From Macrostomum lignano (Eukaryota), in assembly GCA_002269645.1 (NCBI GenBank), contig NIVC01002022.1:117512-181511 (forward strand): 64,000 nt of DNA, given 5' to 3'. This document shows positions 1-64,000 of the stretch, one piece after another. Both the position numbers and the translations under genes were made by a program. Numbering within the stretch: the first letter of the stretch is position 1; every line of letters starts with the position of its first letter. The notes under the pieces were generated by a model. That model saw only the letters and a program-made list of their open reading frames with translations, searched no databases and had not been told where the DNA came from.

Positions 1-228
1 CAATATCTATTACTCAACACTTGTGTATATTCGTAGTTTTACGCATCTATGCTGCGTTTATAAGCTAGTATAATGCGTTAACTTTTGTCTGCTGTCATAT
101 TCAGAATTATATGTGACTTTATCTCTGTTGATTGTTGTTGGTTAACTATTTGTACTGTCTTCAAGCGTTTTTTTATAAATTTATTAGAATTCCTGTCAGG
201 TAGGTCAAGTAGTAACGCTCAGAATTTG

Positions 229-1008
229 GTGTCAGATGGATCATTAATAAGTGTCAGGATTTAGTGTCAGATGGATCATTAATAAGTGTCAGGATTTAGT
301 GTCAAATGGGTCATTAGTAAGTGTCAGGATTCAGTGTCAGATAAGGTCATTAAAAAGTGTCAGGATTTAGTGTCAGATGGATCATTAATAAGTGTCAGGA
401 TTTAGTGTCAGATGGATCATTAATAAGTGTCAGGATTTAGTGTCAGATGGATCATTAATAAGTGTCAGGATTCAGTGTCAGATGGATCATTAATAAGTGT
501 CAGGATTCAGTGTCAGATGGATCGTTAATAAGTGTCAAGATTCAGTGTCAGATGGATCATTAATAAGTGTCAGGATTCAGTGTCAGATGGATCATTAATA
601 AGTGTCAGGATTCAGTGTCAGATGGATCGTTAATAAGTGTCAAGATTCAGTGTCAGATGGATCATTAATAAGTGTCAGGATTCAGTGTCAGATGGATCGT
701 TAATAAGTGTCAGGATTCAGTGTCAGATGGATCATTAATAAGTGTCAGGATTCAGTGTCAGATGGATCATTAATAAGTGTCAGGATTTAGTGTCAGATAG
801 ATCTTTAATAATAAGTGTCAGGATTTACTGTCAGATGGATCATTAATAAGTTTCAGGATTTACTGTCAGATGGATCATTAATAAGTTTCAGGATTTACTG
901 TCAGATGGATCATTAATAAGTTTCAGGATTTAGTATCAGATGGATCATTAATAAGTGTCAGGATTCAGTGTCAGATGGATCATTAAAAAGTGTCAGGATT
1001 TAGTGTCA
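229..1008. repeat. 35-bp tandem minisatellite (GTCAGATGGATCATTAATAAGTGTCAGGATTTAGT), about 22 copies
   Basis: 35-bp periodicity read directly from the sequence. Confidence 0.95.
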
Positions 1009-1097
1009 GCTGCCACTAGTGTCAGAACCCGTTAGATTTAGGTATATTTTTTTGCCACAATAAATTGCATGCCGTCTAATCCAAAGCTGTCAGCAAC

Positions 1098-4000
1098 ATG
1101 TCAACATTTCGGTCTTCTTATCGCGAAGCAACAACGCCTACAGGTGCATCTGCAGCAGCTGGTCCGGTAAACTTCAGCGCCAGCTTAGATCGTCAGTCGG
1201 TTTCCATGGATACGCTGAATAGACAGATGCACAGAGGCAGAGCTGTGAGGGTCAGGCAAGCTCTGTTTCCCGAGACTGTTGGTGCAGAGGCTGAGCAGAT
1301 GGCTGGCTTGGAGACTCTCACAAGAGGTCGACGGAGACTGCCAACCAGTGTGCAACAGTTGGCTGAGCCGGCGCAGGTGAGAGAGTGATAATAAAAATTG
1401 ATGTGGTTGCACCGGTTGTAATTATAAAACTACTTGACATTTTTTTCTTAAATCTATTTTCGGAATTGTTTTCAAAATCTATTTTTAGAATCGCCTTTTG
1501 TAATCGCCTCCAATCTATTTTTAGGATGGCTCTTCAGTCTATTTTCTTAGAATCGCCTTCTAATCTATTTTTAGAATCGCCTCCCACATTCTATTTTTAG
1601 ATTGGTCCTCTAATATATTATAAAAAATCGCCTTCAAATCTATTTTTAGAATCGCCTTCACCAATATAGTTTTTAGAATCGCCTCCCCAATCTATTTTTA
1701 GAATCGCCTCCTCCAATCTATTTTTAGAATCGCCTCCTCTAATCTATTTTTAGAATCGCCTCCTCCAATCTATTTTTAGAATCGCCTCCTCTAATCTATT
1801 TTTAGAATCGCCTCCTCCAATCTATTTTTAGAATCGCCTCCTCTAATCTATTTTTAGAATCGCCCTACAATATATTTTTAAAATCGCCCTCTTTTCTTTT
1901 TTTAAAATCGCCCTTTAGTCTATTTTTATAATCGTCTTCAATAATTGCTTTTTAATCTTAGATTACATGAGAACATTTCTTTTTTGGAGTTGCCCTGTTT
2001 AAAGCCTAACCAAAATAACCCTTCTTTAACCCCTTGCTCACGAACCGCCCTCTGCACAATGTACCCTTCTCCCTAATCCCCGCAGATACTTCGCACAGCC
2101 GTAGTTAATCTGATCAATTACCAAGAGGACGCAGACGTGGCACTGCACGCGGCAGCGGAACTGGCTCGCCTGCTAGGCAGCTCAGATCCGGTCACCTGTC
2201 AGCGGGCCGCCTCCCTGACTCTGCAATTGTCTAAGAAGCAGGCCTGCCGATTGGCATTCGCTGTTCAAGTCGATCTCATTGAGGCCCTACTAATAGTAGT
2301 GCAAACTGCACAGTCGGTTGAGGCGCTTCGATTCGCTGTTGGCGCCCTGTGCCACATCTGTCAGGCTGAGCAGGGCTGCGCCACTGTTTATCAGTGCGGC
2401 AGAGTTCGCGCCGTGCCTGAGCTGCTGCGCTTGTTGGGTGAGGTCACAGACGGCGGATGGGGAGAGGCTGGGAGCTCAGAATAACTAACTACCTAACAGC
2501 AGGTGATGAAGGAGAGAGGCTGAGAGTAGCTACTCAACAGCAGATGATGAAGGAGAGAGGCTGAGAGTAGCTACTCAACAGGAGGTGATGAAGGAGAGAG
2601 GCTGAGAGTAGCTACTCAACAGCCAGATGATGAAGGAGAGAGGCTGAGAGTAGCTACTCAACAGCCAGATGATGAAGGAGAGAGGCTGACAACAACAACA
2701 ACAACAAAATACGCTGTCATGATGGTAAAAGTCAGCGTCACAGGGCGCGCTTCATGGCTTGGGCGCGAACAAAGGCCGCGCCACCGGCAGTGTCCGGGGC
2801 GCCGGCGTCAGCCAGCAGACAGTCGACATAACGCCGAGTTCGCGCTTGACCTCGCCGGTAGGGTGCCTGCAGCGTGAGCTCCTGGACTCCTTTGAGACAT
2901 CCTCCGGAGTGCTTCAGGGAGATACGCTGGCGCCGTTTCTGTTCGTCCTGGTGCTTGACTGGGTGCTGCGGACTGCTCTTCCTACCGACGACGACGGTTT
3001 TCTGCTGCAGCGACGCGTGGGTCGACGTCAACCGGAGAAGCGGCTCAGCGTGCTTGGCTACGCCGACGACCTCGCCCTGCTGTCCTCGACCGTCGAGGGC
3101 GCCCAACGGCAGCTGGACAGGCTGGTTGCCGTTGCGGCGAGTGTCGGCCTGGTGGTCAACACGCAGAAGACCGTTGTGCTCTGCGTGCCGGACGACATCG
3201 AGGCTGCAATATTTTGCCGAGGCGCTGACGGGCAGGCGACCGAACTCCCGCGATGTCAGCAGTTCGTCTACCTCGGCGGTCTGGTTCCAGACGCTCGCGA
3301 GGCTGACAGTAGCTACTCAACAGCAGGTGATGGAGGAGAGAGGCTGAGAGTAGCTACTCAACAGCCAGATGATGAAGGAGAGAGGCTGAGAGTAGCTACT
3401 CAACAGCCAGATGATGAAGGAGAGGCTGAGAGTAGGTACTCAACAGCCAGATGATGGAGAGAGGCTGAGAGTAGCTACTCAACAGCTAGATGATGAAGGA
3501 GAGAGGCTGAGAGTAGCTACTCAACAGCCAGATGATGGAGAGAGGCTGAGAGTAGCTACTCAACAGCTAGATGATGAAGGAGAGAGGCTGAGAGTAGCTA
3601 CTCAACAGCCAGATGATGGAGAGAGGCTGAGAGTAGCTACTCAACAGCCAGATGATGAAGGAGAGAGGCTGAGAGTAGCTACTCAACATCAAGTGATGGA
3701 GGAGAAAGGCTGAGAGTAGCTACATAACATCAGGTGATGGAGGAGAGAGGCTGATCGAGAGCAGCTACTCAACATCAGGTAATGGAGGAGAGAGGCTGAT
3801 TGAGAGTAGCTACTCAACAGCAGGTGATGGAGGAGAGAGGCTGATCGAGAGTAGCTACTCAACAGCAGGTGATGGAGGAGAGAGGCTGATCGAGAGTAGC
3901 TACTCAACAGCAGGTGATGAAGGAGAGAGGCTGAGAGTAGCTACTCAACAGCAGGTGATGGAGGAGAGAGGCTGATCGAGAGTAGCTACTCAACAGCAGG

Positions 4001-7000
4001 TGATGGAAGAGAGAGGCTGATTGAGAGTAGCTACTCAACAGCAGGTGATGGAGGAGAGAGGCTGATCGAGAGTAGCTACTCAACAGCAGGTGATGGAGGA
4101 GAGAGGCTGATCGAGAGTAGCTACTCAACAGCAGGTGATGGAGAAGAGAGGCTGAGAGTAGCTACATAACATCAGGTGATAAAGGAGAGAGGCTGATCGA
4201 GAGTAGCTACTCAACAGCATATGATGAAGGATAGAGGCTGGGAAGGGTCAATATTGGTGCGATAGGTGTAATGTAATCAGTGTTTTGTATTCATATAACT
4301 ATATGGCATGTACGATGCCAATGCTGCACAGGTAGCACGGATATCCGCACCCGGAACTACGCTCTCACCTGTCTGCACCACCTGCTGGTTCACCTGGAGG
4401 AGGCGCGTAACGAAGCCAGGATGGCTTCCGGTGCTCAGGTGCTCTCTGAGCTGCTTCTGAGCATTGTGTCCACCAGCTGGCAGCAAGCCTCTGTGTCCTC
4501 GCCTCCGCCACCGATGTCGCCGCCACTGTCTGCAGCTTCCACAGGTTCCGGTTCGGAAGCTCAGCAGCAGCAGAAACTGATGGCCGTTTGCATTGACTCT
4601 CTGCAGTTGCTGGCTTTTGGTATGCATTTGTGTTGTGATGAGGTATATTAATACATCAAGTACATGCAGGTCTGTGGGCACCCTTGCGGAACCCTTGTGT
4701 TAAGTAATACAAGAATGTTATAAAATTATTACGTAAGAATAGTTGGATGACGTCACGTCCTTTTCCCGACAGCCAATCAGGAGAGCAAACTGGTTCTGCT
4801 AAGCTGCGGCGCTGTGGACCAGCTGGTTAATTTATTGCTAACAAGTCGTTACGAAAAGCTGCTATTCTCAACTAGTCGCTTATTAAAAGTGCTATCGGTT
4901 GAGCCAAGCTGCAAGTCAGCCATATTAGCCGCAGGCGGTATTACTGCTCTGGGACGGCACTTGAAATCGACTGGCTCGGAGAGACTGGTTATGAATGCGC
5001 TCTGGACTATTAGAAATCTTAGCGATCAGGTAAAAGTGTTTGACCTGGAACCCTACCCCTTTCCTCTGGAATCTTACCTTTTTCACCTATAATCCCACCT
5101 GTTTCCCTGGAATCCTACCTGTTTCCCCTGGAATCCTACCTGTTTCTCCTGGAATTCTACCTGTTTCCCCTAGAATCCTACGTTTCCTCTTGAATCCTAC
5201 CTGTTTCCTTGGAATCTTACCTGTTTCACATGGAATTCTACCTGTTTCTCCTGGAATCCTACCTGTTTCCCTGGAATCCTACCTGTTTCCCCTGGAATCC
5301 TACCTGTTTCCCCTGGAATCCCACCTGTTTCCCCTAGAATCCTACGTTTCCTCTTGAATCCTACCTGTTTCCCCTGGAATCTTACCTGTTTCACATGGAA
5401 TTCTACCTGTTTCTCCTGGAATCCTACCTGTTTCCCTGGAATCCTACCTGTTTCAATTGGAATCTTAGCTGTTTTACTTGAAATCCTTCCGGTTTCCCCT
5501 GGAATATTTCCTGTTTTCGCTTGAATCCTTCCTGTTTCCCTGGAATATTTCTTGTTTTCGCTTGAATCTTTCCTGTTTCACATTGAATCCTACCTGTTTT
5601 GCATAGAATCCTACCTGTTTTACATGGAGTCCTACCTGTTTTACATGGAATCCTACCTGTTTCCCTGGAGTCCTACCTTTTCCCCTGGAATTCTACCTTA
5701 AGGATCCCACTTGTCTTAATTTTACCCACCCTAAAACTACAGGCCTTCACACTGAATCAGCCGCTCGATCAGCTTCTAGTAGACCTAATCGGCCTGTTAG
5801 CTTCGCCGGACATCGACTGCGTCACCTGCGCGGCGGGCATACTGTGCAACTTGACCTGCCGAAATCGACGAAATAAATTTGTTGTCACCTCGTCTGGCGG
5901 CGCCGGCGCTCTATCGCTAACTCTCCTAGCCACTCAGGATCGCGAAGAGATTGCCGAACCGTTAATGTGCGCCCTGCGTCATATTACTCACGATCATGAA
6001 CAGGTTAGTAGTGTGTAAAGCATCTTATTGTCGATTTTTATCGAAAACTCAAAAAACATCAGTAAACAGTCTACAACCCCTTTGAGGAATATAAATAGAG
6101 TCGCGTTCTCGGTCCTCTCAATCTGATTGGACGACACGCTGCCGAAGCTTCTGAATCCAGCCAATCTCGTAAATACCATATTATTTAGGCTTGCGCAGCT
6201 GCCGATGCTGTTCTATCGCACGGGCTGGCCTGCACTCTTGGCGAGCTGCTACATCGGGCAGCTGTCGTTGCCGATGCCACCACCGTTGGAGTAGGCGTCA
6301 GCGTCGCCAACGACGAGCCAGGAGGTCCCGCTGCCAGTCGGCCGTTGGTGAAGGTCAGTGCTGGCTAGTTGACATGGCACCTTTTCTTCTGGATCCTTTC
6401 TTCAGCTTTTGTGCTGCTTCATCCTTGAATCTGCTTCTCCGCTCCATCAGTGCTTGAGAATCTGCCTCTCCGCTCCATCAGTGCTTGAGAATCTGCCTCT
6501 CCGCTCCATCAGTGCTTGAGAATCTGCCTCTCCCCGATCTCCGCAGGCCGCTCTGGGCCTCTGCCGGAACCTGTCGCTCCACGCTGCCGGCCGCGCCGCC
6601 CTCCACGCCGAGTCCGCCCCGGCCGCAGCCTCCGCCATCGCGGCCGCCACTTTGGCTCGCGGCATAGACGCCCTCCTCGACGATGCCGGCTCGATAGCGT
6701 CTGCTGGCGGCGCCGACGACGGCGTCAGAGCCGAGGAGGTCCTTGAGGCCGCCTTGGCCTGCCTGCACTCTCTTGCCGGCGGCGCCGACGGCGAGGGCGA
6801 CGGCGAAACCGACCCGATCGAAGCTCGCCGCCAACGTGACGCCGTAGCAGCCGCGGTGCGCAGCCGGCCGGGCCTGCCCGACTCTGTCGCCGAATTGGCC
6901 GCCGGCGGCGTTGTCGGCAGCAGCTGCGTCGGTCCGGCTGGCGACCTGCTGGAACGTCTGGCTACGGCGAATGCCGCCACTGGTTCAACTTCGGCTACGC

Positions 7001-8107
7001 TGCAGCGCAGGCCAGCTGTGGAGCTGACGGATGAGCAGCAGCAGCAACGCCATCTCAGCGACAGATCTTCCGTTCTTGACGTTCCAGACGTTTCCGTCCG
7101 GCCCTACCGATACGGTGAGGAGAACTCCATGCCCCCACTCCAGCCACACACACTGAGAATCGCCCCCACTTCAGCCACACACACTGAGAATCGCCCCCAC
7201 TCCAGCCACACACACTGAGAATCGCCCCCACTCCAGCCACACACACTGAGAATCCCCCCACACACACTGAGAATCCCCCACACACACACTGAGAATCCCC
7301 CCACACACACTGAGAATCCCCCCACACACACTGAGAATCCCCCACACACACTGAGAATCGCCCCCACACACACTGAGAATCGCCCCCACTCCAGCCACAC
7401 ACACTAAGAATCGCCCCCTCTCCAGCCACACACACTAAGAATCGCCCCCTCTCCAGCCACACACACTGAGAATCGCCCCCACTCCAGCCACACACACTGA
7501 GAATCCCCCACACACACTGAGAATCCCCCACACACACTGAGAATCGCCCCCACTCCAGCCACACACTGAGAATCCCCCCACTTCAGCCACACACACTGAG
7601 AATCGCCCCCCACTCCAGCCACACACTGAGAATCACCCCTCTTGCAACCCTTGAAAATCAGAATCTGCAACACATAAAAGCAGCATAACAAAGAAATGTA
7701 ATTCAAAATTCTCTCATTTGTTTTACTAGGGTCCGGTGCCGTTGTGTAGTCTCAAAGTGGCCTATTGCTTCGCCTATTTAATATTATATAATTAGATTGT
7801 TTTATTATCATTGATAATTTTCACATAATGATTGGTTAGTTAATGCTTGCACAAAGGATGCACACAAAAGTAATAAAAACAACTAATTGGGCCACACGAT
7901 GCAATTCCGTACTAATATAGAGACATATTTACTCTCGCCGTTTACCCAAAACATTTTTAACGCAATTCCGTAGATCCCGAAAGAAGCGGGGCCACTCTAC
8001 CTGTTAACTATGCTGCTCAGTTGCCGCCCAGCTACCACACCTATCAGCAGGAGCAGCAACTGCAGCCAGAGCCGCCGCAGCACTGGTATAACACTGCCAA
8101 GATATGA
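1098..8107 (+). CDS. ctnnb1-like: Divergent beta-catenin/armadillo (plakoglobin-like) paralogue, 8 exons, about 767 aa. Exons: 1098-1376, 2086-2437, 4332-4619, 4773-5029, 5743-6003, 6189-6353, 6547-7114, 7974-8107
   Basis: Every intron is GT-AG and the phases are consistent (total 2304 nt). Peptides are collinear with beta-catenin: [110 protein letters not shown]. The C-terminal WYNT resembles WFDT. An extra upstream exon cannot be excluded (AG at 1092-1093). Confidence 0.9.
1478..1925. repeat. About 26-bp minisatellite (AATCTATTTTTAGAATCGCCTCCTCC) in beta-catenin intron 1
   Basis: Direct periodicity. Confidence 0.9.
2493..4230. repeat. About 39-45-bp minisatellite (GAGAGAGGCTGAGAGTAGCTACTCAACAGCAGGTGATGAAG) in intron 2, interrupted by a LINE fragment
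   Basis: Direct periodicity on both sides of 2692-3298. Confidence 0.9.
2692..3298 (-). mobile_element. Truncated RTE-like non-LTR retrotransposon insertion with an internal inversion: 3' end on minus (about 2692-2885), RT segment on plus (about 2880-3298)
   Basis: Plus strand carries RT motifs [22 protein letters not shown] and FVYLG. Minus strand carries an RTE-type C-terminus ([19 protein letters not shown]...stop at 2740-2738) followed by a (TTG)n tail. Direct repeat GAGGCTGACA at 2682-2691 and 3299-3308. Confidence 0.8.
5045..5690. repeat. About 20-21-bp minisatellite (GGAATCCTACCTGTTTCCCCT) in intron 4
   Basis: Direct periodicity. Confidence 0.9.
6425..6535. repeat. 31-bp unit, about 3 copies, in intron 6
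   Basis: CTCCGCTCCATCAGTGCTTGAGAATCTGCCT repeated. Confidence 0.85.
7128..7640. repeat. Variable 21-31-bp minisatellite (CACACACTGAGAATCGCCCCCACTCCAGC) in intron 7
   Basis: Direct periodicity. Confidence 0.9.
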
Positions 8108-8544
8108 TATGAATGATTGCTGGCTTACACGTTGACCGTGTGTTTTTATTGTTGACTGTGTACAAGCTCCACATAAATGATTATTCTAAGCCTCTCGTTC
8201 ATGCATAAATTTTCCAGTTTATGTATATGTTGATACTTAAGATTATGTTTTTTTAAACTGTGATATTATATAGCCTGTTATCTGTTCTTAAATAATTTTA
8301 CTAAATGCTATATTAAATCTTGTGATTTAAGAATGGAAGTTTGAAAATTATCATTAGCTAAATCCGATTTTAGCGGAATTCTTATTTTATTGTATTTTCT
8401 TTTATTGCTAATAATAATGTTTCCAAGCCTGTATCTTCTAATTCTTGCCTTCAAAATCGTGTTTTTCTAAACTATTATTGTAATTGCCGCATTGATTTCT
8501 ATCCCAAATTTTACACGGACCAAAAAAACTGCCAGGCCATTTAT

Positions 8545-8845
8545 TACCCCATCTCTGCCCCCAATGTACACTCGCCACTGCCAGGCCAGTTATAACCTCC
8601 TCTCTACCCCCAATGTACACTCGCCACTGCCAGGCCAGTTATAACCTCCTCTCTACCCCCAATGTACACTCGCCACTGCCAGGCCAGTTATTACCCCATC
8701 TCTGCCCCCAATGTACACTCGCCACTGCCGGGCCAGTTATAACCTCCTCTCTACCCCCAATGTACACTCGCCACTGCCGTGCCAGTTATAACCTCCTCTC
8801 TACCCCCAATGTACACTCGCCACTGCCAGGCCAGTTAAAACCCCA
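8545..8845. repeat. 49-bp tandem repeat, about 6 copies
   Basis: CCAATGTACA recurs at 8561, 8610, 8659 and 8708. Confidence 0.9.
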
Positions 8846-9664
8846 TCCCTACCCCCAACACACAATAAACCGCATTATGAGCGCTGGCGCATTGTACTTT
8901 TAATGATATTTGCTATGCTGAGTGTTTATTTTTTGTTATATAATCTATTGACTCTGGCTTGTTTAATAAATCGTGCACATTCCATTCTGCGGTGTTGTGA
9001 ACTTTTTTGAGAATTAAACATTCCCGTCCAGTTATGGAAACAAGGTTTTGATGTTACGACGTATTATTGAAATATTTGCTTAAAGTTCGTCTAAAATAAT
9101 TTATATGTTGGCCGTTATATTTTGGCTGGTACCAAGTGTAACTAATGCGTGTGTTATCAATTTATTATTTTTATCATTCTCTAATTTTCAAATCAGTTTT
9201 TTACCGCCTAGCTAGCAATTGCCACACGGAAAAAAACATTCGCCTACTCATGCTACTGTTTTTCAGTAGGTCGGTAGTGCGTTTTGCTATCTATTTTTGT
9301 CTCTGTTAAATTTTATTAATTCTCTTGCACAGCTTGAGTAGTTTAGTTCTATAAATACGCGTGTAACTAAATTTAATAATAACACTATTTATCATTAATC
9401 ATAAACTAATATAGTTGTTTTACTGGTATACTAAAGCTACTATTAGTAGTACAGCTGCTAAATTAATTAATTAAATTAACAGGTGCAAAAGTTGTTGGTT
9501 CCAATCTAAAAGAATTACGTCTTAAAATTTTGTTACTTCTTTGATTGCCTGTGCAAGCACGGGTGCTTATATCACGTGGATATGAAAAATATTAAAAGTG
9601 GATAAAATATTCACGAACGGGCATCCGCTAAACAGTGCTTATGTATCTGATGTCTTGTCTTATA

Positions 9665-10205
9665 CCCCAGTGAGCCTTGGCATCTCAGCAATTCCCCCCA
9701 GTGAGCCTTGGAATCTCAGCAATTCCCCCCAGTGAGCCTTGGAATCTCAGCAATTCCCCTGTGAGCCTTGACATCTCAGCAATTCCCCCTAGTGAGCCTT
9801 GGCATCTCAGCAATTCCCCCCAGTGAGCCTTGGCATCTCAGCAATTCCCCCCAGTGAGCCTTGGCATCTCAGCAATTCCCCCAGTGAGCCTTGGCATCTC
9901 AGCAATTCCCCCTAGTGAGCCTTGGCATCTCAGCAATTCCCCCTAGTGAGCCTTGGCATCTCAGCAATTCCCCCTAGTGAGCCTTGGCATCTCAGCAATT
10001 CCCCCCAGTGAGCCTTGGCATCTCAACAATTCCCCCTAGTGAGCCTTGGCATCTCAGAAATTCCCCCCAGTGAGCCTTGGCATCTCAGCAATTCCCCCCA
10101 GTGAGCCTTGGCATCTCAGCAATTCCCCCCAGTGAGCCTTGGCATCTCAGCAATTCCCCCCAGTGAGCCTTGGCATCTCAGCAATTCCCCCCAGTGAGCC
10201 TTGAC
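9665..10205. repeat. About 31-bp minisatellite (CCCCAGTGAGCCTTGGCATCTCAGCAATTCC)
   Basis: Direct periodicity. Confidence 0.95.
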
Positions 10206-10940
10206 ATTTTCATTTTTATCTTTGGAACTTTCATCGTTTTTAATAGTCGGTTAACTTATTATTGTTAGTAGTATAATTAAAACAATTTTTTATTAAGTTT
10301 CTATCGATTACATCTACATGCAAAACTATAGCGAAACGATAATCGTGAATTCTATTTTTTCTGCCTATCAACTACTATGAGTAGATATTGCAAAAGCTCA
10401 ATACTTATTATTTATAATACATGTATTTATATATTGGTATCCTTGCAGTGTGCTATGCCAACTTTTCATCCAATGCACTCTCTTGATACCATTGGAGCAT
10501 CACGTGCGTAGCCAACGGAGCCAAGCCATCCGGTTTGGTAGAAGATCACTAAAATTGCAGCAATCAAGCACACGTTTAAACCCCAGTCCAGAGCTCTCAG
10601 TGCACTAGATGAGATATTTTCACTGATAAGGAACGCCACGAATTTCTATATTCGTAGCCTCTACATGTACGTGTACGTATTGTTTGTTGAATTGCGCATT
10701 GCACCCTCTTCGAACATTGATTATAATATAATGTATTAATGTTCATGCATATGCGAAGTACAGTTTATTCAAAAATATTTCGCCCAAAAGCAAAGTCACA
10801 TGAACAGGAGTCTTGGCTACACCGTTTACTGCGTAGCCTCTGCATTCCGTGTCATCGGAGTTGCCGGAACCCTGCAGCTGCATCAGTTTTGGTTGTAACG
10901 CAAAAAATCATCTGTCTCTGATCTGTCTTACAGCTTTGGT

Positions 10941-11338
<398 letters not shown>

Positions 11339-11634
11339 ACATCAAACTTGGGTTATACTCGTAGCTACAGACTTTATAAATAGATTAGATTTTACTAATA
11401 CAGTTTTTTCGTTTTATTTTAGCCTTTCTAGTTTTACAAAATAAGTGTTGTAGAAGAATTCCTTATTTCTAAAGCTGTTTGATAAACCTAGTAAAATATC
11501 TTTCAGTTTAACATAAAGTATTTAATTTTACTGCAAGATAATCTAGTTATATGCTTGTCCTATGTATTGATATTTAGTCCCCAAAATTTCAATTATATAC
11601 CAGGTAACTTTAGAATTTCAGCGCAACTTCTGCA

Positions 11635-14411
11635 ATGAAGCTGAGAACAATCGGGCCGATTGCTACATGCATATTACTTCTAACTGGTACACACGGCAGT
11701 AGCGGAAATTCTAACACTACTAAGTGTAGTAGTGTTGGCTCTGCAGTCGCAAACTGCTATTGCAGCAGAGGGTCGAGAGTCGTTGAAATTTCTCCACACG
11801 ACGCTATAGTAGAAATTTCAACTCGCTACAATGACTCCAACCAGCCCTTGCCTAGTGGCACGAACTGCAAGTTCGTCATCCCGGGCCGGGCCCATCTGCG
11901 GTATTTGATCACCGTTCTCGAGGCCCACGTGGCAGACGACGCCACCTACCTTGAAGTGACTGACGGCAACAGGACTCTGCTGCACGACGTCAATCTGCAC
12001 TTCAGCCGGCGGATGGCTATCAGCAGCGGCGGCTCCATCTCGGTGAACTTCTGGATGGGCTGGAACAGGCGACCCGGGTCAGGAGGCGGAGGCTACCGGA
12101 TTCGAATGGAGCGGTTCCGGAGCCACCACTGCCCGCCGAACTGGACTAAGGCTGCGTGGAGTGCAGAGCAGAAGTTCTGCATCAGCCCTTCATCAGCCGA
12201 TTTCCTTGGCCTGGTCGCCAACGCTACCGCTGTCGCTGATTACGTCACGGCGCAGGACATCTGCAACCGGATGAGAGCCAACCTGCTGATGCCGCCTAAG
12301 GTGACAGCTTCTTGGTTTCATTGCATTGCTTGTAAAAAAAATTATTTTTCTAGAAGAGGAACATTTGATCTGCTTTTAAAGGAACTCTTTCTGTACCCTG
12401 AAAAATATTTTGGCTGTCGCCCCTGGTGCTGGCGCCCCTGGTGCTGGCGCCCCTGGTGCTGGCGCCCCTGGTGCTGGCGCCCCTGGTGCTGGCGCCCCTG
12501 GTGCTGGCGCCCCTGGTGCTGGCGCCCCTGGTGCTGGCGCCCCTGGTGCTGGCGCCCCTGGTGCTGGCGCCCCTGGTGCTGGCGCCCCTGGTGCTGGCGC
12601 CCCTGGTGCTGGCGCCCCTGGTGCTGGCGCCCCTGGTGCTGGCGCCCCTGGTGCTGGCGCCCCTGGTGCTGGCGCCCCTGGTGCTGGCGCCCCTGGTGCT
12701 GGCGCCCCTGGTGCTGGCGCCCCTGGTGCTGGCGCCCCTGGTGCTGGCGCCCCTGGTGCTAAATTCCCTGGTGCTAAAGATCCTGGTGCTAAAGTCCCTG
12801 GTGCTAAAGCCCTGGTATTAAAGCCCCTGTTGCTAAAGCCCCTGGTGCTAAAGATCCTGGTATTAAAGCCCCTGTTGCTAAAGCCCCTGGTGCTAAATTC
12901 CCTGGTGCTAAAGCCCCTGGTGCTAAAGATCCTGGTATTAAAGCCCCTGTTGCTAAAGCCCCTGGTGCTAAAGATCCTGGTGCTAAAGCCCCTGGTGCTA
13001 AAGCCCCTGGTGCTAAAGCCCCTGGTGCTAAAGCCCTCTCAGCGGTTTATGAACCGACCAGCCATTAATTCTATTATCCACATTTGCAATTTTCAGTCCC
13101 AGCTCAAGTCAAGGCTCGGGGATCTGCAGAAACTGCTCAACTACAAAGACCTGGTGTGGATCGGCCTGATGAGCAACAGTTCAGCTGCTCCCGGCAAAAA
13201 TCTGTACTGGCTTGACAACTCACAAGAGCAACCGCAACAGTAAGAAGCCACTTATGAATACAAATTAGCTTACAATGATTTTCACCTTCACAATGTCTAA
13301 TATTTACAACCTTACAATTTACTGTATAAGTTTTCTTTTGCTGACTCTTCACAATCCCCAACCTTCACAATCCCCAACCTTCACAATCTCCAACCTTCAC
13401 AATCCCCAACCTTCACAATCTCCAACCTTCACAATTCCCAACATTCATAATCCCAAACCTTCACAACCCCCAACCTTCACAATCCCCAAACTTCACAATC
13501 TCCAACCTTCACAATCTCCAACCTTCACAATTCCCAACCTTCATAATCCCCAACCTTCACAATACCAAAGATTCACAATTCCCAACATTCATAAACCCCA
13601 TCCTTCACAATCCCCAAGTTTCACAATCCCTAACCTTCACAATCCACAAGCTTTACAATCTTCAACCTTCGCAATCCCCAACCTTCACAATCTCCAACCT
13701 TTACAATTCCCAACCTTCATAATCCCCAACCTTCACAATACCAAAGCTTCACAGTCTTCAACCTTCACAATCCACAAGCTTCACAATCCCGAAGCTTCAC
13801 AATTCCCAACATTCACAATCCCCAACCTTCCTAATCCCCAATCACCCAGAGACCCAGACTTCCTGACCTGCCGTTCGGGCTACACCTGGTCAGCTGGGTC
13901 TGCCTGTCAGTCGGGTGAGCTGTTCGGCCTGCTCCGGCCAACCCCATCAGCCTACCTACTTCTGGATCGGCCAAACGAGCAGCACTACTTTGCCTGCTCA
14001 GCGCCCATAGGCGGCACTGATGACTTCTACCCAGTGTGGCATGAGCAGTCGCTCTTTAAAGTGCAAGGTGACCCAGCTTCCAAGTCATCAGGAAGTGAAT
14101 TTAAACAATTTTTCAGTGATAATTTCAGCATCATTGTGTCCGCACTGATGCTCGCTTTGGTTGTCATGGTATCATTTGGCCTTGCCATGATTTATCGTCC
14201 TAGGATTCACAGCGGCATTCCGACTGGTGAACCAGTTCGACCTGTACAGCATCCGCCAGAAGAGGTACCCTTAATTGATAATGAAGAAGTTGAAAATCTG
14301 GCAGATGAAGAACTCTCAATTAATAACGAAAGTGCAGGAAATGTTATTGACGCCAATCAAATTGTTGATATTCATAATACTGTTAGTGATCATACATGTG
14401 CTATACAATAA
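11635..14411 (+). CDS. Type I membrane protein: signal peptide, CUB-like domain, C-type lectin-like domain, TM helix and acidic tail, about 456 aa. Exons: 11635-12300, 13097-13239, 13850-14411
   Basis: Hydrophobic N-terminus. CUB-like motifs PLPSGTNCKFVI, YLEVTDG, GGSISVNF, GYRI. CTLD-like motifs CPPNW, AQDICNRM..LLMP, VWIGL, YWLD, HYFAC. TM segment IIVSALMLALVVMVSFGLAMIY. GT-AG introns in phases 0 and 2 join in frame (1371 nt). Confidence 0.8.
12415..13035. repeat. 15-bp minisatellite (GCGCCCCTGGTGCTG grading into AAAGCCCCTGGTGCT) in intron 1 of the CUB-CTLD gene
   Basis: Direct periodicity, lying between donor 12301 and acceptor 13096. Confidence 0.92.
13345..13845. repeat. Degenerate 16-bp minisatellite (CCCCAACCTTCACAAT) in intron 2 of the CUB-CTLD gene
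   Basis: Direct periodicity. Confidence 0.88.
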
Positions 14412-14489
14412 TAATCACATTATAAACTTTAGGGGTTTCTCTTAGCCATAGACAATAATCGATCTTGCATGCTTCGGAGGCTTTGCTTT

Positions 14490-15360
14490 GACTGTTTGAC
14501 TATATAATCAATACTGCGCACTTTGTGGTTTTGTTTGGCCATAGACAATAGTCAATCCTGCACACTTTTGTGGTTTTGTTTGGCCATTGACAATAGTCAA
14601 TCCTGCACACTTTTGTGGTTTTGTTTGGCCATAGACAATAGTCAATCCTGCACACTTTTGGGGGTTTTGTTTGGCCATTGACAATAGTCAATCCTGCACA
14701 CTTTTGGGGGTTTTGTTTGGCCATTGACAATAGTCAATCCTGCACACTTTTGGGGGGTTTTGTTTGGCCATTGACAATAGTCAATCCTGCACACTTTTGG
14801 GGGGTTTTGTTTGGCCATTGACAATAGTCAATCCTGCACACTTTTGTGGTTTTGTTTGGCCATTGACAATATTCGATCCCGCACACTTTTGTGGTTTTTT
14901 TTGGCCATAGACAATATTCGATCCTGCACACTTTTGTGGTTTTGTTTGGCCATAGACAATATTCGATCCTGCACACTTTTGTGGTTTTTTTTTGGCCATA
15001 GACAATATTCGATCCTGCACACTTTTGTGGTTTTGTTTGGCCATAGACAATATTCGATCCTGCACACTTTTGTGGTTTTGTTTGGCCATAGACAATATTC
15101 GATCCTGCACACTTTTGTGGTTTTGTTTGGCCATAGACAATATTCGATCCTGCACACTTTTGTGGTTTTGTTTGGCCATAGACAATATTCGATCCTGCAC
15201 ACTTTTGTGGTTTTGTTTGGCCATAGACAATATTCGATCCTGCACACTTTTGTGGTTTTGTTTGGCCATAGACAATATTCGATCCTGCACACTTTTGTGG
15301 TTTTGTTTGGCCATAGACAATAGTCGATCCTGCACACTTTTGTGGTTTTGTTTCGCCATA
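14490..15360. repeat. 45-bp minisatellite (TTGGCCATAGACAATATTCGATCCTGCACACTTTTGTGGTTTTGT), about 19 copies
   Basis: Direct periodicity. Confidence 0.95.
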
Positions 15361-15737
15361 GATGATAATATATTTTGCTTTTTGGGTTAAACTGTATAAA
15401 TGAATTGAACTTTTAAACGGCACGTAAAGACGATTAGTACTACATTCGGTATTACGAGTAGATGTAAACTTGCGGATGAACTAAAACAGATATGCTTGTT
15501 TTGTAAGATATAAAGTGCGTCGCAAATGTACACATTACCAATAAAATATGCTACCGGATACCTAAGATTCCGTACGTACAGTAAAACAGTTTGCATAAAT
15601 TGATTTTGATCTTCCATCAATCAATTTTGCTAATTCTCACGATGACCCAGATGACTTTGAATTTTAATTTCGTGCTCAACTTGCATGCAGTCTGCGTTGC
15701 TTTAGTAACTCAAAGTGAATTGTTAGGAAAACTTTGC

Positions 15738-16799
15738 TTAGGAACCGCCACTGCCCGCCGCACTGGACTAAGGCTCCCTGGAGTGCCAGCAACCAGAAGC
15801 TCTGCATCAGCCCCTCATCGGCTGATTTCCTTGGCCTGGTCGCTAACACTGCCGCTGTCACTGATTACGTCACGGCGCAGTACATCTGCAACCTGCTGAT
15901 GCCGCCTAGGGTGACAGCCTCTTGGTTTCATTGCATTGTTTGTGAAAATAAGAGTCTCGTGTAAATTTTTTCTACTAAAATAGATGACCATTTGGTCTGC
16001 TTTTAGAAGAACTGTTGCCGTCCCAAAAAATTTATTTTGTCTGGCGCCAGTGGTGCTAAAGCCCCTGGTGCTAAAGACCCTGGTGCTAAAGACCCTGGTG
16101 CTAAAGCCTTTGTTGCCAAAGCCCCTGGTGCTAAAGCCCCTGTTGCTAAAGCCCCTGTTGCTAAAGCCCCTGGTGCTAAAGACCCTGGTACTAAAGCCCC
16201 TGGAGCTAAAGACCCTGGTGCTAAAGCCCCTGGTGCTAAAGCCCCTGGTGCTAAAGCCCCTGGTGCTAAAGCCCCTGGTGCTAAAGCCCCTGGTGCTAAA
16301 GCCGGGCTACACCTGGTCAGCTGGGTCGGCCTGTCAGTCGGGTGAGCTGTTCGGCCTGCTCCGGCCAACACCATCAGCCTACCTCCTTCTGGATCGGCCA
16401 AACGAGCAGCACTACTTTGCCTGCTCAGCGCCCATAGGCGGCACTGATGACTTCTACCCAGTGTGGCTGGAGCAGTCGCTCTTTAAAGTGCAAGGTGACC
16501 CAGCTTCCAAGTCATCAGGAAGTGAATTTAAACAATTTTTCAGTGATAATTTCAGCATCATTGTGTCCGCACTGATGCTCGCTTTGGTTGTCATGGTATC
16601 ATTTGGCCTTGCCATGATTTATCGTCCTAGGATTCACAGCGGCATTCCGACTGGTGAAAGGGTTGGAGCTGAACCACATCCGCAACGGCGACCCTCAAAT
16701 GTTGACGATATGGAAGAATCAACAGAATCAGCACATCATGACGCCAATCAGAGTGTTGTTGATGCTCTAATTCCTAATCATCATACGCTGGTACAATAA
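15738..16799 (+). pseudogene. Partial, internally deleted copy of the CUB-CTLD-TM gene: end of exon 1, intron-1 15-bp repeat, and most of exon 3
   Basis: 15738-15910 resembles 12121-12300 with a 15-bp deletion. The 15-bp repeat joins directly to exon-3 sequence at about 16303. Exon 2, the signal peptide and the CUB domain are absent. Confidence 0.8.
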
Positions 16800-16881
16800 T
16801 AATCACATCTCTTTCATAAGTCACATCACATATAATAAATTTGTATATTTATGATAATAATCATAACTCACCTTCCCTCAA

Positions 16882-17064
16882 TGTCGTAGTTTGAACGAAA
16901 CTGTCGGCAGAGTTTATTCAAGCATAGAAAGTTATAACATAAGTGGGAGGCTGAGAACGAAAGCTTAAGAACATATAGCTGGTTGCTACCATAGACATAA
17001 CGAGGATATGGGTAAAGTGGGTAAAGTGTAACAACGCTAGCTCTAGCTAGCAGCCACTACCACA
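16882..17064 (-). repeat. 3' LTR of the gypsy element (183 bp)
   Basis: Direct repeat, preceded on minus by a short purine-rich tract (GACGGGGACA). Confidence 0.93.
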
Positions 17065-17196
17065 TGTCCCCGTCTGCAACGGAAGACGATGGATAACGAC
17101 GTACGCAAGACAGTAAAACAAACAAACTTTAAGAACTAGCTAGTAAACTTCGCAAAGTCAGTGAAGTAACGCGATCACGGTTTACTCAGTCTGAGC

Positions 17197-20100
17197 CTAC
17201 AGCACAAGGCGATTTGGGGGATTCCTCACCCTAGTGCTTCTTCTTGTCGGAGCGATCTCTGGTGGAATCTCAGGCATATTAGTTTGTGGTTGTTGGTGAA
17301 CTTCCTCTTCTTCCTCATCGGCTTCAGAGGCAGGAGCCAGCGGGCCGAATTGATTGTTTGAAGCCAGGTGTAGTTTGGCGCCCGTCAGTAGCCAGGAGGT
17401 GTTGCGCCCTTGCGTCATCAGGAACTCAGCTCGAGAGCTGGTGGTGTCGCCGTTGGCCTTAAACTGCACCGGGTCGCCATGCTGGAAGGTGGAGACCACC
17501 GGAACTCGAAGTCGCCGTCCTAGCACGAGCTCGGCAGGGGTTCGTCCGCGTGAAGTTGAAGAATTGCGATGATGTAGCAGAGCCCTCTGCAAAAAAGCGA
17601 TAAAGCTGCCATGTGTTAGACGCTGGGTCCATGCCCACAAGGCCTTCTTGACAGTCTGGACGGCTCGCTCAGCTGCACCATTAGATTGAGGGGAATATGG
17701 AGGGCTCTCCGTCTTACGAGCATCGTTCTTTTCCAACCAGGCCAATAGTGGAGCCGAGGTGAACTCCGCTGCGTTGTCTGAGACAACCAGCTCCGGAACA
17801 CCAAAACGAGTAAAAACTGTTCGCAATGAGGTGATGACGCTGTCTGCCGATCTGTCTTTTGTCGGGAAAGCTTCGATCCAGCCCGAGTACGCATCAACCA
17901 CAATGAGAATGTTGCCGACGGCTGGTACAAAAGCCCAGTCCATGTGCACTCTTTGAAATGGAGCGGTGGCAGGTGGCCAAGTGTCCCGAGTTTTTTTGTA
18001 GACGAGGTCTTAACTGAGTGCATGCCTGGCATTGATGAACGAATTGCTCCACAGTTCTCTGCATACCGGGCCACCAACAGGTCTGTGCAAGCAACTTGTA
18101 GGCTGCGTTGGAACCCGTGTGAGTGTCATGCACTGCGTCGAAGGCCTCTCGTCTGAGCCTTGGTGGAATGAATGCTCGGCGGCGCATGTACATCAGGCCA
18201 TTCTCTAGGGTCAGGCATTCCGCGACTTTCTTAAAGGCTGCCTCTTGCTTGTGTACAGTCTTGCCAGTCTCCAGACCGAATGCGGCGAACTATTCGTTGA
18301 AGGAGTCTGTCTGACTCAATTTCGGATATTATTCTGTGTGGATCGATGGTAGGTGATTCAAAGGCAACGCAGTTTACCGCCTAAAAGGTACTACCAGGCT
18401 CAAGATCCGCGTTTTCGAACCGGAGTTGGGAGAGCGCGTCGGCATGCGGAATTTTTGTCCCTTGTAAGTATTCCAGAGTGAAGTCAAATTGCATTAGAAA
18501 CAGCGCCCATCGGCTGATTCTGGAAGAGGTGCGCAATGGAATGCTGCCACCAAAGAGGCGAAGCAACGGTTGGTGGTCAGTCCGAATGGTGAACTTTCGG
18601 CCTTGCAGATAGTGTGCCAACCTATGGATTGCCCAGAAAATCGCCAGGGCCTCTCGTTCAATGTTTGAGTAGTTAGCTTCTGCGGATGAGAGTCCTGGAG
18701 ATGTAAATCACGGGGTGCCCGTCCTGGATCAAAACAGCCGCAAGCGCACCTTTAGAGGCGTCAGTGGTTAGAGTGGCCTCTTTTTCCAGGCTGTAAGGCT
18801 GCACCACAGGCCTGGATGAGATTTCTCGCTTGAGCCCCTCAAATGCGTGAGTGCACTCATCGGACCAGTCGAAGGGCGAGTTTGCCTTCCGAAGGCCATT
18901 GAATGGAGCGACTTTGGCGGAAAAATTAGGTATCAGACGGCCAAAAAAATTTACTAGACCAAGGAACTGCTCAACTTCCTTCTTGGAGCTGGGAGCGGCG
19001 ATGTGACGGATCTTGTCAACTAAGCGGTCATCAGGCTGAATCCCAGATGCGGAGATTTTGAATCCAAGAAAGGAAATTTCATCGCAAATGTTTATGGAAT
19101 TGCTTTCGTTGATGGTCACTTTCTTCTCTGCGAGCCTGGTTTTGACCGCCTTCAGCCGCCTACCTAGTGCTTCGGAATTCTCTGCAAAGACTAGGACATC
19201 ATCTTGGTAGACAAGGATACCTTTGAGGTCAGATAGAATATTCTCCATGGCCCTTTGAAAAATAAAAGAGGCATTTTTCATGCCCATTTGTAGGCGTTTG
19301 ACACGGTAGAGGCCGCGTGAGGTATTGATCACTGATAGTTCCTCTGCAGATTCATCGAGAGCTATTTGCCAATAGGCAGAGCGCAAGTCTATTTTCGCAA
19401 ACTTTTTTGCGTTTTTGAGCTTGGCGAATAGGTGCTCAATCGAGGGGATTGGATAGGACTCCGACTTGATTTTCCCATTGACGTGCATTTTGTAATCGGC
19501 ACACATGCGCAGCGAGCCATCTTTCTTCTTAACCCAAACAACAGGCGATGCGTTGCTTACGGGGCCATCAATGGGCTCGATGACGCCCAGCTGCTGCAGT
19601 CTCTCTAGCTCGGCATTAACTTGTGGCTCCAGCGCAAGTGGAACTGGACGAGCGCGGCAGAACTGCGGCCTGGCTGGCACCTTCAATCAGTTCCATGCTC
19701 GCTTTGATGCCCTTGATGGTCGGCAGTGGTTCATTGGCAGGCGCCGCTGTGGCAGTGGTGGCTGCGTGGAATACGGCGTCGCATTCTAGAAGATCGCGTC
19801 CTAGCAGGCTGAATGTCTTTGAAGATGAAACCACCATCAGCTCAGCTGGATGAATTCGACCGCGCATCTCGACGGTGGTAGACAGCTTTCCCAATGTCTT
19901 TAGGATGTGGTCATCATATGCCTCGAGTCGCCGATGATACTTGTCCAATTTGGGGCATTGCAGCGATTCCCAGAGGTGGCTAGAAAGCACTGAAACTGAA
20001 GCTCCGGTGTCGATCTGCATCGGAATAGCGACACCGTTGATCAGCACAGTTTCTGTCGTTACCGAAACAGCATGGATGGGATCTACGTCTGTCAGATGGA

Positions 20101-20966
20101 GTACATCAGAGGCGTCGGAGTCCGAGGTTACAAGTTTCGTGTCCATATGGTTGACCTGTTTGACGCCACGAAGTTGCGACGCCACTGGAGCGGCACACGG
20201 ATCCATAGTGGTTGCGCTTGTTGCATATATTGCATGTCTTGCCGTAAGCCGGGCATTTGCCAGCTGGGTGAGATCTGCCACAAAACTTGCAGTCGCCTAT
20301 ATGCCGTTCATGGGACATGGTCACGCTACCGCCTCGATGCTGCCGAGCTCCCTTCCCTGCGAAGTTGATGGAGTGTCCTTCTTGGGTAGGCTCTGTGTCA
20401 GCGTTTCGAAGATCCCTGCTGTCTACGAACTTCGTCACTTATTCGATAGTCCTGACTATATCCACGATTTCGGTGATCTTCAAGTCTTTCGTTTGCATGG
20501 CTCCCAGAATGCGTCGTTGATCTTCTGGGTTCTGTAAGCCAGAGATGAGCATCAGACGTACCATTCCTCTTCCGGGCTGGTGCAGGTTTTTAGAGCATCG
20601 AACTCGCAGTGCGTGGCCCCTTCCTCAAGCGAGAAAGGAACTCCGTAATGGGCTCATCGGCAGCTTGACGTAGCGTGAAGAATTTAGTTCTCTCAGCAAC
20701 GACAAGGTACTTTTGAGGTTGCAGAAAGTTCACATGGCAGTCTCCAGCTCCGCAAAAGTGTGTGCTTCCACTTCTTTCGGTGCGACAAGATGAGTATTTT
20801 TTTCGAGAGCTGCTAGCCCACAGAGCGCTATAAAGTTGTCCGTGATTTGTCGATCTGTTTCTTTATCTTCCCACTTCTTGGTTCGACCCAAGGCTTTGAA
20901 TGCTTTAATCCAGGTTAATGCATGAACCGTGTCAGCAAGGTCCAGATTGCCAAGCCGCGACGCCAT
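17197..20966 (-). pseudogene. Disrupted gag-pol of the gypsy element (gag 20966-20100, PR about 20280-19700, RT/RH 19686-18300, IN about 18190-17197)
   Basis: Domains are split across successive minus-strand ORFs by frameshifts and stops. Confidence 0.9.
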
Positions 20967-21153
20967 TGTCGTAGTTTGAACGAAGCTGTCCGCAGAGTTT
21001 ATTCAAGCATAGAAAGTTATAACATAAGTGGGAGGCTGAGAACGAAAGCTTAAGAACATATAGCTGGTTGCTACCATAGACATAACGAGGATATGGGTAA
21101 AGTGGGTAAAGTGCAACAACGCTAGCTCTAGCTAGCAGCCACTATGTACCACA
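20967..21153 (-). repeat. 5' LTR of the gypsy element
   Basis: Direct repeat of 16882-17064 with a few substitutions and a 4-bp insertion. Confidence 0.93.
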
Positions 21154-21284
21154 CTCAACTCTAGAAGCTGCGCGGGCCTGGACTCACCTGGACTCGCTGG
21201 CCCGGAACTATTTTTTCAGGCAATTTTAGTGCGAATATTCGCGATACACTACTTACAAAAAGTAAAGTAATGCTGGGAAGAGAC

Positions 21285-21965
21285 GAGACCTGTGAGAAAT
21301 GAGACAGAAGAGAGATGAGACAGGAGAGAAATGAGACAAGGGAGAGATGAGACAGGAGAGAGATGAGACAGGAGAGAGATGAGACAGGGGAGAGATGAGA
21401 CAGGAGAGAGATGAGACAGGATTGAGATGGGACAGGAGAGAAAGATGAGACAGGTTAGAGTTGAGATGGCGTCAAAAGAGATGAGACAGGAGAGAGATGA
21501 GACAGGGGAGAGATGAGACAGGGGAGAGATGAGACAAGGGAGAGAGATGAGAGAGGAGAGAGATGAGACAAGGGAGAGAGATGAGAGAGGAGAGAGATGA
21601 GACAGGGGAGAGATGAGACAGGGGAGAGATGAGACAAGGGAGAGAGATGAGAGAGGAGAGAGATGAGACAGGGGAGAGATGAGACAGGGGAGAGATGAGA
21701 CAAGGGAGAGAGATGAGAGAGGAGAGAGATGAGACAGGGGAGAGATGAGACAGGGGAGAGATGAGACAGGGGAGAGATGAGACAAGGGAGAGAGATGAGA
21801 GAGGTGAGAGATGAGACAAGGGAGAGAGATGAGAGAGGAGAGAGATACGACAGAGAGAGATGAGACAGGGAAGCGATGAGACAGGAGAGAGATGAGACAG
21901 GAGAGAGATGAGACAGGATTGAGATGGGACAGGAGAGAAAGATGAGACAGGTTAGAGTTGAGATG
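21285..21965. repeat. Purine-rich 15-17-bp minisatellite (GGAGAGATGAGACAG)
   Basis: Direct periodicity. Same family as 28640-30110. Confidence 0.92.
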
Positions 21966-22119
21966 GCGTCAACACGCCATCTGTTGATGGTGTGGGCTCT
22001 CCATTGGCAGTGTTGGCTCTCTGGTGATGGATCAATAGTCAATTGCATTTTGCTTTATCTAACTCGTAGAATTCAATGCTTAAGCTTGTATACACACACC
22101 GGGATAGCAATGGATAAAT

Positions 22120-22213
22120 AATCAGCGGTCCCAGTGCGTGACAACGATTGTCTGGCGAGCGCCGGTAGGCGCGAGCCATAGACAATCGTTGTCACGCACT
22201 GCGACCGCTGATT
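22120..22213. other. Near-perfect 94-bp hairpin (34-bp arms with one mismatch)
   Basis: AATCAGCGGTCCCAGTGCGTGACAACGATTGTCT pairs with AGACAATCGTTGTCACGCACTGCGACCGCTGATT. Inner GCGCC-GGTA-GGCGC. Confidence 0.9.
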
Positions 22214-22485
22214 CTTTGCATTGTTTTTCTGTTTGACGATCCTACAGACAATGCATTGTTTGTAGTAATGGATTGTTCTGCATTAAAAATGTGAATAATG
22301 ATCGTCAAATTGCTAAACAATGGTGTGGCCTCGGTTTTATTGTATTTTTCACCTAACTATCTGAACCTGATTTGCGCTCGTCTATACTTTATTAGATCAG
22401 ATGCGCTTGAAGATGCTTGTTTAGCAAAAGATAGAAACTATTTCAGGCTATTTATATTTAAAACCTTTTCGCGCCGGAGCTAGAA

Positions 22486-22975
22486 ATACAGAAGCTCCGT
22501 TCCTGCCGACATGGTCAGCTGGGCTGGCCATAGACTATAGCTAGAATCTTAATGCGCCGCTGTGCAAAGCCTTTCTAGCCGAGAAGGGAGCATTTTATAC
22601 TTGGCTTGGATAAATCTAGGGTCGAAAAAGCAGTTTCAAAGTGCATTTTTCTTAATGCTCTCTATATAGATTATGCAGTGTGTACACTCGAAATCTAGCA
22701 ATAGACACTACAGTTCACTTTAAAATCTGCAAACAGGCCTTTTTGAAAGAGAAAGCACTGCACCTCCTTAATACGAGTAGTGTATCATTTTATTGAAAAG
22801 TAAATCAGCTACAACCATGAAAATTTTGCATTCATCGGATTCTGAGACTGATGATGTCATCACAGAGAATGCTGAAACCGAGTCGCTGCATTCCATTGCA
22901 GATAAGTGGGACTTTTTTCACCCATTTTTCGTATGATCAGCGCTGCTGACCATGCTCGGCAGGAACGGCTACTGT
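22486..22975. mobile_element. Putative MITE or non-autonomous DNA transposon
   Basis: Inverted repeats CCGTTCCTGCCGA(G)CATGGTCAGC at 22497-22519 and 22945-22968. No coding capacity. TSD not resolved. Confidence 0.5.
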
Positions 22976-23477
22976 GCAGCACATAAATTTTCTTTCACTA
23001 TAGACTCCAAAAAATTACCAGCAGTAAAGGCTGTTAGTCCATGTTCAGCTCTGCTGACCATCCGGCAGGTTAAAGTTAATGGGTTTGTATCATTTTTTAC
23101 TTGTACAAACGCCTTGTGTATGTTGTAACGAGTACATATTTATTTTGGAATAGATTTTTTGCTGCAGTGGAACGGAACTTTTTAAGTGCAAAATTAGTGC
23201 AAAACGCTAGGAGTGTAACAAATTTGAATTTAAAATTAACAGAAGTGAAAGAGATAAAAAGCAATAAAATTAAGTGGTGTAATTTTTTGTGCACTCAATC
23301 AGAATAAGAAATTGGGGTTATAATTAGCTGTAAGGTTTGGATTTTGTAACGCGATTTACTATCGAGGGCAGTTTAACAATAGATAAATTAAACAATTAGT
23401 TAAAGCTGAATCACCCAGGTCGCTTCCTGTTATTCACTTTTTGTGGATTTTTTTATGCCTACTAAGCTTTGATTTGC

Positions 23478-23654
23478 TCACTTCTTTGTTGCAAATGGGG
23501 CACAGACATCTTTCACCTTTGAATGCTGCCCCGGCATTGCCTCCTCCTCTTCCCCCTCCTCCTCCTCCTCCTCCTCCTCCTCCTCTTCCTCCTCCTCCTC
23601 CTCCTCCTCTTCCCCTCCTCCTCCTCCTCCTCCTCCTCCTCCTCCTCCTCTTCC

Positions 23655-23686
<32 letters not shown>

Positions 23687-25718
23687 CTCCTCCTCCTCCT
23701 CCGACGGCATCGCCTCCTCCTCCTCCTCCTCCTTCGACGGCATCGCCTGCTCCTCCTCCTCCTCCTCCTTCGACGGCATCGCCTGCTCCTCCTCCTCCTC
23801 CTCCTTCGACGGCATCGCCTGCTCCTCCTCCTCCTTCTCCTCCTCCTCCTCCTCGTGTGAATTGAACCTCCGTCCAGATCGGAGCATGACTCGAGTAACT
23901 GTCTCTCATCTGCGTCATTATATTATGCCGGCCAAAACTTAGCTCATACAGTGCTCTGTATTCCTGCCGCTGAATCAGTGCGAAGTTGTCGATTAGTTCA
24001 GTTTCGGTTGTTACACCCTCGCTGATGGCCGGCCGAAATCGTGGGAAATTGTCTTTTACACCATCATAACTGAGGTTCCAATCGCCACCAATCATGACAA
24101 AATCTGCATCTCCGCAGAGTCGATCAACTGCTCCGTTTAGAATTTTATAACAATCTTTCTTTTCTTCGTTGCTTCTGTGTGGCAGATGTACAGAGAAGTA
24201 GGCCAAGATCATGCCATTGGCTCTCATCCTGAGCTTCGTTAACAGATAGCGGCCCTTGTCGGATGCCGTGAAACACTCATGCTGCAGCTGCCAGACTTTA
24301 GTATTAAAGGCTGTAACGATGGTATCCGGAGAATTACGATTGAGAATGTGGGAGACACATTCCCAATCGGGGCCAAGCAAGTCACAAAATGTTTTCAGGT
24401 ACTCCTGTCCGCTCCATTCAGAAATTGTGATTATGCTGAGCTGAGAGTTCTGCTTGGCTGACAGAAGTTTTTGGCAACACATTCGAACTTCTTCTTCTAG
24501 CTCTGCCGCAGCTTTCTTCGCAGTTGTCACCTGATTAGTTGTCGCCTTATCTGCCTGATCTGCCGCCTCTGCCGCCTTTGCTGCCTGATCTGCCGCCTTT
24601 GCTGCCTGATCTGCCGCCTCTGCCGCCTTTGCTGCCTGATCTGCCGCCTTTGCTGCCTGATCTGCCGCATTTGCCGCCTGATTTGTTTTCATATTTGCTC
24701 TCCATACTTCTTGAATTGCCTTGCACACTGCTACCACCGCTGTCTCATTCCCTGCCACATCTGTCTCATTCCCTGCCACATCTGTCCCAGTCCCTGCCAC
24801 ATCTGTCCCAGTCCCTGCCACATCTGTCCCAGTCCCTGCCACCTCTGTCCCAGTCCCTGCCACCTCTGTCCCAGTCCCTGCCACCTCTGTCCCAGTCCCT
24901 GCCACCTCTGTCCCAGTCCCTGCCACCTCTGTCCCAGTCCCTGCCACCTCTGTCCCAGTCCCTGCCACCTCTGTCCCAGTCCCTGCCACCTCTGTCCCAG
25001 TCCCTGCCACCTCTGTCCCAGTCCCTGCCACCTCTGTCCCAGTCCCTGCCACCTCTGTCCCAGTCCCTGCCACCTCTGTCCCAGTCCCTGCCACCTCTGT
25101 CCCAGTCCCTGCCACCTCTGTCCCAGTCCCTGCCACCTCTGTCCCAGTCCCTGCCACCTCTGTCCCAGTCCCTGCCACCTCTGTCCCAGTCCCTGCCACC
25201 TCTGTCCCAGTCCCTGCCACCTCTGTCCCAGTCCCTGCCACCTCTGTCCCAGTCCCTGCCACCTCTGTCCCAGTCCCTGCCACCTCTGTCCCAGTCCCTG
25301 CCACCTCTGTCCCAGTCCCTGCCACCTCTGTCCCAGTCCCTGCCACCTCTGTCCCAGTCCCTGCCACCTCTGTCCCAGTCCCTGCCACCTCTGTCCCAGT
25401 CCCTGCCACCTCTGTCCCAGTCCCTGCCACGTCTGTCCCAGTCCTTGCCTTTGCTTCCTCGGATCGCCAATACTCTTCTGTCCGTTTCAACGCCTCTGCC
25501 ACATTCTTTAACGCAATTTTCACCTCATTCCAATACCTACTCGCCTCTTCGGGTGCCTCATGTAACAACACGAGCTGCGATGCCGCTGAAAACGCTATTT
25601 TAACCAGTCCACTAGGAAGCAAGTCTCCTTTAAGCTCTGGTTTTCGTTTTGAACCATCCGCGTTGATGGACAGCGCCAAGAAACCAGTGCAGTCAGAGTT
25701 GGCTGGCTCGGTCGCCAT
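23478..25718 (-). CDS. Stand-alone endonuclease/exonuclease/phosphatase (EEP, DNase I-like fold) protein, copy A, 746 aa, with about 33 coding GTGTEVA repeats and a Gly/Glu low-complexity tail
   Basis: EEP-ordered motifs LSINADG, VLLHE, FSVHLP, IGGDWN, IDNF and SSHAPIW. In-frame TGA 6 nt upstream of an ATG in good context. Paralogue at 35279-36385. Confidence 0.7.
23540..23855. repeat. (CCT)n-based microsatellite with 27-30-bp higher-order units at the 3' end of EEP copy A
   Basis: Direct. Confidence 0.95.
24745..25440. repeat. 21-bp coding VNTR (TGTCCCAGTCCCTGCCACCTC), about 33 copies
   Basis: Direct periodicity, frame-preserving. Confidence 0.97.
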
Positions 25719-25894
25719 ACTTCACGGCCTTGCGGGTGATGAAAATACCGGTCACCGTCAGACAGTCCCTGGTCCCAAAGTCACGGATCTCAGTTCCTCC
25801 AGCACTAAGGCCACCTTTTCTGGAAAAATCGTAAAAACGTATCATGAGAAAGAACTCAAACTCGTATCTAACAGTTTTTACTTGCGGTAAAAAA

Positions 25895-26100
25895 ACACAG
25901 AACACTGTCCAATGTGAGGCATGTGCTGTGTACTGGCACACAGAACACTGTCCAATGTGAGGCATGTGCTGTGTACTGGCACACAGAACACTGTCCAATG
26001 TGAGGCATGTGCTGTGTACTGGCACACAGAACACTGTCTAATATGAGGCATGTGCTGTGTACTGGCACACAGAACACTGTCCAATGTGAGGCATGTGCTG
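25895..26100. repeat. 43-bp satellite unit, about 5 copies (short allele of the 36561-50943 array)
   Basis: Same unit and same flanks as the large array. Confidence 0.95.
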
Positions 26101-26139
26101 TTTACTATCTGTGTACTAGACCCCTGTCCCTGATCTTCT

Positions 26140-26370
26140 GGCCACTGATCCCAGTCTCTGATCCCTGACCCCAGTCCCTGACCCCAGTCCCTGACCCCAG
26201 TCCCTGACCCCAGTCCCTGACCCCAGTCCCTGACCCCAGTCCCTGACCCCAGTCCCTGACCCCAGTCCCTGACCCCAGTCCCTGACCCCAGTCCCTGACC
26301 CCAGTCCCTGACCCCAGTCCCTGACCCCAGTCTCTGATCCCAGTCTCTGATCTCCGATCCCAGTCCCTGC
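26140..26370. repeat. 12-bp minisatellite (CCCAGTCCCTGA)
   Basis: Direct periodicity. Only 2-3 units at the equivalent site near 51005. Confidence 0.95.
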
Positions 26371-26844
26371 TCCTAGTACACAGAGCACTGTCCCCAGAAC
26401 ACTTCCATCACCAAAGGCAGTCAAGAGGCTAGTCACTCACATGAGCTGTCAGCAATTGTCGTGGCGAATCGGCACAGCAACTGGGGGAGTCCAGGCAGCT
26501 GTCTCTGCAGCACCCAAGCCGAAAATGCATACTATATACGCAGCATTTCGCCTCACATGAGATTCCTGTCCAATGGGAACAGCTGAATCTGGACTCACGG
26601 CTGCAGCGGCGGAGAGAGGACGGTGGGAGACGGTCAGCCCCACCCCTCCTGATACAAGGCAGCAGCCCAGCACAACAGCTGGGGTGGGGCAGGTCTCCCT
26701 AACAGCTAACTCTCGTAGTGTTTTTTTGCTGTACAAGGAACCGGGACTGCGTCTCCACTTATCTAAACTCTTTGCAGACAATGAAAAATTGTCAAAACAT
26801 GTTTTAGAAGTATAATATTTAATGAGTTATTAGCTATTGAAAAT

Positions 26845-28428
26845 GCTCTGTAGCAGTCTGTATTCTGTGCTCTGTTGCAGTCTGTATTCTGTGGTCTGTA
26901 GCAGTCTGCATTCTGTGCTCTGTTGCAGTCTGTATTCTGTGGTCTGTAGCAGTCTGTATTCTGTATGGTCTGTAGCAGTCTGTATTCTGTGGTCTGTAGT
27001 AGTCTGTATTCTATGGTCTGTACCAGTCTGTATTCTGTGGTCTGTAGCAGTCTGTATTCTGTGGTCTGTAGCAGTCTGTATTCTGTGGTCTGTAGCAGTC
27101 TGTATTCTGTGGTCTGTAGCAGTCTGTATTCTGTGGTCTGTAGCAGTCTGTATTCTGTGGTCTGTACCAGTCTGTATTCTGTGGTCTGTAGCAGTCTGTA
27201 TTCTGTGGTCTGTAGCAGTCTGTATTCTGTATGGTCTGTACCAGTCTGTATTCTGTGGTCTGTAGCAGTCTGTATTCTGTGGTCTGTAGCAGTCTGTATT
27301 CTGTGGTCTGTAGCAGTCTGTATTCTGAATGGTCTGTAGCAGTCTGTATTCTGTAGGGTCTGTAGTAGTCTTTATTCTGTATGGTCTGTACCAGTCTGTA
27401 TTCTGTGGTCTGTAGCAGTCTGTATTCTGTGGTCTGTAGCAGTCTGTATTCTGTATGGTCTGTAGCAGTCTGTATTCTGTATGGTCTGTAGCAGTCTGTA
27501 TTCTGTATGCTCTGTAGTAGTCTGTATTCTGTATGGTCTGTAGTAGTCTGTATTCTGTATGCTCTGTAGTAGTCTGTATTCTGTGGTCTGTAGTAGTCGG
27601 TATTCTATGGTCTGTACCAGTCTGTATTCTGTGGTCTGTAGTAGTCTGTATTCTATGGTCTGTACCAGTCTGTATTCTGTGGTCTGTAGCAGTCTGTATT
27701 CTGTGGTCTGTAGCAGTCTGTATTCTGTATGGTCTGTACCAGTCTGTATTCTGTGGTCTGTAGCAGTCTGTATTCTGTGGTCTGTAGCAGTCTGTATTCT
27801 GTATGGTCTGTACCAGTCTGTATTCTGTGGTCTGTAGTAGTCTGTATTCTGTATGGTCTGTACCAGTCTGTATTCTGTATGGTCTGTAGCAGTCTGTATT
27901 CTGTATGGTCTTTAGTAGTCTGTATTCTGTATGGTCTGTACCAGTCTGTATTCTGTGGTCTGTAGCAGTCTGTATTCTGTATGGTCTTTAGTAGTCTGTA
28001 TTCTGTATGGTCTGTAGCAGTCTGTATTCTGTATGGTCTGTAGCAGTCTGTATTCTGTATGGACTGTAGCAGTCTGTATTCTGTGGTCTGTAGCAATCTG
28101 TATTATGTTGTCTGTAGCAGTCTGTATTATGTGGTCTGGAGCAGTCTGTATTCTGTGGTCTGTAGCAGTCTGTATTATGTTGTCTGTAGCAGTCTGTATT
28201 ATGTGGTCTGTAGCAGTCTGTATTCTGTATGGACTGTAGCAGTCTGTATTCTGTATGCTCTGTAGTAGTCTGTATTCTGTATGGTCTGTAGCAGTCTGTA
28301 TTCTGTATGGACTGTAGCAGTCTGTATTCTGTATGCTCTGTAGTAGTCTGTATTCTGTATGGTCTGTAGCAGTCTGTATTCTGTATGGACTGTAGCAGTC
28401 TGTATTCTGTATGGTCTGTAGCACTCTG
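26845..28428. repeat. 24/26-bp minisatellite (GTCTGTATTCTGT[AT]GGTCTGTAGCA)
   Basis: Direct periodicity. Same family at 51535-51640 and 57450-58697. Confidence 0.95.
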
Positions 28429-28639
28429 TAATCTCTATATATATGAGTTCAACACCCTTCTCATCACCGTTGCAATCCATTACAAAAAATACAAATAAAT
28501 TAATCGATGTGCCATTAATGAACCTTTTGAGGTCTCAAATCGTGTTTTCAGCTTCTAAAAGTAGCAAATTGAATTGTCCCTTGAACAAGATCTTGCAGAT
28601 ATAGATTTCTGTGAATCAGATGCCATTTACCCCCAAACA

Positions 28640-30110
28640 TTGGAGAGACGAGACAAGACAAGGGGAGATGAGACAGCGAGAGATGAGACACGGTAGAGAT
28701 GCGACAGGAGAGAGATGAGACAGTGAGAGATTAGAGATGAGATGATGAGACACGGGAGAGAGATGAGACTCGGAGAGACGGTAGAGATGAGACTCGGGTG
28801 AGACGGGAGAGACGGGAGAGATGATACACGGGAGAGACGAAACACTGGAGAGATGAGACACCGGAGAGATGAGACACTGGAGAGATGAGACACGGGAGAG
28901 ATGAGACACGGGAGAGATGAGACACGGGAGAGATGAGACACCGGAGAGATGAGACACGGGAGAGATGAGACACGGGAGAGATGAGACACTAGAGAGATGA
29001 TACCCTGGAGAAATAAGACACTGAAGAGATGAGACACTGGAGACATGAGACACCGAAGAGATGAGATACGGAAGAGATGAGACACTGGAGAGATGAGACA
29101 CGGGAGAGATGAGACACTGGAGAGATGAGACACTGGAGAGATGAGACACCGAAGAGATGAGACACTGGAGAGATGAGACACGGAAGAGATGAGACTCTGG
29201 AGAGATGAGACACTGGAGAGATGAGACACGGGAGAGATGAGACACGGGAGAGATGAGACTCTGGAGAGATGAGACACGGGGGGATGAGACACTGGAGAGA
29301 TGAGACACTGGAGAGATGAGACACTGGAGAGATGAGACACGGGAGAGATGAGACACGGGAGAGATGAGACTCTGGAGAGATGAGACACGGGGGATGAGAC
29401 ACTGGAGAGATGAGACACTGGAGAGATGAGACACTGGAGAGATGAGACACGGGAGAGATGAGACACGGGAGAGATGAGACTCTGGAGAGATGAGACACGG
29501 GGGATGAGACACTGGAGAGATGAGACACTGGAGAGATGAGACACCGAAGAGATGAGACACGGAAGAGATGAGACACGGAAGAGATGAGACTCTGGAGAGA
29601 TGAGACACGGGGGGATGAGACACCGGAGAGATGAGACTCTGGAGAGATGAGACACCGGAGAGATGAGACACTGGAGAGATGAGACACCGAAGAGATGAGA
29701 CACGGGAGAGATGAGACACGGGAGAGATGAGACACGGGAGAGATGAGACACGGGAGAGATGAGACACGGGAGAGATGAGACTCTGGAGAGATGAGACACG
29801 GGGGGATGAGACACTGGAGAGATGAGACACCGAAGAGATGAGACACGGGAGAGATGAGACTCTGGAGAGATGAGACACGGGAGAAATGAGACACGGGAGA
29901 GATGAGACACGGGAGAGATGAGACACGGGAGAGATGAGACACGGGAGAGATGAGACACGGGGGGATGAGACACTGGAGAGATGAGACACTGGAGAGATGA
30001 GACACTGGAGAGATGAGACACTGGAGAGATGAGACACGGGGGATGAGACACTGGAGAGATGAGACACTGGAGAGATGAGACACTGGAGAGATGAGACAGG
30101 GTAGAGACGG
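28640..30110. repeat. 15-bp minisatellite (GGAGAGATGAGACAC)
   Basis: Direct periodicity. Confidence 0.95.
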
Positions 30111-30809
30111 ATGAGAAAATCGGAGGAGATAGCGCCAGGAGTGAGGCCTGTCAGAAGCCCCAGCCAGAGTTTCTGAAAACTGCTTTGAATTGCTCAACAG
30201 CAAGTATTCACGCATAACCCATTCTGCAAATTCAGTAGCTTAGCATGCTGGCTCTTGTGTTGCTCCCTTTGAGCAAAGCAGAGCAAGATGGGTCGCAGCT
30301 GTGGGTGGGTGAGTCATTTGCCGCGAAATCAAAGACTGCCACGTGGCGCACAGAAATGTGAGTGAAAGCACTAAAGCGGCTCTGTGTATTTTGTGTCGTA
30401 ATTGTCTGCAAGTGTTTTCTAACAGTAGGTCCACCTAGCCATTTTGCCGCCCGTACCGATGGAGAATCCCCCAGCTGAAATAATTTAGCCAAGCCACACC
30501 ACCAGTGGCTATTCAAAGATACTTGGTTGCTTCAACTAGCCAAGTGTACTTTCTAGTGCGCATGATGATCGAGATTGGATAAATTTGCAACCAAGTACTT
30601 AAAATTCATTGCAGGTCCACTAGCTCGGTCTAGTCGAAGGCCATTAGACACCTTAAGACTGTGATGATTTTTTTATTATTATTAGAGGCAGGGGGGTTGT
30701 GTGCACCCTGGCGCACTTAGGCACACAACCGGCGAGAGGCATTACTGCCCATTCCGCCGACTCCCCTGAGCAGGCACACAAGCGCGCGGATACGTACGCA
30801 GGCACACAC

Positions 30810-31211
30810 TCACACAGGAGTGTACAGCGGCCCTAACTTTATATTATCGTTAGGCATGTACACTTCACTGATGCTGAGCTGATGCAACTGGATTCTTGTT
30901 CCTTCGAGAGAAGACGCTTCATGTTGTATATTGATGCCATACTTGACACCATAGTTATTAAGGCGTTTCAGCTTGTTGAAGATCTGGATAAATTGATCCT
31001 TTTCAACTTGAAAGGTACCAGTACGGAATTCTTTATTCGACGGATCCCGAGCATCCACAGGTTCGCATCTGCGGAAAGTCTTCATCAGTTCTGCGATTCG
31101 GGCTTCTTTTTCATTGGAGAATTTAGGCAGGCTACCTGTGATGAAGGAAACGGTGTACTTTTGTGCAATAACGTTAATTGCGAACCCACAACTTCCAGTT
31201 TTCCAAGTCAT
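30810..31211 (-). CDS. Hypothetical 133-aa protein or coding exon, unknown function
   Basis: Non-repetitive ORF with globular-protein composition and a possible acceptor TTTTCAAG just upstream. No recognisable motif. Confidence 0.35.
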   Translation of the reverse strand: MTWKTGSCGFAINVIAQKYTVSFITGSLPKFSNEKEARIAELMKTFRRCEPVDARDPSNKEFRTGTFQVEKDQFIQIFNKLKRLNNYGVKYGINIQHEASSLEGTRIQLHQLSISEVYMPNDNIKLGPLYTPV

Positions 31212-31607
31212 TGCTCTTGAAAATTGACTCTAGCAGTTGCTCTAATATTTTGCAGTGTACTTATTCACATGGTCAGCTTCCATTCGGGTCGCCATTGTTA
31301 TATAATTCGAGTTGGCGCTAAGAGGATTGTCAAAGGAGAAAATATAATTATATCTTCTTCCATATGTCATGTGAGTCATAGTTGAGTTTACAAACCAGAT
31401 AAATCTGAGCTTAAAGCGGAATACCGCTGAGTGGCAACAATTTTAGGGTTGTAGAAAAAAAGCGAGCAGTATTTACTTCTGTCTTGATGCCCAGCCAGAC
31501 TTTCAATCTTACTGAAAGATGAGACGACACATTTGAGTTAGGGCAGGGTAGGCGCTCTATACCTGCTGCAGCCTGCTGATATTTAAAAGCCAGTGTGAAG
31601 CGAACAC

Positions 31608-32230
31608 CATGTCGAACATTAAAGAGCCACCATGTAAAACATTAAAGAGCCACCATGTAAAACATTAAAGAGCCACATTGTTAAACATACAAGAGCCACC
31701 ATGTCGAACATTAAAGAGCCACCATGTCTAACATTAAAGAGCCACCATGTCTAACATTAAAGAGCCACCATGTCTAACAGTAAAAAGCCACCATGTCGCC
31801 TGCTATCTGGGGGTGCTTGCTATCTGGGAGAGCCTGCTATCTGGGGGTGCTTGCTATCTGGGGGTGCTTGCTATCTGGAGGTGCTTGCTATCTGGGAGAG
31901 CCTGCTATCTGGGGGTGCTTGCTATCTGGGGGTGCTTGCTATCTGGGAGAGCCTGCTATCTGGGGGTGCTTGCTATCTGGGGGTGCTTGCTATCTGGAGG
32001 TGCTTGCTATCTGGGGGTGCCTGCTATCTGGGGGTGCCTGCTATCTGGGGGTGCTAGCTATCTGGTGGTGCTTGCTATCTGGGGGTGCTTGCTATCTGGT
32101 GGTGCTTGCTATCTGGGGGTGCTTGCTATCTGGGGTGCTTGCTATCTGGGGGTGCCTGCTATCTGGGGGGTGCTTGCTATCTGGGGGGATGCTTGCTATC
32201 TGGAGGTGATTGCTATCTGGGGGGATGCTT
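31608..32230. repeat. Two adjacent minisatellites: about 22 bp (AACATTAAAGAGCCACCATGT) then about 17-18 bp (TGCTTGCTATCTGGGGG)
   Basis: Direct periodicity. Confidence 0.9.
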
Positions 32231-33221
32231 GCTGTCTTAGGATGTTTTCTTTTCGCATTGCACTTCATCTGAGCAGTTTTTCTATTGACTATGTGAAGGC
32301 TTTGTTTGGCCATCTTATTGATACTTGTAGAGAACAGAGATTCTATCTAGATGTCCCCCATCGGGGGGGGGGGCGAAGATTGCTAGTCCAAAACTAAACT
32401 GCATACATAAACAAATGGTCAGACTCAAAAACTCCATTTTCGGTTGGCAGCTGCATGTTTTAAAGGAGGTGCTGAATTCATGCTGCAGCATGGTTATACT
32501 TGTAAGCTAGCCGAAACTGAAAATTACCTCTTAAGCTACAGACAGCACTGAGTCATTCTGCTTTTATTGGAAAAAAAACTTCGTCTCCTTAAGTGTGTAG
32601 TGTGATGCTCAGCTAATCGCTGACTCATGCGAACAGTTTTTTCGTGCACCCTATGCTTTAACTCATTCAGCAGCGCAGCGCTCATCTCATTGTTTGCTTA
32701 AACCAAAAAATCAATCTAAATTTGTTCTGAAATGGCGTGCCAAGATTGAAAGGAATTTGGCTCGAGTTTTAGCAACCAATGAGAACCGAGGCTGCTTGCA
32801 TTTTCACATTGTAATAATACGGGATGAATAAATCTATTGAGAGAAAGTGATTCTATTTTCAGAATTAATTGCAACAACCAAAAGCTTCAATAGACTTCCA
32901 TCCATAATGCCATCGTTCGCACCAGCGGAGGATCTTCCCTAGGAGATACTGTACTTAGCAAAGCAAACTATTCGAAGGTATTGAAGCTTTTGGCATCAAA
33001 TTTGTTCGCAGGTGTAGATTCTGAGAGACTAATCAATAAGCTACAAGGTTTAGATGCATTCAACTCATTTAGAAAGGAGGAAAAGCTCCTGAAGCTGCTA
33101 AAGGAAAATGTGAGTGCATGAACACGATTGCACTATCTCATATAAGTCTAACTCAAGCTATGCAAGCGATTGGCGATTTGGATGCTGAAAATGCAGGCCT
33201 TCCACCACCCTATGAAGGCGC

Positions 33222-34395
33222 TGCTGACAATCAAGGCGCTGCTGACAATCGATGTACTGCTAACAATCGAGGAACTGCTAACAATCGATGAACTGCTAAC
33301 AATCGAGGAACTGCTAACAATCGATGTACTGCTAACAATCGAGGAACTGCTGACAATCAAGGCGCTGCTAACAATCGATGTACTGCTAACAATCGATGTA
33401 CTGCTAACAATCGATGTACTGCTAACAATCGATGTACTGCTAACAATCGATGTACTGCTAACAATCGAGGAACTGCTGACAATCAAGGCGCTGCTAACAA
33501 TCGATGAACTGTTAACAATCGATGAACTGCTAACAATCGATGTACTGCTAACAATCGATGTACTGCTAACAATCGAGGAACTGCTAACAATCGAGGTACT
33601 GCTAACAATCGAGGAACTGCTAACAATCGATGTACTGCTAACAATCGATGTACTGCTAACAATCGAGGTACTGCTAACAATCGATGTACTGCTAACAATC
33701 GATGTACTGCTAACAATCGAGGAACTGCTAACAATCGAGGTACTGCTAACAATCGATGTACTGCTAACAATCGATGTACTGCTAACAATCGAGGTACTGC
33801 TAACAATCGATGTACTGCTAACAATCGAGGTACTGCTAACAATCGATGAACTGCTAACAATCGATGTACTGCTAACAATCGATGTACTGCTAACAATCGA
33901 TGTACTGCTAACAATCGAGGTACTGCTAACAATCGATGAACTGCTAACAATCGATGTACTGCTAACAATCGATGTACTGCTAACAATCGAGGAACTGCTA
34001 ACAATCGAGGTACTGCTAACAATCGAGGTACTGCTAACAATCGAGGTACTGCTAACAATCGATGTACTGCTAACAATCGAGGTACTGCTAACAATCGATG
34101 TACTGCTAACAATCGAGGTACTGCTAACAATCGATGAACTGCTAACAATCGATGTACTGCTAACAATCGATGTACTGCTAACAATCGATGTACTGCTAAC
34201 AATCGATGTACTGCTAACAATCGATGTACTGCTAACAATCGATGTACTGCTAACAATCGATGTACTGCTAACAATCGATGTACTGCTAACAATCGAGGTA
34301 CTGCTAACAATCGATGTACTGCTAACAATCGATGTACTGCTGACAATCAAGACGCTGCTGACAATCAAGACGCTGCTGACAATCAATGCGCTGCT
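33222..34395. repeat. 18-bp minisatellite GCTAACAATCGA[T/G]G[T/A]ACT, about 65 copies
   Basis: Direct periodicity. Confidence 0.96.
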
Positions 34396-35278
34396 GCTCC
34401 GTCATCTGACTAAATCTAAAATACTGGTGCACACTTGAACACCAACCGAATGGCTTTAATTTAAGTTAAACATTAAAAACATACCTGAAATGTAATTTCC
34501 TGTAAATGTAGCGCAAATTAGTACATGCAATCGCTGACGCAATCGCTGACGGAATAAAATCCATTTGGGATAAGCATTTCGGGTTCTTCATCGAACTCTA
34601 AATAAATAATTGTGTGTTTGAGGAGAGAAATAATCAACGACGTGCATAAATCGTTAACCAAAATGAGTAACAAGTGCTAAACACGCGGATCTATTAATGT
34701 GTGTAAGAGTGCGATCATGAGACAAGCGCATCTTCTAATGAGTAAGAGGAAAGGATTAACGTCGAGTTTTTCGAGCGCTCGAGAGTAAAAATTTTGTGCA
34801 CCATCTTGTAAAGCTGCGCTCTGGTGAATAATGCATGAGAGGAAAGCGATAGAGCAATCAAAGTTTACCTAAAGCGGAACAAGGGAAAAACAAAAAGCTA
34901 CAAGCAAAACGATTAAAAAACCGAATAAACCAACGCAATCTTCATTTGACGAGAGGTACAGATACAGATACAGACCCGTGCAGTTCTTATCTAGAGTGCG
35001 AATCAAGTATTAATTACGTATAAAAGTATCAGTTTGAGAACTACTTAAGTAAAATATGAAATATGCTCTGAAATAAGTTAATAGTCTTTTTTATTCGATT
35101 CGGTTCGAAAAACGGTTCGAAATTAAAACTAAATTAAAGTACACACAGTTCTGCGAATTGTCTGTGAAAATTTACCATTAGCAGCTTTTGCAGACTGCCA
35201 GTCGCGGACAGGTCTCTATGGAGGACAGCTCTGACGCACACTCGTTCGTGTACCAGCCGCATGATAGCTCCGCTGCTG

Positions 35279-36385
35279 CTAAGTGTTTATATTCAAATCT
35301 CTCATCAGATTTCCAATGTCAGGCCGCAGTGCCGGAAGTTGAACCTCGGCCCAGATAGGAGCATGCTGCTTTGTGTAATTGCCTAGCAGCTCTCTCATTA
35401 TTTTCTTTGTATCAAAGCTTGGCGTAGTCTGTAGTCTCGAGCGTGGTGGCAAGATCAGTGCGAAGTTGTCGATTGGATGTTTTACACTCGGAGCGCTTGT
35501 ACTGCCATCTTCATTGCTAAAGGCTAGAAAAATGTTTGGATGAATCTCATGTCGAAGGTCTTCAGGCCCAATTTTCCAATCGCCACCGATCATGATCAAG
35601 TCTGGAGGTTGGGTTTCGCGGCAAAGCTGATCAAGCTTTTCTTTTAAATTTCTATAAGATGCTTGCTTTTTCTCTTCATTTTTGCTTGGCAGATGTACAG
35701 AGAAGTAGGCCAAGATCATGCCATTGGCTCTCATCTTGAGCTTCGTTAACAGATAGCGGCCCTTGTCGGATGCCGTGAAACACTCATGCTGCAGCTGCCA
35801 GACTTCAGTATTAAAGGCTGTAACGATGGTATCCGGTGGATAACGATTTAGAATGTGGGAGACACATTCCCAATCGGGGCCTAGCAAGTCACAAAATGGT
35901 TTCAGGTTACCCTGTCCGCTCCATTCAGAAACTGTGATTATGCTGAGCTGAGACTTCTGCTTGGCTGACAGAAGTTTTTGGTAACACATTCGAACTTCTT
36001 TTTTTAGCTCTGCCGCAGCTTCCTTCGCAGTTGTCACCTGACCTGCCGGCTGACCTGCCGCCTCTGCCGCCTGACCTGCCGCCTGACCTGCCGCCTGACC
36101 TGCCGCCTGACTTGTCTCATTCCCTGCCTGTTCTGGCTCGAACCACCAATAATTTTTTGTCCGTGTCCACGCATTTACCACATTTCTTAATGCAATTCCC
36201 ACCTTCTTCCAATACCCACTCGCCTCATGTAACAACACGTGCTGCGTTGCCGCTGAAAACGCTATTTCAATCAGTCCACTAGGAAGCAAGTCTCCTTTAA
36301 GATTTCCTATTCGACTTGAACCATCCGCGTTGATGGACAGCGCCAAGAAACCAGTGCAGTCAGAGTTGGCTGGCTCGGTCGCCAT
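35279..36385 (-). CDS. Stand-alone EEP-fold protein, copy B, 368 aa
   Basis: Same start ([22 protein letters not shown]) and same core as copy A. Motifs VLLHE, FSVHLP, IGGDWK, IDNF and KQHAPIW. Uninterrupted ORF. Confidence 0.7.
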   Translation of the reverse strand: MATEPANSDCTGFLALSINADGSSRIGNLKGDLLPSGLIEIAFSAATQHVLLHEASGYWKKVGIALRNVVNAWTRTKNYWWFEPEQAGNETSQAAGQAAGQAAGQAAEAAGQPAGQVTTAKEAAAELKKEVRMCYQKLLSAKQKSQLSIITVSEWSGQGNLKPFCDLLGPDWECVSHILNRYPPDTIVTAFNTEVWQLQHECFTASDKGRYLLTKLKMRANGMILAYFSVHLPSKNEEKKQASYRNLKEKLDQLCRETQPPDLIMIGGDWKIGPEDLRHEIHPNIFLAFSNEDGSTSAPSVKHPIDNFALILPPRSRLQTTPSFDTKKIMRELLGNYTKQHAPIWAEVQLPALRPDIGNLMRDLNINT

Positions 36386-36560
36386 GCTTCACGGCCTTGC
36401 GGGTGATGAAAATACCGGTCACCGTCAGACACTCCCTGGTCCCAAAGTCACGGATCTCAGTTCCTCCAGCACTAAGGCCACCTTTTCTGGAAAAATCGTA
36501 AAAACGTATCATGAGAAAGAACTCAAACTCGTATCTAACAGTTTTTACTTGCGGTAAAAA

Positions 36561-39500
36561 ACACAGAACACTGTCCAATATGAGGCTTGCGCTGTGTACT
36601 GGCACATAGAACACTGTCCAATATGAGGCATGTGCTGTGTACTGGCACACAGAACACTGTCCAATATGAGGCATGTGCTGTGTACTGGCACACAGAACAC
36701 TGTCCAATATGAGGCATGTGCTGTGTACTGGCACACAGAACACTGTCCAATATGAGGCATGTGCTGTGTACTGGCACACAGAACACTGTCCAATATGAGG
36801 CATGTGCTGTGTACTGGCACACAGAACACTGTCCAATATGAGGCATGTGCTGTGTACTGGCACATAGAACACTGTCCAATATGAGGCATGTGCTGTGTAC
36901 TGGCACATAGAACACTGTCCAATATGAGGCATGTGCTGTGTACTGGCACACAGAACACTGTCCAATATGAGGCATGTGCTGTGTACTGGCACACAGAACA
37001 CTGTCCAATATGAGGCATGTGCTGTGTACTGGCACACAGAACACTGTCCAATATGAGGCATGTGCTGTGTACTGGCACACAGAACACTGTCCAATATGAG
37101 GCATGTGCTGTGTACTGGCACACAGAACACTGTCCAATATGAGGCATGTGCTGTGTACTGGCACACAGAACACTGTCCAATATGAGGCATGTGCTGTGTA
37201 CTGGCACACAGAACACTGTCCAATATGAGGCATGTGCTGTGTACTGGCACACAGAACACTGTCCAATATGAGGCATGTGCTGTGTACTGGCACACAGAAC
37301 ACTGTCCAATATGAGGCATGTGCTGTGTACTGGCACACAGAACACTGTCCAGTGCGAGGCATGTGCTGTGTACTGGCACACAGAACACTGTCCAGTGCGA
37401 GGCATGTGCTGTGTACTGGCACACAGAACACTGTCCAGTATGAGGCATGTGCTGTGTACTGGCACACAGAACACTGTCCAATATGAGGCATGTGCTGTGT
37501 ACTGGCACACAGAACACTGTCCAATATGAGGCATGTGCTGTGTACTGGCACACAGAACACTGTCCAGTGCGAGGCATGTGCTGTGTACTGGCACACAGAA
37601 CACTGTCCAATATGAGGCATGTGCTGTGTACTGGCACACAGAACACTGTCCAGTATGAGGCATGTGCTGTGTACTGGCACACAGAACACTGTCCAGTGCG
37701 AGGCATGTGCTGTGTACTGGCACACAGAACACTGTCCAATATGAGGCATGTGCTGTGTACTGGCACACAGAACACTGTCCAGTGCGAGGCATGTGCTGTG
37801 TACTGGCACACAGAACACTGTCCAATATGAGGCATGTGCTGTGTACTGGCACACAGAACACTGTCCAATATGAGGCATGTGCTGTGTACTGGCACACAGA
37901 ACACTGTCCAATATGAGGCATGTGCTGTGTACTGGCACACAGAACACTGTCCAATATGAGGCATGTGCTGTGTACTGGCACACAGAACACTGTCCAGTTG
38001 AGGCATGTGCTGTGTACTGGCACACAGAACACTGTCCAATATGAGGCATGTGCTGTGTACTGGCACACAGAACACTGTCCAGTATGAGGCATGTGCTGTG
38101 TACTGGCACACAGAACACTGTCCAATATGAGGCATGTGCTGTGTACTGGCACACAGAACACTGTCCAATATGAGGCATGTGCTGTGTACTGGCACACAGA
38201 ACACTGTCCAATATGAGGCATGTGCTGTGTACTGGCACACAGAACACTGTCCAGTGAGGCATGTGCTGTGTACTGGCACACAGAACACTGTCCAGTGAGG
38301 CATGTGCTGTGTACTGGCACACAGAACACTGTCCAGTGCGAGCCATGTGCTGTGTACTGGCACACAGAACACTGTCCAATATGAGGCATGTGCTGTGTAC
38401 TGGCACACAGAACACTGTCCAATATGAGGCATGTGCTGTGTACTGGCACACAGAACACTGTCCAATATGAGGCATGTGCTGTGTACTGGCACACAGAACA
38501 CTGTCCAATATGAGGCATGTGCTGTGTACTGGCACACAGAACACTGTCCAGTATGAGGCATGTGCTGTGTACTGGCACACAGAACACTGTCCAGTGCGAG
38601 GCATGTGCTGTGTACTGGCACACAGAACACTGTCCAATATGAGGCATGTGCTGTGTACTGGCACACAGAACACTGTCCAGTATGAGGCATGTGCTGTGTA
38701 CTGGCACACAGAACACTGTCCAATATGAGGCATGTGCTGTGTACTGGCACACAGAACACTGTCCAATATGAGGCATGTGCTGTGTACTGGCACACAGAAC
38801 ACTGTCCAGTGAGGCATGTGCTGTGTACTGGCACACAGAACACTGTCCAATATGAGGCATGTGCTGTGTACTGGCACACAGAACACTGTCCAATATGAGG
38901 CATGTGCTGTGTACTGGCACACAGAACACTGTCCAGTATGAGGCATGTGCTGTGTACTGGCACACAGAACACTGTCCAGTATGAGGCATGTGCTGTGTAC
39001 TGGCACACAGAACACTGTCCAATATGAGGCATGTGCTGTGTACTGGCACACAGAACACTGTCCAGTATGAGGCATGTGCTGTGTACTGGCACACAGAACA
39101 CTGTCCAATATGAGGCATGTGCTGTGTACTGGCACACAGAACACTGTCCAGTGAGGCATGTGCTGTGTACTGGCACACAGAACACTGTCCAATATGAGGC
39201 ATGTGCTGTGTACTGGCACACAGAACACTGTCCAATATGAGGCATGTGCTGTGTACTGGCACACAGAACACTGTCCAATATGAGGCATGTGCTGTGTACT
39301 GGCACACAGAACACTGTCCAGTATGAGGCATGTGCTGTGTACTGGCACACAGAACACTGTCCAATATGAGGCATGTGCTGTGTACTGGCACACAGAACAC
39401 TGTCCAGTGAGGCATGTGCTGTGTACTGGCACACAGAACACTGTCCAATATGAGGCATGTGCTGTGTACTGGCACACAGAACACTGTCCAGTATGAGGCA

Positions 39501-42500
39501 TGTGCTGTGTACTGGCACACAGAACACTGTCCAATATGAGGCATGTGCTGTGTACTGGCACACAGAACACTGTCCAATATGAGGCATGTGCTGTGTACTG
39601 GCACACAGAACACTGTCCAGTGAGGCATGTGCTGTGTACTGGCACACAGAACACTGTCCAATATGAGGCATGTGCTGTGTACTGGCACACAGAACACTGT
39701 CCAATATGAGGCATGTGCTGTGTACTGGCACACAGAACACTGTCCAATATGAGGCATGTGCTGTGTACTGGCACACAGAACACTGTCCAATATGAGGCAT
39801 GTGCTGTGTACTGGCACACAGAACACTGTCCAATATGAGGCATGTGCTGTGTACTGGCACACAGAACACTGTCCAATATGAGGCATGTGCTGTGTACTGG
39901 CACACAGAACACTGTCCAATATGAGGCATGTGCTGTGTACTGGCACACAGAACACTGTCCAATATGAGGCATGTGCTGTGTACTGGCACACAGAACACTG
40001 TCCAGTGAGGCATGTGCTGTGTACTGGCACACAGAACACTGTCCAATATGAGGCATGTGCTGTGTACTGGCACACAGAACACTGTCCAATATGAGGCATG
40101 TGCTGTGTACTGGCACACAGAACACTGTCCAGTGAGGCATGTGCTGTGTACTGGCACACAGAACACTGTCCAGTGAGGCATGTGCTGTGTACTGGCACAC
40201 AGAACACTGTCCAATATGAGGCATGTGCTGTGTACTGGCACACAGAACACTGTCCAATATGAGGCATGTGCTGTGTACTGGCACACAGAACACTGTCCAA
40301 TATGAGGCATGTGCTGTGTACTGGCACACAGAACACTGTCCAATATGAGGCATGTGCTGTGTACTGGCACACAGAACACTGTCCAGTGAGGCATGTGCTG
40401 TGTACTGGCACACAGAACACTGTCCAGTGAGGCATGTGCTGTGTACTGGCACACAGAACACTGTCCAATATGAGGCATGTGCTGTGTACTGGCACACAGA
40501 ACACTGTCCAGTGAGGCATGTGCTGTGTACTGGCACACAGAACACTGTCCAATATGAGGCATGTGCTGTGTACTGGCACACAGAACACTGTCCAATATGA
40601 GGCATGTGCTGTGTACTGGCACACAGAACACTGTCCAATATGAGGCATGTGCTGTGTACTGGCACACAGAACACTGTCCAGTATGAGGCATGTGCTGTGT
40701 ACTGGCACACAGAACACTGTCCAATATGAGGCATGTGCTGTGTACTGGCACACAGAACACTGTCCAATATGAGGCATGTGCTGTGTACTGGCACACAGAA
40801 CACTGTCCAATATGAGGCATGTGCTGTGTACTGGCACACAGAACACTGTCCAATATGAGGCATGTGCTGTGTACTGGCACACAGAACACTGTCCAGTGAG
40901 GCATGTGCTGTGTACTGGCACACAGAACACTGTCCAATATGAGGCATGTGCTGTGTACTGGCACACAGAACACTGTCCAATATGAGGCATGTGCTGTGTA
41001 CTGGCACACAGAACACTGTCCAGTATGAGGCATGTGCTGTGTACTGGCACACAGAACACTGTCCAATATGAGGCATGTGCTGTGTACTGGCACACAGAAC
41101 ACTGTCCAATATGAGGCATGTGCTGTGTACTGGCACACAGAACACTGTCCAATATGAGGCATGTGCTGTGTACTGGCACACAGAACACTGTCCAATATGA
41201 GGCATGTGCTGTGTACTGGCACACAGAACACTGTCCAATATGAGGCATGTGCTGTGTACTGGCACACAGAACACTGTCCAATGAGGCATGTGCTGTGTAC
41301 TGGCACACAGAACACTGTCCAATATGAGGCATGTGCTGTGTACTGGCACACAGAACACTGTCCAGTGAGGCATGTGCTGTGTACTGGCACACAGAACACT
41401 GTCCAATATGAGGCATGTGCTGTGTACTGGCACACAGAACACTGTCCAATATGAGGCATGTGCTGTGTACTGGCACACAGAACACTGTCCAATATGAGGC
41501 ATGTGCTGTGTACTGGCACACAGAACACTGTCCAATATGAGGCATGTGCTGTGTACTGGCACACAGAACACTGTCCAATATGAGGCATGTGCTGTGTACT
41601 GGCACACAGAACACTGTCCAATATGAGGCATGTGCTGTGTACTGGCACACAGAACACTGTCCAGTGCGAGGCATGTGCTGTGTACTGGCACACAGAACAC
41701 TGTCCAGTGCGAGGCATGTGCTGTGTACTGGCACACAGAACACTGTCCAATATGAGGCATGTGCTGTGTACTGGCACACAGAACACTGTCCAATATGAGG
41801 CATGTGCTGTGTACTGGCACACAGAACACTGTCCAGTATGAGGCATGTGCTGTGTACTGGCACACAGAACACTGTCCAATATGAGGCATGTGCTGTGTAC
41901 TGGCACACAGAACACTGTCCAGTATGAGGCATGTGCTGTGTACTGGCACACAGAACACTGTCCAATATGAGGCATGTGCTGTGTACTGGCACACAGAACA
42001 CTGTCCAATATGAGGCATGTGCTGTGTACTGGCACACAGAACACTGTCCAATATGAGGCATGTGCTGTGTACTGGCACACAGAACACTGTCCAATATGAG
42101 GCATGTGCTGTGTACTGGCACACAGAACACTGTCCAGTGAGGCATGTGCTGTGTACTGGCACACAGAACACTGTCCAGTGAGGCATGTGCTGTGTACTGG
42201 CACACAGAACACTGTCCAATATGAGGCATGTGCTGTGTACTGGCACACAGAACACTGTCCAATATGAGGCATGTGCTGTGTACTGGCACACAGAACACTG
42301 TCCAATATGAGGCATGTGCTGTGTACTGGCACACAGAACACTGTCCAATATGAGGCATGTGCTGTGTACTGGCACACAGAACACTGTCCAGTGAGGCATG
42401 TGCTGTGTACTGGCACACAGAACACTGTCCAATATGAGGCATGTGCTGTGTACTGGCACACAGAACACTGTCCAGTATGAGGCATGTGCTGTGTACTGGC

Positions 42501-45500
42501 ACACAGAACACTGTCCAATATGAGGCATGTGCTGTGTACTGGCACACAGAACACTGTCCAATATGAGGCATGTGCTGTGTACTGGCACACAGAACACTGT
42601 CCAATATGAGGCATGTGCTGTGTACTGGCACACAGAACACTGTCCAATATGAGGCATGTGCTGTGTACTGGCACACAGAACACTGTCCAATATGAGGCAT
42701 GTGCTGTGTACTGGCACACAGAACACTGTCCAATATGAGGCATGTGCTGTGTACTGGCACACAGAACACTGTCCAATATGAGGCATGTGCTGTGTACTGG
42801 CACACAGAACACTGTCCAATATGAGGCATGTGCTGTGTACTGGCACACAGAACACTGTCCAATATGAGGCATGTGCTGTGTACTGGCACACAGAACACTG
42901 TCCAATATGAGGCATGTGCTGTGTACTGGCACACAGAACACTGTCCAATATGAGGCATGTGCTGTGTACTGGCACACAGAACACTGTCCAATATGAGGCA
43001 TGTGCTGTGTACTGGCACACAGAACACTGTCCAATATGAGGCATGTGCTGTGTACTGGCACACAGAACACTGTCCAATATGAGGCATGTGCTGTGTACTG
43101 GCACACAGAACACTGTCCAATATGAGGCATGTGCTGTGTACTGGCACACAGAACACTGTCCAATATGAGGCATGTGCTGTGTACTGGCACACAGAACACT
43201 GTCCAATATGAGGCATGTGCTGTGTACTGGCACACAGAACACTGTCCAATGAGGCATGTGCTGTGTACTGGCACACAGAACACTGTCCAGTGAGGCATGT
43301 GCTGTGTACTGGCACACAGAACACTGTCCAATATGAGGCATGTGCTGTGTACTGGCACACAGAACACTGTCCAATATGAGGCATGTGCTGTGTACTGGCA
43401 CACAGAACACTGTCCAATATGAGGCATGTGCTGTGTACTGGCACACAGAACACTGTCCAGTGAGGCATGTGCTGTGTACTGGCACACAGAACACTGTCCA
43501 ATATGAGGCATGTGCTGTGTACTGGCACACAGAACACTGTCCAATATGAGGCATGTGCTGTGTACTGGCACACAGAACACTGTCCAGTGAGGCATGTGCT
43601 GTGTACTGGCACACAGAACACTGTCCAATATGAGGCATGTGCTGTGTACTGGCACACAGAACACTGTCCAATGAGGCATGTGCTGTGTACTGGCACACAG
43701 AACACTGTCCAATATGAGGCATGTGCTGTGTACTGGCACACAGAACACTGTCCAATATGAGGCATGTGCTGTGTACTGGCACACAGAACACTGTCCAATA
43801 TGAGGCATGTGCTGTGTACTGGCACACAGAACACTGTCCAATATGAGGCATGTGCTGTGTACTGGCACACAGAACACTGTCCAATATGAGGCATGTGCTG
43901 TGTACTGGCACACAGAACACTGTCCAATATGAGGCATGTGCTGTGTACTGGCACACAGAACACTGTCCAGTATGAGGCATGTGCTGTGTACTGGCACACA
44001 GAACACTGTCCAATATGAGGCATGTGCTGTGTACTGGCACACAGAACACTGTCCAATATGAGGCATGTGCTGTGTACTGGCACACAGAACACTGTCCAAT
44101 ATGAGGCATGTGCTGTGTACTGGCACACAGAACACTGTCCAATATGAGGCATGTGCTGTGTACTGGCACACAGAACACTGTCCATATGAGGCATGTGCTG
44201 TGTACTGGCACACAGAACACTGTCCATGAGGCATGTGCTGTGTACTGGCACACAGAACACTGTCCAATATGAGGCATGTGCTGTGTACTGGCACACAGAA
44301 CACTGTCCAATATGAGGCATGTGCTGTGTACTGGCACACAGAACACTGTCCAATATGAGGCATGTGCTGTGTACTGGCACACAGAACACTGTCCAATATG
44401 AGGCATGTGCTGTGTACTGGCACACAGAACACTGTCCAATATGAGGCATGTGCTGTGTACTGGCACACAGAACACTGTCCAGTATGAGGCATGTGCTGTG
44501 TACTGGCACACAGAACACTGTCCAATATGAGGCATGTGCTGTGTACTGGCACACAGAACACTGTCCAATATGAGGCATGTGCTGTGTACTGGCACACAGA
44601 ACACTGTCCAATATGAGGCATGTGCTGTGTACTGGCACACAGAACACTGTCCAATATGAGGCATGTGCTGTGTACTGGCACACAGAACACTGTCCAATGA
44701 GGCATGTGCTGTGTACTGGCACACAGAACACTGTCCAATATGAGGCATGTGCTGTGTACTGGCACACAGAACACTGTCCAATATGAGGCATGTGCTGTGT
44801 ACTGGCACACAGAACACTGTCCAATATGAGGCATGTGCTGTGTACTGGCACACAGAACACTGTCCAATATGAGGCATGTGCTGTGTACTGGCACACAGAA
44901 CACTGTCCAATATGAGGCATGTGCTGTGTACTGGCACACAGAACACTGTCCAATATGAGGCATGTGCTGTGTACTGGCACACAGAACACTGTCCAATATG
45001 AGGCATGTGCTGTGTACTGGCACACAGAACACTGTCCAATATGAGGCATGTGCTGTGTACTGGCACACAGAACACTGTCCAATATGAGGCATGTGCTGTG
45101 TACTGGCACACAGAACACTGTCCAATATGAGGCATGTGCTGTGTACTGGCACACAGAACACTGTCCAATATGAGGCATGTGCTGTGTACTGGCACACAGA
45201 ACACTGTCCAATATGAGGCATGTGCTGTGTACTGGCACACAGAACACTGTCCAATATGAGGCATGTGCTGTGTACTGGCACACAGAACACTGTCCAATAT
45301 GAGGCATGTGCTGTGTACTGGCACACAGAACACTGTCCAATATGAGGCATGTGCTGTGTACTGGCACACAGAACACTGTCCAATATGAGGCATGTGCTGT
45401 GTACTGGCACACAGAACACTGTCCAATATGAGGCATGTGCTGTGTACTGGCACACAGAACACTGTCCAATATGAGGCATGTGCTGTGTACTGGCACACAG

Positions 45501-48500
45501 AACACTGTCCAATATGAGGCATGTGCTGTGTACTGGCACACAGAACACTGTCCAATATGAGGCATGTGCTGTGTACTGGCACACAGAACACTGTCCAATA
45601 TGAGGCATGTGCTGTGTACTGGCACACAGAACACTGTCCAATATGAGGCATGTGCTGTGTACTGGCACACAGAACACTGTCCAATATGAGGCATGTGCTG
45701 TGTACTGGCACACAGAACACTGTCCAATATGAGGCATGTGCTGTGTACTGGCACACAGAACACTGTCCAATATGAGGCATGTGCTGTGTACTGGCACACA
45801 GAACACTGTCCAATATGAGGCATGTGCTGTGTACTGGCACACAGAACACTGTCCAATATGAGGCATGTGCTGTGTACTGGCACACAGAACACTGTCCAAT
45901 ATGAGGCATGTGCTGTGTACTGGCACACAGAACACTGTCCAATATGAGGCATGTGCTGTGTACTGGCACACAGAACACTGTCCAATATGAGGCATGTGCT
46001 GTGTACTGGCACACAGAACACTGTCCAATATGAGGCATGTGCTGTGTACTGGCACACAGAACACTGTCCAATATGAGGCATGTGCTGTGTACTGGCACAC
46101 AGAACACTGTCCAATATGAGGCATGTGCTGTGTACTGGCACACAGAACACTGTCCAATATGAGGCATGTGCTGTGTACTGGCACACAGAACACTGTCCAA
46201 TATGAGGCATGTGCTGTGTACTGGCACACAGAACACTGTCCAATATGAGGCATGTGCTGTGTACTGGCACACAGAACACTGTCCAATATGAGGCATGTGC
46301 TGTGTACTGGCACACAGAACACTGTCCAATATGAGGCATGTGCTGTGTACTGGCACACAGAACACTGTCCAATATGAGGCATGTGCTGTGTACTGGCACA
46401 CAGAACACTGTCCAATATGAGGCATGTGCTGTGTACTGGCACACAGAACACTGTCCAATATGAGGCATGTGCTGTGTACTGGCACACAGAACACTGTCCA
46501 ATATGAGGCATGTGCTGTGTACTGGCACACAGAACACTGTCCAATATGAGGCATGTGCTGTGTACTGGCACACAGAACACTGTCCAATATGAGGCATGTG
46601 CTGTGTACTGGCACACAGAACACTGTCCAATATGAGGCATGTGCTGTGTACTGGCACACAGAACACTGTCCAATATGAGGCATGTGCTGTGTACTGGCAC
46701 ACAGAACACTGTCCAATATGAGGCATGTGCTGTGTACTGGCACACAGAACACTGTCCAATATGAGGCATGTGCTGTGTACTGGCACACAGAACACTGTCC
46801 AATATGAGGCATGTGCTGTGTACTGGCACACAGAACACTGTCCAATATGAGGCATGTGCTGTGTACTGGCACACAGAACACTGTCCAATATGAGGCATGT
46901 GCTGTGTACTGGCACACAGAACACTGTCCAATATGAGGCATGTGCTGTGTACTGGCACACAGAACACTGTCCAATATGAGGCATGTGCTGTGTACTGGCA
47001 CACAGAACACTGTCCAATATGAGGCATGTGCTGTGTACTGGCACACAGAACACTGTCCAATATGAGGCATGTGCTGTGTACTGGCACACAGAACACTGTC
47101 CAATATGAGGCATGTGCTGTGTACTGGCACACAGAACACTGTCCAATATGAGGCATGTGCTGTGTACTGGCACACAGAACACTGTCCAATATGAGGCATG
47201 TGCTGTGTACTGGCACACAGAACACTGTCCAATATGAGGCATGTGCTGTGTACTGGCACACAGAACACTGTCCAATATGAGGCATGTGCTGTGTACTGGC
47301 ACACAGAACACTGTCCAATATGAGGCATGTGCTGTGTACTGGCACACAGAACACTGTCCAATATGAGGCATGTGCTGTGTACTGGCACACAGAACACTGT
47401 CCAATATGAGGCATGTGCTGTGTACTGGCACACAGAACACTGTCCAATATGAGGCATGTGCTGTGTACTGGCACACAGAACACTGTCCAATATGAGGCAT
47501 GTGCTGTGTACTGGCACACAGAACACTGTCCAATATGAGGCATGTGCTGTGTACTGGCACACAGAACACTGTCCAATATGAGGCATGTGCTGTGTACTGG
47601 CACACAGAACACTGTCCAATATGAGGCATGTGCTGTGTACTGGCACACAGAACACTGTCCAATATGAGGCATGTGCTGTGTACTGGCACACAGAACACTG
47701 TCCAATATGAGGCATGTGCTGTGTACTGGCACACAGAACACTGTCCAATATGAGGCATGTGCTGTGTACTGGCACACAGAACACTGTCCAATATGAGGCA
47801 TGTGCTGTGTACTGGCACACAGAACACTGTCCAATATGAGGCATGTGCTGTGTACTGGCACACAGAACACTGTCCAATATGAGGCATGTGCTGTGTACTG
47901 GCACACAGAACACTGTCCAATATGAGGCATGTGCTGTGTACTGGCACACAGAACACTGTCCAATATGAGGCATGTGCTGTGTACTGGCACACAGAACACT
48001 GTCCAATATGAGGCATGTGCTGTGTACTGGCACACAGAACACTGTCCAATATGAGGCATGTGCTGTGTACTGGCACACAGAACACTGTCCAATATGAGGC
48101 ATGTGCTGTGTACTGGCACACAGAACACTGTCCAATATGAGGCATGTGCTGTGTACTGGCACACAGAACACTGTCCAATATGAGGCATGTGCTGTGTACT
48201 GGCACACAGAACACTGTCCAATATGAGGCATGTGCTGTGTACTGGCACACAGAACACTGTCCAATATGAGGCATGTGCTGTGTACTGGCACACAGAACAC
48301 TGTCCAATATGAGGCATGTGCTGTGTACTGGCACACAGAACACTGTCCAATATGAGGCATGTGCTGTGTACTGGCACACAGAACACTGTCCAATATGAGG
48401 CATGTGCTGTGTACTGGCACACAGAACACTGTCCAATATGAGGCATGTGCTGTGTACTGGCACACAGAACACTGTCCAATATGAGGCATGTGCTGTGTAC

Positions 48501-50943
48501 TGGCACACAGAACACTGTCCAATATGAGGCATGTGCTGTGTACTGGCACACAGAACACTGTCCAATATGAGGCATGTGCTGTGTACTGGCACACAGAACA
48601 CTGTCCAATATGAGGCATGTGCTGTGTACTGGCACACAGAACACTGTCCAATATGAGGCATGTGCTGTGTACTGGCACACAGAACACTGTCCAGTATGAG
48701 GCATGTGCTGTGTACTGGCACACAGAACACTGTCCAATATGAGGCATGTGCTGTGTACTGGCACACAGAACACTGTCCAATATGAGGCATGTGCTGTGTA
48801 CTGGCACACAGAACACTGTCCAATATGAGGCATGTGCTGTGTACTGGCACACAGAACACTGTCCAATATGAGGCATGTGCTGTGTACTGGCACACAGAAC
48901 ACTGTCCAATATGAGGCATGTGCTGTGTACTGGCACACAGAACACTGTCCAATATGAGGCATGTGCTGTGTACTGGCACACAGAACACTGTCCAATATGA
49001 GGCATGTGCTGTGTACTGGCACACAGAACACTGTCCAATATGAGGCATGTGCTGTGTACTGGCACACAGAACACTGTCCAATATGAGGCATGTGCTGTGT
49101 ACTGGCACACAGAACACTGTCCAATATGAGGCATGTGCTGTGTACTGGCACACAGAACACTGTCCAGTGAGGCATGTGCTGTGTACTGGCACACAGAACA
49201 CTGTCCAATATGAGGCATGTGCTGTGTACTGGCACACAGAACACTGTCCAATATGAGGCATGTGCTGTGTACTGGCACACAGAACACTGTCCAGTGCGAG
49301 GCATGTGCTGTGTACTGGCACACAGAACACTGTCCAATATGAGGCATGTGCTGTGTACTGGCACACAGAACACTGTCCAATATGAGGCATGTGCTGTGTA
49401 CTGGCACACAGAACACTGTCCAGTATGAGGCATGTGCTGTGTACTGGCACACAGAACACTGTCCAATATGAGGCATGTGCTGTGTACTGGCACACAGAAC
49501 ACTGTCCAATATGAGGCATGTGCTGTGTACTGGCACACAGAACACTGTCCAATATGAGGCATGTGCTGTGTACTGGCACACAGAACACTGTCCAATATGA
49601 GGCATGTGCTGTGTACTGGCACACAGAACACTGTCCAATATGAGGCATGTGCTGTGTACTGGCACACAGAACACTGTCCAATATGAGGCATGTGCTGTGT
49701 ACTGGCACACAGAACACTGTCCAGTGCGAGGCATGTGCTGTGTACTGGCACACAGAACACTGTCCAATATGAGGCATGTGCTGTGTACTGGCACACAGAA
49801 CACTGTCCAATATGAGGCATGTGCTGTGTACTGGCACACAGAACACTGTCCAATATGAGGCATGTGCTGTGTACTGGCACACAGAACACTGTCCAATATG
49901 AGGCATGTGCTGTGTACTGGCACACAGAACACTGTCCAATATGAGGCATGTGCTGTGTACTGGCACACAGAACACTGTCCAATATGAGGCATGTGCTGTG
50001 TACTGGCACACAGAACACTGTCCAATATGAGGCATGTGCTGTGTACTGGCACACAGAACACTGTCCAATATGAGGCATGTGCTGTGTACTGGCACACAGA
50101 ACACTGTCCAGTATGAGGCATGTGCTGTGTACTGGCACACAGAACACTGTCCAATATGAGGCATGTGCTGTGTACTGGCACACAGAACACTGTCCAATAT
50201 GAGGCATGTGCTGTGTACTGGCACACAGAACACTGTCCAATATGAGGCATGTGCTGTGTACTGGCACACAGAACACTGTCCAATATGAGGCATGTGCTGT
50301 GTACTGGCACACAGAACACTGTCCAATATGAGGCATGTGCTGTGTACTGGCACACAGAACACTGTCCAATATGAGGCATGTGCTGTGTACTGGCACACAG
50401 AACACTGTCCAATATGAGGCATGTGCTGTGTACTGGCACACAGAACACTGTCCAATATGAGGCATGTGCTGTGTACTGGCACACAGAACACTGTCCAATA
50501 TGAGGCATGTGCTGTGTACTGGCACACAGAACACTGTCCAATATGAGGCATGTGCTGTGTACTGGCACACAGAACACTGTCCAATATGAGGCATGTGCTG
50601 TGTACTGGCACACAGAACACTGTCCAATATGAGGCATGTGCTGTGTACTGGCACACAGAACACTGTCCAGTGCGAGGCATGTGCTGTGTACTGGCACACA
50701 GAACACTGTCCAATATGAGGCATGTGCTGTGTACTGGCACACAGAACACTGTCCAATATGAGGCATGTGCTGTGTACTGGCACACAGAACACTGTCCAAT
50801 GAGGCATGTGCTGTGTACTGGCACACAGAACACTGTCCAATATGAGGCATGTGCTGTGTACTGGCACACAGAACACTGTCCAATATGAGGCATGTGCTGT
50901 GTACTGGCACACAGAACACTGTCCAATATGAGACATGTGCTGT
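36561..50943. repeat. 14.4-kb satellite of a 43-bp unit (ACACTGTCCAATATGAGGCATGTGCTGTGTACTGGCACACAGA), about 335 copies
   Basis: Direct periodicity. Variants of 40-43 bp differ almost only in the AATAT linker. Confidence 0.99.
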
Positions 50944-52168
50944 TTACTATCTGTGTACTAGACCCCTGTCCCTGATCTTCTGGCACTGATCCCAGTCTCT
51001 GATCCCTGACCCCAGTCCCTGACCCCAGTCTCTGATCCCAGTCTCTGATCTCCGATCCCAGTCCCTGCTCCTAGCACACAGAGCACTGTCCCCAGACACT
51101 TCCATCACCAAAGGCAGTCAGGAGGCCAGTCACTCACATGAGCTGTCAGCAATTGTCGTGGCGAATCGGCGCAGCAACTTGGGGAGTCCAGGCAGTCTCT
51201 TCAGCACTCAAGCCAAAAAATGCATACTATATATGCAGCATTTCGCCTCACATGAGATTCCTGTCCAATGGGAACAGCTGAATCTGGTCTCACGGCTGCA
51301 GCAGCGGAGAGAGGACGGTGGGAGACGGTCAGCCGCACCCCTCCTGATACAAGGCAGCAGCCCTGCACAACAGCTGGGGTGGGGCAGGTCTCCCTAACAG
51401 CTAATTCTCGTAGTGTTTTTGCTGTACAGTGAACCGGGGCTGCGTCGCCACTTATCTGAACTCTTTGCAGTCAATGAAAAATTGTCACGACATGTTTTTA
51501 AAGTACAATATTTAATAAGTTATTAGCTATTGAAAATGCTCTGTAGCAGTCTGTATTCTGTTGTCTGTAGTAGTCTGTATTCTATGGTCTGTACCAGTCT
51601 GTATTCTGTATGGTCTGTACCAGTCTGTATTCTGCGGTCTTGACTTACTTGACTTAGCTGCAGGGGGCGTCCGGCGGATGCAGCGAGGAGGCGGAGGAGA
51701 CCGCCCATTCCGCTAGCCCCTGGCGACCAACGACTTCCGTTGAAGTGGTGTCGCTCAGGGGACCCGTCGGTCTCGCCTGCAGCGCGGTCCTCCTCACCGA
51801 CGGTGGGGAAGAAATCAGCTCGTCCGGTGTCCCTGAGGTACCGGGCGAGCAGCGGGATGCTCTCGGGCCTACAAACGTCGGAGAGAACCGGGTTTGGCCC
51901 GAGGTGAGTAAGCCTGGCCCTGGTGAAAACCGGGCAGTGGCAGATAAAATGCTCGGCGTTTTCACTGCCTGAGCGGCAGAAGGGGCACCGCTCCTCGGGT
52001 ACTTGGCCCTGAAGGAAGCGGTGGCGAGAGAAGCAGCCATGCCCGGAGAGGGCCATGCTAACTGCTCTGAGGTCTCTGCGGTTGAGCCTGAGGAGGGCTC
52101 TACGCAGGAGAGGAGAGGGACAGGGGACGGCAGCACGGGATTGCCTACAATTCCGGGTGTCGTGCCAC

Positions 52169-55100
52169 CTACCTGCGGAGATGCTCGGAGTCAGCCCAGC
52201 GCTTAACGCGGGAGTTGATCACCGAGGCGGGGATGGGGGCACCCGGGCCCGGCCCCAGCAGCGCGCCGGCGGAGCCAGCCTTGGCCAGCAGGTCAGCGCG
52301 CTCGTTGCCGAGGAAGCCGGCGTGGCCCGGGATCCATCTGAGCTCCACCTGGTTGCCTAGCGCAAGCCCGTTGAGCTGGGTGTTGCAGTCCAGGACGGAC
52401 CTGGAGCTGGCGGTGCTGCGGCAGAGGGCCCGAAGGGCTGCTTGGCTGTCAGAGTGAAAAATAAATTTCCGGCCGCTAAGCTGCCTTCGGCGCAGCTCTG
52501 CCGCGCAGGAGCTGATGGCAAGCACCTCGCTCTGAAAAACACTGGAGTTGAGCCCAGTGTGCTGGGAGTAGCTCCACACCACTTCTCCCTTGAAGAAGAC
52601 GCAGGCTCCGAAGCCTGAAAGACCATGCCTCATAGAGCCGTCAGTGTAACAGTGGACTTCAGAGTCGCTCCAGCTGTCACTCGCCTCGTGTCGAGGCTGA
52701 ATGGTGACCTTATACCTTTGGCTCAGGAGAAGGGTGGCTGGGATCGAGTCCGTGAGGATGTTGAGCCCGCCACACTCCTCGAGAGCCTTGAGGCAGAGGT
52801 CAGAGTGCGGGATAAGCGACCGCTTCTTAAAGGCCCGCACTTTCTTGAAGGCCACCCCAGCATCCAGAAGACGCCGGGTGCTCTTCGCCGCCTCTCCTTT
52901 GATATAAATATCCAAAGGAGGGGCACAGAGGAAGGCATTCATGCCTTCAAAAGGAGTAGAGGGTGGAGCGCCCATAGTCATGCGGCAGGCTCTGCCCTGG
53001 ATTTTGTAGAGAGCGTCGAGGTTGCTCTTGACGCTCAGGCCGCTAGCCCACACGAGGCTGGCGTAACTGATCGAGGGGCGGATGATGGCAGTGTAAATCC
53101 ACCACAGCTTCCTGGGGGTGAGCCCCCAGGTGGTGCCCACGGCGCGCCTGATCTGAGCCAGTACAGCCAGGGCTTTTTTGGCTTTAGTTTGAATGTGCGG
53201 AGTCCAGTTAAGCCTGTGGTCCAGAGTGAGGCCCAGGCAGCGGACCTGCTTCTCCATGGAAATATTCTTTCCATAGAGGGTGAGGGGCTTAATGGTCCAG
53301 AGCAGTTTGTTGGTAAACATGACTGCTGTGGTTTTCGACTCTGAGAGTCTAAGGCCACATTGGTCTGCCCAACGCTCCGCTCGTCCCAGAAAGCCCTGCA
53401 GAAGGTCTCTGATGGTATCAACCGAGGGGCCCGCGCATATCGCGGTCACATCATCGGCATAGCCCACCTTGAGAATGGGGTCGTGGAGATCACTGCAAAG
53501 CAACTCATCCATGACCATGTTCCAGAGAACGGGGGTGAGAACGCCGCCCTGGGGGCCCCCTTTCAGGACAGGCACCGAAAGAGAGCTGCCGCTCAGGTGG
53601 GCCACAACAGTGCGGTTTCGGATCATGAACATGATCCACCGGACAAGGTGAGGGTGCGTGGCCCTGGATTCCAGGGCTCTGCAAAAGGCCTCGAAGATGA
53701 CGTTGTCGAAGGCCCCCTCAATGTCCAGGAAAAGCGAGAGGGCAAAGCCGCTGCCAAGAACGGCCCTCTCCAGGAAGTCAACAATGACATGGAGAGCACT
53801 CTCGGTTGACCTGCCCGCGCGGAAGGCGTGCTGGTTCTGCGAGAGTGGGAAGCGCTTCAGCTCGACCGAAAGTAGGCGCCAAAGCACCAGTCTCTCGAGG
53901 AGCTTGAGGCAGAAAGAAGTGAGGCTGATAGGCCTGAAGGCCTTCACCGATTGGTAGTCGCTCTTTCCAGGCTTGGGGATAAAGACCACCCGGGCCTCTC
54001 TCCATGCAACTGGTACATAGCCCAGCTCCATACAAGCTCGAAGGAGACGACAGAGCAGGTCCAGGAAGCGGTGGTTTTTCACCGCCTCGTGCAAGAACGC
54101 TGGGTAGATGCCGTCGGGCCCAGGCGCCTTGAACGGGTTAAAGGACCTTGCCGCTCTAATAATGCGGTCTTTGGTGATCATAGACTTAGCTAGGCCTTGC
54201 CCTCCCACTGTGTGGTCGGGCGGGCCCTGCTGAGTCGGAGATTTAGGGAAAAAACTGTTGAGCATGAGCTCTAGAGTCTCTTCCGAACTCTCTGTGACCG
54301 AGCCGTCAGGTCTCTTCACAACAGAGAGTTTAGAAAAACGGTCATTAGTGAGTGCCTTAACCACGCGGGCTACGGGGCGAGAGCCCTCAAGCCCTTCGCA
54401 ATATTGGCGCCACTTGGCCGTCTTGGCCCTTCTGACTTGGCCCTTAAACTCGTGGATCGCACGGGTATAGGCCTCTCTGTCAGATGGGTCTTTGGTTTTG
54501 AGCGCTCGCCTTTGGAGGGTCCTGGCTCGGCGCCGAAGGGCCCCGAGCTCTGGGTTCCACCAGGGAGCAGATTTCTTGCCTTTATAGGCCTTTAGGGGGC
54601 AGGCTGCTTCAAAGGCAGTGGTGATCGCCCCGCCCAGGGAGGAGGCGAGATCGTCCACTACCTGGCAGTCAGAGAGGTCACTGGGGGGGTCAAGATCCCG
54701 AAGGCCGCGGCTCAGCTTCGAGCCAAAGGCGGCCCAATCGGTGTTCCTGACGTTCCGACTCCAAGTGACCTTAGGCTTTTGCTTGGTCAGCCCAATGCAA
54801 AAGCGGATAAAGCGGTGGTCCGAGAGCGAGTCATCGTCCCACACTCGCCAGCCCGTAACTGCGGAAAGCAGTCCGGGTGAGGCGATGGTGGTGTCGATGA
54901 CTTCGGCCCACCGCCCATTATTGAACGTTGGTGCATTGCCCACGTTACAGAAGTTGAGGTTAGTGCTGCTGACATAGGCCAGCAGCTCCTCGCCTCTGCT
55001 ATTGATGTTCTTGCTGCCCCAATGCAGGTGGTGTGCGTTCACATCCCCTGCAATGAGCAGCTCGAACCGATGGGACGCAGCATAGTCAGTAAGGTTGACT

Positions 55101-55462
55101 AACGCGTCGCAGACAACTGGGGCATCGCCTGGGAAATAGGCAGATGCTACCAGCACAGGTTTATTGGGAATGAGGTTATTGATTTGAACAACACAGATGT
55201 CCCCAGTCGAGAGATCAGGTCTCATCCATGCCTCAAAAGCTTTTGCAGCAAAGACCAGAGATCTTGGGCGAGGCTGAGAGCCTGCCATGCAAAAACAGTG
55301 GTAGCCAGATGGCACATTATTTGGCTTACCTTTAGTCATCCAGGGCTCCTGTACGAAGACCAGGCCCGGAAGCTGTTGCTCTGCCGTGCGCATCAGGTTG
55401 ACCGACGCCGCCACGCAGTGCTGGGTGTTGATCTGCAGACACCAGGTAGTCGCTGGCATCAT
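52169..55462 (-). CDS. LINE ORF2 (endonuclease, reverse transcriptase, RNase H), 1097 aa. The C-terminal zinc knuckle (about 51800-52100) is separated by frameshifts.
   Basis: Motifs as above. The ORF stops at a 4-bp AGGT duplication near 52170. Confidence 0.9.
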
Positions 55463-57000
55463 TGCAGATCGGATGTTGCAGCCGCCAGGAGTTCCTCCTC
55501 CTCCTCGGCGCTCACCGGCTTCGGGTCGGGGTCGCCGGTGTCCATGGGCTCTTCTTCAGCAAAAGGCCCCCGATTGGCCGGAAGGCAGTAGGCAGCGTTC
55601 GCCGCCCTTTGCCCACCATCCATGGGGTCCTCCGCCTCAGATTGGCCCAATGCCCTGGAGCAGCCAGCCGCCTGGGCAGGCGGGTCCGTCTCCAGTCGGC
55701 CCTGCCCCGAGGGGTTGGGCCCAGCTGGGACGTCCCCACCCTCCCTGGACGAACTGGTGCGCCTAGGCGTCCCGGCGACCTCTCGCCTCAGCTGGGATTT
55801 TGGCGGTACGGACTGCCTCAGCTGCACGCTGGTACAGGCCGCGCCGCTTGGTGCTGCGCGCCGGGCGTCGGTCGCCTCCGCCCTCAGCAGCGCGCTCAGC
55901 TTTGCCCGCGCGGCCGTGCTGCCGGGCAGGGCGGTTTGCTTTGGCAGTCTGAGCAGAGGCTTGCGCCTCGGCCCCGGCCGCCTCCGCATCCCGCCCGCCC
56001 TGCTCACTGCCACGGGGAGGGTCGGCCTCGTAGGAGCGGATGCGCAGCTTCCAAAGGCCGACGTTGATGAAGCTGCCGTGTGATAACGCCTCATCCAGGC
56101 GTCCGACAGCCCCAGGATGGCTGTGAAGCCAGTGCCGTCGGTGCGCTTAAGGGTGTCATGCACCACTAGGCCCGCGGCGGGAAGCTCCCGGTTGACTGCT
56201 AGCAGTCCTTTCCGGAGCTCGTCAGCAGAGGTAACAACGCTCCTGGCCGGGACCCAGATTCGATGCCTCTTGGTCCGGGGGCGCTCGTCCTCTCTGCAGA
56301 AGGCTAGGTTGAGGTCCCAGCTCTGCTCGGGCAGCAGCTCAAGGAGCCGCCGACCCGAGTCAGCATCACTGGGCCAAATGAGAAGGCACGAGTCCCTCGT
56401 CGCATTCGAATGAATGTTCAGAGGCGTGCCCTTCAGAGTTTGCTTCCACAGGAGGCCATCAACGGCACTTCTCACCTGCTTCAGCTGATCGGGAGACAGG
56501 CGCGCGTCCTTTCCCAGGATGACAACCGCCGGTTGCCTCTTTGCCGCATCAGCGTAGGAGGCCCGGGGTCAGTGGAGCTTTCTTCAGGTGGGCTGTCCAC
56601 CCTCCCGGCTGCATCGGCCTCCCTATCCTGGGCAGGGGCTTCCGTGGGCTCGAGGCCCTCTTCCGCCACCGCCCCAGACTGGGAAGCTTCCGCTGCCGCG
56701 GGCCGTTGGCCCCTGGCACCGGTTTGGCTTCCGCCCTCCTTGGCCCGCCTCGCCTTGTTAAGTCGACGGCGGGCAGCTCCAGAGGTGGTGCTGCGTTTCT
56801 TAGCAGCTGGAGTAGCAGGTGTCTTCTCGGAGGCACCGCTCAGAGTTGGCTCCACGGGTCTCGCCGAGGCGTCCCCGATGGTAGCAGGTGGTATGGCCGA
56901 GGAGTCCACGGCCCCAGCCGAGGCCGGAGGCACTGTGTCATCCACAGCCGGTTTGTTACTTCGGTTAGAAGCCATTGGCTGGAAGTAAAAAGGTGGGACT
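55459..57000 (-). pseudogene. LINE ORF1 (gag-like), frameshifted at about 56520 and about 56080
   Basis: Position upstream of ORF2. Alternative frames restore AVVILGKDARLSPDQLKQVRSAVDG and GSFINVGLWKLRIR. Confidence 0.7.
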
Positions 57001-59059
57001 TCCTGCAGAACACAGGCAAAGAGCCGCAAGGCCGCAACCCCAAACCAAGCGGCAGGCCCCAAAAAGCAAAATACCACCCGCGGGGGGACCCAAAAGCGCA
57101 AGGGGAACCGTTAGCGACCAGACTACTCCCTGGCCAAGCGTCCATCAGCACGGAGTTACACTGGGACATTAGAGGGTGCGTTTATGGTCACACCAGGACC
57201 CGGCGCCAACGAATCAGCTCGGCAGGGCCCAAGGGGGCCTGTCTTAACACCCACGGGACAAGTACCCTTCGAAGTGCGCCTTGCAAGGTGAAAATCAGGA
57301 GACAGAGTCTCTTGAGCTATCAGCCCGCCAGGGGAGGCAGGTGTGAGCATCGCTGGCTGGGATAAAGGCCATACCAGTCTCATACTGCACAGATAGTTCA
57401 CCACGCCATTACGTGCAGGACCCGGGGTCCTGGGGGCAACAGCCCCGGCGTATTCTGCGGTCTGTAGTAGTCTGTATTCTGTGTGGTCTGTACCAGTCTG
57501 TATTCTGCGGTCTGTACCAGTCTGTATTCTGTGGTTTGTAGCAGTCTGCAGTCTGTGGTCTGTAGCAGTCTGCATTCTGTGGTCTGTAGCAGTCTGTATT
57601 CTGTGGTTTGTAGCAGTCTGCAGTCTGTGGTTTGTAGCAGTCTGCAGTCTGTGGTCTGTAGCAGTCTGCATTCTGTGGTCTGTAGCAGTCTGTATTCTGT
57701 GGTCTGTAGCAGTCTGCATTCTGTGGTCTGTAGTAGTCTCCATTCTGTGGTCTGTAGCAGTCTGTATTCTGTGGTCTGTAGCAGTCTGTATTCTGTGGTC
57801 TGTAGTAGTCTGCATTCTGTGGTCTGTAGCAGTCTGCATTCTGTGGTCTGTAGCAGTCTGTATTCTGAATGGTCTGTACCAGTCTGTATTCTGTGGTCTG
57901 TAGCAGTCTGCATTCTGTGGTCTGTAGCAGTCTGCATTCTGTGGTCTGTAGCAGTCTGCATTCTGAATGGTCTGTACCAGTCTGTATTCTGTGGTCTGTA
58001 GTAGTCTGCATTCTGTGGTCTGTAGTAGTCTGTATTCTGTGGTCTGTAGCAGTCTGCATTCTGTGGTCTGTACCAGTCTGTATTCTGTGGTCTGTAGCAG
58101 TCTGCATTCTGTGGTCTGTAGCAGTCTGCATTCTGTGGTCTGTAGCAGTCTGTATTCTGCATGGTCTGCACCAGTCTGTATTCTGTGGTCTGTAGTAGTC
58201 TGTAGTCTGTGGTCTGTATTAGTCTGTATTCTGTACGGTCTGCACCAGTCTGTATTCTGTACGGTCTGCACCAGTCTGTATTCTGCATGGTCTGCACCAG
58301 TCTGTATTCTGTACGGTCTGCACCAGTCTGTATTCTGTAAAGTCTGCACCAGTCTGTATTCTGTACGGTCTGCACCAGTCTGTATTCTGTACGGTCTGCA
58401 CCAGTCTGTATTCTGTATGGTCTGCACCAGTCTGTATTCTGTATGGTCTGCACCAGTCTGTATTCTGTACGGTCTGCACCAGTCTGTATTCTGCATGGTC
58501 TGCACCAGTCTGTATTCTGTACGGTCTGCACCAGTCTGTATTCTGTAAAGTCTGCACCAGTCTGTATTCTGTATGGTCTGCACCAGTCTGTATTCTGTAC
58601 GGTCTGCACCAGTCTGTATTCTGTATGGTCTGCACCAGTCTGTATTCTGTATGGTCTGCACCAGTCTGTATTCTGTATGGTCTGCACCAGTCTGTATTAG
58701 TAGTAATAGAAAATTTCGGTCATACCCCATTGTCAATTGCAAAATACGTAATAAGGTACCCGTCAGAAATTTTATTACGCACATACCTTATTTTTCTATT
58801 AAAAATTAAATAGTAAGGTACCGAACCAAATGGTAGGGTATTCTACATGCAGGAATTCCAACTACACTGCACCGTACCCACAAAGAATTCAAAAGAAGAA
58901 AGATCTCAAGTTGGATCAACCAACCAACTTGTCCAAAACGCATTTTCGGCATATTTCTGCATTACAAGAATAGAGGTAACACTTGTGTTGCAAAGCGTCG
59001 TAGGCAAAAATACGCGCGCCGAAACTCATTTCCTCGTCAAGGCCCACTACCAAGGAGAC

Positions 59060-59450
59060 GCGTTAAAAGAATCGAAGACTACCACCACGAGTCAGTTTGA
59101 AATACAAATAAAACAACACCCAAATATCACAATAACCAGTCCGAGGATCCTGAATAGCAAATCGACTGTAGGACCAATTTCGAAATCCCCACATTCTCGC
59201 CCCAACTACCGTCTAACATTTTCCGGTGGACTTAAACCAAGCGAATCAAAATATTCCCCGACTCTTCGTCCTCGGCGCCCCCGAACCCGCCTGCTACTCA
59301 CCCAAACCGCAACCCAATGCCTACCAGGAAGATTCGAAGTGTCTGTATTCGCCACAAAGAAATAGTCTTTACCATCTAAAGGTAATTGTCCAAGAATTTG
59401 AAGATCTCGGCGGCGCACCCGCGGCGGAGCGCGCATGCATTCGCACTGAA
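59060..59450 (-). pseudogene. Decayed Polinton/Maverick (adenain-like, clan CE) cysteine protease
   Basis: FFVANTDTSNLPGRHWVAVW and EYFDSLGLSPP, then after a frameshift near 59200 WGFRNWSYSRFAIQDPRTGYCDIWVLFYLYFKLTRG. The catalytic His, Asp, Gln and Cys residues occur in the correct order. Confidence 0.75.
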
Positions 59451-59959
59451 AGCAAATAGCGCTCTCATCCACCCGGAATTTGGCCACACTCACAATGGAC
59501 TCCAAGCGGCGGCAGTCCACGGACACGGCCCTGGTCACGGTTTCAAGTAGCTGCGGCATTTGAACCCCGGCCCGCTGTCCATCCAGGCGCATGCGCTGGA
59601 TCTGCGCGCGAAGCGCAGCAACTGAGGGGTTTTGACACCACTCATCCCGTATGTAGCGCGCCAACGTGCTGAAAATTGCCCGGCGGGACGAGCAGGGCGC
59701 TGCTTCACTCGGGCCGGCCCATGAGGCTTGGTTGATTCGGCCATGGTAAAAAGTGTAGGTCTAATCTCACTATCTTCGGGCAACTCTGACACTGAGCCTA
59801 CCATCTGCTCGATTATAAGTCAGTGTGGACTCAATGTGGACCCGCGGCGTTTTGGGTGGTGGCCCTCGCCGCCCTCCTGCGCCCAAGAAACCGAAGCCTG
59901 CAGCAACGACCGGCTGGCCCCGGCTGAAGGTCCGCCCCCGGCCAAGGCACTGGTGAGCT

Positions 59960-60200
59960 CTACCGGGTCATCTATCTCAAAGTCAACTGGCGTTGCTTGG
60001 GCGGCTTCTGGACTCGACGGAGGGAGGGCGACGGCCAGCGCTACGTGTGTGTGTATGGGGCGAGGTAAGACCAATTGTGTGTCCAGCAGGTCATCTATCT
60101 TTACGTCAATTGGCGCCGCTTGGGCGGCTTCTGGACTCGAGGGAGGGAGGGCGACGGTCAGCGCTGTGTGTGGGCGAGGCAAGACCAATTGTGTGTCCAG
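59960..60200. repeat. Tandem duplication of about 114 bp inside a Pro/Ala-rich minus-strand ORF (59820-60245)
   Basis: CCAATTGTGTGTCCAGCA recurs at about 60070 and 60184. Confidence 0.8.
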
Positions 60201-61484
60201 CACAGCAGGTGTTGGCAGCTGCTGAAACTTCGCCACACAGCACAACTATTGTTTTAAGGAGCGGGCGTCTCGTTTGGAGGATTGGGGGTTGCCCAGAATT
60301 TCAACTTACGCTGGCCACGCGCTCAATTGCGCCATTAACTACCACCTGCCACGCAGATCCCTAAGGAGCAGGCAATTGCAGGTTTCGGACAAAATTGCAT
60401 GGAAATAGGGGTTCGGGAGCACCGGAATGCATGATGCGGACAAAACTACGTGCAAAAAGAATTCGAATTTCTCGATTGATATTTGATATGCTGAAAAACT
60501 ACTAGTAGTATTATACACCGTGTTTAAATTCTGATTCGTCAAAACACACAACAGGTGAGAATTATATACAAATTGCTCACAATACTGTTACACTTTCCCT
60601 ATGACTTACAAACAGCTCAAGAAATAAAACCAGGAGCCCAGGAGCCTTGCCCTGATCGTACACGTTATTTTTACTAAGCTAAATTAATTTCCAAAGGGAT
60701 TAGCTCATAAATATTCAGAGAACTGGTTTCCTATCTTATCTTACTAGTCTATCCTGCTAGTCTATACTCAACAAAATTACAAAAAAATTGAGAGGACTGT
60801 GTCTGTTGGAGTGCTCGTTAATTTGCTCGATAACTTCTCTGAGCAACTGGCTGGTTCAAACTTGACCGGGTAAGCTCTGAGCGGTGTACAAACTCGCGGC
60901 AATGTTATTATATTTCATCTGGGATCTTCGAATATGTTTTAACAGAGTGAGACATCTGAGACTTCCACCACGATCGGAGGTGAAATTCAGTTTTTGAAAG
61001 GCAGAGAAGAGACCGTTGGTACATTCTAACTCCCTCAGTGTGTATTGGATGGAGGGTGCTGCGTGTCAGTCAGCTACAATTGTTATTACTGAGTTTGTAT
61101 TAAAAACCACTGCACACATTGGGTAGGGTAAAAGCAAGTTAGGCAGTTGTCTAATTTATTTAATGGTCACTAGACAGAGGGTGGCAGGGTGCTCAAATTT
61201 TGATCATTGAAATTAACTTGCTTACAAGAACTTGCTAACTAACAGAGCTGATATTATCGTTTACCTCACTGATCTTACATGTAATTGACTGTTTATGAGT
61301 GCTTCTGATTTAAAGTTCAGGGTGCTTTCTCTTAATTGTTCTAGTTTCACTGATGTCTCTTTCACTTTTTAAATACATTTCACTGTTGCTACACCTTCAA
61401 GTACAAATTTTATGAAGGCTTGACATGAACGTCATCAAGGGATGCTAAACTTGAGTGTATCCCGGAAAAAGATACCATTTAATC

Positions 61485-61682
61485 TCGACACTATTACTAT
61501 AGCTGTCCCTCTATTTGGACACTATTACATGCACTTTGCTCACTAAAGCTGGCCTCTATTCGGACACTATTACATGCACTTTGCTCCACTAAAGCTGGCC
61601 CATCTATTCAGACACTATTACATGCACTTTGCTCCACTACAATTCTGGCCCTCTATTCAGACACTATTACATGCACTTTACT
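61485..61682. repeat. About 46-48-bp tandem repeat, about 4 copies (GACACTATTACATGCACTTTGCTCCACTAAAGCTGGCC...)
   Basis: Direct periodicity. Confidence 0.85.
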
Positions 61683-64000
61683 TAATATATGTTAAAGGAT
61701 AAGTACGATGAACAGGTCGTATTTAAAATTCATTCTTGGCTTTCTATTTTGCATGTGTTGTAAGAGATCTTATCTTTATTTTACACAAGAGATTTTTTCA
61801 TTCTTTTAATGTGTTTATTTTTAACAAAGCTGTAGACTGCAAAACTATAAATATTTAAAATGGTTACACAGCGAAGAGCGATAGAGAAAAGCAGAAATAT
61901 AAATGAAAAACAAAAAATCGGAAAGAGCAAAAGCAAGCAAAAATCCAAGAACTAAGTAATAAGAGAGCAAAAGTATATATTGTTTGTAGGTAAGATTTTT
62001 TACAATGTTTGCAAACACTGAAGCAAAATTTTAGTATTCAGGCAAATAAAATTTGGTATTTTTTTAGTGAGCTAAAATGAAGCGGATAATTGAAAGTTTA
62101 TGGTGAATTTGAAAAGATTCATTTGAAGGCACTAAAAATGATATGAATTCTAGACTACTACTTCTGAAGCCGGAATCTCTGGTCTCCATTTTTGCGACTT
62201 TGTAGTCTCGCTGCCGCAGCAACTTGAGTGCCTTCTCCACGATGCGGTATTTGTTGACCCAACTCTACTGGGCTTTTCCCAAGAAATTGCACGTGGATGC
62301 TAGTTGCTGCTTGCGGCGGTCATCGGCGCTGGCCATTGGTTTTTTTGCCGCCGTCTTTGCTGTGGCACGGTTCTGGCAGCTGCGGCTCGTGGCTTTTTGC
62401 CGGCTTTAGACGTGGCCTGAGAAATAGGAAGATTGTTTTGCGGAAGTTATAGAATAAAGCCTGGTTGTAACGGTAAAAATGACGGCTAGATATTTAAATT
62501 CCGATTTATTGTTAATAGTTAGATTATTAAATACAAATTTTTAAAAGTATTATACGTACATTATGTAACTATATTCTACGTAAAACTATTATTAGTACCA
62601 TATTATTATATCATTATATCCCGAAGAGTCTTAAAAAATTCTAAAACTGAAAAACTTACTCTTTTAATAGGCGGCCGAAATGATTTTATCAACGATACGG
62701 GCCCGGCACGCGATATGCCTCCGTGTGCACTGGTAGTGTGCCATGGCGACCTCGGTGCTGTGGTTCAGGCGGTCACCAAGTTTCAGGCTTTCAGGTTTTC
62801 AGGTCGAGTTTTCAGGTCGTGTCTTCCAGTAGACCCTATATTTTTTAATTTTTTCAATAATTAATCTCATAAACTGTCGCCTTTTTTCTTCAAGATAAAT
62901 AAGTAACCTGATAACTGATTGAATTGCTGAATGAGTGAACAGTGACTGGGAAAGTGAATGCATTGCTGAAGCCGTGAAGTTTTTCTGTCGTTACAATTTC
63001 GAAATAACGTGACTCAATTAGGTTTGTTACCATTTAGAACAGTTTGTTTGCATCAAAGATGAACGATTTTTTTATTATTAGTTCGGTTGATGACGGTGTA
63101 CACGGCTTGAGGTAAAGACAGTGGCCTAAATAAAAGTCAGTGGAAGATGGCGACAGGGGCTAATCGGTTTTCTGGTCGTTCCTAATGTAAGTTCAGCACT
63201 TGTAATAAAGTTCAGCCTTTAGCGTTGCCCTTGCCAAAACTGAGACACATTCCGATGGCCAGGTAGGTCATTGTGCCCACTTTGTCATTGTCTCGCTGCT
63301 TTCAGGCTGTCCTCCTTCATCTTAATAATGGCCAGGATCTGCTCGTCAGAAAGCACTCGCTCGTTGTTCCGGTCCTGTAAAATTTGTGATTCGTTTATTG
63401 ATTAACTAATTTTTGTCTATCAAAAGCACAAGTTTTACGCTGTAATACAAGTTTACGCTACATCTACCGTTAAAAACTATTTAGTGGATATTGTGACGAT
63501 GTCACTTTCATACTTTTTTCCTATTCTGCGTCGTACGTGTAAGTATACAGTATATAATCTCTTTCTACATGTACATTACACTTAAATTTAACCTTCTTAT
63601 TTAATTTATTAGCGATGACGTATTTTTTGTTATACCGTATAATTCATAGAATAGTTAGCAGTATATAAAACGTATTAAATCTTTTTCTTGCTCTCGCTCA
63701 AGCCTTCCTCGATCCACACGTCTCATTACAATACTACTAGTACTCGCTACGCTCGTTGCTATCTATAGTATCAGACATACGAGGTTGTTATATTGTGAAT
63801 TGATTAAAATAAACTCTCGACATCCGACGCCACATCGATTAGTATCGTCCATATTACTAATCGATCTAAATTCGTCAATATAGATTCTCGGGACGAATCG
63901 TAGCTCGTATATTACCATAAGTAATAAATGAACGAAACTTTCATAATTAAATCAAGCACGTAATAAAACTATATTTTCATTTACATGCTAATTTCGATAT

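Follow-up and report, generated by a model that had tools for sequence, protein, structure and literature searches.

A new, divergent EEP gene family in ordinary tandem paralogues of Macrostomum lignano

The window analysed here, a stretch of 64,000 nucleotides from the flatworm Macrostomum lignano (assembly GCA_002269645.1, contig NIVC01002022.1, positions 117,512 to 181,511 of the forward strand), carries a new, divergent family of the EEP superfamily in ordinary tandem paralogues. The superfamily comprises Mg2+-dependent phosphodiesterases whose structures are of the DNase I / TDP2 / CCR4-nocturnin type. The two copies found, A and B, probably arose long ago as tandem paralogues within a small, highly divergent family of intracellular proteins with the EEP fold and were recently homogenised, with the surrounding tandem arrays as bystanders. 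All coordinates refer to the window.

Only two copies of the EEP gene were retrieved from the window by tblastn, both on the minus strand and in direct orientation; this arrangement, proposed in an initial annotation, was confirmed by TRF, BLASTN and ORF positions. Positions 24180-28438 (copy A) and 35687-58698 (copy B) are colinear direct repeats of 91-96% identity, each starting with two-thirds of the ORF (its 5' part) and continuing upstream through some 175 bp of 5' sequence, a 43-bp array, then a 13-bp array, a unique leader of about 470 bp and a 24-bp array. The same series had been described before and recurs in both copies, save that the supposed 12-bp array has a period of 13 bp by TRF. 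In BLASTN, the unique blocks A 24180-24598 and B 35687-36108 matched at 91%, A 25555-25900 and B 36222-36566 at 96%, A 26100-26170 and B 50942-51011 at 99%, and A 26340-26850 and B 51038-51543 at 93.6%, far beyond what chance can account for. Both copies are thus present, but their extents had to be revised: the 24-bp array of copy B is split by a LINE, and DNA-level colinearity breaks off within the ORF, at A 24180 / B 35687 (BLASTN), beyond which the 3' thirds can be aligned as protein only. Scanned for Rfam families and tRNAs, the window returned no matches.

Divergence between the two ORFs is mosaic. Over residues 1-233 dS is 0.08, over residues 234-352 it is about 1.0 with an omega of 0.45, and the switch coincides exactly with the end of DNA colinearity. 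Residues 1-55 alone have 11 nonsynonymous against 0 synonymous changes, and omega for the recently homogenised part is about 1.1-1.4, values that do not demonstrate purifying selection at present. A relative-rate test on the 3' third, with the M. lignano paralogue P0001 (also on GCA_002269645.1) as outgroup, yielded 17 versus 8 changes for A versus B and was not significant (p=0.11).

The ORF of copy A (23478-25718, minus strand, 746 aa) encodes a putative EEP-fold protein that has kept every family motif (N19/D21, TISEW, SVHLP, GGDWN, IDNF, SHAPI) and the family's full predicted catalytic set. It carries repeat-encoded insertions in two places, between motifs I and II and at its C-terminal end. 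The former, a helical insertion between beta1/alpha1 and beta2, stems from in-frame coding minisatellites (24543-25449, minus strand), with a 21/51-bp array at 24543-24682 encoding (AADQAAK)n and a 34-unit, 98% identical 21-bp array at 24734-25449 encoding (GTGTEVA)34; the latter, a Gly/Glu-rich tail, is encoded by a CCT microsatellite (23540-23854, minus strand) that is absent from copy B. The ORF is preceded on the minus strand by the proximal 5' sequence (25719-25894, 98% identical to copy B), in which the motif TTTTTCCAG, ending at 25820, is a candidate 3' splice or trans-splice acceptor. Upstream of it, TRF delimited the 43-bp array (25895-26106, 4.9 copies) and the 13-bp array (26162-26369, 14.5 copies, TRF repeat 26162-26350; (GGGACTGGGGTCA)n on the gene strand). 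The unique leader (26370-26842, minus strand) would, judging by its motifs, hold a promoter, with promoter-like ATTGG (26574-26570) and TATATAG (26538-26532) elements, and a candidate splice donor, CAT/GTGAGT (26440-26435); it is followed by the 24/26-bp array (26843-28438, about 64 copies by TRF).

Copy B (35279-36385, minus strand, 368 aa) belongs to the same family and differs from copy A by private indels. In its GDxN motif (GGDWK) a Lys replaces the catalytic Asn, and the protein may be impaired for this reason. A 12-bp array of 6.5 units in its coding sequence (36037-36111, minus strand) encodes (QAAG)n. The ATG stands in a good Kozak context (A at -3, G at +4), and the start-codon context together with the proximal 175 bp (36386-36560, minus strand) is 98% conserved between the copies, the candidate acceptor TTTTTCCAG ending at 36487, 101 nt before the ATG. 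The 43-bp array reaches 14.4 kb (36561-50948, 335.9 copies, 98% matches; TRF) and is stop-free in every minus-strand frame, which gives rise to three artefactual ORFs of about 4800 aa. Further upstream follow the 13-bp array (50986-51067, about 5 copies; TRF) and the unique leader (51068-51535, minus strand, 93.6% identical to copy A), with ATTGG at 51269-51265, TATATAG at 51233-51227 and a candidate donor GTGAGT at 51137-51132. The 24-bp array consists of a gene-proximal remnant (51536-51638; TRF repeat 51536-51634) and a distal part (57450-58698, about 50 copies by TRF).

Between these two parts lies a non-LTR retrotransposon (LINE) of 5.8 kb (51639-57449, minus strand), with an ORF1 region at 55459-57101, an ORF2 at 52169-55462 that encodes EN, RT and RNase H and has one frameshift near 52170, a 3' tail (TAAGTCAAG)2 and a 12-bp target-site duplication, ACCGCAGAATAC, whose 3' copy is at 51638-51627 and whose 5' copy is at 57461-57450. 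Its own EN, the target-site duplication and the tail repeat mark it as a separate insertion and not as part of the EEP gene. ORF2 is 100% identical to a UniProt M. lignano protein over the aligned 37% of the query. The earlier statement that the locus has no RT holds for the EEP ORFs, which lack an RT domain by Pfam; for the copy B span it does not, as the LINE ORF2, 15 kb upstream of the EEP gene, is an RT ORF, the only one within the span.

A comparison of profiles, the register of the motifs and an AlphaFold model together place the predicted products of both window ORFs in the EEP superfamily. In a Pfam scan neither ORF had an EEP match or any Pfam match at all, and phmmer with copy B against the PDB gave spurious protein A matches only. 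PF03372 matched the homologues P0003 (E 2.4e-4) and P0004 (E 0.016), the better of which, P0003, scored 21.4 bits, below the gathering cut-off of 24.5. With a family profile, the best PDB match was nSMase2 (8j2f, E 0.033, over the H...GDxN region), and ExoIII and CdtB were also listed. Aligned with hhalign in local mode to 71 LINE endonuclease (EN) domains, the profile gave P=2.1e-4 over 189 columns at 15% identity and 45% probability, with the E, H/Y, GDxN, D and H motifs all in register, in support of the motif series read from the sequence initially. The AF2 model of P0001, computed with the window proteins in the alignment (pLDDT 73.6, pTM 0.78), had 174 Foldseek matches in the PDB at E<=1e-3, and all 50 of those listed are EEP enzymes, including TDP2 (8.5e-11), nocturnin, DNase I, CNOT6L and ANGEL2; the EEP fold expected from the motifs was thus recovered. 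A model of copy B itself, from a two-sequence alignment, was unusable (pLDDT 40), although its strand/helix order does match.

Across the five family sequences there is no variation at N19, D21 and E154 (numbered as in copy B), E154 aligning with the QE glutamate of LINE endonucleases. SVHLP and the GD of GDxN are likewise invariant, the Asn being present in copy A, P0001, P0003 and P0004 and replaced by Lys in copy B, as are D306-N307 and H341-x-P343. The Asp just before this His is absent from all members (S/T/Q); since it is the Asp of the canonical SDH, activity is not assured. An enzymatic activity is plausible for the family, and its nearest structural neighbours give a weak hint of a nucleic-acid phosphodiester substrate. 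By inspection, the N-terminus leads directly into beta1 and the longest hydrophobic run is 7 residues, in line with the lack, noted previously, of a signal peptide such as secreted EEP toxins and nucleases have (DNase I, CdtB, bacterial SMase).

Homologues are extremely scarce: three were found among 1.84 billion representative proteins (P0001, P0003 and P0004), none of them annotated, and a further candidate from an exhaustive search, P0002, was rejected as a spurious repeat-protein match. Copy B had no match in a word-indexed search of 5.8 billion proteins, from which the family profile retrieved P0003 and P0004 only. The window ORFs, or anything more than 50% identical to them, were absent from a set of some 15 billion predicted proteins in which Logan assemblies of public sequencing runs are included; the exact products of both EEP ORFs and of LINE ORF2 are not on record. 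By these searches the family is unannotated, highly divergent and very narrowly distributed, and the suggestion of an undescribed lineage-specific family stands.

For the history of the locus, we infer that gene conversion or unequal crossover recently homogenised the 5' two-thirds of the genes along with about 4 kb of upstream sequence, in which three ordinary minisatellites would already have been present. The arrays would then have grown or shrunk independently by slippage or unequal exchange, with 5 versus 336 units of the 43-bp repeat as the outcome, and the unrelated LINE would have inserted later in the 24-bp array of copy B. In the gene model that we infer, the 24-bp array would lie upstream of the promoter and the 13- and 43-bp arrays most likely inside a 5'UTR intron of 621 nt in copy A and 14.65 kb in copy B; alternatively, they could lie in an outron removed by SL trans-splicing, which is common in M. 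lignano (PMC8629364). With the arrays in such an intron or outron, their length would be largely neutral to the protein. The model uses consensus motifs only (TATA/CCAAT-like, GTGAGT donor, polypyrimidine-CAG acceptor); all four are conserved in both copies, and P0001 has an acceptor immediately 5' of the ATG and a GTTAGT donor upstream.

The paralogues could instead be decaying duplicates, one or both of them non-functional relics with ORFs open by chance and with arrays invading an unselected locus, a reading that is unlikely but has several observations to its credit. An omega of about 1 or above in the homogenised 5' two-thirds would be expected of relics, although this young part has too few substitutions to separate omega=1 from moderate constraint; the old 3' third, with an omega of 0.45 at dS of about 1, speaks against decay. 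The Lys and the private indels of copy B, and the 34-unit in-frame minisatellite and poly-Gly/Glu tail of copy A, would also fit relics, yet the ORFs are intact across 368 and 746 codons and the motifs are kept across four divergent homologues. Likewise, the swelling of the putative copy B intron to 14.6 kb, the LINE acquired nearby and the absence of an identical or close protein from public prediction sets would suit an unselected locus, but not the 98% conservation around the start codon and over the proximal 175 bp.

Descent of the family from a LINE APE-type EN that lost its RT, suggested initially as domestication of a retroelement endonuclease, we consider very unlikely. The hhalign match (P=2e-4, motifs in register), a weak match of P0003 to Exo_endo_phos_2 ('Endonuclease-reverse transcriptase', E 0.005) and the abundance of LINEs in the M. 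lignano genome are compatible with it, but at 15% identity and 45% probability the likeness is no more than any two EEP families show, and nothing ties the family specifically to LINEs: SVHLP has His where APE/LINE endonucleases have Tyr/Phe, the best PDB profile match is a sphingomyelinase, the nearest structures are TDP2, nocturnin and DNase I with no LINE EN among the best 50 of the 174 matches, and no RT remnant adjoins copies A, B or P0001.

The tandem arrays are most likely ordinary minisatellites that were copied along with the gene, bystanders that are neither substrates nor partners of the enzyme. Simple repeats are markedly expanded in the M. lignano genome (PMC10733133), and tandem repeats make up 46% of the window as a whole, with 34% in positions 1-23000, where there are 15 arrays, and 49% in the spacer between the copies. 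Another, unrelated gene-plus-array tandem duplication is found at 12600-14256 / 16041-16683. Apart from the CDS, the P0001 locus has nothing in common with the window (BLASTN). Its 45-bp and 21-bp arrays are unrelated in sequence to those of the window (no BLASTN match): a cyclic alignment of the 43-bp and 45-bp units was not significant (p=0.12), that of the 24-bp and 21-bp units gave p=0.013 before correction for 6 tests and in the wrong relative orientation, and the 21-bp array forms the coding repeat in an adjacent mucin-like gene. The contigs of P0003 and P0004 are array-free, but at 1.4 and 3 kb offer little flank to judge. Other genomic copies lacking the arrays were thus found in part, as array-free but short contigs and, at P0001, as arrays of other sequence. 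Arrays co-occur in copies A and B because both lie in one duplicated or converted segment.

These observations leave the initially proposed physical coupling of arrays and nuclease unsupported, and it is highly improbable that the family is a flatworm-specific nuclease acting in cis or trans on 43-45-bp minisatellites upstream of its own genes, or that the enzyme otherwise maintains, or is regulated by, the adjacent arrays, with gene and array co-evolving as a possibly selfish unit, for instance of a driver/responder or toxin-like kind. Were it so, the arrays might expand as a result of nicking by the enzyme, or might themselves act as responder or regulatory elements. Arrays with a 43-45-bp period do lie upstream on the gene strand both in the window and at P0001, and at 14.4 kb and 5.6 kb are far longer than the other arrays sampled (at most about 1.6 kb), but with three loci this has no statistical power and may be due to chance. 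The 9-mer ATTGGACAG is moreover common to the CCAAT region of the leader and the 43-bp unit. Against this, the 43-bp repeat of copy A comprises 5 units only, a difference of about 70-fold in copy number between the copies, the arrays of the two paralogous loci are unrelated in sequence, the short P0003 and P0004 contigs have none, the joint presence of arrays in A and B is explained by the descent of both from one segment, and in a window full of minisatellites another gene shows the same pattern. Nothing specific ties the family to a driver/responder system.

Some DNA transposons bear internal minisatellites and APE-like endonuclease modules, but that the EEP gene is such an internal module (Helentron-like or other) carrying tandem arrays is scarcely tenable and was rejected, as no Rep, helicase or transposase ORF lies near the copies or P0001 (neighbouring ORFs have LTR/LINE domains only by Pfam), the duplication boundary falls inside the ORF and not at element termini, the flanks of copies A and B share no terminal repeats (BLASTN), there are no dispersed copies and the P0001 locus shares only the CDS.

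Under the preferred reading, that of homogenised tandem paralogues with bystander arrays, the EEP superfamily gains a very divergent and very rare branch with an unusual active-site variant lacking the Asp before the terminal His, and with a loop in which insertions of hundreds of residues, encoded by minisatellites, are tolerated. The 'cassette-like' pattern, of which the locus is a clean case in a repeat-saturated genome, requires no more than gene conversion between tandem paralogues and, after it, independent expansion of the arrays; this calls for caution in scans that take a link between gene and satellite as functional. If active on nucleic acids, the protein would be a candidate lineage-specific factor for DNA- or RNA-end processing in a regeneration model organism.

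With the EEP superfamily (PF03372 clan) the family shares a predicted four-layer alpha/beta sandwich (Foldseek E~1e-10, TM 0.5-0.7) and an order of motifs in which N-x-D-G follows beta1, E closes beta2, and the His of 'VHLP', G-D-x-N, 'ID-NF' and a final His-x-Pro come next. Identity to solved EEP structures is 10-15%, with no subfamily clearly preferred; the family departs from the canonical SDH by Ser, Thr or Gln in every member, and the window copies by helical, repeat-encoded insertions of 90 to >370 residues between beta1/alpha1 and beta2. nSMase2 (SMPD3, 8j2f) is the top PDB profile match, for the 'xxHL ... GDxN' segment of about 55 residues only, but not the top structural neighbour, and the family is without membrane-anchoring hydrophobic segments; nSMase2 also has a large insertion within its catalytic domain, as do the window copies. 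LINE APE-type ENs (e.g. that of 51639-57449) belong to the same superfamily with motifs in register, whereas the family has no RT and has His, not Tyr/Phe, in the third motif. As a locus, the window compares best with generic tandem paralogues homogenised by gene conversion and furnished with intronic or upstream minisatellites, with the same mosaic of dS (0.08 versus about 1.0), sharp boundary and unequal array counts; there is no essential contrast, the 14.4-kb array and the 70-fold disparity in 43-bp units being at the large end.

Tandem repeats were called with TRF, and colinearity was assessed by a BLASTN comparison of the window with itself. Both confirmed the two direct-orientation units of the initial annotation, with the gene on the minus strand and the elements in the same order, which runs, from distal to proximal in gene orientation, 24-bp array, leader (unique sequence), 13-bp array, 43-bp array, proximal sequence and ORF. 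Copy A comprises a 24/26-bp array of ~64 units (26843-28438), the leader (26370-26842), the 13-bp array (26162-26369), a 43-bp array of 4.9 units (25895-26106), 176 bp of proximal sequence and a minus-strand ORF of 746 aa (23478-25718). In copy B, the 24-bp array lies in two parts (57450-58698 and 51536-51638), followed by the leader (51068-51535), the 13-bp array (50986-51067), a 43-bp array of 335.9 units (36561-50948; 14.4 kb, 98% matches), 175 bp of proximal sequence and a minus-strand ORF of 368 aa (35279-36385). The unique blocks are colinear between the copies at 91-99% identity, with 98% for the proximal sequences.

The 24-bp array of copy B is split by a nearly intact 5.8-kb LINE (51639-57449, minus strand) that escaped the initial annotation, with a 12-bp target-site duplication, ACCGCAGAATAC, at both junctions and a 3' tail of (TAAGTCAAG)2. 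Its ORF1 region is contained in two ORFs (55459-56475 and 56481-57101), and ORF2 encodes EN, RT and RNase H with one frameshift near 52170. The aligned part of ORF2 is 100% identical to UniProt A0A1I8IXZ7 from Macrostomum lignano, the source also of several more top matches; to the Logan-derived element P0005, the LINE is 62% identical.

DNA colinearity of the two copies ends within the ORF (A, 24180; B, 35687), which had likewise been overlooked, as had the arrays within the coding sequences. That of copy A holds a 21-bp x34 array translated as (GTGTEVA)n, one of 21/51 bp, and a CCT array whose product is a Gly/Glu tail, and that of copy B a 12-bp array encoding (QAAG)n. In a codon-level comparison of A and B, dS was about 0.08 for residues 1-233, in agreement with the leader, which is non-coding and 6% divergent, and about 1.0 for residues 234-352 (omega 0.45), with the switch point located where colinearity ends. 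On the simplest reading, an old tandem duplication would have given rise to two full-length paralogues, and recently the 5' two-thirds of one gene would have been replaced, together with ~4 kb upstream, arrays included, through gene conversion or unequal exchange; the LINE would have inserted after this event. Since homogenisation, the copies have come to differ 70-fold in copy number of the 43-bp array and ~3-fold in that of the 13-bp array. Omega amounts to 1.1-1.4 over the young segment, where residues 1-55 show 11 nonsynonymous and 0 synonymous changes, counts too small to separate relaxed from positive selection. For the old segment, taking the M. lignano paralogue P0001 as outgroup, ancestral residues have been lost at 17 sites in copy B and at 8 in copy A, a non-significant excess (p=0.11).

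Both leaders retain ATTGG (B, 51269-51265; A, 26574-26570), TATATAG 32 nt downstream of it (B, 51233-51227; A, 26538-26532) and CAT/GTGAGT (B, 51137-51132; A, 26440-26435), and both proximal regions retain TTTTTACGATTTTTCCAG/AAAAGG (ending at B 36487 and A 25820), with a candidate acceptor 101 nt ahead of an ATG in good Kozak context. From these conserved motifs, the gene is predicted to start with a short untranslated first exon, followed by an intron within the 5'UTR (predicted junctions, ~26441 to 25819 in A and ~51138 to 36486 in B). This intron, likely 621 nt long in A and 14,651 nt in B, would enclose the 13- and 43-bp arrays, with the 24-bp array likely upstream of the predicted promoter. 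Alternatively, the candidate acceptor could be an SL trans-splice site (leader joined at 36486 in B, 25819 in A), a mode of splicing that is widespread in M. lignano (PMC8629364). An acceptor likewise adjoins the ATG of P0001 on its 5' side, with a GTTAGT donor 123 nt upstream. Beyond the stop codon, both window ORFs have a plausible poly(A) signal, in copy B an AATAAA near 35097, which would place polyadenylation ~180 nt past the stop.

The 13-bp arrays (26162-26369 and 50986-51067), located just downstream of the candidate splice donor, read (GGGACTGGGGTCA)n on the gene sense strand and are G-quadruplex-prone. A 9-mer, ATTGGACAG, which contains a CCAAT box on the opposite strand, is common to the promoter-like leader (51269-51261) and every 43-bp unit, with a chance expectation of roughly 0.1. 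The 43-bp unit is also stop-free in all three minus-strand frames, resulting in three overlapping ORFs of ~4800 aa (36360-50986), none of them in frame with the EEP ORF; as the chance expectation for a stop-free unit of this kind is ~13%, they are probably artefactual.

The initial annotation had further proposed that gene and arrays are coupled, but the repeat background, a control in the same window, the paralogue and the other homologues speak against functional coupling. Counting tandem repeats of at least 100 bp, coverage is 46% for the window, 34% for positions 1-23000, where 15 arrays occur at a density of about one per 1.5 kb, and 49% for the spacer between the copies. As a control, an unrelated transmembrane-protein gene on the plus strand is likewise tandemly duplicated with a 15-bp array (unit GCCCCTGGTGCTAAA; 12600-14256 and 16041-16683), its transmembrane-domain exons being 96.6% identical over 381 bp of unique sequence; a 16-bp array (13347-13841) is present in the first copy only. 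The ORFs of this gene read through their minisatellite arrays. At the P0001 locus (L003), a 45-bp x123 array lies upstream at a distance of 1.5 kb; farther out, a 21-bp x80 array forms the (TTTTTTP)n coding repeat of a mucin-like gene. This neighbour (1-2017, minus strand) is divergently oriented to P0001 and encodes a signal peptide and a Cys-rich domain ahead of the repeat. Outside the CDS, the locus has no similarity to the window, and cyclic alignment of the repeat units of the two was not significant. Homologues without arrays, which would count against the reading of the initial annotation, are P0003 and P0004, whose short contigs (L001, 1.4 kb, bounded by Nextera adapter sequence, and L002, 3 kb) contain none; P0001 does have arrays, though unrelated to those of the window. 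Given the background, control, paralogue and homologue evidence, the co-occurrence of arrays in A and B therefore reflects one inherited segment and not an independent association. Co-evolution of enzyme and arrays appears very improbable. Not accounted for by this reading is that the longest two of the arrays encountered, of 14.4 and 5.6 kb, share a 43-45-bp period and a place upstream of family members; the sample of three loci has no statistical power. The best account of the cassette is one of tandem paralogues that gene conversion has partly homogenised in a genome saturated with minisatellites, the arrays in the predicted intron and upstream being bystanders.

Several further elements were observed in the window. 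An LTR retrotransposon (~16879-21085, minus strand) has LTRs of 97.5% identity (16879-17000 and 20964-21085) and protease, RT, RNase H and integrase ORFs fragmented into several pieces. Related 16-bp purine-rich arrays, AGAGATGAGACAGGAG and AGACACGGGAGAGATG, flank copy A (21279-21963 and 28656-30107), with no counterpart beyond copy B. Just downstream of copy A lie a 100-bp palindrome (22116-22217) and a MITE-like pair of 36-bp inverted repeats ~400 bp apart (22497-22532 and 22932-22968). At 2495-4240 (plus strand), an RT fragment ORF (2759-3454, PF00078) is situated between 41-bp and 45-bp arrays of one and the same unit; the array runs on into the 3' end of the ORF. A 152-aa ORF (59206-59664, minus strand) without a Pfam match contains FFVANTDTSNLPGRHWVAVWV, which we take to recall the adenain/Ulp-type cysteine peptidase modules of Maverick/Polinton-like elements.

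Pfam scans of both window ORFs gave no match, and copy B alone retrieved nothing real from the PDB and nothing from an indexed set of 5.8 billion proteins. An exhaustive HMMER pass over 1.84 billion representative proteins yielded three true homologues, of which the best is P0001 (43% identity, E 2.6e-20) and the others, at E about 1e-7, are P0003 and P0004; a fourth match was a spurious repeat protein and was discarded. P0001 lies on contig NIVC01001626.1 of GCA_002269645.1, named in the literature as the M. lignano assembly; with the LINE match, this assigns the window to M. lignano or to something very near it. P0003 and P0004 have in common an N-terminal Cys-rich motif, M-x-C-x-C-C-G-A ... 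C-S-C ... S-H-x-C-L, that is absent from the M. lignano members. On L002 (1-3000), P0004 comes last in a head-to-tail series of three intronless ORFs (zf-TRAF-like, THUMP, EEP) with 44-61 bp spacers, an arrangement that looks polycistronic.

All three homologues carry A-x-N-x-D-x-x-N-R and, ~30 residues on, T-V-[ST]-E-[WL], a spacing that identifies the N-terminal LSINADG of the window proteins as EEP motif I and IITVSEW as motif II, separated by a helical repeat-encoded insertion of 90 residues in copy B and ~370 in copy A. Invariant residues are, in copy B numbering, N19, D21, R25, T151, E154, S229-V-H-L-P233, G268-D269, D306-N307, H341 and P343. The Asp of the canonical SDH motif is missing from every member, and the catalytic Asn of GDxN is Lys (K271) in copy B and retained in copy A and all three homologues. 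Against the PDB, the family profile matched nSMase2 best (E 0.033, aligned over the His...GDxN segment), with ExoIII and CdtB also listed; Pfam PF03372 matches P0004 and P0003, the latter just below the cut-off (E 2.4e-4; 21.4 versus 24.5 bits). With hhalign, the family profile aligned to 71 LINE EN domains over 189 columns (P=2.1e-4) with the E, H/Y, GDxN, D and H motifs in register. An AlphaFold2 model of P0001, computed from a 7-row alignment including the N- and C-terminal cores of both window proteins, reached a pLDDT of 73.6 and a pTM of 0.78, and Foldseek returned 174 PDB matches at E<=1e-3, of which the best 50 are all EEP enzymes; those listed include TDP2 (8.5e-11), nocturnin, DNase I, CNOT6L, ANGEL2 and synaptojanin, at TM 0.5-0.7. 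Motif register, profile comparisons and model thus bear out the initial assignment: by predicted fold, the gene is a member of the EEP superfamily.

No EEP subfamily is clearly preferred. The gene is not of the secreted DNase/CdtB/SMase type; on inspection, no signal peptide was seen in the window proteins. A LINE endonuclease is a conceivable source of the family, with nothing specific in its support. A Helentron-like EN module, once considered, can be dismissed, since neither Rep nor helicase was found near either copy; nor was an RT, apart from that of a separate element. LINEs carry an RT, whereas the EEP gene has none and the neighbouring RT belongs to that other element, so the gene is not a LINE; with its homologues, it makes up a family new to the EEP superfamily, extremely divergent and sparsely represented.
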